DNA of 64,000 bases from positions 96,001 through 160,000 of the forward strand of contig CBDBBI010000010.1 of the NCBI GenBank assembly GCA_965202625.1. The letters are read 5' to 3'. Below, piece after piece: positions 1 through 64,000 of the stretch; the first letter of the stretch is position 1, and each line of letters opens with the position of its first letter. A program made the translations under genes and the position numbers. The notes under the pieces were generated by a model that saw only the letters and a program-made list of their open reading frames with translations, was not told the DNA's origin and did not search any database. This stretch comes from a bacterium. GTDB taxonomy: Bacteria > UBA8248.

Positions 1-314
1 ACGAGCACAAGGAGGAGCTCGACGCGTTTGAGGCGGGGCTCTCGAACACCGACCGCCCTGTGCGCGGCTACGTTCACTCTACGAACGCCTGCTTGACGCA
101 CGACGCGCTGGATCGTCTTGGCGGGGTGAGATGTCCGACTCTCGTGCTCGCCGGCGGGCAGGACGTGCTGTGCGCGGCGAGCGCGTCGCGCGCGATCGCC
201 GATCGGGTTCCGAACTGCGAGATCAAGATTTACGAGGAGGCGAGCCACTTTTTCCTTATTCAGTGTTTTGAGGAATCCCTGAGCGATATCGAAGACTTTC
301 TGGCGAGAAACTAA
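1..314 (+). CDS. alpha/beta hydrolase, C-terminal part (gene starts before the window)
   Basis: PTLVLAGGQD...EEASHFF: catalytic Asp/His region of an alpha/beta hydrolase; frame open to the window edge. Confidence 0.75.
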   Translation, partial: EHKEELDAFEAGLSNTDRPVRGYVHSTNACLTHDALDRLGGVRCPTLVLAGGQDVLCAASASRAIADRVPNCEIKIYEEASHFFLIQCFEESLSDIEDFLARN

Positions 315-410
315 ACCGGGCGCGCGTCTGCGCCTCGTGATTTGATGACGCCTCGCTGCGGAGAGGGGGGATCTTCGCAGCGAGGCGAAATCATCAGGAG
401 AATTTGCGAA

Positions 411-1604
411 ATGGCGAAATTCACGGATCCCATGGAAGTTCGCGGCCAGAGAATAAAGCACCGAGTGCTCATGTCCGCGATGACGACCTCGCGCGCGGAG
501 GAGGACGGCGCGCCGTCCGCGTGGACGCGCGTGCACTATGAGGCGCGCGCCCGAGGGGGTGCTGCTGCCTGCTTCACCGAGGCGACCTACGTCAATCAAG
601 AGGGAAAAGGGTTTCCGAACCAGCTGGGGACGCAAGAGGACGCGCTCATACAGCCGTTGCGCGAGTTGATTCGGGCGGTTGAGGCGGCCGGCGCGCCCCT
701 GGCGGTGCAGCTCTATCATGCGGGGAGAACGGCGCTGAGCGCCATCACGGGAATGGATCCGGTGGGCCCCTCCCCCATTCCGCACCCCACCGAGGAGGAG
801 GCGCCGCGCGAGATGAGCGAGCGCGAGATAGCGGACGCTGTCCGGGCCTATGGAGAGGCTGCGCGGCGGGTGCGCGAGGCGGGGGGGCGGTTGCTAGAGG
901 TGCACGGAGCCACCTGGTACCTGTGCCAGCAGTTCTTCTCTCCGGCCTCGAACCGGCGGACAGATGCCTATGGCGGGACGCTCGAGAAGCGGATGCGCTT
1001 TCCGCTGGAAGTGGCCGAGGCGGTGCGCGAGGGCGCGGGAGACGAGATGGTCGTCTCCTATCGCCTGGGTCTTCTCGAACCTTTTGAGGATGGCTTCACG
1101 GTGGAGGATACGCTCGCCCTCGCACCCGCGCTGCTGGAGGCGGGAGTGGATGTCCTCCACTGCTCGAGAAACGCGCGCGTGGGGTTGCCTGTCCCCCCCA
1201 ATTTGTATAATCCCGCCTTCGCCCGGTTGCGCGCGGCGGTGGACGCACCCCTCATCGCCAACGGGGCGGCCTTCGCGCCCAGCCGCGTTCAGGCGTATCT
1301 TGATATGGGCGCGGATTTTGTCGGCGTGGGACGCGCCATGCTCACCGATCCGGAATATGCGAACAAAGCGACGTCCGGGCGGGATGGCCAGGTGATCCGC
1401 TGCGTCGAATGCAAGCCGTGCGCCTATATGACGCAGAGCCGGTGTCCCGATGAGGCGTATCCATCGGGAATTCCTGAGTCGATGAACGAGATTCTGGATG
1501 TCGCCTCGCGCATGGCCGGCGGCGGCTACGCGCCCACGGCAAAGAAACGTCTGACCAAGGACGCGCCGATAGAGGTGCAGCCCGATGGCTCGTCGATCTC
1601 TTGA
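411..1604 (+). CDS. NADH:flavin oxidoreductase (Old Yellow Enzyme family) with C-terminal Fe-S motif
   Basis: QLYHAGR, EVHGATWY, NRRTDAYGG, C-terminal CVECKPC...C; start moved to ATG 411 after AGGAG. Confidence 0.85.
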   Translation: MAKFTDPMEVRGQRIKHRVLMSAMTTSRAEEDGAPSAWTRVHYEARARGGAAACFTEATYVNQEGKGFPNQLGTQEDALIQPLRELIRAVEAAGAPLAVQLYHAGRTALSAITGMDPVGPSPIPHPTEEEAPREMSEREIADAVRAYGEAARRVREAGGRLLEVHGATWYLCQQFFSPASNRRTDAYGGTLEKRMRFPLEVAEAVREGAGDEMVVSYRLGLLEPFEDGFTVEDTLALAPALLEAGVDVLHCSRNARVGLPVPPNLYNPAFARLRAAVDAPLIANGAAFAPSRVQAYLDMGADFVGVGRAMLTDPEYANKATSGRDGQVIRCVECKPCAYMTQSRCPDEAYPSGIPESMNEILDVASRMAGGGYAPTAKKRLTKDAPIEVQPDGSSIS

Positions 1605-1748
1605 CGTCACGCCGCGAAAGCGCGTATATGCCCGTTCTTCATGCCGCGCGATAGCGGTGGAGACCTTTCTGCGCGCTCTCTCGCGCAGCGTCCGCGCGTT
1701 CCGCTCGACAGAGGACGCCCCCCTGTGTAGCCGTTTCTCCTAAGCGCC

Positions 1749-2471
1749 TTAGACGTCGCCGAAGAGCGATCCCTGGCGATCGGGCGCATCTTCTTCCGCC
1801 GCGCGGTGCTCCAGGCAGGTGCGGTCGTCGTTCCTTACGCTGTTCACGCGATCGCTCACGGGGTAATACGTAAAAACGTCGGGGGGAGGGTGCCGCAAAA
1901 GCGCGTGCACGGCCTGCGGGCGGCTCTCCCGCGGGTCGAGCCAATCCCTGTAAGCGTCCTTAGGCAGGATGACGGGCATACGGGGATGGAGGGCGGCCAG
2001 CTTCTCGTTCGCCTCGCTCGTGAGGATCGCGCAGGTTTCGAGAACCGCCCCATCCGCTCCCCTCCAGGATTCCCAAATTCCCGCGAACGCGAAGGGTGCT
2101 CTCCCGTTTAGATGAATGAAGTAGGGCCGCTTTTTTCGCGCGTTTCCCGCCCACTCATAGAAACCATCCGCCGGAATGAGGCATCGCCTGTGGCGGAAGG
2201 CGGCGCGAAAGGCAGGTTTTTGGGCGACGGTCTCCACGCGCGCGTTTATGGTCTTGGCGTTGAAGTCAAGGCGCGTCACCCAAAACGGCGTGAGTCCCCA
2301 AAGGACGAGTGCCGCCTCGCGAACGCGCCCCTTCCAACTGCGGACGATGTGGACCCGCATTCCTGGCGCGATGTTATATCTCGGCGCGATGTTTCTCTTT
2401 TCCGCGCTTTTCGTCCCTATGATTTCAGCGAGCCAGGGCGCGGGGTTCGTGAGCGTGAAGCGTCCGCACAT
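1749..2471 (-). CDS. SOS response-associated peptidase (SRAP/YedK/HMCES abasic-site processing protein)
   Basis: N-terminal MCGRF, RYNIAP, INARVET, DGFYEW, HPRMP. Confidence 0.95.
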   Translation of the reverse strand: MCGRFTLTNPAPWLAEIIGTKSAEKRNIAPRYNIAPGMRVHIVRSWKGRVREAALVLWGLTPFWVTRLDFNAKTINARVETVAQKPAFRAAFRHRRCLIPADGFYEWAGNARKKRPYFIHLNGRAPFAFAGIWESWRGADGAVLETCAILTSEANEKLAALHPRMPVILPKDAYRDWLDPRESRPQAVHALLRHPPPDVFTYYPVSDRVNSVRNDDRTCLEHRAAEEDAPDRQGSLFGDV

Positions 2472-2598
2472 CGACTAGAAACCCTGTGAGGAGACGCGGC
2501 TCATGGGGCGGATCGCATTGGTTGGGTGTCTTCGGTTGCAAGTGGGGCGCGTCTGCTGCGCGAGGATCTGCTGAGAAGTTGGTTTCGGCACATGGCGT

Positions 2599-4293
2599 CT
2601 AAGTCGCCTTTCTCAAAAATCCGAAGTCGCAGCCCTCGGGCGCTTGGAGGACGCTTTCGATGAACAACTTTCCGTAGCCCCTCGCATAATGCGGCGGCCC
2701 TGGTTTCCATACGGTGCGTCGGCGCGCCATCTCCTTTTCCGGGACTCTCAAGTCGATCCTGCGGCGCGGAACGTCGAGGGTGATCGCGTCCCCGTCCTGA
2801 ACCAGTGCGAGGGGGCCGCCGACGGCGGCCTCGGGCGCGGCGTGAAGCACTATAGTTCCCGACGCCGTTCCGCTCATGCGCGCGTCCGAGACGCGGACGA
2901 CGTCGCGCACGCCCGCCTCGAGCAACTTCTTGGGGATGGGCAGGGAGCCTGCCTCAGGAAAGCCGGGCGCGCCGATGGGCCCCGCGTTCTGGAGGACGAA
3001 GACGCTCTCGGCCGTAGCGGGAAGGTCTGGGTCGTCGATTCGATCGATCATGTCCTGTTGGGACGAGAATACGACGGCCGGGCCGGTGTGGGTCAGCATT
3101 TCCTGGTTGGCCGCCGACACCTTGATGACCGCGCCGTCGGGGGCGAGAGAGCCTTTGAGGATGACGAGGCCCCCCTCCTCGGAGATGGGGTTATCTCTCG
3201 TGCGGATGACGTCCTGCCACGCCTGCGCCCTTCGGACGTTCGCGAGGTTCTGCAACACGTTCTTGCCCGTCACTGTCATGCAGCCTCCATGAAGGAGGGG
3301 TTCGAGTTCCTTCATCACGACCGGAATTCCGCCCGCCGCCGCGAGATCCTCCATCAGATATTTCTTGCCCGATGGCCGCACGTTACCGAGCGTCGGCGTG
3401 GTTCGTGAGATTTCATCGAAGTCGCGGAGCGGGAGGTTGACGCCCAGGCGTCCGGCGATGGCCGGCAGGTGAACGACGGCGTTCGTCGAGCCGCCAACGG
3501 CCATGAGGACGCGGATGGCGTTCTCGAAAGCCTCGCGCGTCATGATCTTATCGGGCGTGAGGTCCTTTTCGATCAAGGAGGTGATGAGCCGCCCGCTTTG
3601 CTCCGCCAGGCGAAGGCGATGCGCGTTCACCGCCGGAACTGCCGCCATGCCGGGTACCATCATGCCCATCGCCTCGGTGAGAGAAGCCATGGTGCTCGCT
3701 GTTCCCATCACCATGCAGGTGCCCGCAGAGGGGAAAAGCGCGCCCTGAACCTCCTCCATTCGCGCGTCGTCGAAAGCCCCCGCTCTGTACTCGTTCCACA
3801 TTCCGCGGCAATCCGAACAAGCACCGAGCGTTTTATCCTCGAAGCGCCCGCCGATCATCGGTCCCGCCGTCACACAAATGGCGGGAATCCCCGCGCTGGC
3901 CGCGCCCATGAGCTGCGCGGGGAGGGTCTTGTCGCAGCCGCCAAGCAGGACGACGCCGTCCATGGGCTGTCCCCTGATCATCTCCTCGGTGTCCATGGAG
4001 AGCAGGTTCCTGAAAAACATGGCCGTCGGGTTGAGATACATCTCTCCGAGCGAAATGGTGGGAAATTCCAGAGGCAGACCGCCGGATTGCCAGACGCCGC
4101 GTTTTACGGCCTCCGCGATCTCCCTGAGGTGGCGATGGCACGGGTTGAGTTCGCTCCAGGTCTGGGCGATGCCGACGATGGGTTTCTCCAGGTCTTCTTT
4201 CGTCAGGCCGAAGCCCCGAGCGTAAGCGCCTCTGGCGAAAACGCTGAACCCAGGGTCGCCGTAGCTTGTCAGTCCTCTTAGGTGGCCTCTCAT
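2599..4293 (-). CDS. IlvD/Edd-family dehydratase, probably sugar-acid dehydratase type
   Basis: NPCH, GGCDKT, GTCMVMGTASTM, GGSTN, SDARMSGT motifs. Confidence 0.9.
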   Translation of the reverse strand: MRGHLRGLTSYGDPGFSVFARGAYARGFGLTKEDLEKPIVGIAQTWSELNPCHRHLREIAEAVKRGVWQSGGLPLEFPTISLGEMYLNPTAMFFRNLLSMDTEEMIRGQPMDGVVLLGGCDKTLPAQLMGAASAGIPAICVTAGPMIGGRFEDKTLGACSDCRGMWNEYRAGAFDDARMEEVQGALFPSAGTCMVMGTASTMASLTEAMGMMVPGMAAVPAVNAHRLRLAEQSGRLITSLIEKDLTPDKIMTREAFENAIRVLMAVGGSTNAVVHLPAIAGRLGVNLPLRDFDEISRTTPTLGNVRPSGKKYLMEDLAAAGGIPVVMKELEPLLHGGCMTVTGKNVLQNLANVRRAQAWQDVIRTRDNPISEEGGLVILKGSLAPDGAVIKVSAANQEMLTHTGPAVVFSSQQDMIDRIDDPDLPATAESVFVLQNAGPIGAPGFPEAGSLPIPKKLLEAGVRDVVRVSDARMSGTASGTIVLHAAPEAAVGGPLALVQDGDAITLDVPRRRIDLRVPEKEMARRRTVWKPGPPHYARGYGKLFIESVLQAPEGCDFGFLRKAT

Positions 4294-4478
4294 TCTAGAA
4301 TCTCACCTTTTGGGCGCGCATTTTTGAGAATCGTTCATCAAGCATCATTCCTCAGCAGCCATGAATCGGCAAGCGTGTTTTGGATTTCTCCACTAGGCGA
4401 TGCGTCGCTTTTGCTCTGGCGCCAAACAAGGTAGATTTGACACCCAGCGGATTTCACAATGCCGCGTGAGTTTGAGTC

Positions 4479-5060
4479 ATGGAGGAAAGACGTTTGACTT
4501 CGAGCCGAACGATCAAAAATCCTCTCAACGCAATTCTCGTTCCCCTCATTTTTTGTGCTCTGGTGTTCGCCGGCGGGTGCGCGGCGAGGAACGAGGGCGC
4601 TGACGTCCCGAGGGGGATGGGCAGCCTCCTCGTGCGTAGCGTGCCGGAGGGGGGTGCCATCATTTTTAACGGCAATCCACGCGGGGCCGCGTATTCGCAA
4701 AAGCCCATTGAGATCAAGGGGGTGGCCTATGGGCGGCATTCGATACGGGTGGAGTTTCCAGGTTACGTCGCGCAGGTTCTGGAGGTTGATGTGCGTGAGA
4801 AGAAGGTTCCCATCAGGATAAAGTTGACGAAAGACGGCGCCGGAAGCCTGGTAGTTGGATCGAACCCGCCGGGCGCGGAAGTATTCGTCAACAGCCGGTA
4901 TTATGGAAACGCCGCCCCGACGCTCCGGATAACGAACCTCTCTGCCGGCGCGTATTCCATGTGGCTGCGACTGCCGGGATACCGGATGGAGCGGCACAAC
5001 GTCGTTGTTGATCGCAGGCTGGAGTACCGCTACCTGATCGCTTTGGACAAAGAGCCTTAA
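4479..5060 (+). CDS. PEGA-domain lipoprotein
   Basis: Hydrophobic signal ending FAGG-C; two repeats GSLxVxSxPxGA.....G typical of PEGA. Confidence 0.8.
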   Translation: MEERRLTSSRTIKNPLNAILVPLIFCALVFAGGCAARNEGADVPRGMGSLLVRSVPEGGAIIFNGNPRGAAYSQKPIEIKGVAYGRHSIRVEFPGYVAQVLEVDVREKKVPIRIKLTKDGAGSLVVGSNPPGAEVFVNSRYYGNAAPTLRITNLSAGAYSMWLRLPGYRMERHNVVVDRRLEYRYLIALDKEP

Positions 5061-5368
5061 ATTCTCTTTTCATCGGCGACTGGCCCGGAAGTACCGCGCG
5101 AACCGTCTTCGCTGTTTCGCTCCGATACTTGCGCCTTCGCTAGTGCGATGCGCAGGGACGTTTCCTTCATGGAGCTTTTCGGGTCGCGCGCGCTGGGCTT
5201 CGCGCCGATTCCCCGTCGTTGACGACTCCCGCCTGGCGCCCGACGTGCTGCCGGCGCCGACTTGATCGGCGAGAGAGATGCCTTTACCCTGCGGAGCGGA
5301 CGTGAGTGCCCGATGAGACCCAGACGTTTCTTGCGATCCCCGTGCGAGACGCGCTGAGGAGGTGAGGG

Positions 5369-6475
5369 ATGTCCACTGAATATATCTGGGCGCTTTGCTC
5401 CCACAGGGCGGGAGACGGGACGCAGGTGAACCAGAAGACGCCCGACCGTCCCGCGACCCTGGGATATCTCGCGCAGGTGACCGCCTCAGCCGAGGAGGCG
5501 GGCTTCGCCAATATTCTGACGCCATGCGGGACGCACTGCATCGACGCGTGGACGACCGCCGGTGCGCTTTCGTGCCGGACGAGAAAAATCAAGTTCCTCG
5601 TGGCTCTCAGACCCGGCATCACCGGCCCGGTCTACGCGGCGCAACAGGCTAACAGCCTCGATTATTTGACGGGGGGACGCTGCACGCTGAACGTGGTGAC
5701 GGGAAGCACACCCGTGGATCAGAGAAGATACGGGGATTTCATGCCCCACGACGATCGCTACGATCGCACGGGAGAATTTCTGGACGTGGTGCGGAGGCTG
5801 TGGGAATCGGATGGTCCGCTGGACTACAAGGGCAAATTTTTCGAGATCGAAAAGGCGACCATCTTTCCCGATAGGGTGTCGAAGCCTCACCCCGTGATTT
5901 TTCTGGCGGGCAGCTCGGACGCGGGTAAGCGCGTGGCTTGGGAGCATGGAGACGTGCACGTGATGTACGCCGCCGAGCCCGAGGTGGTCGCAAAGGACAT
6001 TAAGGAGGGCAGGAGGGAGTCCCAGGCGTATGGGCGCGAGCGTCCATTGCGCTACGGCATCCGGCATCTGGTTTGCGTGCGCGAGACGAGAGAAGAAGCT
6101 GTGCGCGCCGCCGAGGCGCTCATTGACAGGAGCGACATCTCGAACACGGGCGCTTGGGCCGACATGAAGAACAACACCGAGTCTACCGGCCAGATGCGCA
6201 TCAACGAAATGGGATCGCGCGCGAGCCCTTGGCTCACCGACACGATCTGGATGGGGGTGAACCGGGTGCGAGGCGGGGCGGGCACGATGTTCGTCGGCAC
6301 GCCGGAGATGGTCGCAGGCGTCATCAGGGAGTATTACGACGCGGGCGTGCGGCACTTCATCATGAACGGATGGCCGCACAGGGAGGAGGCGGAGATTTTC
6401 GGCCGGGAGGTGCTGCCGCTCCTCAAGGACACAAACCCCCTCGTGCTGCCTGAACCCGCGGGCGTCTCCGTCTGA
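5369..6475 (+). CDS. LLM-class flavin-dependent monooxygenase (SsuD/alkanesulfonate monooxygenase-like)
   Basis: AEEAGF, KFLVALRPG, GRCTLNVVTG, RYDRTGEF, GAGTMFVGTPE. Confidence 0.9.
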   Translation: MSTEYIWALCSHRAGDGTQVNQKTPDRPATLGYLAQVTASAEEAGFANILTPCGTHCIDAWTTAGALSCRTRKIKFLVALRPGITGPVYAAQQANSLDYLTGGRCTLNVVTGSTPVDQRRYGDFMPHDDRYDRTGEFLDVVRRLWESDGPLDYKGKFFEIEKATIFPDRVSKPHPVIFLAGSSDAGKRVAWEHGDVHVMYAAEPEVVAKDIKEGRRESQAYGRERPLRYGIRHLVCVRETREEAVRAAEALIDRSDISNTGAWADMKNNTESTGQMRINEMGSRASPWLTDTIWMGVNRVRGGAGTMFVGTPEMVAGVIREYYDAGVRHFIMNGWPHREEAEIFGREVLPLLKDTNPLVLPEPAGVSV

Positions 6476-6499
6476 GTCAAAGGATCGGGAAAACCGGAG

Positions 6500-7033
6500 A
6501 TGCCTCCCTATATTCTCGTCTTCGGCGGCAGCCGCAGGCCGCAGAACAACACGGACAAGGCGCTCGCGTTCATCCTTGACGCGCTGGAGAAGGGTGATTT
6601 CGCGATCAACCGCGTCCATCTGAGCGCGCTGGATTTGCCCCCGCCCGGAGAGCCGAGCGACTCAAAAGACCCCGAGACGCTCCGCGCGTTGGTGAGCGGG
6701 GCGGCGGGAATCTTCATCGCCACTCCTGAGTATCACGGCAGCATCAGCAGCACGCTCAAACTGGCGATAGACAACCTGGGCTATCCCTCCACCCTCGAGG
6801 GAAAACGGATCGCCATACTGGGCGTGGCGATGGGGCCGAGCGCGGACAACGCCCTCGCCCATCTTAGACACATTCTCACCCACGTCGGCGCGGAGGTGTT
6901 GCCCGTTGAGGCTTCCATAGGGAGCGTTCATAAGGTTTTCGACGAGAATGGGCGATGCGCGGACGCGGCGGCTGCGGCCGCCATACACCGCGTCGCCTCC
7001 CACCTGCTCGATCGTCTGAACGAATCGTCCTAG
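6500..7033 (+). CDS. NAD(P)H-dependent FMN reductase
   Basis: GGSRR, ATPEYHGS, LKLAID; directly downstream of the LLM monooxygenase. Confidence 0.9.
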   Translation: MPPYILVFGGSRRPQNNTDKALAFILDALEKGDFAINRVHLSALDLPPPGEPSDSKDPETLRALVSGAAGIFIATPEYHGSISSTLKLAIDNLGYPSTLEGKRIAILGVAMGPSADNALAHLRHILTHVGAEVLPVEASIGSVHKVFDENGRCADAAAAAAIHRVASHLLDRLNESS

Positions 7034-7041
7034 AGCGAAAG

Positions 7042-7797
7042 ATGCCCTCCACGGAAACGAGGTTCCTGTCCCGACCGGGCGGGGCCGCGCTCGCCTATTT
7101 TAGGCTAGAGGGGAAGTCTCCCGGCTTGATGTTTCTGGGCGGCTTTCACTCCGACATGAATGGGACGAAGGCGCGCGCACTTGAAGCGCATTGCCGAGAA
7201 GTCGGGCGCGCCTACGTTCGGTTCGATTACGGCGGACACGGGGAGTCTTCGGGCAAGTTCGAGGAAGGAACGATTGGAGCGTGGGTGGAGGATGCACTCG
7301 CCGTGCTCGACCACGTCGCCCGGGGGGGCCAAGTGCTCGTGGGTTCGAGCATGGGGGGATGGATTATGCTGCTCGTCGCCCTGGCCCGGCCCGGGCGCGT
7401 GCGCGCTCTGGTGGGGTCGGCGGCGGCCCCGGATTTCACGGAGGATTTGATAAGGGCGCGACTCGACGAGGACGCGCGGAAAGAACTGGATGCGCGAGGC
7501 TACTTCATGCACGATTCCGTTGATGATGAGCCGTCCTACCCCATCACCCGAGAGCTGCTTGAGGAGGGAGCGAGCCACCTGCTCCTGCGCGACGCGATTC
7601 CGCTGACGCTCCCCGTTCGCCTCATCCACGGAATGCGCGACGAGAGCGTACCCTGGGAGACTTCCCTCCGCCTGGCGAACGCCCTTGCGAGCGACGATTT
7701 GCGCCTCACGCTCATCAAGGACGGGGAGCACCGACTATCGAGACCCCAGGACGTTGCGCTCATTATCCGTGCTGCCGAGGCGTTGGCGGAAACATAG
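7042..7797 (+). CDS. alpha/beta hydrolase (ABHD10-like)
   Basis: GGFHSDMNGTKA, RFDYGGHGES, GSSMGG nucleophile elbow, HGMRD, GEHRLS; ATG at 7042. Confidence 0.9.
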   Translation: MPSTETRFLSRPGGAALAYFRLEGKSPGLMFLGGFHSDMNGTKARALEAHCREVGRAYVRFDYGGHGESSGKFEEGTIGAWVEDALAVLDHVARGGQVLVGSSMGGWIMLLVALARPGRVRALVGSAAAPDFTEDLIRARLDEDARKELDARGYFMHDSVDDEPSYPITRELLEEGASHLLLRDAIPLTLPVRLIHGMRDESVPWETSLRLANALASDDLRLTLIKDGEHRLSRPQDVALIIRAAEALAET

Positions 7798-8091
7798 GAT
7801 GAGGAGGCTAGAATATCGCTCATGGATGAACCGGGTGAGGTCGAATCCATCGGGATCGCGAGCAAGGGTACTTATGGCTGATAGTTGATAGCAAAGAGAC
7901 CCAAAGCGAGGTTGCAGTTGCCGAAATGGGGCATTCAGTATCGGTCGGTGCATTTTTGAAAGCGTCCTGAGAGGATAGATTGATTTGCAGGATTGGAGTC
8001 GACGGCGTAGGATATCAAGTGTCGTAGATGTCCCCTTCCAGATGTCGATCATTTACACAAAATTTAACACGGAACGTAAAGGAGTATCGCA

Positions 8092-9738
8092 ATGCCATCA
8101 CCGTATCTACGTAAATTATCTGATGAAGAGTATTCGCAACTCAGGAATAGTCTTTTGAGGGGCCAGGACGGTAATTGCTTTATCTGTGGGAAGGCAATCG
8201 ATCTCACCATTCACGGCAATAAGACCAACAACAACATTGACATCGATCATGTAGAACCGAACAAAGTCGGGGGGAAAGACGGGCCGGACAATTTTGCTGT
8301 CACCCATGCTTCGTGTAATCGATCGAAGCAAGCAAGTGACCTTCGTGTTGCGAGAGTTCTCGCATCTTTTGATAGCATCTCGGAATCAATCAAGTCGCAA
8401 GGGGAAGATCGCTCTCCCAATCTTGGTGATGTTCTACGCAAGAACGGTGGCGCGAAATATCCACTCTCGATTACTGTCAATGGAAATGAGTTGAAAACAG
8501 CGTTTTCAGACATCGATCAAAACGACATTCTCACTTTTCCGGTCCATGAGGATAAGTTGTCGGGGTTCCGTTACACGTTTCTCAATTTGCCAATCGAGTA
8601 TCTGCACCATGACGATCGCATTAACCCGCGCGCGATAGGAACGAATCTCAGGAAGCTCGTGGAGGAATTTCACAAACAAAGACCGCAACTCCATATTGCT
8701 TTAGGGTGGTTCAACACCTCTAATAGGGACGCGATCAAAGTTCAGATATTTGACGGTCAACATAAAGCTGCCGCGCAGATACTTTTGGGGACTCGGTGCC
8801 TGCCGGTCCGGGTGTTCATCGACCCGGATCTCGATATCCTTCTGACGGCAAACACTCACGCAGGCACAACGTTGCGTCAGGTTGCATTTGACAAATCAGT
8901 GCAGCGCAGTCTGGGCAGTTCCTTGTTGAAGGAGAGAATGGAGCGTTATAGACGTGATTGCGGTAGGGATGACGATGACGAGGGCTTCTCTGAGCGCGAA
9001 CTGGTCAATTATTTCAAAGGTGAAAGCCGAGAAGTGAAGAAGTACGTCATTGATCGGGTTCGAAACAGCGTCACAGGGCACCCCGACAATAAGCTGCGCG
9101 ACTACATTGATCAGGGCGGACGCGGCTCCCAAAAGCCCCTGAGCTACAGCACTATTGAAAAGACATTTTACTCATTTTTCATCTACAGGGACTTGTTGAC
9201 GACGCCGTTCAATTACAAGCTCGAAGATGGTCTGAATCCCCGGCTGCTCGAAATTGAGCAGATCGTCCGTTTGATGAATATCATTGCAGAGGAGATATTC
9301 ATCGGAAAATTTGAGACTTCGTTAGGGACGGGACTCATTGAGCATAAGATAAAGAAAGGAGAAGACGTCCCGGAGCAGCATCTGCGCGCCTTCCGAATGG
9401 CCAAGGAAGAAATTATCTACAACTGGCTACGATATGTCCGCCAAATCGTTCACAGTTATTTCATCACGACTGGTAAGCCGATAGAAGAAAATAAACTGTT
9501 CGAATACGCAATACCCGATATTTGCTGGGAGAATATCAAAAACTTCATTGTTTCTTTGAAGCGACTCCCGCTGTGGATCAACAAGGATTTATCGGTTTTT
9601 GGCGGGAAGCAAAGGAACGACTTCTGGCATGGGATTTTTGAAAATGGGCGCACCGACGGACCGAATGGAGTTGAAGTTATGCCTCATGGTATCAATTTGA
9701 TAGATATGATGAAGCATAAGGCATCCGCGACCGGGTAG
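8092..9738 (+). CDS. HNH endonuclease fused to DGQH (ParB/DndB-like) domain, 548 aa
   Basis: CFIC...DIDHVEP...GG...DNF..THASCNRSK (HNH); later FDGQHKAAA; AAGGAG RBS; visibly AT-richer than neighbours. Confidence 0.8.
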   Translation: MPSPYLRKLSDEEYSQLRNSLLRGQDGNCFICGKAIDLTIHGNKTNNNIDIDHVEPNKVGGKDGPDNFAVTHASCNRSKQASDLRVARVLASFDSISESIKSQGEDRSPNLGDVLRKNGGAKYPLSITVNGNELKTAFSDIDQNDILTFPVHEDKLSGFRYTFLNLPIEYLHHDDRINPRAIGTNLRKLVEEFHKQRPQLHIALGWFNTSNRDAIKVQIFDGQHKAAAQILLGTRCLPVRVFIDPDLDILLTANTHAGTTLRQVAFDKSVQRSLGSSLLKERMERYRRDCGRDDDDEGFSERELVNYFKGESREVKKYVIDRVRNSVTGHPDNKLRDYIDQGGRGSQKPLSYSTIEKTFYSFFIYRDLLTTPFNYKLEDGLNPRLLEIEQIVRLMNIIAEEIFIGKFETSLGTGLIEHKIKKGEDVPEQHLRAFRMAKEEIIYNWLRYVRQIVHSYFITTGKPIEENKLFEYAIPDICWENIKNFIVSLKRLPLWINKDLSVFGGKQRNDFWHGIFENGRTDGPNGVEVMPHGINLIDMMKHKASATG

Positions 9739-9822
9739 GATCTTTCCAGAAGTTTCAATCTATCGAGATTGCGTCGGATGCGGAAGCACGCAATGAATAG
9801 ATTATCTTCGCTCATGAAACCT

Positions 9823-9897
9823 TGGCTCCGGCGGTAGGATTCGAACCTACAACCCATCGGTTAACAGCCGATTGCTCTGCCGTTGAGCTACGCCGGA
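9823..9897 (-). tRNA. tRNA-Asn (GTT)
   Basis: TCCGGCG-TAGCTCAACGGCAGAGC-A-ATCGG-CT-GTT-AA-CCGAT-GGGTT-GTAGG-TTCGAAT-CCTAC-CGCCGGA-GCCA cloverleaf with encoded CCA. Confidence 0.97.
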
Positions 9898-10034
9898 TTG
9901 AGGAATGCTTTGCCCAGATCTGGAGTCTGCATCCAAGTCTGGATTATGAAAGTTTATATGCGGGCGCCGGCAGGATTGTCAAGTTCTGTGGGCAGGTGAG
10001 CGACGGGCGTGCCCAAGGTTTTCGGGAAATGCCC

Positions 10035-10847
10035 TTAAAATCCATAGTAGCGTGGGTAGCCTTGTTTTTCCCAGAATCCGCCCATGTCTTCGTTGGTGAA
10101 GAAGATGTAGCGGAGGAATTTCGCGCTTTTCCAGCCGACGTTCGTCGGCGAGGCGAGGCGGATGGGCGCGCCGTGGTTCATGCTCAGCGGCTCGCCGTTG
10201 TATTCGTAGGCCAGAACGTTTTGCGGGTGCATTGCCTGCTTGAGGTCGAACGTCACGCTGTAGCGCTCGTGTCCGTTCGCGGTAGCGAGCAGGTCGTCGC
10301 ACAAAAAGAATACGTAGCGGCTCTCGGGGCGGATTTTGTGCCTTTTGATGAAGGAGGCGAGATGCACCCCCCGCCAGTGGCAGATGGCGCTCCATCCCTC
10401 CACGCAGACGTGCTCCACCGTCTGCTCGAGGATGGGCATCTCCCGCAGCTGCGCCATCGTGTATTCCGTCGTCCAAAGCCTCTTCATCATCTTTTTGTTT
10501 TGCAGACGCGCCTCCCCCACGGTGAGGCGCCATTCCTCCGGAGGCGTCTGGATGAGCTGGGAGTTGGATGAGACCACAGAGCCGTTGGGGCGCATTTGCT
10601 CGGGCTGAACGGCGCTCCTCGGGTAGGTGCGCGCCAGACGGTGGTTGCTGTCCGCCATAAGACCCACCTTGTGGTTCAGGCGGTCGAACCAGTCGAGAAC
10701 CGCCTGCGCCCTAGGGTCTTCGTCCAAGCGGGAGCACCCGAGGGGGAAGAAGGAGGCGGCGGCGAGGAGGGTTTTGAGAAATCCGCGTCGAGAAGCCCCC
10801 GGCGCATTCTGGCCGAAGCGCGTTTTTTGCTTTTCGCTTTTTTTCAT
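10035..10847 (-). CDS. Tat-exported molybdopterin-dependent oxidoreductase (sulfite oxidase/MsrP-like)
   Basis: SRRGFLK twin-arginine signal with LGC; HVCVEGWS, HGAPIRL, GWKSAK, GFWEKQGY. Confidence 0.9.
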   Translation of the reverse strand: MKKSEKQKTRFGQNAPGASRRGFLKTLLAAASFFPLGCSRLDEDPRAQAVLDWFDRLNHKVGLMADSNHRLARTYPRSAVQPEQMRPNGSVVSSNSQLIQTPPEEWRLTVGEARLQNKKMMKRLWTTEYTMAQLREMPILEQTVEHVCVEGWSAICHWRGVHLASFIKRHKIRPESRYVFFLCDDLLATANGHERYSVTFDLKQAMHPQNVLAYEYNGEPLSMNHGAPIRLASPTNVGWKSAKFLRYIFFTNEDMGGFWEKQGYPRYYGF

Positions 10848-11143
10848 CTTCTCTCTCTCTCTCCTGCAGGGGTCGCGTCGCGTGGTCGCAATATCCTGAC
10901 GACGATAGGCGCCATTATCGGAATCGCCAGAAAGAGAGAGGCGGGAAACAGTATGCCGACCCAGCCCAGAAACCCGAACTCGAACCGCGTCACTCCGGCC
11001 ATCGCCCCGCTCAGGAAATACGCGGCGGCCAGTGCCAGAAGCGCGTTCGCGCAGACGACGCTCAAAATCAGCCTGCCCACGAAAAGCCTGCGCCTCGCCA
11101 GTCTCGTCGGAAGCGTAAAGCCCCCTCGCTCCTCCGCATCCAT
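10844..11143 (-). CDS. small two-TM membrane protein
   Basis: Two hydrophobic segments; ATGA overlap with the downstream molybdoenzyme gene. Confidence 0.6.
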   Translation of the reverse strand: MDAEERGGFTLPTRLARRRLFVGRLILSVVCANALLALAAAYFLSGAMAGVTRFEFGFLGWVGILFPASLFLAIPIMAPIVVRILRPRDATPAGERERR

Positions 11144-11147
11144 CGTC

Positions 11148-12137
11148 TCATCCCCGGACGCTTCGTTTCCATGAAAAACGCCCGACGCGCCCTCCCCGTA
11201 TAAGGCCCCATCGAATGAAGGCGTAGGCCAGCGCGCCGAACCACGCCCCCGAGGACTCCCCGCCGAGGAGCGCGTTCATCATATTCGCGATGAGACCCCC
11301 AAACCAAAAGGAGAACGCCAGAATCGCCCCCTCGGCGGCGACGCGGCCGAGACGCACCGCGAATTGTCTTTGTCTCGCTTGGAATACCTCGCGCTCCGCC
11401 TTTACGCCCACGATCATGGGCGCCAGCCCGCGACGCCAGCCGTGGATGAGCACCATGATCAAATGGCCGATAATGAAAAGGATGAAAAACGCCATGATGA
11501 GAAAGTGCAGAAATCGGCTCGGCTGATAACCTCCGAAAAGATAGGTCAGCCACTTGAACTGGACGGGCTTGAGAATGGCGAGGCCCGTGAGGAGGGAGAG
11601 AACGCCGGCCAGAATAACGGCGTTGTAGGCGAACTTCTGAAGGGGGTTGAATTTTCCCTCTACGGGGGAATGAGGGAAGGTTCGCACAGGATGGAGAAGT
11701 ATCTCCTTCGCGCCGGAGAAATCCGCCCGTGTGATTCGGTAGTGCCTTCCCTCCTCGGTGAGGAGGAGAGAGAGCAGAAAGATCAGGCCGTTGATGGTGT
11801 AGGGCCACATGAGAGCGAAATGCCAGCGCAGCGCACCCGCAAGCCATCCCCCGATGCCGAAGGCGTCCACCAGGCTTTTGACGAACTTTCTGTAGTCGGC
11901 TCCGAAATTGATGGCGCGCGCGTCGGCTTGAGCTTCCCCTGCTCTGAGCGATTCGAAGATGGTCTCCGGATTGGGTCGATCCGGCCCGAAGGCGGGGTAG
12001 GCCCACCATATCTGAATGCCGCTCGCCATCATCAAGAGCAGAAGGGGAACGTTCAACCAGTGGGTGATACGCAGCAGGGATGAGTAAGGGTAGGCGGGAG
12101 CGTCTGCAGATTGCGTCGTTTTTTCCATCTTGTTCAT
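11148..12137 (-). CDS. di-heme cytochrome b (Ni-hydrogenase b-type) membrane partner with C-terminal extra TMs
   Basis: RITHWLN, LRWHF, KFNPLQKFAY, LTGLA, RFLHF...GHL heme-ligand His pattern. Confidence 0.9.
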   Translation of the reverse strand: MNKMEKTTQSADAPAYPYSSLLRITHWLNVPLLLLMMASGIQIWWAYPAFGPDRPNPETIFESLRAGEAQADARAINFGADYRKFVKSLVDAFGIGGWLAGALRWHFALMWPYTINGLIFLLSLLLTEEGRHYRITRADFSGAKEILLHPVRTFPHSPVEGKFNPLQKFAYNAVILAGVLSLLTGLAILKPVQFKWLTYLFGGYQPSRFLHFLIMAFFILFIIGHLIMVLIHGWRRGLAPMIVGVKAEREVFQARQRQFAVRLGRVAAEGAILAFSFWFGGLIANMMNALLGGESSGAWFGALAYAFIRWGLIRGGRVGRFSWKRSVRG

Positions 12138-12655
12138 TCGGCGAGTAGCTGCGCGATCATCGCTTCGGTGCGCGCGTGGTTGCCCTCGCCAATCGTCCTG
12201 AACCGCACTATCCCCTTCTTGTCGATGAGATACTTTGTCGGCCAGTAGCGGTTGTGATAGGCGTTCCAGTTGATGAAGTCGTTGTCCATCACGACCGAGT
12301 ATGCGATGCGGAGCTTGGCCATGGCCTCCTCAACGTTCTCCTTGCTCTTCTCGAAGCCGAACTCGGGCGCGTGGTTTCCGATGACGACCAGTCCCTGGTC
12401 CTTGTAGCGCTCGTGCCACGAACGCAGCGTGGGGATCTCCCGCACGCAGTTGATTCAGCCGAAAGTCCACATGTCGAGGAGCACCACCTTGCCGCGCAAC
12501 CCGGCGAGTTTGAGAGGTGCACCGCCCAGCCACGGTCCGCCTCTCAGCTCGGGCGCTCGCGCGCCGGGCGCAAGTCCTGCTGCACCCGCCTGGTAGAACG
12601 TCCAGAACATGGCGAGAGATACGATGGCGATGACGAAAGGGAGGGTTCGCTTCAT
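12134..12655 (-). CDS. exported TlpA/DipZ-like redoxin, probable selenoprotein (UxxC), 173 aa
   Basis: ORFs 12455-12655 and 12134-12445 are in frame, joined by one TGA (12455-12457): GKVVLLDMWTFG-TGA-INCVREIP, then HAPEF and YWPTKY (cis-Pro). Confidence 0.9.
12427..12447 (-). promoter_or_regulatory. putative SECIS hairpin of redoxin gene
   Basis: GCGUG-C-GGG-AGAU-CCC-CACGC, +8 to +28 after the UGA. Confidence 0.6.
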
Positions 12656-12764
12656 TATGGCCTCCAGGCAACAAAAGAGCTACACATATGCTAATCCTAA
12701 ACGAACGATTGAGCGGATGCAAATACTTCTATACGATGGTTTCATATGTAGCAGGATCGCACGG

Positions 12765-12780
12765 TTTCAGTGATCTGAAA
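12765..12780. promoter_or_regulatory. palindromic putative operator TTTCAG-N4-CTGAAA
   Basis: Perfect 6-4-6 inverted repeat in the AT-rich divergent intergenic region. Confidence 0.4.
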
Positions 12781-12812
12781 ATTAAAATTTCTGTAAAATT
12801 TCGTTCATTGAG

Positions 12813-13169
12813 ATGGAGGGGAATGTGAAACATTACCACTTTGAAGAGATGGCGCCCCACGATACCGGAGAGAGGATTCAGCGCGTGGTGGCGGGGGCGA
12901 ATCTGACCGTGTTGCGCCAGACGATTCGCGCGGGCGTGGACATCTACAATCCCCATTCGCATCCGAACGAGCAGATGACGATCGTTCTCGATGGAAAGGC
13001 GAGGTTCGCGTGCGGTGGTCGGGAGGTCGTGCTCGGGCCGGGCGGCGTGGTGGTCTTTCCGCCGAATGCGGAGCATTCCACCCGAAACGCGGGTGATGGG
13101 GATCTCGTCCTGGAGGAGATTTTTACGCCGGGCGTCAAGAGGCTGAATCGTCTCGCATCAAAGGGATAA
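12813..13169 (+). CDS. cupin domain protein
   Basis: PHSHPNEQ...G......G....PPNAEHS. Confidence 0.9.
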   Translation: MEGNVKHYHFEEMAPHDTGERIQRVVAGANLTVLRQTIRAGVDIYNPHSHPNEQMTIVLDGKARFACGGREVVLGPGGVVVFPPNAEHSTRNAGDGDLVLEEIFTPGVKRLNRLASKG

Positions 13170-13273
13170 GGGGGAGCGACCGGGTCCCTCGGAGAAGGGC
13201 GTGCGTTGTCCGGCCCTGGCGCGTCATCCCCGCTGTTTCGCCACGCTGAAACGCCAGGGGATTGGAGAGCGGC

Positions 13274-14059
13274 ATGAGCCGTCTGACGATTACAGGACTC
13301 AGAAAGGATTTTGACGACGTCAGGGCGGTCGATAACCTCTCCCTCACTTTGGAGGATGGGGAATTCATGGTGCTCGTCGGGCCTACCGGCTGCGGAAAAT
13401 CCACCCTCCTTCGCCTGATCGCCGGATTGGAGGATGAGGATGGGGGCCACATCTACCTTGGTGGCGCCCGTTTGAACGGCGTGCCCCCTGGCCGACGCGG
13501 GGTGCAACTGGTGTTCCAGAACTACGCCCTTTGGCCGCACATGCGGGTTTTTGACGAGAAGAGATACTCCAACCTGGGCTTCGCCCTCAAAATTCGCCGT
13601 TGGCTGCCGGGGATCCTGAACGAGCGCGCCCAAGACTTGATGCGGCGTCTGGGAATCACTAAAACCTGGTCCGGCAGGCATCCGCATCGGCTCAGTTCGG
13701 GCCAGCAGCAAAAAGTGGCGATTGGCCGCGCGATCGCCATCCCCCCGCGTGTCTTTCTCCTTGATGAACCTTTGGCGAACATCGATCCCGTCGCAAGACT
13801 CGAAGTCCGAAAAGAACTAAGGAGGACGCACGAGGAGATCGGTGCCATGAGCCTGTTGGTGACGCACGATTTGTCCGATGCATTTCAGATCGCCGACAGA
13901 ATCGCCGTGATGCGCGACGGGACGATCCTCCAGGTCGATACGCCGGAGAATCTCATCCGCCATCCGGTGGACGGGTTCGTCAAGGGGTTTCTCGCCAGTG
14001 TGCATCATGAAAGGCTGCTGCAAGAGTTTCGGACGAGACGCAGGGCAAGGGGGGCGTAA
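13274..14059 (+). CDS. ABC transporter ATP-binding protein (MalK-like, no TOBE domain)
   Basis: GPTGCGKS, VFQNYAL, LSSGQQQ, LLDEP, VTHD. Confidence 0.9.
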   Translation: MSRLTITGLRKDFDDVRAVDNLSLTLEDGEFMVLVGPTGCGKSTLLRLIAGLEDEDGGHIYLGGARLNGVPPGRRGVQLVFQNYALWPHMRVFDEKRYSNLGFALKIRRWLPGILNERAQDLMRRLGITKTWSGRHPHRLSSGQQQKVAIGRAIAIPPRVFLLDEPLANIDPVARLEVRKELRRTHEEIGAMSLLVTHDLSDAFQIADRIAVMRDGTILQVDTPENLIRHPVDGFVKGFLASVHHERLLQEFRTRRRARGA

Positions 14060-14155
14060 TTCGGTTTCGATGACGCGTTGTGCCCAAGGCGGAGTCTGTA
14101 CCCCGCATGGCCTCTACGCTGCGGCCGGGCATGAGAACTCTGGGCGTCCGCCGAT

Positions 14156-14989
14156 TCATTCCGCCTCGGGGTTTTTTAGGAAATCCCGCCATGCCCTCCA
14201 GTAAGGAGCGCCTCCTTCGAGGTAGGTATCGTTGTGGCCCGCCCCCTTAATGGTGAAAAAACGTTTGTGGCGCGCGCGCGCCGCCTCATAGAGCCGCATC
14301 CCCTGGGCGTGAGGAACGATGTAGTCCCTGTCGCCGTGCAGAATCAGCACGGGCACCTCCACTTTTGGAATCATGGAGGAGGCGTCGAACTTTGGGGAGA
14401 ATAGCCACCCGACAGGCAGGAAAGGAAACATCTTCTTGCCCATGACGACGGTGTTCTCAAACGGACTCTCCAGAATGAGGCCCCGCGTCCTCCTGCCCTC
14501 CGCGGCGAGCTTCACGGCCACCGCCGCCCCGATAGAGCGTCCGAAAAGAAAAACGTGCTCGGGCGCAGCGCGCTCCGAGAGCCAGTCGTAGGCGGCCCTC
14601 CCGTCGGCGTAGAGACCTTCCTCACTCGGTCGTCCCTCGCTTTTTCCAAAGCCCCTGTAGTCGAAGATGAACACGCCGGCGCCGAGTTCCTCCTGAATGC
14701 GCGCAATGTTCTCTGCGCGGTGGGAGAGGTTGCCGGCGTTGCCGTGCGCCCATAGGAGGACAGGGCCGTCGGCCTCTTTGGGCGGGACGCGCCAGCCGTG
14801 AAGCCGCACGCCGTCGCTGGCCCTGAAATGAACGTCTTCGTAATCGACGCCATAGGTTTTAGGCGTCTGTTCGATTTTCCGGTACGGATGATAGAGGAGA
14901 ATACGTTCGAGAGAACCGAGAATTCCCATCCCTATCAGCGCGGCGAGAGCGAGGAGCGCATAGCGATGTAATTTCTGAGAGCGTCGCAA
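14156..14989 (-). CDS. alpha/beta hydrolase (BEM46/ABHD13-like) with N-terminal TM
   Basis: HGNAGN, DYRGFG.SEG.PSE, GRSIG, HGDRD, GAGHND. Confidence 0.9.
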   Translation of the reverse strand: MRRSQKLHRYALLALAALIGMGILGSLERILLYHPYRKIEQTPKTYGVDYEDVHFRASDGVRLHGWRVPPKEADGPVLLWAHGNAGNLSHRAENIARIQEELGAGVFIFDYRGFGKSEGRPSEEGLYADGRAAYDWLSERAAPEHVFLFGRSIGAAVAVKLAAEGRRTRGLILESPFENTVVMGKKMFPFLPVGWLFSPKFDASSMIPKVEVPVLILHGDRDYIVPHAQGMRLYEAARARHKRFFTIKGAGHNDTYLEGGAPYWRAWRDFLKNPEAE

Positions 14990-14999
14990 CGGCTCGTTC

Positions 15000-15416
15000 T
15001 CATCGGGTCGCGCCCATCAAAGCGCGATGAGCGACCTTTATGCAAAGGTCCTGAATCGTGGGGATGCCCGCATCCTCCAGTCGGCGGGCGGACTCAGAAT
15101 GTGCGATGCCCTCTTGCATCCAGAACGCGCTTGGGCGTTTTTTGAGAGCCGCATCCGCCAGAGGGGGTATTTTTTCGGGACGTCTGAATACGTTGACGAT
15201 GTCGATGTGCTCTTCGACGTCGTCTAGGTGCGGATAGGCCCTTTCCCCCAAGGCGGATATAATCTGGGGGTTCACCGGAATGATGCGGTAGCCCGCCTTC
15301 TGGAGGTAGGCCGCGATTTTTCGACTCACTCGCGTGGGGTCGTCCGAGAGGCCGACTACGGCGATGGTTTTCGCCGCCGAAAGAATGTTTGCGACCGCTT
15401 GATTCTCAAGGCGCAC
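15000..15416 (-). CDS. CoA-binding protein (YccU-like)
   Basis: TIAVVGLS, IPVNP, IDIVNVFRR, WMQEGI, DLCIK; GTG start at 15416 assumed. Confidence 0.85.
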   Translation of the reverse strand: MRLENQAVANILSAAKTIAVVGLSDDPTRVSRKIAAYLQKAGYRIIPVNPQIISALGERAYPHLDDVEEHIDIVNVFRRPEKIPPLADAALKKRPSAFWMQEGIAHSESARRLEDAGIPTIQDLCIKVAHRALMGATR

Positions 15417-15659
15417 TCGGGAGTTTCTCCTCCATTCATTTTCCACGATGATACTATACCTTTTGTCAGGAGATTGCGCGCGTGGAGGCGACGATAAGAC
15501 GCCGGCGCGCAAGGGGGTGCTTCCTTCAAATCCGCCGCTGACGCGCTTTCCCGTTGTGCATGGCCTGCATGATAGACGGGGACTGGAGAGAAAATCTCAG
15601 GTTTGTTATTCTTATTTCCTAATGCGTCTTTTCTGTTGTTTTCCAAAGAGGGAAGCGTG

Positions 15660-16349
15660 ATGGCGAACGCGCCGGTTGTCGAGGTTTTTCATGAATACCA
15701 TTGACCCTGGGCCTACATGGCCGCGTCGCGGCTGGACAGGGTGATGCCGCAGTTCGAGGGGAAGTTGTGCCTGAGGTGGCGCGCGTTTCCATTGGAGATC
15801 ATCAACGACCGCGCGGCGCCTCGGCATATTGTGGATCAGGAGTGGCCTCTGGTGGCGGTTCAGGAGCCGCTCGCTCCATGCAGAGGCTGGCCGCCGCACG
15901 AGGCGTATCTGCGCACTACGATGCTCGCCTTTCAAGCCTATGCCAGTGCTTACGCCCGCGTGCCCGAGAAGTCGCGCGCCTACGACTTGAGGCTCAGACG
16001 CGGCTTTTTCTACGAGGGCAGGCGGGTGGATGAGATTTCCGTTCTCGCACAAATCGCCGAGGAATCGGGACTCGACGCCTCAAAGGTGCGCGCGGACCTC
16101 GAATCTGGTGCGTATGAGGAAGCCGTGATGGGCGACTACGAGGAGGCCATGCGCCTGCGGGATGAGGAGGACCTGCCGATGACCAGCCCCACCCTGATCC
16201 TCCCGAGTGGAGAGGCCGTTTACAATCCCTACGCTTCCGAGAAGACTATAGAGGACGGAAAACTGATGGAAGTCCACGCCCCGTCCGCTTGCGGGGAGGC
16301 GGTTTATGCGGGATTTCGGGATATCTTGTCGAGGGCGCTTGAGGGTTGA
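15660..16349 (+). CDS. DsbA/FrnE-like thioredoxin-fold protein, probable selenoprotein (UPWA), 229 aa
   Basis: MANAPVVEVFHEYH-TGA(15702-15704)-PWAYMAA in frame with ORF 15717-16349; TSPTLI cis-Pro loop. Confidence 0.85.
15705..15741 (+). promoter_or_regulatory. putative SECIS hairpin
   Basis: Upper stem GCCGC-GUC-GCGGC (15720-15732); lower stem CCCUG/CAGGG (15705-15709/15737-15741). Confidence 0.7.
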
Positions 16350-16610
16350 AAGGGAGGGGATGATGTGAGAACGAAAGGCGATGCGGCGCGGGAGCGCGCG
16401 AGGGACGTTAACGTTTCTGTGCAAACGGACGCACGTCAGAAACCGTAAAGCATAAGTTTGGCGCGTATCACGTAATTCGCTTCAGGTCGTTTGCGTTCAG
16501 GAACGCTTCGACGAGCGAGAATGCAGCGGCGTCTGTGGGAAACGCTCCGCGCTTAAATATCCGTGTCCTCCTAGGCGGAGGTTTCGTCGCCCCGGTGCTC
16601 TCTTGTTGCC

Positions 16611-17012
16611 TCAGTTGAGAGGATACATCCGTGTGACGCTCAGCCTAGCGAGGAGCCGTCCTTCATCCTGCATGGCGCGCAAGTATTCGACACGGTCGTC
16701 GGGTTCTTTTCCGGTGATGCGCTGATACAGGTCGAGGTTCTTGAGGCCGTCGGTGTCTTCAACGAGCGCGACTTCACCTTCCGCACACAGATAGGGATAG
16801 AAGCTCTCCTGCGGTAACACGCAAAGCGTGGCTCTTGTATCTCGTTGGAGATTCTTCGTTTTCACGCGATTCCATGTCAGCGAGAATTCCACGACCCCCG
16901 CCCGGTGATCGAACACGATCGGCGTGGGGTGGGGTCTGCTGTCCCTGAGTAGGGTGGTGAGGACGCCGTGGTGCTGCGCGTCCAGAAAGGACAAAGCTTC
17001 GTCGCGCGTCAT
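16611..17012 (-). CDS. PPOX-class / pyridoxamine 5'-phosphate oxidase-like split-barrel protein
   Basis: GVLTTLLRDSRPH, KTKNLQRDTR, EG...RLL pattern. Confidence 0.8.
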   Translation of the reverse strand: MTRDEALSFLDAQHHGVLTTLLRDSRPHPTPIVFDHRAGVVEFSLTWNRVKTKNLQRDTRATLCVLPQESFYPYLCAEGEVALVEDTDGLKNLDLYQRITGKEPDDRVEYLRAMQDEGRLLARLSVTRMYPLN

Positions 17013-17179
17013 GGGGCTTCTCCTTCATGTGTTGTGAATGGCGCATTCGGATCCATAGCGTCATGCATCACGTCCTCGGGCGCGGCGGAGACGCCCGCTT
17101 TTGCTGACGCGTCAGAATACCCTATTATGGGTTTTGAGGGAGAGCGGATCATCGAACCAGTGGAGACGGGAGTTCGAAC

Positions 17180-17869
17180 GTGGATGGGAGAAGGGTTGCG
17201 GTCGTCCTTCTGAGCGGCGGCATGGATTCCGCCGTTGTTCTGGCGATGGCGAATCGGAAGGGATTCGCCTGCCAGGCGCTGAGCTTCGACTACGGACAAA
17301 GACATCGGCGCGAGCTCCTGGCGGCGAAGAACGTTGCAAAACAGGTCGGCGCGTTCGGGCACACCATATTGCCCATCGACATGCGCGCCATCGGTGGAAG
17401 CGCGCTCACCGACGACATCGAGGTGCCTAGAGAACGCGAGGACATCGGGGATGGGGTGCCTGTCACGTATGTCCCCGCGCGGAACACCATTTTTCTGAGC
17501 TACGCCCTTGCCCTCGCCGAGGTGAAGGGGGCGCGCGATATTTTTATCGGGGTGAACGCGCTCGATTATTCCGGATATCCGGATTGTCGCCCCGAATATA
17601 TTGAAGCCTACATGCGCATGGCGCGTCTGGCCACGAAGGCGGGCGTCGAAGGCGCGCCTCTCCAGGTGCGGGCGCCTTTGAGCGCGATGCGCAAATCCGA
17701 CATCGTGAGGAGGGGACGTGAGCTGGGGGTGGATTTTTCGCTCACCCATACCTGTTATGACCCAATGGATGCGGGGCGGCCTTGCGGCGCATGCGACGCC
17801 TGCATTCTGCGGCGCAGGGGGTTCGAGGAAGTCGGCGAGTGCGATCCGCTTCCCTATCCTGACGTCTGA
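17180..17869 (+). CDS. queC: 7-cyano-7-deazaguanine synthase
   Basis: [40 protein letters not shown]. Confidence 0.97.
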
Positions 17870-17994
17870 CGCGCGCGAAGCGGATCTTGGGAATGGCGGG
17901 GAACGGATGTTGACACTATAAGGGTGAGAGGATACCCAGAAAAGACCCTATCGGCAGTGGCGAAGAATTGGTCGCCCCATAATTTGGAGGAGAC

Positions 17995-19179
17995 ATGCAA
18001 TACCCATTCACCGAGGAACAACTCGCGCTGGCTGATCTGACGCGGGATTTCATGGATAGTGAGGTCGCGCCCCTCGCCGTGGAGATAGACAGACGGCCCG
18101 ATCCGAAGGATTGCTATCCGGGCGAGCTGCTCAACAAGGCGTCGAAACTCGGTCTGCGCACCATGGCGGTTCCGGAGGAGCACGGCGGCATCGGAGCCGA
18201 TACGATCACGAAAGCCCTTTGCCTCTGGACAGGAGCGCAGATTGAAATCGGCGTGATCAAGTGCCTGAGCCAGTGTTGGAAGATGTCGAACGCGCTCTTC
18301 AAATGTGGCACGGCGGCGCAGATCGAAAAATGGGGAAAGATGTTCGTGGAGGATCATGATTGCGTGGGCTCGTTCGTGATGACGGAGCCGGATTATGGTG
18401 CAGACAATCTCTACCGCCAGCCCGACCCTAGGCTGGGGCTTAAAACCTCGGCGGTCGAAGATGGCGACCACTACGTCATCAACGGGGCGAAGCGCTTCAC
18501 CTCGCTCACGGGCTGGGCGCAGATTTTGCTCGTCTTCGCCCGGACGGACCCCGATGCCCCGGTACATGAAGGAACCACCTGCTTTCTCGTGCGCGGAGAT
18601 CAGGAGGGCGTGACCTACGGCAACGTCCATGACAAGCTCGGCTACCGGCTCTATCCTAACGCCGAGAGCTATTACGACAACGTTCGCGTTCATAAAGACG
18701 ACATCTTGGGCGAGGTGAACAGGGGATTTTATACGTTCGCGACGGTGTTTCGGGGCAGTGCCGAGCTGCCGGCCTGCAACACGGGCATCGCCCGCGGAAT
18801 CTACAATTTCTGCCTCCAGCACGCGAAGGAGCGCGTCCAGGGGGGCAAGCCCATCATCGAGCACCAGGTGATACAGCATCAGCTCGCTGAGATGCTGATG
18901 AACATTGAGGTGGCCGAGCAGTTCATGTGGCGCATCTGCTGGGGCGTGGAGAACGATAAGAGCTTCAACACGCGTTTCACCAGATATGGGAAGGTGTTCA
19001 GCGATCAGGTGGCGCTCAAGACGATTGGCTTTGCCACTGATATTCTCGGCGGCATCGGCATCATGAAGGAGACGCCTACGGAGAAGATGATGCGCGACCT
19101 CATCACCTTCCTGCACGGAGACGGAACGGACTCAATGACCCTTCTACGCGCCGCCCAGACGCTCGACAAACCCGCCTAG
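17995..19179 (+). CDS. acyl-CoA dehydrogenase family protein
   Basis: MTEPDYGAD, INGAKRFTS, DKLG, RVQGGKPI, ILGGIG. Confidence 0.9.
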   Translation: MQYPFTEEQLALADLTRDFMDSEVAPLAVEIDRRPDPKDCYPGELLNKASKLGLRTMAVPEEHGGIGADTITKALCLWTGAQIEIGVIKCLSQCWKMSNALFKCGTAAQIEKWGKMFVEDHDCVGSFVMTEPDYGADNLYRQPDPRLGLKTSAVEDGDHYVINGAKRFTSLTGWAQILLVFARTDPDAPVHEGTTCFLVRGDQEGVTYGNVHDKLGYRLYPNAESYYDNVRVHKDDILGEVNRGFYTFATVFRGSAELPACNTGIARGIYNFCLQHAKERVQGGKPIIEHQVIQHQLAEMLMNIEVAEQFMWRICWGVENDKSFNTRFTRYGKVFSDQVALKTIGFATDILGGIGIMKETPTEKMMRDLITFLHGDGTDSMTLLRAAQTLDKPA

Positions 19180-19235
19180 GAGGGTTGGTTGACGAGTGGG
19201 GCACGCCGCCGCCCGCCCGTTCGGGAGGAAAGACG

Positions 19236-20009
19236 ATGGACTTGATGCTTGCCGAGAAGGTGGCGATGATCTCCGGTGCGAGCCGGGGCATTGGTTTTCA
19301 GGTCGCGAAGGATTTGGTGGGCGAGGGTTGCCACGTGGCGATCAGCGCGCGGGGGGAGGAAGACGTAAGTCGGGCGGTGGATGCGCTGAACGCGCTGGGC
19401 GGTGGTCGCGCGGCAGGTTTCGTGGGGGACGTGACGCAAGAGGGTGCGCCCGAGGCTTTCCTGCGCGAGACGCTTGCCGCGTTTGGCGGCGTCGACGTTT
19501 TGGTGAACAACGTGGGAGGCAGCAACCCCAAAGCGTTTCTCGACATCACGGACGCGGAGTGGCGGGAAGGTTTTGGCTTCAACCTGTATCACGCGGTGAC
19601 GCTCTCGCGTCTCGTGATACCGTATATGAAGAAAAGAGGGGGCGGTGCCATTCTGAACGTCGCTTCCATCTACGGGCGAGAATCAAGGGGCGCGATGACA
19701 TATAATGCCTCTAAGGCGGCTCTCATCAGCTTCTCCAAGGGACTTGCCCAGCAGACGGCGAAGGACAATATTCGTGTGAATTCGATTGCGCCCGGCAGCA
19801 TCCTCTTTCCGGGAGGGGTGTGGGAGCGCAGGGTGAACGAGGCGCCCGACGGCCTCAAGGGTTTTGTGGACGCGGAGATGCCTCTGGGCCGGTTTGGGCG
19901 GTTGGAGGAGATATCCGCGGTGGTCGTTTTCATGGTGAGTCCGAGGGCGAGCTTGGTTCATGGCGCCTGCTGGAACGTCGATGGCGCGCAGAGTCGCTCG
20001 AACATCTAG
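19236..20009 (+). CDS. SDR family oxidoreductase
   Basis: SGASRGIG, NNVG, YNASK, NSIAPG. Confidence 0.92.
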   Translation: MDLMLAEKVAMISGASRGIGFQVAKDLVGEGCHVAISARGEEDVSRAVDALNALGGGRAAGFVGDVTQEGAPEAFLRETLAAFGGVDVLVNNVGGSNPKAFLDITDAEWREGFGFNLYHAVTLSRLVIPYMKKRGGGAILNVASIYGRESRGAMTYNASKAALISFSKGLAQQTAKDNIRVNSIAPGSILFPGGVWERRVNEAPDGLKGFVDAEMPLGRFGRLEEISAVVVFMVSPRASLVHGACWNVDGAQSRSNI

Positions 20010-20217
20010 CCCGATCGAGGATTCATGAAGCTCTCCGGAGCGGTTCCCGGACGCGTGTGAGCCACTGTTGCTTCAGTGCGCTTTTCACGATGCGTGGAAC
20101 GCTGAAGTCTATTGGAATCATTTGGTGTTCGGCCAGGGTTTCGAACACCAAATGATTCCAAATAGTCTCGCTTCGTGAATGGGCAACCCCGCCACATCGG
20201 TCTCCTTCAAATCCGTT

Positions 20218-20937
20218 TCACCAAAGCCCGTCAATCGGGCTGTCTCGAGGGTTCTGATTTTTGGAAAAGCGAGGCTGGACAACGGACCTCTCGCAGGCGA
20301 CGCGGTCGAGCACTACAGGATCGGTGTTCGCCATAACGAGTCCCACCCGCGTGGGTTTCCCTGCGCGGGCCCCTAGCTTTACATCGTCCAGACGGCGTCC
20401 AGTACGGAGAACCTTTGTAGCCGAACAAAAATAATTTAGAATGCTTTGGAAAATAGCGGGTTTTCCGAAGCAAAATGCCTTAGAAAAATGGCTATTTTGG
20501 GGGGCGTAAAGGGTCTTGAGAAAGTCGCTCAAAGCAGGTTGTCGAATGTGATGCGGCAAGGCGTCCTCGACGCTCTCGATGTCGGGATGTGCTTAGTAGA
20601 CGGTTCCCTCTAGGTTGGGGTTGGGCGTCCGTGCGCCCTTTGTGAAGGGGAGAAGGCGAACGCCAAGCGCATCGCATATTTCCCGCAAACCGGCGTGCCT
20701 GGCGGCGATGTTTTCCAGCTGCTTCCCTACTGCCTGAAGGATTTCGGGGTGGGCGGTCACCGCGCGATCGGGCGATGTGTCCTTCAGGATGTTCGGCTTG
20801 AGCAGAACATCGTCGCCTTTCGACGCAAATCGCTCCGCTCCGCCCAGCGCCTCAAAGGCTTGGGCGATGGCATGGCACCTTCTACCTACTTGAGCGCGCT
20901 CATAGTCCTCGCAGCGGATGATAACGACGCGGCTCAT
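20218..20937 (-). pseudogene. DUF362 Fe-S protein remnant
   Basis: N-part VLLKPNIL...AVTAHPE ends in a stop; downstream fragment GLVMANTDPVVLDRVACE matches the DUF362 C-terminal motif; the middle is lost. Confidence 0.65.
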
Positions 20938-20944
20938 GGGGTGT

Positions 20945-21274
20945 TCAGCCTCCTTCTTTCACGGTTTTTATTTTCGTGTCGCGCTCCGCCTCAAGCACGT
21001 CGCGCTCACCCCGAAATTTTTGGCGAAGCGCGCCGAGGGTTTCCCTGGCTTCCGGCTCCAGACGTGCCTCTACGGCTTCAAGAGGAGCACCCCCCGTCAT
21101 TTTCATCAATTCCTGCTGGTGGAGAACGTCTTTTTCGGCGATTTTCCCCTCATACACTTTTCTAATTTCCTCGATCTTGTCTTTTTGCTTGGGCGTGAGT
21201 TTTTCCAGCTCCTGACGCGCTTTCTCCCCGATGGCGGAAGTCTTCTCCATCGCTATTTCCAAGGCGCTTTTCAT
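20945..21274 (-). CDS. hypothetical helical protein (MKSALEIAMEKT...)
   Basis: GGAGG RBS, charged coiled-coil-like composition. Confidence 0.7.
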   Translation of the reverse strand: MKSALEIAMEKTSAIGEKARQELEKLTPKQKDKIEEIRKVYEGKIAEKDVLHQQELMKMTGGAPLEAVEARLEPEARETLGALRQKFRGERDVLEAERDTKIKTVKEGG

Positions 21275-21536
21275 GGTGAACCTCCAAGGCAGTATGGTGG
21301 ATTTGCGCGTGACCGCATTGTAGGTCGTGCGGGGAAGGGGGTCAAGTTTTGCTTTTCTTGAGGTGGCGACCGTAGATGCTCCATCTCCGGCGCGTCGGGC
21401 GCCGGCGGGCAACGCCTACGTTTTTAGTCGTATAGAGAGCGATGTGTTTTATTAGGTTTGGCGGAGCATTTCGCCGCCGGATTTTGCTATAAGTTTCGTA
21501 TGAGAGATGTGAATATGATATTTAGGGGAGTATTGG

Positions 21537-22505
21537 ATGATTGCGCCTACCTTCGATGATGTTTTGCAGGCCCAAAAGCGGATCGCGCCGCATTTGCGTC
21601 CCACGCCCTTTCGCGAGATAGAGACCCTCTCGGAGCGCATGGGGTGCCGCTATTTTCTGAAATTCGAATCCATGCAGCCCATCGGCGCGTTCAAGGTGCG
21701 TGGCGGAGTGAATCTCGTCGCCCAGCTGGGGCCAGAGGAGCGTGAGGCGGGCCTCATCACGGCGTCCACCGGCAACCACGGCCAATCCATCGCCTACGCC
21801 GCGAGGATTTTTGGCGTCAGGGCGTTGGTGGCGGCCCCGTACGGGGCGAATCCGGATAAAATATCGGCTATCAGGAGGTTGGGGGCCGAGGTCGCGTTTG
21901 CCGGAAAAGATTTTGACGAGGCGAGGGAATGGTGCGAGGAGCAATGCGAAGCGAGGGGAATGCGTTACGTGCACTCGGCCAACGAACCGCGTCTCATCGC
22001 CGGTGTGGCGACCCAGACGCTCGAGATCGTGGAGGCTGAACCGAAGATGGAAGTGATCATCGTTCCCCTCGGGGGAGGTAGCGGGGTTTGCGGGGCCGCC
22101 CTCGTCGCCAAGTGTATCAGCCCTAAGGTCCACGTGGTGGGCGTGCAGGCGCAAAACGCCCCCGCTTTCTACAAAAGCTTCTATGCAGGTGAGATGCTTC
22201 CCCAGCCGGCGGCGAACACATTTGCGGACGGTCTCGCCACGAGGGTGCCCTATGCGCTGACTTTCTCGATGATGAGGCGATACGTGGATGAGATCGTCGT
22301 GGTAAGTGAGGAGGAGTTGTGCGCCGCTATACGCCTGCTCGTCTCAGAGGCGGGGGTCGTCGCCGAGGGCGCGGGCGCTGCCGCGACGGCGGCGGCACTG
22401 AAAATGGACGTCAAGGACAGACGAGTCGCCGGAATCCTGAGCGGGCGAAACCTCACCGATGAGCACTTGCGGGTCATCATGGATGGCGGGGTGCCTTGCC
22501 CGTGA
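21537..22505 (+). CDS. threonine/serine dehydratase (PLP, fold type II), no ACT domain
   Basis: GAFKVRG, ASTGNHG, PLGGGSG, EGAGA. Confidence 0.9.
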   Translation: MIAPTFDDVLQAQKRIAPHLRPTPFREIETLSERMGCRYFLKFESMQPIGAFKVRGGVNLVAQLGPEEREAGLITASTGNHGQSIAYAARIFGVRALVAAPYGANPDKISAIRRLGAEVAFAGKDFDEAREWCEEQCEARGMRYVHSANEPRLIAGVATQTLEIVEAEPKMEVIIVPLGGGSGVCGAALVAKCISPKVHVVGVQAQNAPAFYKSFYAGEMLPQPAANTFADGLATRVPYALTFSMMRRYVDEIVVVSEEELCAAIRLLVSEAGVVAEGAGAAATAAALKMDVKDRRVAGILSGRNLTDEHLRVIMDGGVPCP

Positions 22506-25081
22506 AATACGTCGTCGAAAAAAAAAGAAAGGTTGGTGAAGCGCGTGCGCCGGAAAGTCGTTACGTCGAAGTTGCGCTCAGCGTCCCTGGACTTAAGTCT
22601 CTCACCTACCGGGTGGATGATGCATTCGTGGAGCGCGTCATGCCCGGCCTGCGCGTGCTGGTTCCACTCGGAAAGAGAAAGGTGACGGGATATGTCGTCG
22701 ACACGCTGCGCGAGAGTCCACCCGCTGGGGTTGCGTTCTCGTCGATAAAACCTGTTTTAGAGGTGCTCGATGACGAACCGCTGCTCACGCCGGAGATTTT
22801 GCGTCTCACCAAGTGGATGGCGGAATACTATTTCTGCGGCTGGGGGGAGGTGCTCAAATTCGCGTTGCCGTCCCACAGGGAGAAGAAAACTGTGGAGCGT
22901 TATAGGTTGAGCGCGTCCGGACGGCGTGAAGCCGCCTTTGAGGAGGGGCGGCTGGGCTTGCCCGGGCTAGCGCCCCTGAGCGGAGGAGATGGGCGTCACA
23001 AGGCGCAAATTCTGGTGGGACTTCGCAAAGGTCCGAGGAGTCTCCATTCCCTCACGGCGTCGTTTGGGCGTGGAACGCGCCCGGAACTCGCGCGGCTTCT
23101 TGAAGGGGGCTTCGTGGAGAGAGTCGATGAGGCGGTAGGTGGTTCGAGGCTCCGGAAGGTCATGTATGCGCGTCTGCGCAAAAAGCCTTTGGTGGATGAG
23201 CTGAGAGAGATGGAGATTCGTGCGAGGCGACAAGCCGAGGTGATTCGCTTTTTGGATGAGACGGAGGATGGGCGGGCGCAGCTGCGAGAGCTGGAGGCTC
23301 TCTCAAAAGGCGCGCGCGCCGTTTGTGCGGCTTTGGAGAGAAAGGGATGGGTAAAGGTGGAAAAATCCATCCTCCCTGACGAGACGGACGGTGTCAATAC
23401 AGGCGGGCGGCCCGACGCTCTTTTCCCGACTCTCACGGAGGAGCAGAAAAAATCGTTTGAAATGGTGAGAGACGATGTTCGGCGAAAAGAATTTTCGGTC
23501 ACTCTTCTTCACGGCGTCACGGGAAGCGGGAAGACGGAAGTCTATATGCGACTGGCGCAAGAAGCCCTGGACAATGAACTGGGCGCGTTGGTTCTGGTGC
23601 CGGAGATCGGCCTGACGTCCCAACTGCTCGAGCGGTTTCAGGGGCGTTTCGGCCCTCTGGTGGGTTGTCTGCATAGCGCATATTCAGACAAGAAACGCTT
23701 GGCCACGTGGCGGCGCATCAAGAACGCGGACGCGCCCATCGTCCTGGGCACGAGGTCCGCCGTCTTCGCCCCGATTCCGAATCTGGGGATTATCGCGGTG
23801 GATGAGGAGCACGACGGTTCTTACAAACAGGAGGAATCCCCACGCTACCACGCGCGCGACACCGCGATCGTGCGCGCCAGGAATCTGAACGTCCCCGTCG
23901 TGCTGGGTTCGGCAACGCCCTCGATTGAAACCTATACGAGTGCGAGAAGCGGGCGGTATCGACTTCGCGCGTTGTCGCGTCGGCCCACCGGGGGCGCTTT
24001 ACCGGAGGTTCGGGTGATGGATTTAAGAAAAGAGGCCGGCCTGGATCCGAAGACGCCGGAGCTTTTGACGCGCGATTTGTCAAAGGCCATCTACGATCGC
24101 CTTGCAAGAGGGGAGCAGACGCTACTGTTTTTGAATCGGCGCGGGTTTTCATCGGTCGTTCTGTGTCGCGATTGTGGTGAGGCGCTTCAGTGTCCCCATT
24201 GTGCCATCCCTATGACGTTTCACCGTGAGGGCGGGGGAGGTGTGCGGTGTCATTGGTGTGATCACGGCGCGCGTCTGCCAAGCAGGTGCGCATCCTGCCG
24301 CGGCGAGCGCGTGGGATATTTCGGCGTGGGAACGCAGCGCGTGGAGCAGGCTGCGAGGGCACGTTTTCCGGGCGCGCGCATCCAGCGCCTGGATAGCGAC
24401 GCCGTCCGCCGCCCGGACGCCTATGAGCGCATACTCGGCGCCATGCGAAGGGAAGAGGTCGACATCCTCATCGGAACGCAAATGGTGGCGAAGGGGCATG
24501 ATTTCCCGAAATTGACGCTCGTAGGGGTCGTGGTGGCCGACGTGGGGCTTCATCTGCCCGATTTCAGGGCGAGCGAGCGCACCTTTCAGTTGTTGACGCA
24601 GGTGGCCGGCCGGGCGGGCCGCGCCGACTTGCCCGGAGAGGTTATTGTTCAGACGTTTCGACCGGATCATTTCGTGATTCAGTGCGCGCGCGCGCATGAT
24701 TACGCAGGATTCTACAAGAGAGAAGCCCTGGCGAGGGAGCGGATGGGCTACCCGCCGTATTGCCGCCTGGCGAGGCTCCGCTTCGAGTCGAAGGACAAGC
24801 GCCTCGCCGCGAAATCGGCTGAATGGACGGCCTCTTATCTCAAGAAGCATGGAGCCGGAGCGGTGGCGCGCGCGGCCGGGGGAGGAATCGAATATCTTGG
24901 CCCTGCGCCTGCACCCGTTTTGAGGATTCGCGGTTTGTGGCGATATCATGTGCTCCTCAAGGCCAGGACGTCGAGGCGCTTGGCTGAGTCGCTCCAATCG
25001 CTGGCGACCGACTTTGACGGGCAGGCGGCCTTCTCGTCCGTTCGCCTAGCAGTGGACGTTGATCCGATGAATTTGATGTGA
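22496..25081 (+). CDS. priA: primosomal protein N' (replication restart helicase)
   Basis: GVTGSGKT, DEEH, SATPS, LNRRG, four CxxC, GTQMVAKG, QVAGRAGR, DVDP; exact start uncertain. Confidence 0.97.
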   Translation: MPVKYVVEKKRKVGEARAPESRYVEVALSVPGLKSLTYRVDDAFVERVMPGLRVLVPLGKRKVTGYVVDTLRESPPAGVAFSSIKPVLEVLDDEPLLTPEILRLTKWMAEYYFCGWGEVLKFALPSHREKKTVERYRLSASGRREAAFEEGRLGLPGLAPLSGGDGRHKAQILVGLRKGPRSLHSLTASFGRGTRPELARLLEGGFVERVDEAVGGSRLRKVMYARLRKKPLVDELREMEIRARRQAEVIRFLDETEDGRAQLRELEALSKGARAVCAALERKGWVKVEKSILPDETDGVNTGGRPDALFPTLTEEQKKSFEMVRDDVRRKEFSVTLLHGVTGSGKTEVYMRLAQEALDNELGALVLVPEIGLTSQLLERFQGRFGPLVGCLHSAYSDKKRLATWRRIKNADAPIVLGTRSAVFAPIPNLGIIAVDEEHDGSYKQEESPRYHARDTAIVRARNLNVPVVLGSATPSIETYTSARSGRYRLRALSRRPTGGALPEVRVMDLRKEAGLDPKTPELLTRDLSKAIYDRLARGEQTLLFLNRRGFSSVVLCRDCGEALQCPHCAIPMTFHREGGGGVRCHWCDHGARLPSRCASCRGERVGYFGVGTQRVEQAARARFPGARIQRLDSDAVRRPDAYERILGAMRREEVDILIGTQMVAKGHDFPKLTLVGVVVADVGLHLPDFRASERTFQLLTQVAGRAGRADLPGEVIVQTFRPDHFVIQCARAHDYAGFYKREALARERMGYPPYCRLARLRFESKDKRLAAKSAEWTASYLKKHGAGAVARAAGGGIEYLGPAPAPVLRIRGLWRYHVLLKARTSRRLAESLQSLATDFDGQAAFSSVRLAVDVDPMNLM

Positions 25082-25204
25082 GGTTGGAGCCGACGGAGAT
25101 GCGGCCGTTTCTTGCCTGATGGGGTTCGATTCGTTCGACGTGGTGGCTTTGTTGTAGAAGGCGGCGCCCTGAATAAGGGCGGAATTGAAAATGAGGAGCT
25201 CTTT

Positions 25205-25780
25205 ATGTCTCGGGAAACTTTCAGAGCGGCCCTCGTGGGCCTTGGCTGGGGGTGACGCCGATAGCCGACGCCCTGCGCAGGAGCATAGATGCGACGGGGC
25301 GTCGAGCTATGAAGCCATACTGGAGAATCCCGACTTGGAGGGGGGTTTTGCTCACCACGCCTAACACCGCGCACGCCGCGCAAGTCATCTCCGCGCTCAA
25401 GACGGGCAAGCACGTTTGGGTGGAGAAGCCATGACGAACGTTTTGGCCGAGGTGCCTGCAGTGCTGGAAGCCTGGAGGCGTCGGGAAAGGCGCTGGCGAT
25501 TCAAAAGGTGGACGAGGCCGCTTGGTGGGATGTGCCCGTTCCTGAAATGGCGGACATGATCCTTGAGGAGGTGGACGAATTCGCCGATTGCGCCTGGACG
25601 TTAGCCGCCCCTGAAACCGGCCCCCGGGAAGCGATTCACGCCCTTGCTCTCGTGGGGGGGCGCGTCGCTCGGCGGAGCAAGGCGGAAAATGCGGATAGAG
25701 GCGTTTTTGTACGGCATAGATGTCTAGGTGGGGCGTTCTGCGCGTCCAAGCGCATGAGGAGAAAGATCCCGACGAGATAG
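25205..25780 (+). pseudogene. Gfo/Idh/MocA oxidoreductase remnant
   Basis: Frameshifted pieces RAALVGLGW / YEAILENPDLEG / VLLTTPNTAH...GKHVWVEKP / EEVDEFADC...PETG. Confidence 0.75.
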
Positions 25781-25869
25781 GTTCATCCTACCAAAGCGCG
25801 TGAGATGACTCAAAGGGCGTTCGGGAAGGATATGCCTGACGCAAGTCAAACGCGAGTAGATATCCCTCT

Positions 25870-25944
25870 TGGTGGGCCGTACTGGATTTGAACCAGTGAC
25901 TTCTGCCGTGTGAAGGCAGCGCTCTGCCACTGAGCTAACGGCCC
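25870..25944 (-). tRNA. tRNA-Val (CAC)
   Basis: GGGCCGT-TAGCTCAGTGGCAGAGC-G-CTGCC-TT-CAC-AC-GGCAG-AAGTC-ACTGG-TTCAAAT-CCAGT-ACGGCCC-ACCA. Confidence 0.97.
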
Positions 25945-26181
25945 ATACCCTCGCAATTATCACACGTCTAGAAAGGGGTCAAGGAGGGATGGGTTTTAGG
26001 AGTGCGGCGTCTCCGCCAGGCCGTCGGACCTTGCGTTTGAGATCGGAGGATGCGTCGAGATTGGACGGTTTGCCCCATCGTTCTCGCTTTGCGGCCCTTC
26101 GGCTTGTTCGCTATGATAACGTAAAGTCCAGATGATCGTCGCTTCAGTTTTCGCGAGTGGCCTTTGAGAGGATAGTCTGAG

Positions 26182-26412
26182 ATGAATCAAGTGACGAACA
26201 ATGGGGTGAAATACAACCTCGAAACCCGCGAGCATGATCTCTACGGGTTTGGCGTGGACGTTTATATGCTCGATCGGGACGGCGGCCAGCCCAGGGAGCC
26301 CATCGCGTTCATTCCAGGAAAAGACGAGAACTCCGCGACGATACTGACGCGGCAATGGCTCAAAATCGCTTTTCCTACGGAGTTGCCTAAGGGGAAGGGG
26401 AAGAAAAAATAA
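26182..26412 (+). CDS. small hypothetical protein
   Basis: GAGGA RBS, protein-like composition, basic tail. Confidence 0.6.
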   Translation: MNQVTNNGVKYNLETREHDLYGFGVDVYMLDRDGGQPREPIAFIPGKDENSATILTRQWLKIAFPTELPKGKGKKK

Positions 26413-26484
26413 CGAACGCCGTAAAAGTCGCGGGCGTTCATCCGGAGTCGTCTTTTCTCAGCCTTTTCTCAGACTTCAAATCGG

Positions 26485-26895
26485 GTGCGCATCTTGGACT
26501 CACCTCGAACAGTGCGAACCACCCTCGCGCCCTCGCCCACGGGCCCGTTCGCCCAGGCGCGCCGGGCGGGTAACCTGTTGTTCATCGCCGGGCAGCGTGG
26601 CATCGATCCGGTCTCCGGCGCACTTGTCGAGAGAGACATTGAGGCGCGCGCCAGAAGAGCGTTGGAGAACCTCAGAGCCATCGCCGAGGCGGCGGGCGCG
26701 TCTTTGGCGAGTTTCGTTTCCACCGTCGTCTACGTGCGAGACATGAAGGCCCATCGTCCGGCAGTCAACCGGCTGTATATGGAATACTTCGGGCCTAATC
26801 TACCGACGCGCACCATCGTGGAAGTCAGTGGGCTGAACCAGGACGACATCGTGGAAATCGAGGCGGTGGTGATGATTCCGGAACCGGAGGATTAG
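26485..26895 (+). CDS. RidA/YjgF family protein
   Basis: GPFAQA, LFIAGQ, PTRT, VEIEA. Confidence 0.9.
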   Translation: MRILDSPRTVRTTLAPSPTGPFAQARRAGNLLFIAGQRGIDPVSGALVERDIEARARRALENLRAIAEAAGASLASFVSTVVYVRDMKAHRPAVNRLYMEYFGPNLPTRTIVEVSGLNQDDIVEIEAVVMIPEPED

Positions 26896-28478
26896 CGGAT
26901 CGCAGGCGCGGGAAGCGGCTCCCACCACTTCGCAACACCCAGATCGTCCGCGATCGCGCCCGCTGCATTGTAGCCAGGCGCTCCGTTCAGCCCGCCCCCC
27001 TGGCAGCTGGAACTGCACAGGTAGAACCCCTCCAGCGGCGTTCTCATGCCGCAGAGCAGGGGATGGGGTCTGTTGATCCCCAGTTGTTCGGGAATGTATG
27101 CCCCCATACGCACTCCGCCGCGCACCATGTTTTTGTTTCCGCGCTCCACGTCGAGTGGGGTGTAGAGCTTCGCCGCACGAACGTTTTCTGGGGTGAGATT
27201 CGGAGCGTAGCCTCGCCAGACATCCATTAAGCGGACGGTGTATTCCTCCTTGATGTCGTCCCACCTTTGTGCTCCGCCGTCCCTCAACTCATAGGGCGCG
27301 CCCGGCCACCAGAAGGCGACGTGCCCGTCGGCGGGCGCGTAGGTGGAGTCGTGCTGGCTGTTGCACGATCCGTTGCCCATCGGGCGAGAAGGCAGGGAGC
27401 CGTTTTTGCGCTCCTGCGCGTTTTCGGCCATCTCCTCACCAGAGTCCGCGCCGAATATGACGTTGTACGCCCTGCTCACGTCCGGGTCGAAGTCCCCCGC
27501 CGTATATCGCGGGGGTTCGGCTAGGGCGAGATGCAGTGTGCTGAGGGAGTGAAAGCCCCAGTCCCAGCTTCGCGTCTTCTCGTTGACTTCATCGGGGAAA
27601 GCGTCCTCTCCCGCCATTGTGATGGACGCCGGCGCGTTGAGGCTGGAGGCGACGAAGTGCCTCGCCGTCATCTTCTCCCCGTTGTCGAGCGCGACGCCCG
27701 CCGCGCGCCCATTTTTCTGCGTCACCTCCCGGACGTGGCTGCTTCTGAGGACGATACCTCCGTTTCGGGTGATGATGCGCTCAAGGGCGAGGGGCAGTTG
27801 AATGGCGCCCCCCACCGGAAGCCCGAGCGTCGTGTGCGTGGAAAACAGACTCGGGAGGAAAATTCCGGTCCCCGGCGCGTCCTCCACTGTGACGGCGTGA
27901 GAGAACAGGAAGAACAAAGCCCGCATTTTGGGATGATCAAAGTGCGACTCGATGGCCTCGAAGATCGAAATTTTCGCAAAACTCAAAATCTCTCGTCCCG
28001 CCTCGCCTTCCATTCGAGAAGCGATCTCGCTTGGCGGCAACGGCGGGTGAAACAAGAAGCTACGCATGAGCGGAGCGAGCTCCACGGCGAATCGACGGTG
28101 GAGAGAGAGGTAAGATGCGGCGTCTTTTTGAGAGAAATTTGATATAGATACCGCGCTTTTCTCCGGGTCTCGATGCAGCAGGATGGCGCTGCCGTCTCGG
28201 TATAGGGCGGCGTGTTGCGCGTCTGGCGTGAGCCACCTGAATCCATGCTTGTTCAGCTCGAGGTCTTTGACGATAGGAAAATCATCAAGACCAATGAAGA
28301 AATTCGCGTGCATGTTGGAGCGATAGCCGGGCAGCAGAAAATCCTTTGTGCTCGATCCGCCGCCAATTTCAGGCTCGCTTTCGAGGACGGCGATTTTTAG
28401 TCCCGCCCGGGCGAGATAAGCCGCGCATACTAAGCCATTGTGGCCTGCACCGATTACGATCCCGTCGAATTGCACCAT
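26892..28478 (-). CDS. phytoene desaturase-family FAD-dependent oxidoreductase
   Basis: VIGAGHNGL, IGGG, TPLD, FYLCSS...GGG..GAPGYNAA; start at ATG 28478. Confidence 0.88.
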   Translation of the reverse strand: MVQFDGIVIGAGHNGLVCAAYLARAGLKIAVLESEPEIGGGSSTKDFLLPGYRSNMHANFFIGLDDFPIVKDLELNKHGFRWLTPDAQHAALYRDGSAILLHRDPEKSAVSISNFSQKDAASYLSLHRRFAVELAPLMRSFLFHPPLPPSEIASRMEGEAGREILSFAKISIFEAIESHFDHPKMRALFFLFSHAVTVEDAPGTGIFLPSLFSTHTTLGLPVGGAIQLPLALERIITRNGGIVLRSSHVREVTQKNGRAAGVALDNGEKMTARHFVASSLNAPASITMAGEDAFPDEVNEKTRSWDWGFHSLSTLHLALAEPPRYTAGDFDPDVSRAYNVIFGADSGEEMAENAQERKNGSLPSRPMGNGSCNSQHDSTYAPADGHVAFWWPGAPYELRDGGAQRWDDIKEEYTVRLMDVWRGYAPNLTPENVRAAKLYTPLDVERGNKNMVRGGVRMGAYIPEQLGINRPHPLLCGMRTPLEGFYLCSSSCQGGGLNGAPGYNAAGAIADDLGVAKWWEPLPAPAIR

Positions 28479-28653
28479 CGGACTATCTCCTCGATATGGG
28501 AAAAGCGGAGCCCCCCCTGCTGGATTGGCGATGAAAGGATAAAGCACCCGGCGGAGAGCGCACCCCCCCCCACCTGAGGCTGAGGCGAGTGAATGTTTGT
28601 TGTTTCGCCCGTTTGTGCAGGCGGCTGGCGGCTGAGGGCCACCGAGGGGGTGA

Positions 28654-29286
28654 TCAGCTTTCCGCTTTTTCCTTCTCTAGGCGTTCTTGCCTTATGCGGT
28701 CGACTTCTGATCTCACGTCTTCAATCACGTCTTTGCCCCAGAAGCGCTTCCCCTCAACCACGAACGTGGGGATTCCGAATATACCCAGGCTTTTCCCCTG
28801 GGCGCGCTGGCTATACAGTGAGCCGATGTAGCGCCGATCGGCGATGACGGTTTTAATTTCCTCTCCATCCAGGCCGACCTCCTCGCCCAGGCGGACGATG
28901 ACGTCCACGTCCTCGAGGTTCAGGTCCTCCACCCAGCGGGCCCTGTAGCAGCGATCCCGAAATTCCTTGAATTTTCCTTTGTCGCGGGCGTAATAGGTAG
29001 CCATGTGAAGTTTGGTGGTGCGGTAGTCCGCCCCCGCCACACGAATGGGCACGTTGTATTTCTCGGCGAGGGGCTTGTGGTTCGTCTCGAAATTCTCCTT
29101 TTTTTGCTCAAGCGAGTAGCCGGCGAACTCCTGTCCCGGGGGCCTCCCCTCCCAGCTGACCCACTCGACGACCACATCGGGTACTTCCTCAATCACCGGC
29201 GTGCCACCCACGGTGGCGACGTAGCAAAATGGTCATGTGTAATCCGAGTATTTCACCACGATGATTGGTTCTTTCAGCCCACCCAT
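28654..29286 (-). CDS. DsbA/FrnE-like protein, probable selenoprotein (UPFC), 210 aa
   Basis: MGGLKEPIIVVKYSDYT-TGA(29233-29235)-PFCYVA in frame with ORF 28654-29211; GIFGIPTF...FWG; GGAGG RBS. Confidence 0.9.
29200..29221 (-). promoter_or_regulatory. putative SECIS hairpin
   Basis: CGU-C-GCCACC-GUG-GGUGGC-ACG, +12 to +33 after the UGA. Confidence 0.7.
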
Positions 29287-29359
29287 AGCGTTGCCTCCGT
29301 CTTGGTTTTCGCTCCTTGCGAGGAGTCGATTGGACGTATCCTGTGCTGCGACTGTTAGT

Positions 29360-30796
29360 TTATACCACTTCCGCTCTGTCGTGGTCGATGGTGTCATGCC
29401 CTCCAGGGTCAACCCAGATTCCCCTGTTCCTGAGTTCCCTCACCGCTCGCGCGACGTCCTCCTCCTCTCCGCGAAATTCACATACCTGCCACCCTGACCG
29501 CGCGCCTATCTCGCTTCTCACGACGTTGATGGAAAATGGATACTTCCTACTGAGTTCCCACAAAATGGGCTTATCGACGCAGTGGCGCGGTAAGGAGAGA
29601 ACTAGTCGGCGACATTTTCGAGATATGGGCGTCGCCTGAATGCCGATTGGTCCGTCGTTTTCAAGTCTCTCGAGAAAGCCGCCGACGACCTCGGTGAGCT
29701 TATCGTATTGAACGAGGAAAGCGTCGTGCCCATAGGTGGATTCCACCGTGTGCAGCTCCACCTTCCGTCCGAGTTTTTGAAGAATTTGGGCGATCTCTAT
29801 GCTTCTCTCCGGCGGGAAGAGCCAGTCGGATATGAAGCATACGAGCATACATTTGGTATTCAGCCGGGAGAGCGACGCTTCGAGACTCTCGAAACCTGCG
29901 GAGGCGTCATACAGGTCCATCATGCGGGATATGTACAGATAGGAGTTTGCGTCGAAGCGCGTGACGAATTTCTCCCCCTGGTGGTCGAGGTAACTCTCCA
30001 CCTCGAATCGAGAGGCGATGTCATCAAGCATCTTGTCCTTGTCGCGAACCTCTCGGCCGAACTTCTCCCACATGATTCCCCTGCTCAAGTAGGTGATGTG
30101 CGCCAGCATGCGCGCCGCACTCAGTCCCTTACGCGGTCCTTGGTCGGGGGCGTAGTCCCCATCTTTCCACTCGTTGTCCGCAGTGATGGCTCTGCGGGCG
30201 ATTTTGTCCCATGCAATTCCCATCGGGTCCAAGCGCGCCGCTCCGGCGACTGGAATGACGGAATCGCAGAAATCACCGTAGCGCAGGCCCCATTCGAGAG
30301 TTTGCATGCCGGCGAGGGAGCCGCCGATCACCGTCTTGAGGCGTTTTACGCCCAGATGCTCGAGGAGCAGCCTATGGACGCGAACCGTGTCCTCCACCGT
30401 GATGACGGGGAAATCCATGTTGTAGACGCTTCCCGTAACGGGATTGATGGAGGTAGGCCCCGTGGTGCCTGAGCAACCTCCCAGATTGTTGGAGGAGACG
30501 ACGAAATATTTTCTTGTGTCGATCGCCTTGCCGGGGCCGATCATCGGGTCCCACCAACCCGAACGCGGATCATCAAGCGTGTGGAAGCCAGCCGCGTGTG
30601 CGTCGCCCGTTAAGGCGTGGACGACCAGAACCGCGTTGTCACCACTGGCGGAGAGCGCACCATACGTCTCGTAAGCGACTCGGACTTCAGGCAACGTCTT
30701 GCCGGAATTGGTCTGTAAGGGCTCAGGAAGGGTGAGCGTCTGTGTTTTCGTCAGTCCGACTGAATCGGGGGATCGGGAGGAACGTTGTTGGCGCAT
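29360..30796 (-). CDS. metX: homoserine O-acetyltransferase with C-terminal NIL domain
   Basis: HALTGD, GWWD, GGSLAGMQ, RFDANSY, SDWLF, GHDAFL; extra C-terminal LSLP...KPILWEL...INV...EFRG. Confidence 0.92.
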   Translation of the reverse strand: MRQQRSSRSPDSVGLTKTQTLTLPEPLQTNSGKTLPEVRVAYETYGALSASGDNAVLVVHALTGDAHAAGFHTLDDPRSGWWDPMIGPGKAIDTRKYFVVSSNNLGGCSGTTGPTSINPVTGSVYNMDFPVITVEDTVRVHRLLLEHLGVKRLKTVIGGSLAGMQTLEWGLRYGDFCDSVIPVAGAARLDPMGIAWDKIARRAITADNEWKDGDYAPDQGPRKGLSAARMLAHITYLSRGIMWEKFGREVRDKDKMLDDIASRFEVESYLDHQGEKFVTRFDANSYLYISRMMDLYDASAGFESLEASLSRLNTKCMLVCFISDWLFPPERSIEIAQILQKLGRKVELHTVESTYGHDAFLVQYDKLTEVVGGFLERLENDGPIGIQATPISRKCRRLVLSLPRHCVDKPILWELSRKYPFSINVVRSEIGARSGWQVCEFRGEEEDVARAVRELRNRGIWVDPGGHDTIDHDRAEVV

Positions 30797-31039
30797 GATC
30801 CGGGACGAGTTCCTTATTCCAAAAACGAGAGTAACTACTGATTTGTAGCAAAATTACGCAGTTTTCACATGCCTGTTCAAGTGGAATGGGCGGTTCGCAC
30901 ACTTTTTCCTTGTTTGTCGGAGGAGTGGTTGCTACATTTTCATCAGCAAAATGATATAGGGCGAATGCTTTGTCGTTTTCTGTTCTAGGGAGGCTGAGGG
31001 CTTGACGCCATATTCGCCGCCGTCCTTTGGGTGTGCCAA

Positions 31040-31828
31040 ATGATAGTTCGTCCATGGGATAACCATGTTCGCCTCATCTCTCAACATGACCACGCTAGGG
31101 CGGCGGGCGCGATTGCGCGAAACTGGATGGGGATCGAATCGCTTCCCCCCCCGCCTGAGGCACTCAGAGAGAAGGTCTTGTTCGCCGTAGACAACCATGA
31201 CGTGGGATGGTGCCGTCCGGACGCCACGCCGACTTTGGACAAAATGACGAACCTGCCCACCAGCTTTTTTGGGATCACGGCCGACAAGGCTATAGAAATA
31301 TGGGCGGAGGGTATTGAGTCCTGCGCGTCTTTTGACCCGTTTTCCGGTTATCTGGTGAGCCTACATTTCACCTCGCTCGCCTCGATCGCCGCCGAAGGAA
31401 GAAGGGGTGCTCCGCAAGAGGTTTGCAATCTGCTGCATGGGTTCATTCACGCAGAAATCAAGCGGCAGGAAAGGCTGGACGCTCTTATCAAGCCGGAGGA
31501 TAGGGGTGCGATCGCGGATTCCGTGTCGCTGCTCCGGGCTTGCGATACGCTATCCCTACTGGCGTGTCGGGCGCCTGAAATCACCTTGCCGGATGACACC
31601 ATTCACCCGTTGGCGCAAAACGGCCTGAAAGTGAAAACCACGAGCGTGGACGATCTACAAATATCTCCGTGGCCGTTCTCCAAACATTCTATCAAATTGC
31701 GAATGCCAGGGTTGGCTATACCGGGCGAGCGTTTCGAGAACGAAAAGGAATTGGCCGAGGCGTTGCCCTTGGCGGAGCCTATCGTGTTTTCTAGCGTTCT
31801 CACGCGAATGCCAGAGCGCGCGCGATGA
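31040..31828 (+). CDS. DUF3891 family protein
   Basis: LISQHDHA, HDVGW, LVSLH, CDTLSL, ISPWPF. Confidence 0.75.
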   Translation: MIVRPWDNHVRLISQHDHARAAGAIARNWMGIESLPPPPEALREKVLFAVDNHDVGWCRPDATPTLDKMTNLPTSFFGITADKAIEIWAEGIESCASFDPFSGYLVSLHFTSLASIAAEGRRGAPQEVCNLLHGFIHAEIKRQERLDALIKPEDRGAIADSVSLLRACDTLSLLACRAPEITLPDDTIHPLAQNGLKVKTTSVDDLQISPWPFSKHSIKLRMPGLAIPGERFENEKELAEALPLAEPIVFSSVLTRMPERAR

Positions 31829-31859
31829 AGCCGCCCGGAACGAGGCTCAAGGCTCGTGA

Positions 31860-32273
31860 ATGAAAGGTGAAGCCCCCATTCTAGAGCTGGACGTCGTCGC
31901 CGGGCTTATCTGGAACAAGGGGCGGGTTCTCATTTGTCAGCGTCCGATGGGCGGGCACATGCCCGGTCTCTGGGAGTTTCCCGGCGGCAAGATAGAGCGT
32001 GGCGAGAATCCTCGGGAAGCCTTGCGCCGAGAGATTCGCGAGGAGCTGGGGCTTGAGGTGTGCGTCGGCCATATTCTTTGGGAGACGCGTCATCGCTACC
32101 CTGATCGAGAAGTTCGCCTTCGTTTCTACAATGGCGATTGGCGAAGCGGGACGGCACGAAATCTGGGTGTGAGCAGACATGAATGGGCGCTTCCCTCCTC
32201 TTTGGGGGATTTTGATTTCTTGCCAGCCGACGCCCCTTTGATAGAATCTCTTATGAATGACGAAATGGAATGA
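31860..32273 (+). CDS. MutT-like NUDIX (d)NTP pyrophosphohydrolase
   Basis: WEFPGGKIERGE....ALRREIREELG, FLPAD. Confidence 0.92.
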   Translation: MKGEAPILELDVVAGLIWNKGRVLICQRPMGGHMPGLWEFPGGKIERGENPREALRREIREELGLEVCVGHILWETRHRYPDREVRLRFYNGDWRSGTARNLGVSRHEWALPSSLGDFDFLPADAPLIESLMNDEME

Positions 32274-32462
32274 CCGCATGGACTTGCTAACGCCTGTTGA
32301 TAGGTTTTTTCGCGGCGAGTGAGCAGGATCGGAGCAGACCCGCCAGCCGGCGACCTTTGGAGGGGCGGTGGAAAATAGCGAGAATACCTTGAAGGCAGTT
32401 GTAGAATATATCCGGGCAAGCCCACCGCCTCTACACCTGAGAAAAAAACGCGATGGCGAGAA

Positions 32463-32672
32463 TCAGTATTCTTGTCGTTTCGTCACGTTCGCCGCCTGAA
32501 GCCCTTTGGCCCCTCGGGTGACCTCAAACGTAACCTTCTCGCCTTCTTTCAGCGCCTTGAATCCTTCCTCGGCGATGGCGGAAAAATGAACGAATATGTC
32601 GTCGCCGTCTTTTCGAGAGATAAACCCATACCCCTTTTTGTCGCTAAACCACTTCACAGTTCCCTCTGACAC
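32463..32672 (-). CDS. cold-shock protein (CspA family)
   Basis: [26 protein letters not shown]; GTG start. Confidence 0.97.
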
Positions 32673-32839
32673 TTAGCATTCTCCCGAGCGAGACCCCTTT
32701 CTGGGTCGAGGACTTGAATGCCCAAGTAGCCTTGTCTGGGCATTTGAGGTTCGTGGGGAAGTTCAGATTTCCCCGCCTAAAATTAGATAGCGATAAAATG
32801 CGTCGTTGGGGGTCTCGTGTGAAGCGGCATTATTTTTTA

Positions 32840-34465
32840 TTATTCCGCACGAATGTCCTTTGAGCCGACGTAGCCATCGGGATTGATGACGGCGTCGATG
32901 ACCCAGGGCCTGTCAGATGCGAACGCCCGTCTGAGCGCGTCTTCGAGCCCTTTTTCCGTATCAACCCTCTCGCCCTCGCAGCCCAGTCCCCTTGCTACGG
33001 CCGCATAGTCGGAAGCGCGGAATTCGGTCCCATGACGGGGGAAAGAGCGATTGTCCTGCTTGATCTTGATCAGGTTCAGGTAGCCGTCATTGAATACGAC
33101 TACGACGAAGGGGACGTTTTCCCGAACGGCGACTTCCATGTCGCCAATCCGCATGAGAAAGCCGCCGTCTCCCGTCAGGCAAAGAACGGGAGTGTTTGGC
33201 TCCGTCATTTTGGCGGCCATGGCGGCCGGTATGGCGACCGCCATGGAACCGAGTCCGCTGGAAGTCAGATAGCCTAGAGGACGTCTCGTTTCCCAGATGT
33301 CGTTGGCCAGAACTTTGTGACTCCCTGCGTCCGCGGCCATGATGCCGTTGTCGGCGAGACGTTCCCGGGCGAGGCGGAGGACGGCCCCGGGCATCAGGCC
33401 CTCTCCTGTGGGAAATAGTGCGGATTGCCGCATTTTTTTGTAGGAGTCCATTTCTTCGGTGTTCCATGCGTGGGTGGCGGAGACCGAGGCGCTCAGCGCT
33501 CTCAAGGCGTCGGCGAGATGGGCGACGACCTCGATTTCGGGCCGAATCAAATCGTCGAGATGCGGCACCTCGTCCAGGTTGATCACCTGTTGCGGATAGT
33601 CCCAATATCCGGGGGCAAACACTTCCACTGTGTCGAAGCCCACCAGAAGAAAGAGGTCTGATTTGTCTATCAATTCCCGTTCAGCGGGCGCGCCGCGAAA
33701 GGTGCCCATAGCGAGGGGGTGATTTTCCGGCAAGACGCCCTTTGCCGCAGGAGAGGCGAGAACCGGGGCGCCGAGCTTGTCCGCGAAGGAGACGAATTGC
33801 TTCTCCGCCTCCCGTCCCGAGCGGTTTACCTGAAGACCCGCTATCACTATCGGATTTTTCGACTCGGCTATCGCGGCGATGATCGCGGTGATTCCGGAAT
33901 GAGCCGAACCGATGCGGCCAACGTATTTTTGGGGCTTCTCCTTCGGCGGAAAATCATCTTCACCCGCGCTCGCCAAAATGACGTCGTATGGGAGGTCGAC
34001 GTGCACGGGCCCCGGTCTTCCGTGCGTGGCCAGGGCGAAAGCGCGCCGGATGGTAGTGGCGGCGTTGTCTTTCGCGAGCTGGAAGGTGCCTTTCGTGATG
34101 GGACGGAACAGGCGATCCTGCTCAATCTTCTGTCGGCCCTGGCGGCGAAATTGCTCATCGGAGAAGCGATCGGTTAGGATGAGGCATGGCGCGCGTTCAA
34201 GATAACTGTTCGCCACGCCATGGACGACAGCTGCCGCGCCTGGCCCGACCCCCGTGCTTACGATCCCCGGTCGTCCCGTGAGGACACCATAGGTCCCCGC
34301 CTTCACGGCCGCGCTGCTCTCGTTGCTACAAAGGACGTATCGTATGCTGCGCTTTCTGGCCGCTTCGATGAGCTCCACGGAGCTCAGGCTTCCCGGAACC
34401 CCGAAGATGAATTCGATCCCCGCGTCCTGAATGACGTCCGCCACCACGTCCGCATACGTAGGCAT
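32840..34465 (-). CDS. thiamine pyrophosphate-binding enzyme (acetolactate synthase-like)
   Basis: FGVPG, NE, GPG, GRPGPVH, GLGSM, GDGGF...NDG. Confidence 0.9.
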   Translation of the reverse strand: MPTYADVVADVIQDAGIEFIFGVPGSLSSVELIEAARKRSIRYVLCSNESSAAVKAGTYGVLTGRPGIVSTGVGPGAAAVVHGVANSYLERAPCLILTDRFSDEQFRRQGRQKIEQDRLFRPITKGTFQLAKDNAATTIRRAFALATHGRPGPVHVDLPYDVILASAGEDDFPPKEKPQKYVGRIGSAHSGITAIIAAIAESKNPIVIAGLQVNRSGREAEKQFVSFADKLGAPVLASPAAKGVLPENHPLAMGTFRGAPAERELIDKSDLFLLVGFDTVEVFAPGYWDYPQQVINLDEVPHLDDLIRPEIEVVAHLADALRALSASVSATHAWNTEEMDSYKKMRQSALFPTGEGLMPGAVLRLARERLADNGIMAADAGSHKVLANDIWETRRPLGYLTSSGLGSMAVAIPAAMAAKMTEPNTPVLCLTGDGGFLMRIGDMEVAVRENVPFVVVVFNDGYLNLIKIKQDNRSFPRHGTEFRASDYAAVARGLGCEGERVDTEKGLEDALRRAFASDRPWVIDAVINPDGYVGSKDIRAE

Positions 34466-34562
34466 AGGATTCCTCCCGTCGAGCGTAAATTGTGAATATA
34501 TGCGAGCAATAATATCATATTTGGCAGGAACGGGAGATGACCACTTGAGAAGGGGTGACGTT

Positions 34563-35441
34563 TTGTCTTTGAGCGATTCTCAGCTCGAGGCCGTTTGTCA
34601 GTTGCTGGGCGATGGCTCGGCGAGCGTGGCGAGGGTTTTAGATCGCAAGGTTTCGGAGTTCTCGGTCGAGGAGTGTGAGAGACTCCTTGTGATGCTGAAA
34701 GGGCGCGCGGCGCAGGGGTGCACGTTGCCGCCCTCGCTCATGCGTTTTCACTACCGGCGCATTGAAGCCGCTTTTTCGGATTGGTCTCTTTCTCCCATGC
34801 AGGGGACGGATCTGGAGGATGCGTGTTTTTTGCTGGCGTCCTTCGGCTGTCCGCTCGAAGACATGGAAATGAAAAAAGACGAGCTCCTGCAGATGGAGAA
34901 TCACTTGCGCAAGCGTCTTGAGGGGCTAAGCGGGGCACGCGCGATTCTCACTGAAATGGTGGAATACTTGCACAGCGACCTACGGTTCGACGGCGACCGA
35001 GAGAATTATTATGCCGCGCGAAACAGCTTCATCAATTGCGTGCTGGAGCGTAGGCGCGGCATTCCTATATCGCTCTGTGCCCTCTATCTCATTCTCGCCA
35101 GGCGGCTGGGTCTTCCGCTTCATGGCGTCGGAATGCCGGGACATTTTATCGTGAAATACCAGACTGCGGAGGAACCCATATTCCTTGATCCCTTTGAGCG
35201 GGGAAAGCACCTAAGCGTGAGGGATTGCGCGGCGGTTGTAAGGAGACTCGGCTACCATTTTGAGGCGCGGTTTTTGCGGGAAACACAGCCTCACCGCATC
35301 GTCGAAAGAATGCTCAACAATTTGATCGCGATTTACAATCGAGATGGCGAGAATGAGAAGGCGGGCTGTTTGCTCCGTTGTCTTGAACTGGTGCGAAAGG
35401 GACGAGAGCTCCGTAAAACGTCGAGGGACAAGACGGCGTGA
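34563..35441 (+). CDS. SirB1/transglutaminase-like (YchA) protein
   Basis: FDGD..NYY...NSFIN.VL..RRGIPISL, GVGMPGHF, DPF, RMLNNL; TTG start assumed. Confidence 0.85.
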   Translation: MSLSDSQLEAVCQLLGDGSASVARVLDRKVSEFSVEECERLLVMLKGRAAQGCTLPPSLMRFHYRRIEAAFSDWSLSPMQGTDLEDACFLLASFGCPLEDMEMKKDELLQMENHLRKRLEGLSGARAILTEMVEYLHSDLRFDGDRENYYAARNSFINCVLERRRGIPISLCALYLILARRLGLPLHGVGMPGHFIVKYQTAEEPIFLDPFERGKHLSVRDCAAVVRRLGYHFEARFLRETQPHRIVERMLNNLIAIYNRDGENEKAGCLLRCLELVRKGRELRKTSRDKTA

Positions 35442-35992
35442 ATGATTTTAGGCTGGCTGAAAACCTGGCGTTCGAGGGCCAACCGAACCGAGAAGGTATG
35501 GAGTCTCTGGCGAGCAGGGGAAAGGCGATTCTGAACTTACGCTTGGTCTATGAGGGGGAGGCGTAAAGAAAAGCGGCCCAGTCCTTGGGGATGCATTTCG
35601 CGTATGTTCTCGTGAGCGGAGAGACTGATGAGCGATGCGCTGGCAGAGGAAATTCACAAGGGCTTCGGAAGGCCGCAAAAGACGGATCGCTCTTCCTCCA
35701 TTGGAAGAGCATGGGCGGACCGGTATTCGCCCACGCATCCACCTAGTGGAGGAGAACGAAGTCGGCGGAGGGGAGACGCTGTGAAGAACTAAATAGGTGG
35801 GACTTGAATGGGTGCCTCCTCCACCGGTGCATATTTTGAAAGGCTCGCTAGTTAAAGGAAGTAAAAGTGACGAGGGGCGTCCGTCATTCGAAAAACGCCG
35901 AACGCAATGTTCTGCGTCACCGCGCATCCGCCCGGGGCGCATGAATCGGCCACTTGAGGCGACCTCCTGTTCTCAATGCGCTATCTTTTTTG

Positions 35993-37684
35993 TCATTCGT
36001 CCGTTACGCATCCTTGGGAGGCGGAAGAGACGCATTTGGCGTATTTATAGAGTGTGCCTTTGGTGAATTTGGGCGCGGGCGCGCGCCAGTTCTTGCGGCG
36101 CCTCGCTATTTCTTCATCCGATACGTTCATCTCCATTACGCGCTTGCGGGCGTCGATCACAATGGGGTCATCGTCCTCTGCGAGGGCGAGGAGGCCGCCG
36201 GTCTGGGCTTCGGGGGTGACGTGCCCGACGACGAAGCCGTGTGTTCCGCCCGAAAACCTGCCGTCCGTGATGAGTGCTAGATCGTCGCCCAGGCCCGCCC
36301 CGATGATGGCGGATGTCACTGTGAGCATCTCTCGCATTCCGGGGCCGCCCTTAGGACCTTCATAGCGAATAATGACGACGTCCCCTTTTTTGATCTTGTT
36401 TTCCTCCAACCCTTTTAGGGCGTCTTCCTCGGAGTCGAAACAGCGCGCGGGCCCCTTGAAGCGCTCCCCCTCCTTGCCTGTGATCTTGGCAACTGCGCCC
36501 TCGCTGGCGAGGTTGCCATAGAGAATCTGGAGGTGTCCTGTTCTCTTGATGGGAGAGGAGAGCGGCGCGATCACCTTCTGACCCGTGTGGAGTTCGGGCA
36601 AGGTCTCGAGGTTCTCGGCGAGCGTTCTGCCCGTGACGGTGAGGCAATCGCCGTGGAGCAGACCTTCTTTGAGGAGAAGTTTCTGAACGCCCGGCACGCC
36701 GCCCACGTTGTGAAGGTCTTCCATGACAAATCGTCCGCTGGGCTTCAAGTCCGCCACATAGGGCGTTCTGTCGCTAATCGCCTGAAAATCGTCAATCGTG
36801 AGTTCGACTCCCACCGCCTTGGCGATGGCGACGTAGTGCAGGACGGCGTTGGTTGATCCGCCTAGGGCCATGATGATGGTGAGCGCGTTCTCGAACGCCT
36901 CCCTCGTCATGATGTCGCTGGGTTTGATGTCGTGCTCGATCAGATTATAGATGGCTCTTCCCACGTCGAGGCACTCGTTTTTTTTCGCCTCGCTCATGGC
37001 AGGATTCGATGCGCTGTAGGGCAGGCTCATGCCCAGCGTCTCAATGGATGAGGACATCGTATTCGCCGTATACATGCCCCCGCAGGCCCCCCCGCCCGGG
37101 CAGGCGTTGCGGATCACCGACTGAAAGCGTGCCTCGTCGATCTTCTCGGAGAAATACTCACCATACGCTTGGAAGGCAGACACCACGTCCAGCTTCTCCC
37201 CGTTCAAGAACCCTGGGCTGATGGTGCCGCCATAGACCATCAGGCTGGGGCGGTTGAGCCGCGCCATAGCGATGATGGAGCCGGGCATGTTTTTGTCGCA
37301 TCCGGGAAGGGTGACCAAAGCGTCGTACCATTGCGCGCCGACGACGGTCTCTATCGAATCGGCGATGAGATCACGAGATTGTAAGGAGTATTTCATCCCT
37401 TCCGTTCCCATGGAGATTCCGTCGCTCACCCCGATCGTGTTGAATATGAGTCCCACCATTTTTTTCTCGGCATTCACGCTTTGCTTGACGTATTCGGCGA
37501 GCCGGTTGAGATGAAAATTGCAGGAATTTCCCTCCCACCACATGCTAGCGATGCCCACTTGGGGGTTTTTCATGTCCCTTTCATCCAGCCCCGCGCCATA
37601 GAGCATAGCTTGGGAGGCAGCCTGGGAGGGCGGCTGGGTGATGCGCTGGCTGAAGCGGTTCAAGGCTGTTGTCTGCTCCGTCAT
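35993..37684 (-). CDS. ilvD: dihydroxy-acid dehydratase
   Basis: [50 protein letters not shown]; start MTEQ after AAGGAG. Confidence 0.96.
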
Positions 37685-38280
37685 GTTCTTCTCTCCTTGT
37701 CGTCTTGATGGTGAAAGCGATTCAAAGTCCGTTGCGCGATGGTTCCCGCGCAGCAGCCAGCCGTAATTGTGGTCGCCCGTGTGCGCGCAACCTCCCACCC
37801 TCCCCCAAAGCGGAGACATCATGGATGACTCTATCACAGCCTCAGAAAAATCATGGGGAAAGGTGTGAGAGTGATGTGAGTGAAGAAGATTTACTCTCGG
37901 GTCTTTGTGGTTTGTTTCTCGCAGAGGTGGAGACGGGTGATCGAGTGGCAGTTTTGCGACGTTTGCTCTTGGTTGTTTCACGATGATTCGGTTCTTGGGT
38001 TCTGCTCGCCGATGGACGCGGTTTGGTGATCGTGGTTCGATTCCTTTCTTGGCTCTGCGTTGTCGGGAATGCGCGTGTCCAGAGCAATAGCGGGGGATGC
38101 AACGGGTGGGCGCGCGCAATACCGCTGGAGAGTCATACCCGGACTTCTCCTGTTAGGCTTCACGCGCTTGGCGCTTTGTCCCTATCTCTTGAGTGAAGCG
38201 GCGTTGGAAGATTATGCGGTGCGCGGCCGCGTTTTTGGTTTTTGGGCTTCGCATCTTCGTGTTGTTCATAGATTTCGTTC

Positions 38281-39009
38281 TCAAGGCGTTTGCACTAGGT
38301 CGCGCTTGATGTGAACCCGTTTCTGGGGGTATTCGCGCCGTCGGTCCAGACGCTGGGCGTCCAACGGCTGAGAGCAGGCGTCGCGTGCACTCGCCCCGTG
38401 AGCGATTTCTATGCCGTCAATGAATCCATCGCCGTCGCTGTCGGCGAGGAGCGGACTCAATCCGCGCGCTATTTCATCCCCGTCGTCAAGAAGATCCCCA
38501 TCTGTGTCCGCCTTGAGCGGGTTGGTTCGATAGCGACGGATTTCCAGTCCGTCAAAGACGTTGTCCCCGTCCGTGTCGGCGTCATGCGGTTTCGTGCGAT
38601 GCTCGCGACGCTCGGCGACGTCGGTGAGGCCATCGCCGTCGCTGTCCACGCATTGTTTTTTTTGCATCTTTTCGTTCGCGTGGCGGATCGCCGCACGCGC
38701 TCGTATCATGAATCGGGTCAGTTGTGCTATATTAGCAGTCCTTCGTTCTTCCAGCGTCTGATAGACGGCAAACCGCGCCACCCCGAAGCGCACGGGAGCG
38801 CAAAGCTCCAGCTCCCCTTCGTGGTCGAGCTGATCGAACTCGCGCGTCAACCGCGTGAATTCCTGCGCGATGGCGTCTCTCAAAATTTTGGCGGAACTCG
38901 CTTTTGGTCTGGAGAATGCGAAATGGCCGCAGCCGCTCAGAGCGATTCCAGCGGCGAGCAGGGTGAGGAGTGTCTTCAGGCTGGACGAACGTCTTGTCGC
39001 GTCAGACAA
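38281..39009 (-). CDS. lipoprotein with Ca-binding DxDGDG (TSP3-like) repeats
   Basis: LSG-C lipobox; DSDGDGLTD, DTDGDNVFD, DTDGDLLDD, DSDGDGFID. Confidence 0.75.
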   Translation of the reverse strand: MSDATRRSSSLKTLLTLLAAGIALSGCGHFAFSRPKASSAKILRDAIAQEFTRLTREFDQLDHEGELELCAPVRFGVARFAVYQTLEERRTANIAQLTRFMIRARAAIRHANEKMQKKQCVDSDGDGLTDVAERREHRTKPHDADTDGDNVFDGLEIRRYRTNPLKADTDGDLLDDGDEIARGLSPLLADSDGDGFIDGIEIAHGASARDACSQPLDAQRLDRRREYPQKRVHIKRDLVQTP

Positions 39010-39138
39010 TTTTTCGCCCCCCGATTCGTCTCTCTCTGGTTTGCGTCCTATTCGCGCGTATCATACATCAACAGGCGGCGGGGTTTCACGCATCACGTTT
39101 GTTGTCGTTATCCGTTTTCTGTGACTTTCAACCTGGGG

Positions 39139-39824
39139 CTGGAACCGTTTAGTGACTTTGTGAAAAGGCGCATCGAAAAGGCGGCGGCCTGTGTTTTGGA
39201 ATCATGGTCGACAGTGTGCCTCACCGGTGCAGGAGTGAGCCCGGAGAGTGGCATACCTGATTTCAGGCCCAGGGCGGAATTTGCAATCGGTTCGACCCGA
39301 AGGATTTTGACATTCGCCGCTTTCTAGCCTCAGATGAAATTCAAAGACGCTACTGGAAAGTCGTTTAGGATCGATACGCGCTGGTTCGAGCCACCTCCCC
39401 CTCCGAGGGTATATCGCTTTGCGAAATTGTCCTTTCCTGATCGTCTGTCTCTGCTCGTGAAGCAAAATACGGATGAACCTCATCAGAAGGCGAAGTATGG
39501 ACCCGTGCAAGGTCGTGAAGTTGCATGGGACTAGTCATTGGTGCGTTTACACTGGTTACTGCGCCAGATTTCCTCGCCCCGAAGCGCACGCGCGGGTACA
39601 GAGCGGCGAGGCGCTACCCCAAATGCGGGGATTGCGGATGTCCCCTGAAGCCGGATGCGATTTTCTTTGTTGAGGGTCTGTTTCCTGATAAGTTATCATT
39701 TGCTCTTGAAGTGCCTTGCCGGGCGGAGGTGTTCCTAGTCGCCGGCTCGTCGTTGGTGAAATCTCCACGCGCTTCCACCCCAAGGTGGATATACGGATTT
39801 AGGGAAGAACGGGCGAGATTTTGA
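39139..39824 (+). pseudogene. NAD-dependent deacylase (CobB/Sir2) pseudogene
   Basis: TGAGVS.ESGIPDFR / QNTD..HQKA / LHG / C..CG..LKP...F / GSSL in different frames with stops. Confidence 0.85.
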
Positions 39825-40015
39825 CCGCGGAGATGGTTCTCGCCCGAGCGGCTTCAGAATATGGATTTTTGATCTTCAAACCTTATGGTGATAGAGTCGC
39901 CCTTGCGTCCTGGAAGCATCACCGGATTTTAGCGGCCATGAATTGTCGGGGTGATGGAATGTCTCGTGATGCCCCTGCTGGGACGTTTCGCGCATCGGAA
40001 TTGTGAATAGGAGGG

Positions 40016-40957
40016 GTGTTTTTGATCACGCATGAGCTGGATACGACCGTCGATACTTGCCATTGGGGTTTTTATGACGCGACCCTCGCCCCCGTCATGC
40101 GGATTGCCTCTGGTGATACGCTCGTTGTGAGAACCGAGTCAGGGCGGAAGGATTTTTTGGAAAAATATCCGGAACGGCTCTCTGGAAATCTGAAAAAAAT
40201 ACTGAATACCATGTCTCCAAGCCCTGGGCCGCACGTCATGACGGGTCCTGTGGCCATTGAGGGCGCCGCGCCCGGTGACGCACTGGAAGTGCGGATTCAT
40301 GACGTCAAGCCTCGGTATGATTGGGGCTACAATGGGTTCAGACCCTTGGGGGGTGGTCTGCCGGAGGATTTCCCCTATGAGAGAGCCGTGGTGGTGGAAA
40401 TCGATGAGGTGAAAGGCATGGGAGACTGGGGCGCGGGGGTCAGGGTACCGCTTGCGCCTTTTTTTGGAAATTTCGGAGTTGCGCCGTCTCCGACTCTTGG
40501 CCGTGTGCCCACGTTTCCGCCCGGAGAGTGGGGAGGGAATATGGATTGCAAGGAATTCACATCCGGCGCGACGGTTTATTTGCCCGTTTTCAATGAAGGC
40601 GCCCTGTTCTCCGTGGGAGACGGGCATGGTTGCCAGGGAGACGGCGAGGCGAACATCAACGGGATAGAGATGGGCCTCATCGGCGCTTTCGAGATGATCA
40701 TTCGCAAGGACATGCAAGTCGATACGCCGCGCGCTGAGACCGAATCCCACTATATTTTGATGGGGTTCGACCCCATTCTCGACAACGCGGCCAAGATGGC
40801 GCTGCGAGAGACGATAAAGTTTCTTGGCGATTGGCGAGGCATGGGCAGGGATGACGCTTATACCCTTTGCAGTCTCGCGGTGGACTTGCGGGTCACGCAA
40901 ATTGTCAACGGAGTCAAAGGGGTTCACGCCATGTTGCCCAAATCGTTGTTTTTGTAG
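40016..40957 (+). CDS. acetamidase/formamidase family protein
   Basis: HWGFYD, TGPVAIEGA.PGD, GGNMD, GDGH..QGDGE. Confidence 0.92.
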   Translation: MFLITHELDTTVDTCHWGFYDATLAPVMRIASGDTLVVRTESGRKDFLEKYPERLSGNLKKILNTMSPSPGPHVMTGPVAIEGAAPGDALEVRIHDVKPRYDWGYNGFRPLGGGLPEDFPYERAVVVEIDEVKGMGDWGAGVRVPLAPFFGNFGVAPSPTLGRVPTFPPGEWGGNMDCKEFTSGATVYLPVFNEGALFSVGDGHGCQGDGEANINGIEMGLIGAFEMIIRKDMQVDTPRAETESHYILMGFDPILDNAAKMALRETIKFLGDWRGMGRDDAYTLCSLAVDLRVTQIVNGVKGVHAMLPKSLFL

Positions 40958-40992
40958 GCGATATGCCTATATTGTCAAAGGAGGGACGAACG

Positions 40993-41355
40993 TTGAGCCA
41001 GGACGTTGGCCCGAAGCGGCCGGAATATGTTACCGGAACGCCCGAAGAATTGGATGCTGTGATCGCGGCTCCTGCCAATCACGAAATTATTTTTGAGAAC
41101 GATCGGGTTCGCGTCTTGCGGGTGAGTATTCGGCCTGACGAACTCGAAAATGCGCATACGCATAAATGGGAAAGCGTGTTCACGATCACGAGTTTTCCGG
41201 ACCTCACCTATTACAATGAGAAGGGAGAGCCTTGCGCTATCAGTGAAGATCGTAGGGAAGGCGTCCCTTTCTGGTTGGGTAGGGAGGGTTTGCACGCCGT
41301 CAAGAATCACGGAGACAAACCCCTTGAAGCGATTCGCATAGAAGTGAAAGACTAA
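40993..41355 (+). CDS. cupin-like protein
   Basis: FENDRVRV, HTH, HAVKN; TTG after AAGGAGG. Confidence 0.75.
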   Translation: MSQDVGPKRPEYVTGTPEELDAVIAAPANHEIIFENDRVRVLRVSIRPDELENAHTHKWESVFTITSFPDLTYYNEKGEPCAISEDRREGVPFWLGREGLHAVKNHGDKPLEAIRIEVKD

Positions 41356-41484
41356 AATCTGGTTTTTTGCGCTTTGTAGCCGTATGTTCGTTTTGCGAGC
41401 CGGTGCGTCATCTCTTGCTGAGCGAGAAAGTTGCTCTTGAGCGCGCTTCACCAAAATTTTCTTATACAAATCAAGGAGCAGGGA

Positions 41485-42603
41485 ATGCGAAGGGAGAATG
41501 GCCACAGAGTTCCCATTGGCCTCGCCGTCGTCGGCTGCGGGAAGATCGGTAGAATTCGGGCGGAATTCGCCCGCGACTATCCGGGTGTTGAGTGGCTGGG
41601 CCTTTGCGATATTGATGAGAAATTGGGGCGGAGACTCGCTGATGAGACGAACGCCGATTTTTTCACCAAGGACTATCGCGCGCTTTTGGCTCGTCCGGAG
41701 GTGAACGCCTCCATCATTGCCACGGAGGAGAACGAGCACGTAGGCCCCATACTGGCCTCCGTGGATGGGGGCCACGCCCTGTTCATTGAGAAGCCGCTGG
41801 CCACGAACGCGGTGGATTCCGCCCGGGTTCTCAAGGCCATTGAAGATGCAGGTCTGGATGCGGTGGTCGGCTACACCCAGCGTTTCCGACGGCGTTTTTT
41901 GGTTGCGAAGGAGAAGATTCGCACCGGCCAGCTGGGGGATGTCACCACGGTCGTCACGCGCGCTTTCATGAACCGCCTGGTCCCCATCGCCACGGTGGAG
42001 AAAACAGAGTATCGCGGCATTCTTACACCGATGGTCGTCTCGGGGACGCATAGCCTCGACATCTGCATGTGGTTCATGGAAGGGAAATTGCCAGTAGAAG
42101 TCTATGCGCGTTCAACAGACAAGACGCTTGGCGCGTCCTATGGGACCAAGGACGCTACCCTTGGCATCTTCACCTTTGAGGATGGCACCCTATGGAGCAT
42201 GAACATCTCATGGGCGTTGCCGACGGTTTGGCCTGGCTCAGTCTATAGCCTGGAAATTGGCATCGTGGGTACCGAGGGTGTTCTCACGATTGATGACACA
42301 CACCGGGATTTGGTTCTCGCCAGCGAAAACGCGCAGCCTGCGGGTTATACCCCCGACGTGAAGCGAAACGTGGATTTTCTGGCGAGCTATCCGCCTGGGG
42401 ACGTCGTTTTCGAGCAGCTCTGGGGCCCGATGCGGGAGGAGACCAACGCTTGGTTCGGACGTGTGCACACGGGCCTTGAAACGCCGCACGCCACCGTGCA
42501 GGACGGGCACCGAAATCTGTTGCTCACGATGGCGATGGACGTTTCGGCGCATCGTAGAGCACCTGTTTCGTTGCCCATGGACATCCATGCATATGGGGAA
42601 TGA
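41485..42603 (+). CDS. Gfo/Idh/MocA oxidoreductase
   Basis: VGCGKIG, IEKPLA, VGYTQRF, GTHSLD. Confidence 0.9.
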   Translation: MRRENGHRVPIGLAVVGCGKIGRIRAEFARDYPGVEWLGLCDIDEKLGRRLADETNADFFTKDYRALLARPEVNASIIATEENEHVGPILASVDGGHALFIEKPLATNAVDSARVLKAIEDAGLDAVVGYTQRFRRRFLVAKEKIRTGQLGDVTTVVTRAFMNRLVPIATVEKTEYRGILTPMVVSGTHSLDICMWFMEGKLPVEVYARSTDKTLGASYGTKDATLGIFTFEDGTLWSMNISWALPTVWPGSVYSLEIGIVGTEGVLTIDDTHRDLVLASENAQPAGYTPDVKRNVDFLASYPPGDVVFEQLWGPMREETNAWFGRVHTGLETPHATVQDGHRNLLLTMAMDVSAHRRAPVSLPMDIHAYGE

Positions 42604-42634
42604 CGAATTTTCGAGTGGGGAGAGAGGAGCACAA

Positions 42635-43033
42635 ATGCCGTTTTATGAGATCGAGGGAATGAAGGAGAGTTGGAGCAAAACGAACCCCAGAGTCACAGCC
42701 AAAAGCGTCGTGGGCGAGTTCATGAAGGTGGGTGTTGTCACCAAGCCGGAGGGCGAGGGACCCCCGCTCCACGTGCACCCGAACGAGGAGCAGTTCACTC
42801 TCATTCTGGATGGCAAGTTGCACTATATTCTCGGCGAGGAGGACAAGATCGTAGAGCGTGGGGACTTGATTCATATCCCCAGGCATACGAACCACAGAAG
42901 CCGATCCGTTGGCGGCGATGCCACTTTTTTCACCGTGAAGTTTCCGGCCGGAACAGGAGATCTGGATGCGGATTACAATATGGCGGAAGGAGCGGAGAAT
43001 GCAGAGAAAAAGTATCCAGGAAACCGGGGCTGA
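42635..43033 (+). CDS. cupin domain protein
   Basis: PLHVHPNEEQ...G......GD..HIP...NH. Confidence 0.9.
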   Translation: MPFYEIEGMKESWSKTNPRVTAKSVVGEFMKVGVVTKPEGEGPPLHVHPNEEQFTLILDGKLHYILGEEDKIVERGDLIHIPRHTNHRSRSVGGDATFFTVKFPAGTGDLDADYNMAEGAENAEKKYPGNRG

Positions 43034-43103
43034 GATGAGACTTCATGGTCGCCTTCGATGAGAGAGGTATTTTGAGGATTTCAGGGTGGGCGAGAGGTTT
43101 CAG

Positions 43104-43514
43104 ATGGAAGCGAAAACCTTGTCCACCGAAGAGATCGTCGCATTCGCCGAGTTATACGACCCGCAGCCTTTCCACGTCGATGAGAGGGCGGCGGCAGCAT
43201 CTCCCTATGGCGGACTTATTGCTAGCGGATTTCATACAGTGGCGATCTCGTTCCGTCTGTTCATTGATACGGGCGTCATTAAAACCACAGGGATGGGTTC
43301 GCCTGGAATGGACTCCATACGCTGGATGAAGCCCGTTCGCCCTGGAGACGCCTTGAGGGTAGAGGCGGAAGTGATGGAGGCGCGCGCTTCCCGTTCGCAG
43401 CCTGGGCGTGGAATCGTCCCCATGGAGTTCAGTACCTTCAACCAGAAAAACGAATTGGTGCTCACGATGCGCGCCGTGCACTTGGTGCGCAAAAAAGAGG
43501 TTGTCAGTGCGTAG
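43104..43514 (+). CDS. MaoC-family dehydratase
   Basis: YDPQPFHVD, GLIASGFHT, PVRPGD. Confidence 0.9.
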   Translation: MEAKTLSTEEIVAFAELYDPQPFHVDERAAAASPYGGLIASGFHTVAISFRLFIDTGVIKTTGMGSPGMDSIRWMKPVRPGDALRVEAEVMEARASRSQPGRGIVPMEFSTFNQKNELVLTMRAVHLVRKKEVVSA

Positions 43515-43525
43515 GCGGCGGAGTT

Positions 43526-44422
43526 TCACACGTTGGTGATGACGGCGAGCGTGCCGAAGAGGATGGCGGTTGCCCCCGCCACGACGCGCCAGTTCAGCCT
43601 CTCTTCAGAGCGGAGAAAAATCCACGATATCGCAATGGTGAACAAGGGCCTTGATTGGGAGATGGGGAAAGCGTAGACGACGGGCGCGTTCGACAGGGCG
43701 AGGTAGAGGAACGTGACCCCGAGGCTTGCGGACAGACCGGCTAGAACGAGAAACCCCCAGTGACCGAAGGTCCAAGTTTTGATTTCGCTTATCTTCCCTT
43801 TGCGAGAGAAGAAGGGCAAAAAGGGCAGGACGGCGAGAAGGTTGGAATAGAAGTTCGCCTCGTTGGCGGAGGTGAAATATCCTACCGCCGGACGCGCCAG
43901 CACCGCCGCCGCTCCGAGTGCCGCCGCGCAGCCGAGCGCCAACCCCATACCGATGAAGCGACCGCTTTGTCCCTTTTCACCCTGGTGGTTACAGTGGCTC
44001 CGGGAAATGAAAACGTACCCGCCAAACACCAGGGTGGTTCCCAGACCGATCGAGAACGTGAGTTTTTCTCCGAGCAGAGCAACGCCGAATAGGACGGCGA
44101 ATATTAAATTTGTCGCAACGGCGACGCTCGTGCGCGCGGCGCCGATGTGTTGGGTGGCGGCGAAGAGCATCGTGCGCGCGATCGTGACCCTGAAAATCCC
44201 CGAAACGGCGATAAATAGAAGGGGCCAGCCCAGTCCGGGCCAGGGATCTGCAAAATCTCCGCCCAGAAAGGAGACGGTACCGAGAATGGGGAGGCCAATG
44301 ATGGCAGTGAAGGCCGCGCCCATGATGGGGTCTATGCCCCGAACGGCGAGGCGTCCGAATATATCTCGTAGCGCGAGTAAAATGGCGGAGACAAGGGCGT
44401 ATATGGCGGCCGGATCAAACAC
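43526..44422 (-). CDS. DMT/EamA family transporter
   Basis: About 10 TMs in two repeats, LGEKL and EERL motifs. Confidence 0.85.
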   Translation of the reverse strand: MFDPAAIYALVSAILLALRDIFGRLAVRGIDPIMGAAFTAIIGLPILGTVSFLGGDFADPWPGLGWPLLFIAVSGIFRVTIARTMLFAATQHIGAARTSVAVATNLIFAVLFGVALLGEKLTFSIGLGTTLVFGGYVFISRSHCNHQGEKGQSGRFIGMGLALGCAAALGAAAVLARPAVGYFTSANEANFYSNLLAVLPFLPFFSRKGKISEIKTWTFGHWGFLVLAGLSASLGVTFLYLALSNAPVVYAFPISQSRPLFTIAISWIFLRSEERLNWRVVAGATAILFGTLAVITNV

Positions 44423-44858
44423 CCCTAAATTTCAGCGTCTCGATCACTTGCTGGACGCGTTCCTCAACAATCTCGATCATTTTCGGATGAAAGCCGAGAT
44501 GGGGGCCGAGAATGACGTCGATATCCGGGTATCTGCTCCGGCCTCGCTTGATGAATACGGGTAAATCCGCTTTTACGTGGTTGCCTTTGAACAGAAAATA
44601 AGGGATGACAATGATTCTCTCGGCTCCTTTTTCCACGCAAAGGTCGATGCCCTCGGGAATGGAGGGGTGGCTGATCTCCAAAAACGCTGCCTCTAGAATG
44701 CGATGCGGCCAGGCTTTTTGGAAATGCTCCACGACGAGGAGAAGCGCGTCGTTAGCGTTTTTCGCGCGACTGCCGTGACCAACGAGCAATACCGCCGTTT
44801 TCACCTTGTCCCGTGGCGTCGCGTCTAAAAATTCGAGTTGCCTTTCTAGGCTAGGCAT
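44415..44858 (-). CDS. sirohydrochlorin chelatase (CbiX/SirB)
   Basis: VGHGSR, AFLE, PYFLFKGNH. Confidence 0.92.
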   Translation of the reverse strand: MPSLERQLEFLDATPRDKVKTAVLLVGHGSRAKNANDALLLVVEHFQKAWPHRILEAAFLEISHPSIPEGIDLCVEKGAERIIVIPYFLFKGNHVKADLPVFIKRGRSRYPDIDVILGPHLGFHPKMIEIVEERVQQVIETLKFRGV

Positions 44859-46651
44859 TCGCCTTCTCCTCTCTCCAACACGTATTGTTTGTCCTGACTC
44901 CAGTCGATGAACAAATCAGAATCAGGGGTGTCGTTGAATTGCCCGGCAAGGTGGAACTCTCGCAATAGTTTCTCAAAGGAAGCGACACCCACGCGATCCA
45001 GAAAATCGTTGAAGCGCTCCCCCTCGCGCCTGTTTTCCTGGTAGTGAGACAACATTTTTTTGAGCGCGTCGGGAACGCGCTTTGCAGGAATGCGAACCTG
45101 AATGCGTTCGCCGATGCGGATTTCCCCATCGGTTCGTTCGTATTCGCCTCCCAGAAAAATTTCGTAGGCGGGGAGCATCATGCCGTTCGCCCTGAGCGTT
45201 CCGCCATGAAAACCGATATTGGCGATGTGATGCTGGCCGCAGGAATTCGGACAGCCGCTCATCTTGATGTGTATCTCCCGTGTGAGCGGGTCATGCTCGA
45301 TTTCGCGGAGCGTTTCTCGTATAGCACCCGCCAGACCCATGGAGGAGGTGATGCCAAGTTTGCAAGAATCCGTTCCTGGACAAGAAACCACGTCGGATAT
45401 CTCGCGGGCGCCTTCCTCACTCAGCCCAATGTGCTGGAGCTCTTTCCATAAGGAATAGAGCGCGCATTCGGGCACCCACCTGAGGACGAGGTTTTGCTCA
45501 AAACTCGCTCTTGCGCGTCCTCTTGCGAAACGTCGAGTGATATCCGCCAAGGCGAAAAATTGCTCCGTCAGAACGTTCCCTAGGGGCAGTTTGATTTCGA
45601 CGGCGAAGTAGCCTTCCTGCCTTTGGGCGGAGACGTTCGCGCTTCGCCAGGCGTCATAATCCGCTGCATCGCCGTTTGGGTTCGACTCTGCCCCATGAAG
45701 GGTTTTCAGGACGGACGGGGCGTCGGTGCTCTCGTCATCTTGCCAAAGATAGGGTTCGGGGTTGCAGGGTTCTTTCGCCCAGTCTTTCTCCAGCTCTTCC
45801 TCCACGCGCGCGCGCAGTCCGTCTATCCCGATCCAGTGCACCAAGAATTTGATGCGCGCCTTGAATCGGGATTTCCGCAGTTCGACGGCCTGGTCGAAAA
45901 CGCGGATGAGGGCCTCGCTCACCCTCAGGAAGTCAGAGACTGGAACGAACTCGTAAAGAGCCTCGGCGGTGCGCGCGAAAGTGGCGAGTCCACCGCCGAC
46001 GAGCATCTTGAATCCACGAACGGACGCTCCTTCCGCCTCCTTGATGACGGGGATGAAGCCGATATCGTGAATTCCACCCACCACGCAGTCCGAAGCGCAG
46101 CTGGAGAAAGCCACCTTGAATTTGCGCGGGAGGTCCTGTGTGAAATCTTTGCGCACGAAATAACGGGCGAATGCGCCCGCGTAAGGTGTGGCGTCGAAAG
46201 CCTGATCCTTGCAGACGCCAGCGTAGGGGCAGCCGGTGACGTTTCTCACGCAGTTGCCGCATGCTTCCCGCGTAGTGAGCCCCACTTCGCCGAGAAGCCG
46301 CAAGACGTCGGCGGCCTTGTCGAGTGGAACGAAGTGGAACTGTACGTTTTCCCGCGTCGTCACGTGGCCTTTTCCCAATGGCGCGTAATGGCGGGATACG
46401 CGCCCCAGGGCTTCGAGTTGAGAGGCACTTAGGCCGCCAAAGGGGATTTTTACGCGCACCATCTGCGCATCCGCTTGGCGCTGACCGTATACACCGCGCC
46501 TGAGCCGATAAGGGAGAAACGCACCGCCATCACGTTCGCCGTTTTGAAATTTGGCGACCTCGGTTTCAAAATCATCGAATTCTTCGGGAATCACCGGAAT
46601 GACGCCGACCTCTTGTTGAGATGCCAATTTTTTTGATCCATGGCGCATCAT
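44846..46651 (-). CDS. siroheme nitrite/sulfite reductase hemoprotein (ferredoxin-type)
   Basis: GVYGQRQ, TTRENVQ, LPRKFK, SCPGTDSC, SGCPNSC siroheme/4Fe-4S ligands. Confidence 0.93.
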   Translation of the reverse strand: MMRHGSKKLASQQEVGVIPVIPEEFDDFETEVAKFQNGERDGGAFLPYRLRRGVYGQRQADAQMVRVKIPFGGLSASQLEALGRVSRHYAPLGKGHVTTRENVQFHFVPLDKAADVLRLLGEVGLTTREACGNCVRNVTGCPYAGVCKDQAFDATPYAGAFARYFVRKDFTQDLPRKFKVAFSSCASDCVVGGIHDIGFIPVIKEAEGASVRGFKMLVGGGLATFARTAEALYEFVPVSDFLRVSEALIRVFDQAVELRKSRFKARIKFLVHWIGIDGLRARVEEELEKDWAKEPCNPEPYLWQDDESTDAPSVLKTLHGAESNPNGDAADYDAWRSANVSAQRQEGYFAVEIKLPLGNVLTEQFFALADITRRFARGRARASFEQNLVLRWVPECALYSLWKELQHIGLSEEGAREISDVVSCPGTDSCKLGITSSMGLAGAIRETLREIEHDPLTREIHIKMSGCPNSCGQHHIANIGFHGGTLRANGMMLPAYEIFLGGEYERTDGEIRIGERIQVRIPAKRVPDALKKMLSHYQENRREGERFNDFLDRVGVASFEKLLREFHLAGQFNDTPDSDLFIDWSQDKQYVLERGEGECLA

Positions 46652-46719
46652 ATGCTCCTTACGTGAACGTCTATTGATTTGTCAGATGATGAATCTGGAA
46701 CCGGGGCGAGGCCCGGAGT

Positions 46720-47529
46720 TTATGAAACGGCTTTGCTCAGGGGTTCTTGCGTCGAACAGCGCCAAGAGATTTCCTGGCTTTCATCGGCCTCGAACCAGAT
46801 GAGGTCTTCAATTCCGGCGACCGGACCCACGAGGAAGACGGCGGGCGAAGATACCTCTTCTCGTTGCGCGAGACTCCCTGCTTCTCCCAGTGTCGCGCGA
46901 TGGGTTGATTGTCCTCGCATGGTGCCATTTTCTATGATCGCAGTGGGCGTGTCCTTCGACATACCGTTTTCCATCAGAGCGGCTGATATGCGCCCGATGG
47001 CGCGCGCACCCATCAGAAAAACGAGTGTTCCGTTGCTCTTCGCAAGGTGCGCGTAATCTACCCGCGTTTCTGGCTTTCTCGGGTCTTCATGGGCGGTTAC
47101 GACGGTGAACGATGAGGCGAGGTCTCGGTGCGTTACGGGAATGCCAGCGTAGGCGGGAGCGGCTACGGCGGAACTGACGCCCGGTACGATTTCATAGCGA
47201 ACGCCGGCCCTGGCCAGGGTTTGTGCCTCCTCGCCCCCGCGGCCGAAAACGAAAGGGTCGCCGCCTTTCAGTCGCACCACCCGAAAGCCGCTTCGAGCGA
47301 AATGAAGGAGAGATTCGTTGATGGCGTCCTGGGTCATGGTATGGCGGCCAGCGGATTTTCCAGCGTCAATCAGCCGGCAACCTTCCGGACAAAGCCGAAG
47401 AATCTCAGTTTTTACGAGGCGGTCATGAATCACCACATCCGCGTTTGAAAGAGCCTTAGCCGCTTTGAGTGTGAGCAGGTCCGGGTCTCCGGGGCCTGCG
47501 CCTACGATCTGCACTGTTCCGTGGCACAT
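46720..47529 (-). CDS. cobA: uroporphyrinogen-III C-methyltransferase
   Basis: VGAGPGDPDLLT, RLKGGDPFVFGRGGEE, PGVSS. Confidence 0.95.
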   Translation of the reverse strand: MCHGTVQIVGAGPGDPDLLTLKAAKALSNADVVIHDRLVKTEILRLCPEGCRLIDAGKSAGRHTMTQDAINESLLHFARSGFRVVRLKGGDPFVFGRGGEEAQTLARAGVRYEIVPGVSSAVAAPAYAGIPVTHRDLASSFTVVTAHEDPRKPETRVDYAHLAKSNGTLVFLMGARAIGRISAALMENGMSKDTPTAIIENGTMRGQSTHRATLGEAGSLAQREEVSSPAVFLVGPVAGIEDLIWFEADESQEISWRCSTQEPLSKAVS

Positions 47530-47560
47530 GTTGAATTCCTGTGTAAAATTTATTTTTATT

Positions 47561-47579
47561 GTTAAGTATATTACTTAAC
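47561..47579. promoter_or_regulatory. 8-3-8 palindromic operator GTTAAGTA-TAT-TACTTAAC
   Basis: Perfect inverted repeat about 30 nt upstream of cobA in an AT-rich divergent promoter region. Confidence 0.6.
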
Positions 47580-47693
47580 TTTTTGTGAAAATATGTTAAT
47601 TTTCTTCTTTTGTCAACGAGCGCGCGCGTTTATTTTCAAAAGGGCTTTGTTGAGGGTGCCGTTGTTCGTATCACTTTTTGCGGAGGGGCGTAG

Positions 47694-48296
47694 GTGATGG
47701 AAGAGAGGTCTATGCGGCTTGAAAATGCTTTGCGTCTCATTGATGAGGCGAATGCGAAGGATCCGAACGCCGAGCGTTTCGAGGGCACATATTATCCTCA
47801 GGCGCTTCTGTATGCAATGCGAATGACAAAATGGCTTGAAGCACTGGAGCCTCAAGCCTCTGAGGTTTTGCGTTTGGCGGCGCGCAGCCAGCATATACGC
47901 AGGTGGGAAATTCCGCGTTCAGATTATCCGCTTGATCGCAGGGGGTATCATCAATGGCGAACCCACCTTTACGTCTATCATGGCGAGAAGGCGGCTGAAA
48001 TTCTAAAAGAAGTGGGTTATGGTGAAGAAACGATAGCCCGGGTGAGAATGTTGTTGAAAAAGCAAGGTCTGAAATCCGACACGGAGACCCAAATGCTTGA
48101 GGACGTCGCCTGCCTGGTGTTTTTGGAGAGCTATTTTTGGGATTTCTCCCGGCAGCACGATGAAGAGAAAATTATTGGAATTTTGCGTAAAACGTGGCGA
48201 AAAATGTCCGCGCGCGGGCGAGAGTTCGCCAGGGAGATTCCGTTGAGTGCCGGGGCGGAAGTGTTGCTGAGGAGAGCACTCACGCCTCCAACGTAG
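47694..48296 (+). CDS. DUF4202 family protein
   Basis: IDEAN..DPN, AARSQHIRRW..PR, LEDVACLVF, KTWRKMS. Confidence 0.85.
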   Translation: MMEERSMRLENALRLIDEANAKDPNAERFEGTYYPQALLYAMRMTKWLEALEPQASEVLRLAARSQHIRRWEIPRSDYPLDRRGYHQWRTHLYVYHGEKAAEILKEVGYGEETIARVRMLLKKQGLKSDTETQMLEDVACLVFLESYFWDFSRQHDEEKIIGILRKTWRKMSARGREFAREIPLSAGAEVLLRRALTPPT

Positions 48297-48417
48297 CGAA
48301 AGGCAACGATTCCTAACGGTTCCGGAAAAGATTTTGTCCCGCTTTCTCGTCCCTGTTTTTGTGGTGTATGATGATGACATTCTGTTTTTTTGACGGCTCA
48401 TTCTTAAGGAGATGATA

Positions 48418-49077
48418 ATGAACCTCACCATGTGGAACTGCTACGTTTGACCCTACGCCTACAGGGCCATGGAATGGCTCGTTCGCCTTCAGGAGAGAAG
48501 AAGCAATCTCAAGGTCGATTACAAGGCCTTCGTTCTTGAGCAGGCGAATTTTGCCCCCTCGCGGGGCGAGGATTGGAAGGCTTGGGAGGATCGCACCTTT
48601 CCGAGCAGGGATTTGCCCCCCCATGAGGCGGCCAAGTGCGCGGCCTTGCAGGGCGAGACGCAGTTTGACAAATACCACGTGGTGCTTCACAGGGCGAAGC
48701 ACCGGTATGGCAAGGACATCACGAGCGAGCTGGTTTTGCGCGACATCGCCTTGGAGGTAGGGCTTGACGTCGGTCGCTGGGAGGAGGACATGAAGAACGG
48801 TGCCACCATTCCCCTCATCGCGCAAGAGCACGAAGAGGCCGAGGAGCAGGGCGTCTTTGGCGTGCCTACGCTGGACTTCGGCGAGGGCAAGCCCGTCTTC
48901 GTGAAACTTGAGGAGGGAGATTGGGAAAAGGACGGCGACGAGGCTGGTCTGTTCGACGCCGTGAGAGCCACGTCGGCCCAGCGGCCCTATCTGCTTGAGC
49001 TGAAAACGCCCGAATCCGCCAAGCGCACCTCCGCCTCGGCGAAGAAGTATGAGAAATATGGCGTCAAGGCGAGATAG
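48418..49077 (+). CDS. DsbA-like protein, probable selenoprotein (C-Y-V-U-P-Y-A), 219 aa
   Basis: AAGGAG then MNLTMWNCYV-TGA(48448-48450)-PYAYRAM in frame with ORF 48469-49077; GVFGVPTL cis-Pro loop. Confidence 0.87.
48464..48480 (+). promoter_or_regulatory. putative SECIS hairpin
   Basis: GGGCCAU-GGA-AUGGCUC, +14 to +30 after the UGA. Confidence 0.7.
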
Positions 49078-49094
49078 GGGGTCCTCCCCACCCG

Positions 49095-49490
49095 ATGAGC
49101 GAGAGGAGCGGTGTGAACAAGCCCGTTGATCTTACGGTAGACAAGCGCGCCCGGGAATTTCGCGTGGAGTGGGCGAGCGGAGAGAGAAGCGTTTTCGGGT
49201 TTGATTACCTCTCCGCCCATTGTCCTTGCGCGAATTGCAAGGAGAGGCGTAAAGAGATAGAGAAAAATCCACTCCATGTCCTCTCTGGACCAACCGGATC
49301 CTCCGAGTTGGAGAACGCTGAGATGGTGGGACGATACGCCATCAACTTCATCTGGAAGGGCGGATGCGGGGCCGGCATCTATTCGTTCGATTACCTCTAC
49401 GACATCGATCCGGGGCGCGCCCAGAGCGCGTCCGAAGCGAAAGAGGAATTCCGCCATGCCGAAAGAGATGGAAGCGCAAGATCAAGATAA
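49095..49490 (+). CDS. DUF971 / gamma-butyrobetaine hydroxylase N-terminal-like protein
   Basis: W..G, CPCANC, VGRYA, GIYSFDYL. Confidence 0.85.
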   Translation: MSERSGVNKPVDLTVDKRAREFRVEWASGERSVFGFDYLSAHCPCANCKERRKEIEKNPLHVLSGPTGSSELENAEMVGRYAINFIWKGGCGAGIYSFDYLYDIDPGRAQSASEAKEEFRHAERDGSARSR

Positions 49491-50081
49491 AAGGCTAGTG
49501 AAATCAGGAGAAGCACAGGGGTTTTGGCCCACGTGAATCAGCAGTGTGCTCCTTCTTCGCGCGGTCGCGCGGGGGTTTGGCTGGATGAAGCGAAAAATCC
49601 TCCGAATGAACTGAAAATCTCCTAGGCGAGGATTCCTTCAACCTCTGCGCGGTTGGGGTTCACGACCAATCCGATGAGGTCGCGCGATGCAGGCGACGAG
49701 GAGTGCTCCATGCGCGCGTAACGTCGCGTTTCGCGTTAGATAGACGAGAATGCTCCTCCTTGTGATATCCTTTTCGTTCGTTTATTTCATCGGGTTTTTG
49801 CGTGTTTACAGGAGGATTTGCAGCTTTTTTTCATTCGACTGAGGAGAATGGGCAAATCGTGGAGGAGGAAATAAATCCATCGGGTTACTTTTTCTCAGAC
49901 GCCAACTGGATGCGGGGAGAGCGATGCGGGCTGCGCGGCGTGGAAGTTCTCAAGGGATTTTCTGGTTGTCTTTGAGCGATCGGGTGCGGAGGGGGGATGA
50001 CGTATCTTGTAAAAATCGCCCGGTGCGAAAGATTCCGCGCGCCTTGGTTTTGATGTATACAGGTGGCGTCGAGTTCTGTAG

Positions 50082-51353
50082 ATGGGGGAGGAAATTTTGG
50101 GTCAGACGATGGCGGAGAAAATTCTCTCATCGCGCTCTGGATCCTATGCCAGGGCGGGCGACTTGGTGGTGGCCGAACTCGATTACGTCATGGCGGGCGA
50201 CGCCAAGGGACCCAAGGCGATTGATATTTTTAGGGACGCGGGCTTCGCTTTCAAGTTAGATCCACGTAAAACAGATTTCATCATCGATCATTTCGTTCCC
50301 GCCCAGGACGTGCTTTGGGCGAACCATCACAAAAAATTGAGGCAATTCGGCACTGAATTTGGAGTTCAGGTCTTTGAGCCGGGGGCGGGCGTCTGCCACA
50401 CCGTCGTGACGGAGGAGGGCCGCGTCGGCCCGGGCGCGCTCGCCGTAGGGGGTGACAGCCATGTCTGCACCTACGGGGCGCTGGGCGCGATGGCCGTGGC
50501 CGTCGAGAGCGTCGAGATCGCCTCCGCCTACGCCACCGGAAAGCTCTGGTTCAAGACGCCCGAGAGCGTTCGCGTGGAGTTCGAGGGTGCGCTCTCCCAC
50601 GGAGTGTTCTCGAAGGACGTGGAGCTGGCCCTGGCGCGGGAGTTGGGCGAGAACGGGGCGAATTACATGGCGGTGGAATACGGAGGGGAGGCCCTAGCCG
50701 ACCTGTCGATGGACGCGCGCTTCACCATCGCGAACATGTCGGTGGACATGGGGGCGAAGACCGGCATCATGGAGGTAGACGAGAGAACCCTCGATTGGGC
50801 ACGGGCGCATGGCGCGCGGTGCGACGATGCGGTGCGCCCGGACGCCGCCGCCGTCTACGCGAGGACGATTCATCTCGACGTCTCCGCGGTCACGCCCGTC
50901 GTCGCGGCACCGCCCGCCACGGGAAACACGCATCCGATCGATGCGTACGCGGGATTGCCGATTCGGCAGGCGTTCGTGGGTACGTGCACGAACGGGCGAT
51001 TGGAGGACGTCGAAATTGCCGCGCGCGTCGTCCGGGGCCGGAAGATCGCACCGGGCGTGCGCTTTTACGTGGCACCCACGAGCAGGAGAGTCTATGAGGC
51101 CGCAGCCGAGAGCGGGGCGGTCGGGGATTTGGTCCGGGCAGGCGCCGCCGTACTCACTGCCGCCTGCGGCCCGTGCGCCTCAATGACGGGAAACGGCTGC
51201 CTCGCCGATGGGGAGCGCGCGATTTCCTCCGCGAACCGAAATTTTCCAGGGAGGCTGGGTAGCAAGGAGGCGGAGATATTCCTGGCTTCTCCGGCCACGG
51301 TGGCGGCGAGTGCGCTTACGGGCCGCATTACTGACCCCAGGGAATTTCTATAG
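50082..51353 (+). CDS. 3-isopropylmalate dehydratase-like large subunit (aconitase family)
   Basis: TMAEKIL, IDH, GVCH, DSH, GTCTNGR, ACGPC, NRNF.GR. Confidence 0.9.
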   Translation: MGEEILGQTMAEKILSSRSGSYARAGDLVVAELDYVMAGDAKGPKAIDIFRDAGFAFKLDPRKTDFIIDHFVPAQDVLWANHHKKLRQFGTEFGVQVFEPGAGVCHTVVTEEGRVGPGALAVGGDSHVCTYGALGAMAVAVESVEIASAYATGKLWFKTPESVRVEFEGALSHGVFSKDVELALARELGENGANYMAVEYGGEALADLSMDARFTIANMSVDMGAKTGIMEVDERTLDWARAHGARCDDAVRPDAAAVYARTIHLDVSAVTPVVAAPPATGNTHPIDAYAGLPIRQAFVGTCTNGRLEDVEIAARVVRGRKIAPGVRFYVAPTSRRVYEAAAESGAVGDLVRAGAAVLTAACGPCASMTGNGCLADGERAISSANRNFPGRLGSKEAEIFLASPATVAASALTGRITDPREFL

Positions 51354-51394
51354 GATCGTAGATGGGAACTGCGGGGAGGGGGCGCGGCGTGAGG

Positions 51395-51874
51395 ATGCGG
51401 GGGAAAGTCCATCGCTTCGGCGATGACGTCAGCACGGACGTGCATCTGTCGGTGAAATACCGCCCACCCGGCACTTCGATGGAAGAGCTCAAGCGTGATG
51501 CCTTCAAGGAGCTCGACCCGAATTTTTCAAAAAACGTGAAAGCGGGCGACATTGTGGTAGCGGGGGAGAATTTCGGCCTCATCAGCAGCCGGCAGGATTC
51601 CGCTCTCGTGCTCCGGGAGCTGGGCGTGAGTTGCGTCCTAGCTAAGAGCTTTGGCCACATGTTCTATCGAAACGCGATCAACTCGGGGCTTCCCGCCATT
51701 GTCTGCGATACCGATGGGATGCGGGCGGGTGATGAGGTCGAGGTGGACCCCGTGTCCGGAGAGGTCCGAGCAGGGGATGAGCGCATCGCCTGCGCGCCCT
51801 TTCCTGACGCGCTGTGGGTGATGATCGAAGCGGGCGGCCTCGTGCCGTATCTGCGGGAGAAGGGTGATTTTTAG
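51395..51874 (+). CDS. 3-isopropylmalate dehydratase-like small subunit
   Basis: GDDVSTD, GENFG..SSR, FYRNAINSG, AGGL. Confidence 0.9.
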   Translation: MRGKVHRFGDDVSTDVHLSVKYRPPGTSMEELKRDAFKELDPNFSKNVKAGDIVVAGENFGLISSRQDSALVLRELGVSCVLAKSFGHMFYRNAINSGLPAIVCDTDGMRAGDEVEVDPVSGEVRAGDERIACAPFPDALWVMIEAGGLVPYLREKGDF

Positions 51875-51972
51875 AGGTGATCGACGGGAATCATTGACGA
51901 TTTCAGAAATTCGTCGTCTCTAGGGGGCGATGTGTATCCCCTCAGATGAATTCAATCAGTGACATGAAGCTC

Positions 51973-52437
51973 TCACAGAGAGCTCTCCTCCAGAACGTCT
52001 TCAAGCACGGCCATCGGCAGCCCGAAATTCCGGTATCCTTCTCTCAGTGTTTCGACGTATTGCGCCGTTGGCCGCGCCGCTCTCAGGGGTCGTCGCATGA
52101 CGTAGATCATGGTCGTTCTGGGTCCATCGTCCGTCGCTACTTCGACCTCTTCTCTATTGTAGAGTGTCGGGTAGCCCTCGAACCGATCTAGGGCGGGCAG
52201 GTCGTCCGCGCGCAGGTGAAAAAGCGCACCCAGAACGCGCCCGCCCGTTTCTGGGGTCACGGTCGCCCAGCCCGGCGCGTCTGGTGACGCCGTCTCGGGC
52301 AGGGCGATGGTGAGGATGTGGTCCTCCAGGTGCGCAAAGCATAGGGGTGCGCTTCCGGGGCAGAGGGACTTCATGTGCGCTATGTTTAGGTTCGCCCCGT
52401 AGGCGAAATAATACGGCTCAGGCGTAGCCGACGTCAT
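51973..52437 (-). CDS. gamma-glutamylcyclotransferase family protein
   Basis: YFAYGANL, LDRFEG...Y. Confidence 0.88.
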   Translation of the reverse strand: MTSATPEPYYFAYGANLNIAHMKSLCPGSAPLCFAHLEDHILTIALPETASPDAPGWATVTPETGGRVLGALFHLRADDLPALDRFEGYPTLYNREEVEVATDDGPRTTMIYVMRRPLRAARPTAQYVETLREGYRNFGLPMAVLEDVLEESSL

Positions 52438-52810
52438 CCTCATCCTCGCCTTCCCAGTCGAGGTCGATGACCGGCGGGTCGTCCCAGTCGTTCGGAAAGG
52501 CGAGCAGGAGCCTGGTCTTCTCGTCTCCCACTTGGGCCGCGCTGTGAATCGCCTCCTTTCGGATGGTGATGACTTCACCCCTCCGCACCAGGACGAGCTC
52601 CTCCTCCACGTTGAACTGCATCTGTCCCTCGACGACGACTACGGCTTCCTCCTTGCGGTGCGCATGATACGGTACGAAGGCGCCGGCGGGCTGCTCGACC
52701 TCGAATATGCGGTAGTCCCGCTCGGCCAGGGCGGAGATGATCTCCTCATGTTCTGGCTCACATTCATACGCCGTGGCGACATCTTCTAAGCGATAGGCCG
52801 GTTCCCTCAT
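52418..52810 (-). CDS. cupin domain protein with acidic tail
   Basis: PYHAH..EE...G......GE......AIHS. Confidence 0.8.
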   Translation of the reverse strand: MREPAYRLEDVATAYECEPEHEEIISALAERDYRIFEVEQPAGAFVPYHAHRKEEAVVVVEGQMQFNVEEELVLVRRGEVITIRKEAIHSAAQVGDEKTRLLLAFPNDWDDPPVIDLDWEGEDEDDVGYA

Positions 52811-52908
52811 CTGGAGACCCCCTCCCTCAATGCCCAATATCTTTCGGACCGCCTGGAAACGTGGACTTTCGTGGCGCACCCGGCAAGCTCTCGGATACAG
52901 TATTCCCA

Positions 52909-53023
52909 TCATTTTCTCGTGTTCTTCATTGAGAAGGATATCGCCTCCTCAATGACTATCTGGCGGCGGCTTGAATTTCCATGTTCGTCATCTACGCGCG
53001 AAGATAGCCTGGATGATTTGCAT
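52909..53023 (-). pseudogene. possible nitroreductase N-terminal remnant
   Basis: MQIIQAIFARR*RTWKFKP resembles the nitroreductase start (AI..RRSIRKF); stops follow and the rest is missing. Confidence 0.3.
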
Positions 53024-53278
53024 CTCATCGCATTCTCTCCGCTCCGCCTCCACATGGCTGCCAACCGCGTACTGATAGGCGGACTCCTCTCACTTCTTTA
53101 CCATACTTTGGCGTATCTTGAGAATCTCCCCCTCCAACGTTTCGCCGGCACTTTCCTTCTTGTTGGGTGTCTCAGCGGGAACCATGCGGATGCGGGGAGC
53201 CTGAGTGTCTGCTTTCCGCGTATGGCGGGCTTCGCGTCTTCGCCGAGGGTGTTCCAGACCCTGCGCATGGACGCACTC

Positions 53279-53680
53279 CTACGTCGGGGTTGCCGCATGG
53301 AGTCTGGATTTTTCGCGGTGCAGAAGCCAAAGAACGACAATTCCGCCGCCCGTGACATCCGCCGCGATATCCCCCCACGAGGCGGTTTTGTGGGGGAGAA
53401 AAATCTGGTGCAATTCGTCCACTGTGCCGTTCAGGGCGGTGAGGATGAATATGAAGGCAGCGGTTTTTCTCGCAGGCCAGAGGGTGAAACCCTCGCGCCA
53501 GGGCCGCCAGAGCAGCCAGGCGAGAACCCCAAATTCGCAAGCGTGTACGATTTTGTCCACCCCCGGAGGTTGCAGGGGCAAGGGCGATGAAGGTTCAAGC
53601 GCACCTGTAGCAGTAGTGACGTGGATCGCCGCCATGAATCCGAGCGCGATCGCCCAGCGAAGAGCGTTTTGCGAATTCAC
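53279..53680 (-). CDS. VanZ family membrane protein
   Basis: DKIVH..EFG, DELHQ.F.P, D..AD. Confidence 0.85.
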   Translation of the reverse strand: MNSQNALRWAIALGFMAAIHVTTATGALEPSSPLPLQPPGVDKIVHACEFGVLAWLLWRPWREGFTLWPARKTAAFIFILTALNGTVDELHQIFLPHKTASWGDIAADVTGGGIVVLWLLHREKSRLHAATPT

Positions 53681-54090
53681 CGTCTTTGTTTTGCGAGAGG
53701 AGGCAGGGGGACGACCGCCTCAACCTCGACCAGAAAGTGAGGATCGGCTAAGCTTGAGACCACTAGAAACGTGCTCGCCGGCGGATTATCGGGAAAGAAC
53801 TCGGCCCGCGCCCTGCCGACGGCACTCCTGTCGTCGAGGCTTGTGACGAAAACCTGAATCTTGACGACGTCCTTCATGCTCCCACCAGCGGCTTTCACCA
53901 CTTTCTGTACGTTGCGGTAGCACTGGCGCGCTTGGCCCTCGGCATCGCCCGGGCAGACGAGCTCCCCGTTCTCATTCACGGGCGTCTGACCCGCTACATA
54001 GAGCGTTCGAGCGCATTCGACAATCACCCCGTGCGAGAAATGCCCGGCTGGCCTGGCGAGCGCGTCGGGAGCGAGCGTCTCGCGTCTCAT
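53677..54090 (-). CDS. RidA/YjgF family protein
   Basis: FSHG, LYVAGQ, PAST, VEVEA. Confidence 0.9.
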   Translation of the reverse strand: MRRETLAPDALARPAGHFSHGVIVECARTLYVAGQTPVNENGELVCPGDAEGQARQCYRNVQKVVKAAGGSMKDVVKIQVFVTSLDDRSAVGRARAEFFPDNPPASTFLVVSSLADPHFLVEVEAVVPLPPLAKQRR

Positions 54091-54203
54091 TTCCTCTCCT
54101 TCGGATGAAAACAGCGCATCAATATCATATGTAAACGCTCCATCTTTGTATGTGTGAGCCCTGCCCCTTCGCGTGTCCGCTTTTGGGCGTCACCAAGATC
54201 GGA

Positions 54204-55532
54204 TCAATAGGATACTTTCGCCTCGTCCAAATTGCCCACCGCCGCGAGGGTGGATTCGCTGAGTCGGATGTATTTTCTCGCGACCGCCTGGATTTGCGCT
54301 TTCGTGATGCTGCGAATCTTCTTCAGGTATTCGTCCGCATAATCGGGGGAGAAGCCCAGGAGCTCCAGTGCGAGGATGTAGTTCGAAATGCGGCTTGACG
54401 AGCCGAAACGCGTGGCGAAATTTCCGGTGAGGAAATCCTGCGCGCCTTTCAGCTCATCCGCACTCACCCCCGTCACCTGGATGCGTCTTATCTCCTTGAG
54501 CGTTTCTCCGATGGCCTCGTTCGCGCTCTTGTTCTTCGTTTGAAGAACGAGCCGCCAGTGCCCCGCGTGCTGATTCGACGCGAAGTAGCTGTAGACGGCA
54601 TAGACGAGGCCCTTCTCCTCTCTGAGGTTGTTCGAGATTCTGTTAGTGAGGCTGCCCCCGCCCAGGATGTAGTTCATCACGCGCGCGGCGTAGAAGTCAG
54701 GGTTCGTTCTCTTGAGCGAGCGGTTGCCCAGAATCACCGTGGTCTGGGCGAGGGGACGGTCGATCTTGACGACCCGCATCTCGCGCGGGAGCTTGGGCGG
54801 CGTCAACTCGGGAATTTTTCCTCCCCCTGCGCGCCAGCCGTTGAAACGAGCCAGAACGAGGGCGCGCGCGCGAGGAAGCGAAATGTCGCCCACGAAGACG
54901 AAGACCGTCCCCTTGAGGCCATACCATCGCTTGTGGAAGGTTACGAGATCGTCTCTGCGCAGTTTCTTGATCGACTCCCCTGTCCCCTCCACCATGCGGC
55001 CGTAGGGCGTTTTTCCAAAAAGGCTCTCTCTGAGCGCCCTGTCCGCCAAATGGGCGGGGCGCTCGCGTTTTTGGCGTAGCGCGCCCAGAATTCTCCGCTT
55101 CGTCTTTTCGATCTCCTCCTCCGGAAAGGTGGGGTTTCTGAGGATGTCCCCCAGCAGGGAGAATCCCTTTTCCAAATCCCGCGTGAGTACGCGCATGGAT
55201 GCCTCCGCGCGGATGCGTCCGGCCCCGATGCCCACGCCGCCGCCCAGAGTGTCGTTCATCTTTTCGATGTCCGAGGCGTTCCTCCCCTTCGTGCCCCGGA
55301 TGAGGAGAGCGGAGGCGAGATTCGCAAGCCCTGCCTGCGCAGGCGTCTCATGGCGCGCGCCTGCTGGAATCGAGACGGTGATTCGCACCATGGGCAACTG
55401 CCGGTTTTCCTTGACGAGCAGCACGGCCCCGCCTGGCAACTCCGCTCGATCGTAGGTGATGACGGCCGCGTGCGAGAGGATGGGAAGCAGAGTCGCGGCG
55501 GCCAGTGCCCAGGAAACGAGATGCGTCCTCAT
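54204..55532 (-). CDS. M16 (pitrilysin) family protein, non-catalytic subunit
   Basis: Signal peptide; GLANL..LL..GT lacking HxxEH; LREEKGLVY. Confidence 0.9.
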   Translation of the reverse strand: MRTHLVSWALAAATLLPILSHAAVITYDRAELPGGAVLLVKENRQLPMVRITVSIPAGARHETPAQAGLANLASALLIRGTKGRNASDIEKMNDTLGGGVGIGAGRIRAEASMRVLTRDLEKGFSLLGDILRNPTFPEEEIEKTKRRILGALRQKRERPAHLADRALRESLFGKTPYGRMVEGTGESIKKLRRDDLVTFHKRWYGLKGTVFVFVGDISLPRARALVLARFNGWRAGGGKIPELTPPKLPREMRVVKIDRPLAQTTVILGNRSLKRTNPDFYAARVMNYILGGGSLTNRISNNLREEKGLVYAVYSYFASNQHAGHWRLVLQTKNKSANEAIGETLKEIRRIQVTGVSADELKGAQDFLTGNFATRFGSSSRISNYILALELLGFSPDYADEYLKKIRSITKAQIQAVARKYIRLSESTLAAVGNLDEAKVSY

Positions 55533-55533
55533 C

Positions 55534-56925
55534 TTAGCGTCCTCCCTGTTTTTGGACGGCGCGGCCCGCGCTCTCCTTGATTGGGATGAGCACGGCGGTG
55601 GTCCTGTTACGGTGGTTTAGGTATTTCTTGGCGACGCGCGTGACGTCGGCCGGCGTAACCTTCCGAAGAGCGGGCAGATAGCGTTTCAACAACCGCCAAT
55701 CGCCCGCCACCGCCGCCTGGCCGAGGAGCCTGGCCCGGTAGTAGTGGGAGTCCATCGAGAAAATCGTATTCGCTTCAATGTTGCTGAGCGCGCGGTTGAA
55801 CTCCTCTTTTCGGACGCCCTCCTTGATGAGTCTTTTCACCTCCTCGAGCAGCGCCTTTTCCACCTCCTCGGATCTCTTCCCTGGCGCGGGCCTCGCGTAG
55901 AGATAGAAGATCATCGGATCCACGGAGAGGTAGGTGTAGTCCGCACCCGCCCCCAGTGCGATGGCGTCTTTTCGCACCAGTCTTTGATGGAAGCGGGACC
56001 TCTCGCCTCCGCCGAGGATGGCTTCGAGCATGACGAGGGAAGGGGCATCCTCGCTTCGCCAGTTGGGGGCGTGATAGCCGATGGCCACGTAGGAAAGCTG
56101 CGCGTCCGCACGCACGAGCACCCTGCGCTCTGATTTTTGAGGGCCCTCAAAGAGCCTGGGCCGTCTTCTGAAGGTCGGGGATTTCGGAATTTTCCCGAAA
56201 TGCTTCTCGATGAGCGCGATCGCCTCATTGACCTTGAAGTCACCTACGAGGACGAGGGTTGCGTTCTCTGGGCTGTAATAGCGTTTATAGAACCTTCCCA
56301 TGTCCTTGATAGTAATGGCCTCCAAATCTTCCGGCCAGCCGATGATCGGGTTCTTGTAGGGGTGGCTCGTGTATGCGACGGCGCGCAGCTGCTCCCAAAA
56401 CCGACCCGTCGGCCTGTCGGTTCGGGTGCGTCTTTCCTCGTGCACGACGTTTTTCTCCGCGTCGAATTTCGTTTTATTCAGAAGCAGGTTCACCATACGG
56501 TCGGCTTCGAGCGCGATGACGACCTCGAGCCTGTCCGAAGCGATGCGCTCGTAATACGCGGTATAGTCGAAACTCGTGAAAGCGTTGTGCGTACCACCGT
56601 TTCTCTTGATGATGTCTTCAAATTCTCTGTCGCTGTGTGTCGTGGTGCCGCGAAACATCATATGCTCGAGAAAGTGGGCCATGCCCGTGAGACCGGGGTG
56701 CTCGTCCCGGCTGCCGACGGCGTACCAAACCTTCGATACGACCATGGGCGCGCTGTGGTCCGGCAGAAGCAGGGCGCCCATTCCGTTTTTCATCCTGTGC
56801 GCGGTCACGTTCCAGGGGACATGCAGGGCAGCGTCTTGGGCGTTTGCCGCGGGCGTTGAGGTGGCGAGGAAATAGAGTGCGCAGATGAGGGCCAGGAGCG
56901 TGCGCGGCTTGTGGGTTTTCCGCAT
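55534..56925 (-). CDS. M16 (pitrilysin) zinc peptidase, catalytic subunit
   Basis: GMAHFLEHMMFRGT, NAFT, EER; signal peptide. Confidence 0.93.
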   Translation of the reverse strand: MRKTHKPRTLLALICALYFLATSTPAANAQDAALHVPWNVTAHRMKNGMGALLLPDHSAPMVVSKVWYAVGSRDEHPGLTGMAHFLEHMMFRGTTTHSDREFEDIIKRNGGTHNAFTSFDYTAYYERIASDRLEVVIALEADRMVNLLLNKTKFDAEKNVVHEERRTRTDRPTGRFWEQLRAVAYTSHPYKNPIIGWPEDLEAITIKDMGRFYKRYYSPENATLVLVGDFKVNEAIALIEKHFGKIPKSPTFRRRPRLFEGPQKSERRVLVRADAQLSYVAIGYHAPNWRSEDAPSLVMLEAILGGGERSRFHQRLVRKDAIALGAGADYTYLSVDPMIFYLYARPAPGKRSEEVEKALLEEVKRLIKEGVRKEEFNRALSNIEANTIFSMDSHYYRARLLGQAAVAGDWRLLKRYLPALRKVTPADVTRVAKKYLNHRNRTTAVLIPIKESAGRAVQKQGGR

Positions 56926-57002
56926 GAATCTATCCTTACGGATGGCGGCGAGTTTGATTAAGCGCTCGCCCGAGGAGGAGCGAAGCACAAGTTTTTTTCT
57001 CC

Positions 57003-58010
57003 CTAATCCTGAATGCCGACTTTTTCCAAAACCTCCGGGTTCAGGAGTCCGGCTGGGCGTCTTCGGGCGATGACGTCGAGGGCGGCGCGGACGGCGAACT
57101 CCAGCGAATGTGCGCAGGCGTCCTCACCCAGACCCGCCATGTGGGGTGTAAGGACGACGTTGTCGAGCGAGAAAATCGGATGGCGGCGATCTGGCGGCTC
57201 TTCTGGAAACACGTCGAGGGCGGCGCCCTGAATGGCACCGCTCTCAAGAGCGAACGCTAAGGCGTCCAGGTCCACCACGGCGCCGCGCGAGGTGTTGATG
57301 AGGTAGGCGCTCGTTTTCATGGAAGCGAGGAATCGCGGATTCACCATGCCGCGCGTCTCGTCGTTCAGGGGCACATGGCAGGTGATGAAATCGGCGCGTC
57401 TCGCCACTTCCTCGCGCTCTTTGTAGAAGACGCCCACCTCGGCGGCGAAGCGCTCATCGCGCGCGACGTCGTGGGCGATGACCTCCATGCCGAAGGCGAT
57501 GGCGCGGCGCGCCACGCGCTTGCCGATGTTGCCCAACCCGATGATCCCCAGCGTCTTGCCCCGCAGCGGCGAGATGGGCGTCCTCAGGTTCGCCCACGCG
57601 CCCGCTCGAGTCTTTTTGTCGGTCTCGACGATCCTTCGCGCGGCGCAGAGCGCGAGGCCGATGACGTGCTCTGCGACGGAATCCGAGTTCTGGCCTGGCG
57701 CGTTGGTGACGACCACCCCGTGGCGCGTGGCGGCGTCGAGGTCGACGGCGTTGAAGCCCACGCCCGTTCTGGCGATGTGCCTCAAGTCGGTTCCCGCCGA
57801 GAGGGTACGCTCGTTGTAGGGGTCGTTGCTCGGAAAGGAGACGACCACGCCGGAAAGGGCAGCGATGATCTCCTCCTCCGTCCTGTCCACGCCGTTCGAT
57901 TCAATTCTCACCTCAAGGCCGACCTCGGTTTCGAGCGGCCTGAAATAGCGCATCGGGTCTTCAAGCCCGTTGATCCAGCTCGTGGTGACCCAAGCGATTC
58001 CTTTCGACAC
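57003..58010 (-). CDS. D-2-hydroxyacid dehydrogenase (phosphoglycerate dehydrogenase-like)
   Basis: GVGFNAVD, GLGNIG, NTSRG, LDVF..EP, TPH. Confidence 0.92.
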   Translation of the reverse strand: MSKGIAWVTTSWINGLEDPMRYFRPLETEVGLEVRIESNGVDRTEEEIIAALSGVVVSFPSNDPYNERTLSAGTDLRHIARTGVGFNAVDLDAATRHGVVVTNAPGQNSDSVAEHVIGLALCAARRIVETDKKTRAGAWANLRTPISPLRGKTLGIIGLGNIGKRVARRAIAFGMEVIAHDVARDERFAAEVGVFYKEREEVARRADFITCHVPLNDETRGMVNPRFLASMKTSAYLINTSRGAVVDLDALAFALESGAIQGAALDVFPEEPPDRRHPIFSLDNVVLTPHMAGLGEDACAHSLEFAVRAALDVIARRRPAGLLNPEVLEKVGIQD

Positions 58011-58321
58011 TTTTTCTATCCTCTCCCGGTAGGTTCGGCCCAGTTTTAGGCGATCGGTTTAGAATTGCAAAGGCGCACGATGAAATCTACAGCATAATCG
58101 CCTCTCTGTTCGTTTGCGCATTCTCTGCCCCCTTTGCTTGCGGCAATTCACCGTACAGGGACCGAGAATTGCGTGCGTGAGATGCCCTGCTTCTCAGCTT
58201 TTGGAAGATGCGATTCATCTCCGATCCATTTTCTTTCCGAAGTCGATTCGCGCTCGCGCCGCCTTGCCTTGCGCCCTGATCTCCCCGACTCCCCCACATC
58301 GCTTCTGTATCGTTCCCCCTT

Positions 58322-59005
58322 TCAAAAAACCTCATCTTCCGGATTGAGTACCTCGCCCATGCGCTTGAGGGTGGGAGCGGGCAACCCGTCGTAAAGCTTG
58401 ACCAGCTCCTCGTTCGTCTCCGTAAGTGCCATCTGGTAGAGGCTATTGCCCTGGGTGTCGCATTCCACGAGGAAGGGGCCGAAATTTTTTACTTCGAACA
58501 CCCACATCGCCTGGGCGATGCCCAGCTCATCAAGCCAATAGACGTCTCTCACGCCGGCGACGCCGCGCCCATATTGCGCGCCGATGCCGTAACCCACCGT
58601 GTTCAGGAACACCGCGCCCAAGCGCTTGAAGTGCGCCTCATAGAACTTGGGGGACATGCCGCCCTTGCCGATGACGCAGCGCACCCCGTGCCCATCCATC
58701 AGAAGGGGCAGGTGTTTCTCGAAGCGGAAGCTCGCCGTCGCTGTCACGGCGGCCACCTTCCATTCGCCGGACTCGTTCTGCCCCACGGCGGGCGAGCAGT
58801 GGAACGTCACGTTCGTGAGCGCGCGAATGTCCACGGGAGGCGGGGTTTTTTCATCGAACAGCTTCTTGTAAAGGCCGATTCTGCCGGTGAATATCACGCC
58901 GTCGAAATAGACGACGTCGCCCAGCCGAAGATTTGCCAGAGCCTCGGGCGACGCCGGCGCGTCAAGGCGGTGCTCCTGCATCTTGAGATCTGCGGTGCCG
59001 CTCAT
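58322..59005 (-). CDS. Fe-S hydro-lyase (fumarate hydratase/tartrate dehydratase) beta subunit
   Basis: LRLGD.V...G...TGR, FHCSP, TATAS.R, IGKGG, LG..QAMW. Confidence 0.88.
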   Translation of the reverse strand: MSGTADLKMQEHRLDAPASPEALANLRLGDVVYFDGVIFTGRIGLYKKLFDEKTPPPVDIRALTNVTFHCSPAVGQNESGEWKVAAVTATASFRFEKHLPLLMDGHGVRCVIGKGGMSPKFYEAHFKRLGAVFLNTVGYGIGAQYGRGVAGVRDVYWLDELGIAQAMWVFEVKNFGPFLVECDTQGNSLYQMALTETNEELVKLYDGLPAPTLKRMGEVLNPEDEVF

Positions 59006-59027
59006 TTGTCAAAATCTCCCGAGCCGC

Positions 59028-59978
59028 TTAAGTCACGGTATCACGGCGGTAGTAGTCCGTGAACCACTGGGGGTTTTCGCGGTATTCTACCTCTCCGCCC
59101 GGGTGGATTCGCGCGGTGGCGCGTCTGAGCGCGAAGCATTGGTGGTGAATAGATATCGGCATTCCGCCGGTGTGGGTGTAGGCCACCTCAATGTGGGTGT
59201 CCATCACCGCTCCCTCGCCCTTGAAGCCCATCGGGCCGAGGCTCGTCCTTCTCCCGAGCTCGTTCAGTTCCTCCTCAAGTTTCGCAATTTCCGGGTCCGG
59301 GTTCCTGTCGCCCACCACCCTAAGGCACGCCGCCTCTTTGGCGAGGCGCACGCAGGTGTCCTTGGTGCCGCCGATGCCCACGCCCACGATGGCCGGCTGA
59401 CAGGAGAGGCCGCGCTTGAAGAACTCGCTGATCACGTCCAGGAAAAAGCGCTTGACGCCATTGATTCCGTCGGTGGGGAAGAGCATCCGATAGTCCCCGC
59501 CGAAGAGACCTCCCTTGTGGAAGCTGGTGAGTTCCAGCCAATCCGCGTCTGGCTCCCATGAATAGTCCACCGTGGGGGCGTGGATGCCCACGTTGTTGTT
59601 GTAGTCGTGCCGGCTGAGGGGATGCACCCTGTTGGGGCGCAGGGGGACGCGCTCTGTGGCCTCCGCCGTTCCCTGGCGAATCGACCTCTCGAGCGCGACG
59701 AAGCCGCCCTCGAGTAGCGCGTCGTTCCCCACCTTGGCATAGAAGCGTGGTAGCCCTGTGTCAGCGCACATGGGGCGCTGCTCCTCCACAGCGACCTGAT
59801 AGTTGTTGACTATCTCGAGAAGCACGAATTTCGATAGTTTTTGGGTCTCGCACTCCGCCATGTCCGTGATGCGCTCGCCTACGTCTTTGGGGATGCCGAT
59901 GGCGGCGCGGCGGTTGAGCTGGAAGGCGACTTCCCGTATCAGTTCGTTGCTGATGGCGCGTTCTGTAGCGATTGGCAT
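59028..59978 (-). CDS. Fe-S hydro-lyase (fumarate hydratase/tartrate dehydratase) alpha subunit
   Basis: PMCADTG, LRPN, KGG, SCQP..VGVGIGG, LGPMG..G, HT, QC; start MPIA at 59978. Confidence 0.9.
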   Translation of the reverse strand: MPIATERAISNELIREVAFQLNRRAAIGIPKDVGERITDMAECETQKLSKFVLLEIVNNYQVAVEEQRPMCADTGLPRFYAKVGNDALLEGGFVALERSIRQGTAEATERVPLRPNRVHPLSRHDYNNNVGIHAPTVDYSWEPDADWLELTSFHKGGLFGGDYRMLFPTDGINGVKRFFLDVISEFFKRGLSCQPAIVGVGIGGTKDTCVRLAKEAACLRVVGDRNPDPEIAKLEEELNELGRRTSLGPMGFKGEGAVMDTHIEVAYTHTGGMPISIHHQCFALRRATARIHPGGEVEYRENPQWFTDYYRRDTVT

Positions 59979-59997
59979 ATTGACGTCCTCCGCGCGT

Positions 59998-60786
59998 TCA
60001 TGGCCCGGGCGCGCTTCCCCGGAATATGGATGCGGCAAATTCCTTGAACCCGCGCGCCATGGCGAGGCGCTTGAGTCCCTTGATGGCGCCCGTCGGGCTG
60101 ATTCCTTTGGGACAACTCTCCGTGCAATTATATTGTGAATGGCATCGCCAGGTGCCATCCTCCGTGCAAACCTCCAGAAGTCTTCTCTCGCCCAGAGCGT
60201 CCCGGCTGTCGTTCACGAGCGTATAGGCGCGGTTGAGCGCCGCCGGCCCCAAATAATCTCTATCATGCCCTACAATGGAGCAGGAGGCATAGCAGATGCC
60301 GCACGTGATGCACTCAACGTGCGGCGCAATGCGCCTGCGCTCGCTCGCGCCAGGCGGAATCAGCGCAGGCGCTCTCTCCGCCGCTTTCGTGGGTTCGAGC
60401 CAGCCGCGCGCTTTTTTCATTTTATCGAAAAACGGCGACATATCGACCGCAAGGTCGCTCAGTACCGGAAAGTTCGCCAGCGGCTCGAGCTTGATCTCCT
60501 CACCCAGACCGTCGAGGCGTGTCCGGCAGGCCCAGGTGGGGCGGCCGTTGACGCTGAGAGCGCAGGTGCCGCACATGCCCACCCGGCAGGAGTAGCGAAA
60601 CGAAAGGGTGGCGTCCAGCGCGCTCTGAATGGCGACTAGTGCGTCGAGGACCGTCATGCGCGGGCCGGTAGCAACTTCAAAGCCATCTATGCGCGCTTCG
60701 CCGTCATGGGATGCGCCGCCCCTGCGGATGAGAATTCGCACTGTCGGGGGCTTCGCCGATTTTTTCTCTCCCGCATCCGCGCTCAC
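59998..60786 (-). CDS. succinate dehydrogenase/fumarate reductase-like iron-sulfur subunit
   Basis: SCRVGMCGTC...C (2Fe-2S), CITCGICYASC, CHSQYNCTESCP; GTG start at 60786. Confidence 0.92.
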   Translation of the reverse strand: MSADAGEKKSAKPPTVRILIRRGGASHDGEARIDGFEVATGPRMTVLDALVAIQSALDATLSFRYSCRVGMCGTCALSVNGRPTWACRTRLDGLGEEIKLEPLANFPVLSDLAVDMSPFFDKMKKARGWLEPTKAAERAPALIPPGASERRRIAPHVECITCGICYASCSIVGHDRDYLGPAALNRAYTLVNDSRDALGERRLLEVCTEDGTWRCHSQYNCTESCPKGISPTGAIKGLKRLAMARGFKEFAASIFRGSAPGP

Positions 60787-61130
60787 GCCCAGAACCTCCA
60801 ATAATCCTTGTGCATGACGGCGAGCCAGAAGAAGGCGACGACGCCCAGGACGCTCAAAATCCACAGAAGTTTTCTTTGGTGACGATCCGGAAAGCCGAAA
60901 TCTGTCAGAATCACTTTGACGCCGTGCATGGCATGCCAAACGACGAGGATGAGCATGGTGATGCGGATCGAGTCGAGGTAAGGATTCATCACGTGAATCG
61001 GGAAAAGCACGATGAGTGCCAAGGCGGAGATTCTTTGCAGCACCCAGGCCCACATGCCCGGATACATGGAACGCCAAGCGCTGATTCTCCAGGATGGAGG
61101 ATTCGTCCTGAAGTTTTTCACGCGCGTCAT
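60783..61130 (-). CDS. small SdhC-like membrane anchor
   Basis: GMWAWVLQRIS, H, WHAMHG..VIL.D. Confidence 0.8.
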   Translation of the reverse strand: MTRVKNFRTNPPSWRISAWRSMYPGMWAWVLQRISALALIVLFPIHVMNPYLDSIRITMLILVVWHAMHGVKVILTDFGFPDRHQRKLLWILSVLGVVAFFWLAVMHKDYWRFWA

Positions 61131-61155
61131 CTTTGGCCTTCTCTCCGTTTTGGAG

Positions 61156-62877
61156 TCAATCGATAAAATGCGGCGCGGGCGCTTCCTGGGCGGCCGGCGT
61201 CGCCGGCTCCAGCCGGCTGAACGCGACGGGCCTTCGTTCAAGGACCGCCCTTTCGCCTTCGCGCTTGACGTAGACGTTATAGAGTCCCCTTTCTTCTACA
61301 TCGGGATGATCGTCTCGATAGTGGCTGCCCCGGCTCTCGTCGCGCTCAAGGGCTGAGCGCGCGATCAGCTCCGCCGCGCACAGCTGGTTCCGCACGTCGA
61401 GCGCGTTTTGCCAAGCGAGGTTATAGGCGCACGCGCCGCCCGCTCGAGCGGAGGCGGCGCGTTCTTTGAGAGCCAGAATGTCCTGGACGCCGCTTTCTAT
61501 GTCCCTGCCGTTTCTTCTCAAGCCCACCTTTTCCCACATCGTCTCCTTGAGCGCCGCCCGAATGGGGTAGGGGGATTCACCCTCTCCCAGCGCGTCCAGC
61601 GTCTTCTCCCGCGCTTCGGCGAGCGCGCTCGCGTCGTATGGGAAGAGGGGAGATTCCGCCGCTTCCTCGGCCATCGTCTCGCCCGCGATCTCGCCGAACA
61701 CCGTGGCGTTGGCCACCCCGTTTCCGCCCAGGCGGTTCGCCCCGTGCGCGCCTCCTGCGTCCTCGCCGGCGGCGTAGAGGCCGGCGAGGTCTGTGCGGCA
61801 TTCGGCGTCGATCCGCACCCCGCCCATCATGTAGTGCGCGGTGGGCGTCACCTCCACGGCGCCGCCCGCCAGGTCGTAGCCCAGGTCGGCGCAGCGTTCG
61901 AGCATGCCCTTGAAATTCTTGCGAACGAAGCGGCGGCCCAAGTGGCTCACGTCGATGAACACCCCGCCGCGCTCAGTGCCCCTGCCTTCGAGTATCTCTG
62001 TATAGCCCGCGCGCGAGACGACGTCGCGCGTGGCGCGCTCCATGCGCTCGGAATCGTATCGCTCCATGTAGCGCTCGCCGTTCGCGTTCTTGAGGTGTCC
62101 GCCCGCCCCGCGCAGGCCCTCCTCCAGCAGTGTGCCGGTGATCTGAAGGCCGTCTCCCGTTAGGATGCCCGTCGGGTGAAACTGCACCATCTCCATGTCT
62201 CGAAAAGACGCGCCCGCCTCCCATGCGAGCGCCATTCCGTCCGTAGCGAGTTCCTGCGCGCAGGCGGAGATTTTGTAGAGCGTGGGGCCGCCTCCCGTGG
62301 CGAGGAGCGTGCATTTCGCGTTCACAGCGATGAAATCGCCGCTCTGGACGTTGAGCAGCAAGGCGCCGGCGACGCGCTCTGGCGCGCCTTTGGCGGGCAG
62401 GAGTGCCACCGCTCTCGTTTCCTCAAGCACTTCCACCTCGCGCCTCATGAGCTGCTCCGCCACGCGGTTGGTGATCTCGATGCCCGTCAAGTCCCCCTTG
62501 TGCACCGTTCTGTCGAAACTCTGTCCTGCGAACGCTTTTTGGTGAATCGTACCGTCCTCGTTTCTGTCGAAGAAACAGCCGCACACGGTTTCGAGCCGCT
62601 CCACGCAGCCGGGAGCGCGGCTCACGAGCGTCCAGGCGAGCTCCTGATCGTTGATCCAGGCCCCGCCCTTCAAGGTGTCGAGAAAATGGTTCTCCACTGA
62701 ATCAGTCTCGGCGAGGGCGACGTTGTAGCCCCCCTGCACCATGCGCGTGCAGCCGCTTTTTCCAAAAAGGCCCTTCACCGCCAGGGTGATGTCGAGGCTT
62801 GGGTTTCTAGAGTGCGCGGCGAGCGCGCCGAGGAGGCCCGCGCCGCCCGATCCGAGGATGAGGATGTCTGTTTTCAT
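61156..62877 (-). CDS. succinate dehydrogenase/fumarate reductase-family flavoprotein (TfrA-like)
   Basis: GSGGAG, KSGCTRMVQGG, QFHPT, EGLRG, TRDVVSR, HYMMGG, HGANRLGGN, ESRGSH. Confidence 0.9.
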   Translation of the reverse strand: MKTDILILGSGGAGLLGALAAHSRNPSLDITLAVKGLFGKSGCTRMVQGGYNVALAETDSVENHFLDTLKGGAWINDQELAWTLVSRAPGCVERLETVCGCFFDRNEDGTIHQKAFAGQSFDRTVHKGDLTGIEITNRVAEQLMRREVEVLEETRAVALLPAKGAPERVAGALLLNVQSGDFIAVNAKCTLLATGGGPTLYKISACAQELATDGMALAWEAGASFRDMEMVQFHPTGILTGDGLQITGTLLEEGLRGAGGHLKNANGERYMERYDSERMERATRDVVSRAGYTEILEGRGTERGGVFIDVSHLGRRFVRKNFKGMLERCADLGYDLAGGAVEVTPTAHYMMGGVRIDAECRTDLAGLYAAGEDAGGAHGANRLGGNGVANATVFGEIAGETMAEEAAESPLFPYDASALAEAREKTLDALGEGESPYPIRAALKETMWEKVGLRRNGRDIESGVQDILALKERAASARAGGACAYNLAWQNALDVRNQLCAAELIARSALERDESRGSHYRDDHPDVEERGLYNVYVKREGERAVLERRPVAFSRLEPATPAAQEAPAPHFID

Positions 62878-63058
62878 CGCGCGCAAAAGGCTGGTTCCCC
62901 AAGGGAATCAAAAGTCTGTTTCCAGTAAGATAAGGATGCCACAGCAAACGAAGTCGGGACAAGCCACGTCCTCGGCGCCCGGAAATACGCTTTTCGTTAT
63001 GCGGGATGGATGCGCCGTCATCCATCGGGAGGAATCGCGCCATTAGGAACGCTTCTCG

Positions 63059-63754
63059 TTACAGTTTTTTCAGGATGATGACGCGGCGATAGTCCGTCCA
63101 AAGGCGCGAGAATCCGAAATTCTCCTGTATCCACGCGAAAGTCTCCAGCCGGTAGAAGCACAGGTGGGTGAAGTCGCGCCTGTAGTGCCAGTTGTTCATG
63201 AAAAGCGTCTTGTCCCAGAACGCCGTCATGACGGCGAGGAGGCCGCCGGTTTTGAGGTTGTCATGGATTTTCCAGAGTTGCTCGGCCGGACGCCTGAAAT
63301 GCTCGAACGTCTCGCTTGACGCGATGAAGTCGAAGGGGCCGTCGGGCATTTCGGGGAAGAAAAACGGATCGAAGGGCAGGCACTCCAGCCCGGCGTTTTT
63401 CAGGATTTCACATAAGGCGGGGTGCGCGTCGGGGGCGGGGCCGGCGCCGAAATCAAGACCCCGCACGCCTTTGCGCGCTATTCTCGCCAGAGGAGCGCTG
63501 AGCTGTTCCAGAAAGGCGACGTAGCTTTTATCCGTCACCGAGTTTTGGTGTTGCTCGTATCTCACTTTTTCCTCATCGGAGGCGGGCCAGAATGTTCGGG
63601 GAACGAAAATGAGCCGGCAGACGGAGCAAAGAAAATAATCTCGCATCTCGGCGTGAAGATAGAGACGGCACGCATTGCTCCGGCACAAGGGGCAGGCTTT
63701 TACCGTCGCGTTCGTCGGGAGCCGGTGCGGTGTTCTCGTCATTTTAGAGGCCAT
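63059..63754 (-). CDS. class I SAM-dependent methyltransferase with N-terminal Zn ribbon
   Basis: CPLC...CSVC, LDFGAG, ETFEH, WHY.RD.TH. Confidence 0.88.
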   Translation of the reverse strand: MASKMTRTPHRLPTNATVKACPLCRSNACRLYLHAEMRDYFLCSVCRLIFVPRTFWPASDEEKVRYEQHQNSVTDKSYVAFLEQLSAPLARIARKGVRGLDFGAGPAPDAHPALCEILKNAGLECLPFDPFFFPEMPDGPFDFIASSETFEHFRRPAEQLWKIHDNLKTGGLLAVMTAFWDKTLFMNNWHYRRDFTHLCFYRLETFAWIQENFGFSRLWTDYRRVIILKKL

Positions 63755-64000
63755 GCGGCGGATGAAAACAAGAGCAGTCCACGATTGGAGATTGATGGGC
63801 GTTGGGACGCCATGAAATCACTTGATGCGATTGTATCGGCTCGCATTTTTTCGGACAACGAAGGGATGGGGCGGAGGGTACGTGGTCGCTCGCTTTCCGC
63901 CCTGGGTTGAAGTTCTTGGCACTTCGTGTTGACACTCCCGCGCGCCATCCCCTAGCGTGTGTCGCTCTTGTCAGAGCACTCGCAAGAGCGGCGCGCGTCG

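Follow-up and report, generated by a model that had tools for sequence, protein, structure and literature searches.

How does an organism make a thioredoxin-fold protein when a stop codon occupies the catalytic site? In a 64,000-nucleotide stretch of DNA from a bacterium of the GTDB lineage UBA8248 (assembly GCA_965202625.1; hereafter, the window), four genes each carry TGA in place of the N-terminal catalytic cysteine of a thioredoxin fold. An earlier sequence-only reading proposed that these codons are read as selenocysteine (Sec, U). Translating the four frames with TGA as U, we found the catalytic-site TGA to be the sole interruption of each, at exactly the four positions and motifs which that reading had given (Table 1).

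Table 1 The four TGA-containing genes, their candidate recoding elements, and the neighbors of gene 1 (positions within the window)
Feature	Position	Strand	Details
Gene 1, DipZ/ResA/TlpA-like redoxin	12134-12655	-	173 aa; ORF 12137-12655, TGA stop 12134-12136
Gene 1 predicted Sec-UGA (U67)	12455-12457	-	Motif WTFG-U-INC
Gene 1 candidate SECIS H1	12427-12447	-	Loop AGAU, 16 nt after UGA; -12.1 kcal/mol
Gene 1 candidate SECIS H2	12407-12425	-	Loop ~37 nt after UGA
Gene 2, DsbA/FrnE-like	15660-16349	+	229 aa; ORF 15660-16346, TGA stop 16347-16349
Gene 2 predicted Sec-UGA (U15)	15702-15704	+	Motif HEYH-U-PWA
Gene 2 SECIS-type hairpin	15719-15733	+	GGCCGC-GUC-GCGGCU; UGA-to-loop 20 nt
Gene 3, FrnE-type DsbA-like	28654-29286	-	210 aa; ORF 28657-29286, TGA stop 28654-28656
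Gene 3 predicted Sec-UGA (U18)	29233-29235	-	Motif DYT-U-PFC (UxxC)
Gene 3 SECIS-type hairpin	29203-29217	-	GCCACC-GUG-GGUGGC; UGA-to-loop 21 nt
Gene 4, DsbA-like	48418-49077	+	219 aa; ORF 48418-49074, stop 49075-49077
Gene 4 predicted Sec-UGA (U11)	48448-48450	+	Motif NCYV-U-PYA
Gene 4 SECIS-type hairpin	48464-48480	+	GGGCCAU-GGA-AUGGCUC; UGA-to-loop 20 nt
Cytochrome b561-like gene, downstream of gene 1	11148-12137	-	Pfam Ni_hydr_CYTB, 1.9e-16
Molybdopterin oxidoreductase-domain gene, after the cytochrome b561-like gene	10035-10847	-	Pfam Oxidored_molyb, 2.3e-29

Profile comparisons establish the families to which the predicted read-through proteins belong. Gene 1 matches the Pfam families AhpC-TSA (7.6e-11) and Redoxin (1.7e-7) above their cut-offs, and its residues 23 to 171 align to the thioredoxin-like domain of DipZ (PDB 2hyx; E = 5.9e-43), with U-INC opposite CINC and the W-x-x-x-C-x-x-C redoxin motif aligned. 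Its N terminus is hydrophobic and, judged by eye, a putative signal or anchor. Genes 2, 3, and 4 carry the Pfam DSBA domain PF01323 (E = 1.1e-13, 2.3e-26, and 3.5e-17; whole-protein scores of 51.9, 93.2, and 63.3 bits, all above the gathering score of 25.6), bearing out the earlier description of three of the genes as DsbA-like. U lies inside every one of these Pfam matches. Among solved structures, the gene 2 ortholog profile matches FrnE (PDB 5cp1; E = 1.2e-11) with U opposite the first Cys of CPWC, gene 3 matches FrnE (E = 1.1e-12) with U-PFC opposite CPWC, and the gene 4 ortholog profile matches PDB 7dk9 (E = 5e-24) with U opposite the Cys of FLCPYAW. A dithiol-type U-x-x-C site is present in gene 3 (U-P-F-C) and absent from gene 2 (U-P-W-A) and gene 4 (U-P-Y-A), in which the second Cys is Ala in nine of nine and eight of nine orthologs, respectively; gene 4 has a Cys at -3 (CxxU) and none at +3. 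The solved relative 7dk9 (CPYA) illustrates that the DSBA family includes single-Cys forms. None of the four proteins reaches a curated NCBIfam cut-off: gene 1 scores 60.9 bits against the ResA model NF002854 (cut-off, 170) and 27.2 bits against the WAxxUGC selenoprotein model NF041054 (cut-off, 300), scores against the Rcas_1661 seleno-lipoprotein model NF041057 are 38.7 or 26.9 bits (cut-off, 190), and gene 2 matches no NCBIfam model.

The TGA codons are conserved in related genomes. Each of the four genes has a TGA-bearing ortholog in all 22 genomes of the same genus (74 to 89% identity). Across the seven genomes of the class's second family, TGA-bearing orthologs occur in six for gene 1, four for gene 2, and all seven for gene 4; for gene 3, close orthologs (65 to 71% identity) occur in two and TGA-bearing homologs (37 to 71% identity) in five, all of these counts being drawn from kin and not representing independent events. 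One alignment column holds U in all 31 aligned TGA-bearing homologs (7, 8, 7, and 9 for genes 1 to 4). This column is shared by seven of seven TGA-bearing orthologs of gene 1, with Cys in two TGA-free ones; by eight of nine aligned orthologs of gene 2, the ninth (L051) being without this N-terminal part; by seven of seven TGA-bearing homologs of gene 3, with Cys in L061 (CPFC) and Ser in a divergent paralog pair; and by nine of nine aligned homologs of gene 4. The sequence-only reading had proposed looking for Cys or UGA opposite the TGA, and Cys is indeed found there in the TGA-free orthologs L041, L042, and L061 and in the solved homologs DipZ (CINC), FrnE (CPWC), and 7dk9 (CPYA). With the same column hit in every TGA-bearing ortholog examined and a TGA-bearing ortholog of each gene in 22 of 22 genus genomes, the placement of the TGA is far beyond chance; at the level of sequence comparison, the recoding signature and its conservation are established.

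The source genome (99.7% complete) encodes the full Sec insertion machinery, another point that the earlier reading had marked for checking, with all components above curated cut-offs. The tRNA-Sec is 97 nt long and is called tRNA-SeC (tca) by ARAGORN; its score of 75.8 bits exceeds the gathering score of 47. The selA (565.5 bits; cut-off, 267.9) and selB (361.4 bits; cut-off, 242.25) genes lie ~0.9 kb apart on the same strand, and selD (332.6 bits) contains one in-frame TGA and is itself predicted to be Sec-containing.

Hairpins were judged by the bSECIS criteria given in section 5 of a 2026 review (PMC13188914): a loop of 3 to 9 nt with G in the first two loop positions, a spacing of 16 to 37 nt after the UGA, and an energy of ≤ -7.5 kcal/mol. 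All four sites pass, as do 32 of 150 ordinary TGA stops (21%), and looser criteria are passed by 277 of the 623 candidates in a genome scan; a qualifying hairpin alone is weak evidence. When 63 nt are folded, genes 2 to 4 show no greater stability than shuffled sequence (z = 0.11, -0.31, and 0.03). The gene 2 hairpin is kept in nine of nine sequences with one compensatory pair (UA in five, GC in four), and the loop-adjacent pair of the gene 4 hairpin is UA in three, UG in three, CG in three, and broken in one sequence of a 10-sequence alignment; pairing in both hairpins thus survives changes on both sides. In gene 3, the five predicted consensus pairs are intact in the six closest sequences and weaker in two homologs of 38 to 42% identity, with no compensatory change seen in the aligned homologs. 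For gene 1, no single hairpin is common to the class, and class-level orthologs have a different one (loop AGUUG).

Were the TGAs true stops, only shorter products from the next downstream ATG or GTG would be made, thioredoxin-fold proteins without the catalytic residue. TGA is the genome's commonest stop codon, and standard ORF calling returns exactly such shortened versions of gene 1 (12134-12445, 103 aa) and gene 2 (15717-16349, 210 aa), as the earlier reading expected of gene callers; all six public gene 2 homologs inspected, of 60, likewise start downstream of the TGA. However, upstream of each TGA lies a short peptide that shows protein-level conservation and supplies the rest of the active-site motif, homologs with solved structures and TGA-free orthologs continue through this position with Cys in that column, the Pfam matches start upstream of U, and genes 2 and 4 have a conserved hairpin at SECIS distance, all of which makes termination at these codons very unlikely. 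Public calls that begin after the TGA lose the catalytic motif, and functional inference from such calls is consequently wrong. The codons could also be nonsense mutations or assembly errors in pseudogenes: two genes at other places in this assembly, a pgk paralog and a PGA_cap gene, are interrupted by TGA and look damaged (their orthologs mostly lack it). This reading is effectively refuted by conservation, since TGA-bearing orthologs occur in all 22 genomes of the genus as well as in further families, always with the aligned TGA at the catalytic column.

A further alternative, raised by the sequence-only reading itself, is that a suppressor tRNA or an altered code inserts Cys, Trp, or Gly instead of Sec, and Cys would be chemically suited to these positions. 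We regard this as highly improbable: the only UCA anticodon among 50 tRNAs is that of the tRNA-Sec, the genome has the full selA/selB/selD set, and three of the four genes (genes 1 to 3) themselves terminate at a second, genuine TGA. The stops of 2215 long nonoverlapping ORFs are TGA in 1084 cases, TAG in 641, and TAA in 490, and with about half of long ORFs ending in TGA, the code has not been reassigned. Sec recoding, as originally proposed, is thus supported by the complete machinery, by TGA remaining the main stop, by the conserved catalytic column, by Cys in homologs, and by the hairpins. Together, these results indicate that the four genes are very probably genuine selenoprotein genes in which UGA would be read as Sec, via SelB, Sec-tRNA(Sec), and SECIS, at a thioredoxin-fold active site.

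Beyond the window, a TGA scan with Pfam checks supports ~38 selenoprotein genes in this genome, a lower-bound count that agrees with its earlier portrayal as very selenoprotein rich. Four of its five DSBA genes carry a TGA, the fourth Sec-DsbA-like gene being located at C10:699473 (FL-U-PWC). The same reading had also suggested a lineage-specific Sec-DsbA expansion, which did not hold up as a recent burst: the paralogs are mutually only 23 to 32% identical, each is represented across the class by separate TGA-bearing orthologs, and such orthologs also occur in G039, a genome ranked only "same domain."

Publications on Sec-DsbA-like and Sec-thiol-disulfide-isomerase-like families date back to 2005. 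DsbA-like selenoprotein form 1 (UxxC, COG2761/FrnE type) was reported in a metagenome of the Sargasso Sea (PMC1088965) and is also listed in a table of the 2026 review (PMC13188914). Gene 3 and the gene at C10:699473 resemble form 1 in having PF01323, Sec at the first CxxC position, no signal peptide visible by eye, and FrnE as the closest solved structure; genes 2 and 4 differ from it in having no Cys at +3. Form 2 (motif DxxUP) appears in the same review table, after Peng et al. 2016, whose Table 3 counts 45 DsbA-like selenoproteins in 41 organisms (PMC5029168), compared with four Sec-DsbA-like genes in this one genome. Compared with form 2 by its listed motif only, genes 2 and 4 share PF01323 and Pro after U, and Asp at -3 is found in a gene 4 outgroup homolog, L070 (FDFL-U-PFV), and in 7dk9 (FDFL-C-PYA); unlike form 2, the -3 residue in this class is Cys in gene 4 (CYV-U-P) and Glu in gene 2 (EYH-U-P). 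Thiol-disulfide isomerase-like, Redoxin-family, and TlpA-like selenoproteins (UxxC) are listed in that table as well (PMC13188914). Gene 1 resembles the thioredoxin-like domain of Mycobacterium tuberculosis DipZ (PDB 2hyx and 5cyy), whose W-x-x-x-C-I-N-C matches WTFG-U-INC, but has Sec for Cys and is a stand-alone protein of 173 aa with no fused CcdA/DsbD membrane domain. Finally, Table 2 of the BSepDB paper (2026; PMC13326102) gives 54, 50, and 48 selenoprotein genes for genomes labelled "Nitrospinota" (GTDB UBA8248), against our lower bound of ~38. Among public sequences, the nearest relatives of gene 3 have labels similar to those of these rich genomes ("Nitrospinota bacterium," "uncultured Nitrospinaceae bacterium," and "Candidatus Tectomicrobia bacterium"). 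The four genes are new members of known selenoprotein families, and the phenomenon is largely published (PMC1088965, PMC13188914, PMC13326102); this uncultured lineage appears to belong with the bacteria richest in selenoproteins, a richness that seems already to have been reported.

For an organism known from an assembled genome alone, we infer actual selenium incorporation, cellular location, substrates, and operon structure as follows. SelB and Sec-tRNA(Sec) would decode the in-frame UGA as Sec, guided by a small SECIS hairpin inside the coding sequence that starts 10 to 20 nt past the UGA, and Sec would take the nucleophilic position of the thioredoxin-fold site, at the N terminus of helix alpha-1. 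The product of gene 1 would be a thiol-disulfide reductase of the DipZ/ResA type, either exported or anchored in the membrane, that has a U-x-x-C center and probably cycles through a selenenylsulfide. The TGA stop of gene 1 overlaps the ATG of the cytochrome b561-like gene (ATGA), and these two genes and the molybdopterin oxidoreductase gene probably form one co-transcribed operon, which makes a role for gene 1 in envelope redox repair plausible. Gene 3 would specify a DsbA-like oxidoreductase of the FrnE type, located in the cytoplasm and carrying U-P-F-C. Genes 2 and 4 would encode single-Sec DsbA-like proteins (U-P-W/Y-A) for which the canonical +3 selenenylsulfide would be impossible; the resolving thiol is probably a different one, supplied by a low-molecular-weight compound or, for gene 4, by its conserved Cys at -3.

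With families and "Nitrospinota" richness already published, the window opens no new kind of system; it adds firmly supported instances of a Sec thiol-redox toolkit, consisting of a DipZ-like reductase beside a molybdoenzyme/cytochrome b pair and, in the genome, four DsbA/FrnE-like paralogs. A more speculative proposal, which we put forward tentatively and as a whole consider rather doubtful, is that genes 2 and 4 represent a distinct class of monoselenol enzymes that are not disulfide oxidoreductases, that the lineage's non-secreted DsbA/FrnE proteins are nearly all Sec proteins (four of five), and that the gene 2 subfamily is confined to this lineage and Sec only. If so, the products of genes 2 and 4 might, for instance, be selenenic-acid peroxidases, or else transferases or isomerases that depend on a small thiol, in the manner of GST-kappa and HCCA isomerase.

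Translation with TGA read as selenocysteine (Sec, U) reproduced all four TGA positions and motifs that a sequence-only reading had proposed for the window. The single TGA is the only interruption of each reading frame, and it lies inside the Pfam domain match in every case: AhpC-TSA/Redoxin for gene 1 and DSBA (PF01323) for genes 2 to 4. Genes 1 to 3 are terminated by a second TGA, so that one message uses this codon both for Sec and as a stop. Three other TGA candidates in the window, at 40004, 6473, and 62910, were ruled out by Pfam.

Coordinates of the TGA-containing genes and associated features. Unprefixed positions are those of the window; C10 is a contig of the window's own genome. Spacing is the UGA-to-loop distance in nucleotides.
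Feature	Coordinates (strand)	Length	Sec	TGA	Motif	Candidate hairpin
Gene 1, DipZ/ResA-like redoxin	12137-12655 (-)	173 aa	U67	12455-12457	WTFG-U-INC	Two: loop AGAU, spacing 16, -12.1 kcal/mol; other at spacing 37
Gene 2, DsbA/FrnE-like	15660-16346 (+)	229 aa	U15	15702-15704	HEYH-U-PWA	GGCCGC-GUC-GCGGCU, spacing 20
Gene 3, DsbA/FrnE-like	28657-29286 (-)	210 aa	U18	29233-29235	DYT-U-PFC	GCCACC-GUG-GGUGGC, spacing 21
Gene 4, DsbA/FrnE-like	48418-49074 (+)	219 aa	U11	48448-48450	CYV-U-PYA	GGGCCAU-GGA-AUGGCUC, spacing 20
Cytochrome b561-like gene	11148-12137 (-)					
Molybdopterin-oxidoreductase-domain gene	10035-10847 (-)					
Fourth Sec-DsbA-like gene	C10:699473				FL-U-PWC	
selD (L018)	C10:1611050-1612009 (-)					
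CoA-transferase subunit-A-like (L160)	C10:1017697-1018521 (+)				EHA-U-ASVLAGLRA	
PGA_cap/CapA-like (L152)	C10:1681159-1681968 (-)	270 aa			ASNH-U-MDYG	
Second phosphoglycerate kinase copy (L197)	C10:394149-394919 (-)					
Intact pgk	C10:172888-173655					
ARAGORN call 'tRNA-???' (L212:201-292)	C10:2546655-2546746 (+)	92 nt				

The genome that carries the window (G000; 3.09 Mb in 10 contigs, 58.6% G+C, completeness 99.7%, contamination 4.7%) was checked for selA, selB, selD, and tRNA-Sec, and all four are present. The selA (565.5 bits) and selB (361.4 bits) genes lie on the same strand about 0.9 kb apart, and selD (332.6 bits) contains one in-frame TGA, indicating that the selenophosphate synthetase SelD is itself a Sec-containing protein. 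The tRNA-Sec scored 75.8 bits (gathering score, 47), was called tRNA-SeC with anticodon tca by ARAGORN, and is the only one of 50 ARAGORN tRNAs with a UCA anticodon. TGA is not a general sense codon in this genome: it terminates 1,084 of 2,215 nonoverlapping open reading frames (ORFs) of at least 150 amino acids, with TAG and TAA closing 641 and 490, respectively. One additional ARAGORN call with a two-base anticodon ('tRNA-???') matched no Rfam family, tRNA included, at E values up to 1 and is probably false.

Each read-through protein served as a query against 40 related genomes. Each of the four genes has an ortholog with exactly one internal TGA in all 22 same-genus genomes (74 to 89% identity), although these and the following counts come from kin and do not represent independent events. 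TGA-bearing orthologs of genes 1 to 3 are found in both of two other genera of the family; that of gene 4 is found in one (G024), the other (G023) having a contig-end fragment. Among seven genomes of the class's second family, TGA-bearing orthologs were found in six for gene 1, four for gene 2, and seven for gene 4; for gene 3, two genomes have close orthologs and five have TGA-bearing homologs (37 to 71% identity). In one related genome (G006), orthologs of all four genes lie on one contig in the same order, spanning about 49 kb. A gene 2 ortholog from a class-level genome (L051, G033:C82:7748-8640) matches from residue 28 onward, with different sequence upstream and the N-terminal part absent; its N terminus may be disrupted or rearranged.

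We then aligned 37 fetched homologs of the four genes. In all 31 that carry TGA (7, 8, 7, and 9 for genes 1 to 4), the codon aligns with the TGA of the window gene. TGA-free relatives of gene 1 (L041, WTYS-C-INC; L042, WTFG-C-INC) and gene 3 (L061, YV-C-PFC) have Cys at this position, bearing out the expectation that homologs would align either Cys or UGA to the TGA, but a divergent paralog pair (L059 and L060) has Ser. The four TGA codons are very unlikely to be nonsense mutations or assembly errors, neither of which would last at a catalytic column across this divergence. Because the TGA column is conserved, homologs carry Cys there, and the Sec machinery is present, we consider it very likely that these codons encode Sec, as first proposed.

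Comparison with solved structures places the Sec residues opposite known cysteines. Residues 23 to 171 of the gene 1 product match the thioredoxin-like domain of Mycobacterium tuberculosis DipZ (PDB 2hyx; E = 5.9e-43), with U-I-N-C opposite C-I-N-C. FrnE (5cp1/5cnw) is the closest solved homolog of the gene 2 and 3 products, and the first Cys of its CPWC motif lies opposite U. The gene 4 ortholog profile matches 7dk9 (E = 5e-24), in which the Cys of FL-C-PYAW is opposite U; a crystal structure thus already exists for a Cys-form protein with this single-Cys C-P-Y-A site. The companion entry 7dka has Ser at this position, and a paper search for 7dk9 gave no related publication, just an unrelated methods preprint. 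None of the four proteins reached the cutoff of an NCBIfam curated model. From these sequence matches, we infer thioredoxin folds of the types assigned here.

At each of the four sites, a hairpin satisfies the published bacterial SECIS (bSECIS) model (apical loop of 3 to 9 nt, upper stem of 4 to 16 bp, G in the first two loop positions, UGA-to-loop distance of 16 to 37 nt, and energy of -7.5 kcal/mol or lower; PMC13188914, section 5). Finding such a hairpin is weak evidence by itself (about 0.002 for all four sites together), since 32 of 150 true TGA stops at the ends of long ORFs have one too. An Rfam search of the whole window at gathering thresholds found no SECIS family and only two tRNAs. 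The 63-nt folds of genes 2 to 4 are no more stable than shuffled sequence, so plain fold stability was dropped as evidence in favor of the bSECIS criteria, with their true-stop control, and covariation. Conservation of the hairpins is stronger evidence than their presence. The gene 2 hairpin is kept in all nine sequences, with one pair alternating between U-A (five) and G-C (four), and the loop-adjacent pair of gene 4 is U-A, U-G, or C-G in three sequences each. In both genes, the change in one half of the pair alters the protein (read as Ala to Ser for gene 2 and Met to Thr for gene 4), and the matching change in its partner is synonymous. No compensatory change was seen in the homolog alignment of gene 3, and gene 1 has no consensus hairpin across the class, its class-level orthologs using a different hairpin with the loop AGUUG.

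The suggestion that standard gene callers truncate these genes agrees with the cases inspected. When TGA is read as a stop, as in the standard code, the ORFs that can be called for genes 1 and 2 shrink to 103 and 210 amino acids. Searched with gene 2, a collection of 5.8 billion predicted proteins yielded 60 homologs of 135 to 227 amino acids, and all six that we inspected, including the window's own 185-amino-acid call and one partial record, begin downstream of U. Where named, gene 2 homologs are annotated as "hypothetical protein" (Nitrospinota bacterium), "hypothetical protein" or "DSBA-like thi..." (Candidatus Tectomicrobia bacterium), and "predicted DsbA family dithiol-disulfide isomerase."

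The TGA stop of gene 1 shares the sequence ATGA with the start of the cytochrome b561-like gene, which is followed by the molybdopterin-oxidoreductase-domain gene; this arrangement suggests an envelope redox module. The neighborhood (10035-12137) presumably resembles MsrQ/MsrP-type envelope repair systems. Genes 2 to 4 are flanked by genes for a CoA-binding protein, a PNPOx-like protein, an amine-oxidase-like flavoprotein, an alpha/beta-hydrolase-fold protein with a NIL domain, and a DUF4202 protein, and these neighbors in the window offer no functional clue.

To survey Sec use across the genome, we scored a six-frame hexamer likelihood margin on both sides of each in-frame TGA, which replaced a first hexamer model with poor frame separation. 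This de novo scan yielded 623 candidates, 50 of which were chosen by eye (score, motif, and paralogy) for a Pfam check, leaving 573 outside it. Candidates were accepted where a Pfam domain spans U or, for GrdB/PrdB-like proteins, abuts it. Fifteen were rejected (L153, L162, L169, L174, L186-L190, L194, L195, and L198-L201), mostly as two genes in one frame or with U outside the domain match, and one without any family. The accepted candidates comprise CMD/AhpD-like proteins (CxxU; eight, plus two paralogs without a Pfam match), OsmC (four), UGSC and GrdB/PrdB-like proteins (three each), Deiodinase-like, Rhodanese, and AhpC-TSA proteins (two each), and one each of Thioredoxin, DUF3179, MGMT (P-U-HRV), Rdx/SelW-like, a Blh-type sulfur-transferase/phosphatase domain (H-U-KATGR), DSBA (outside the window's genes), and CoA-transferase-like. 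No Sec formate dehydrogenase was among the candidates of this general scan. With the window's four genes and selD, these families give about 38 candidate selenoprotein genes, a rough figure that length filters and the candidates outside the Pfam check make an undercount; on the other side, TGA was examined in relatives for a minority, and two genes are counted only as CMD paralogs. The genome is thus very selenoprotein rich, as had been predicted from the window.

Several candidates on small contigs (C2, C3, C5, C7, C8, and C9) repeat loci of C10 in an identical or almost identical peptide context (C2:13186/C10:2152353, C7:12030/C10:232710, C5:9717/C10:2913160, and C9:16188/C10:2477591). Some pieces of the assembly are thus redundant or strain variants, in keeping with its estimated contamination.

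Three candidates were followed individually. In L160, the Pfam CoA_trans match (2.4e-21) extends across the site; 17 of 18 same-genus genomes searched have a TGA-bearing ortholog (18 rows, two in G006), and aligned TGA-free homologs have Cys (three of four) or His (one of four). CoA-transferase (PF01144) is not mentioned in the text of a 2026 review (PMC13188914), and L160 may therefore represent an undescribed selenoprotein family. Two others passed Pfam but were dropped. L152 was dropped since most orthologs lack the TGA: of 18 rows of close orthologs, 13 are free of stops, three contain TGA, and two contain TAA. Three close orthologs have Cys at the site, and the ORF is shorter than the usual length of about 350 amino acids; either Cys has recently given way to Sec in L152, or the gene is damaged. 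L197, whose ORF starts at Pfam profile position 132, lacks TGA in 18 of 18 same-genus orthologs and probably reflects misassembly or a broken paralogous copy.

Related selenoproteins have been described. The Sargasso Sea study lists nine DsbA-like (COG2761, UxxC) and four thiol-disulfide isomerase-like (UxxC) sequences (PMC1088965), and Table 3 of Peng et al. 2016 lists 45 DsbA-like selenoproteins from 41 organisms (PMC5029168). The table of the 2026 review includes DsbA-like form 1 (UxxC) and form 2 (DxxUP), Redoxin-family, and TlpA-type selenoproteins and covers most families from our scan (PMC13188914). The top ten of BSepDB include three GTDB UBA8248 genomes labeled Nitrospinota, Nitrospinaceae, or Nitrospinae, with 54, 50, and 48 selenoprotein genes (PMC13326102). 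Among public contigs, those most similar to gene 3 carry the labels Nitrospinota bacterium (84, 72, 71, and 65% identity), uncultured Nitrospinaceae bacterium (72 and 59%), and Candidatus Tectomicrobia bacterium (70%), and the genome that carries the window presumably also falls within UBA8248. Genes 1 to 4 may already be entries in BSepDB.

A lineage-specific expansion of Sec-DsbA proteins had also been proposed. A PF01323 search of the genome found five DSBA genes, four with TGA, which upholds the number of Sec-DsbA-like genes per genome, but the expansion is old: the paralogs are 23 to 32% identical, and each has class-level TGA-bearing orthologs. TGA-bearing Sec-DsbA homologs are also present in G039, a genome ranked only as belonging to the same domain. 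Genes 1 to 4 belong to known selenoprotein kinds and are possibly variants of them. Previous descriptions are scarcest for two of their features: the single-Sec sites (U-P-W/Y-A) in genes 2 and 4, and the CxxU motif in gene 4. The Cys at -3 of this motif is shared by the window gene and all eight aligned class-level orthologs; an outgroup homolog (L070) and 7dk9 have Asp there.
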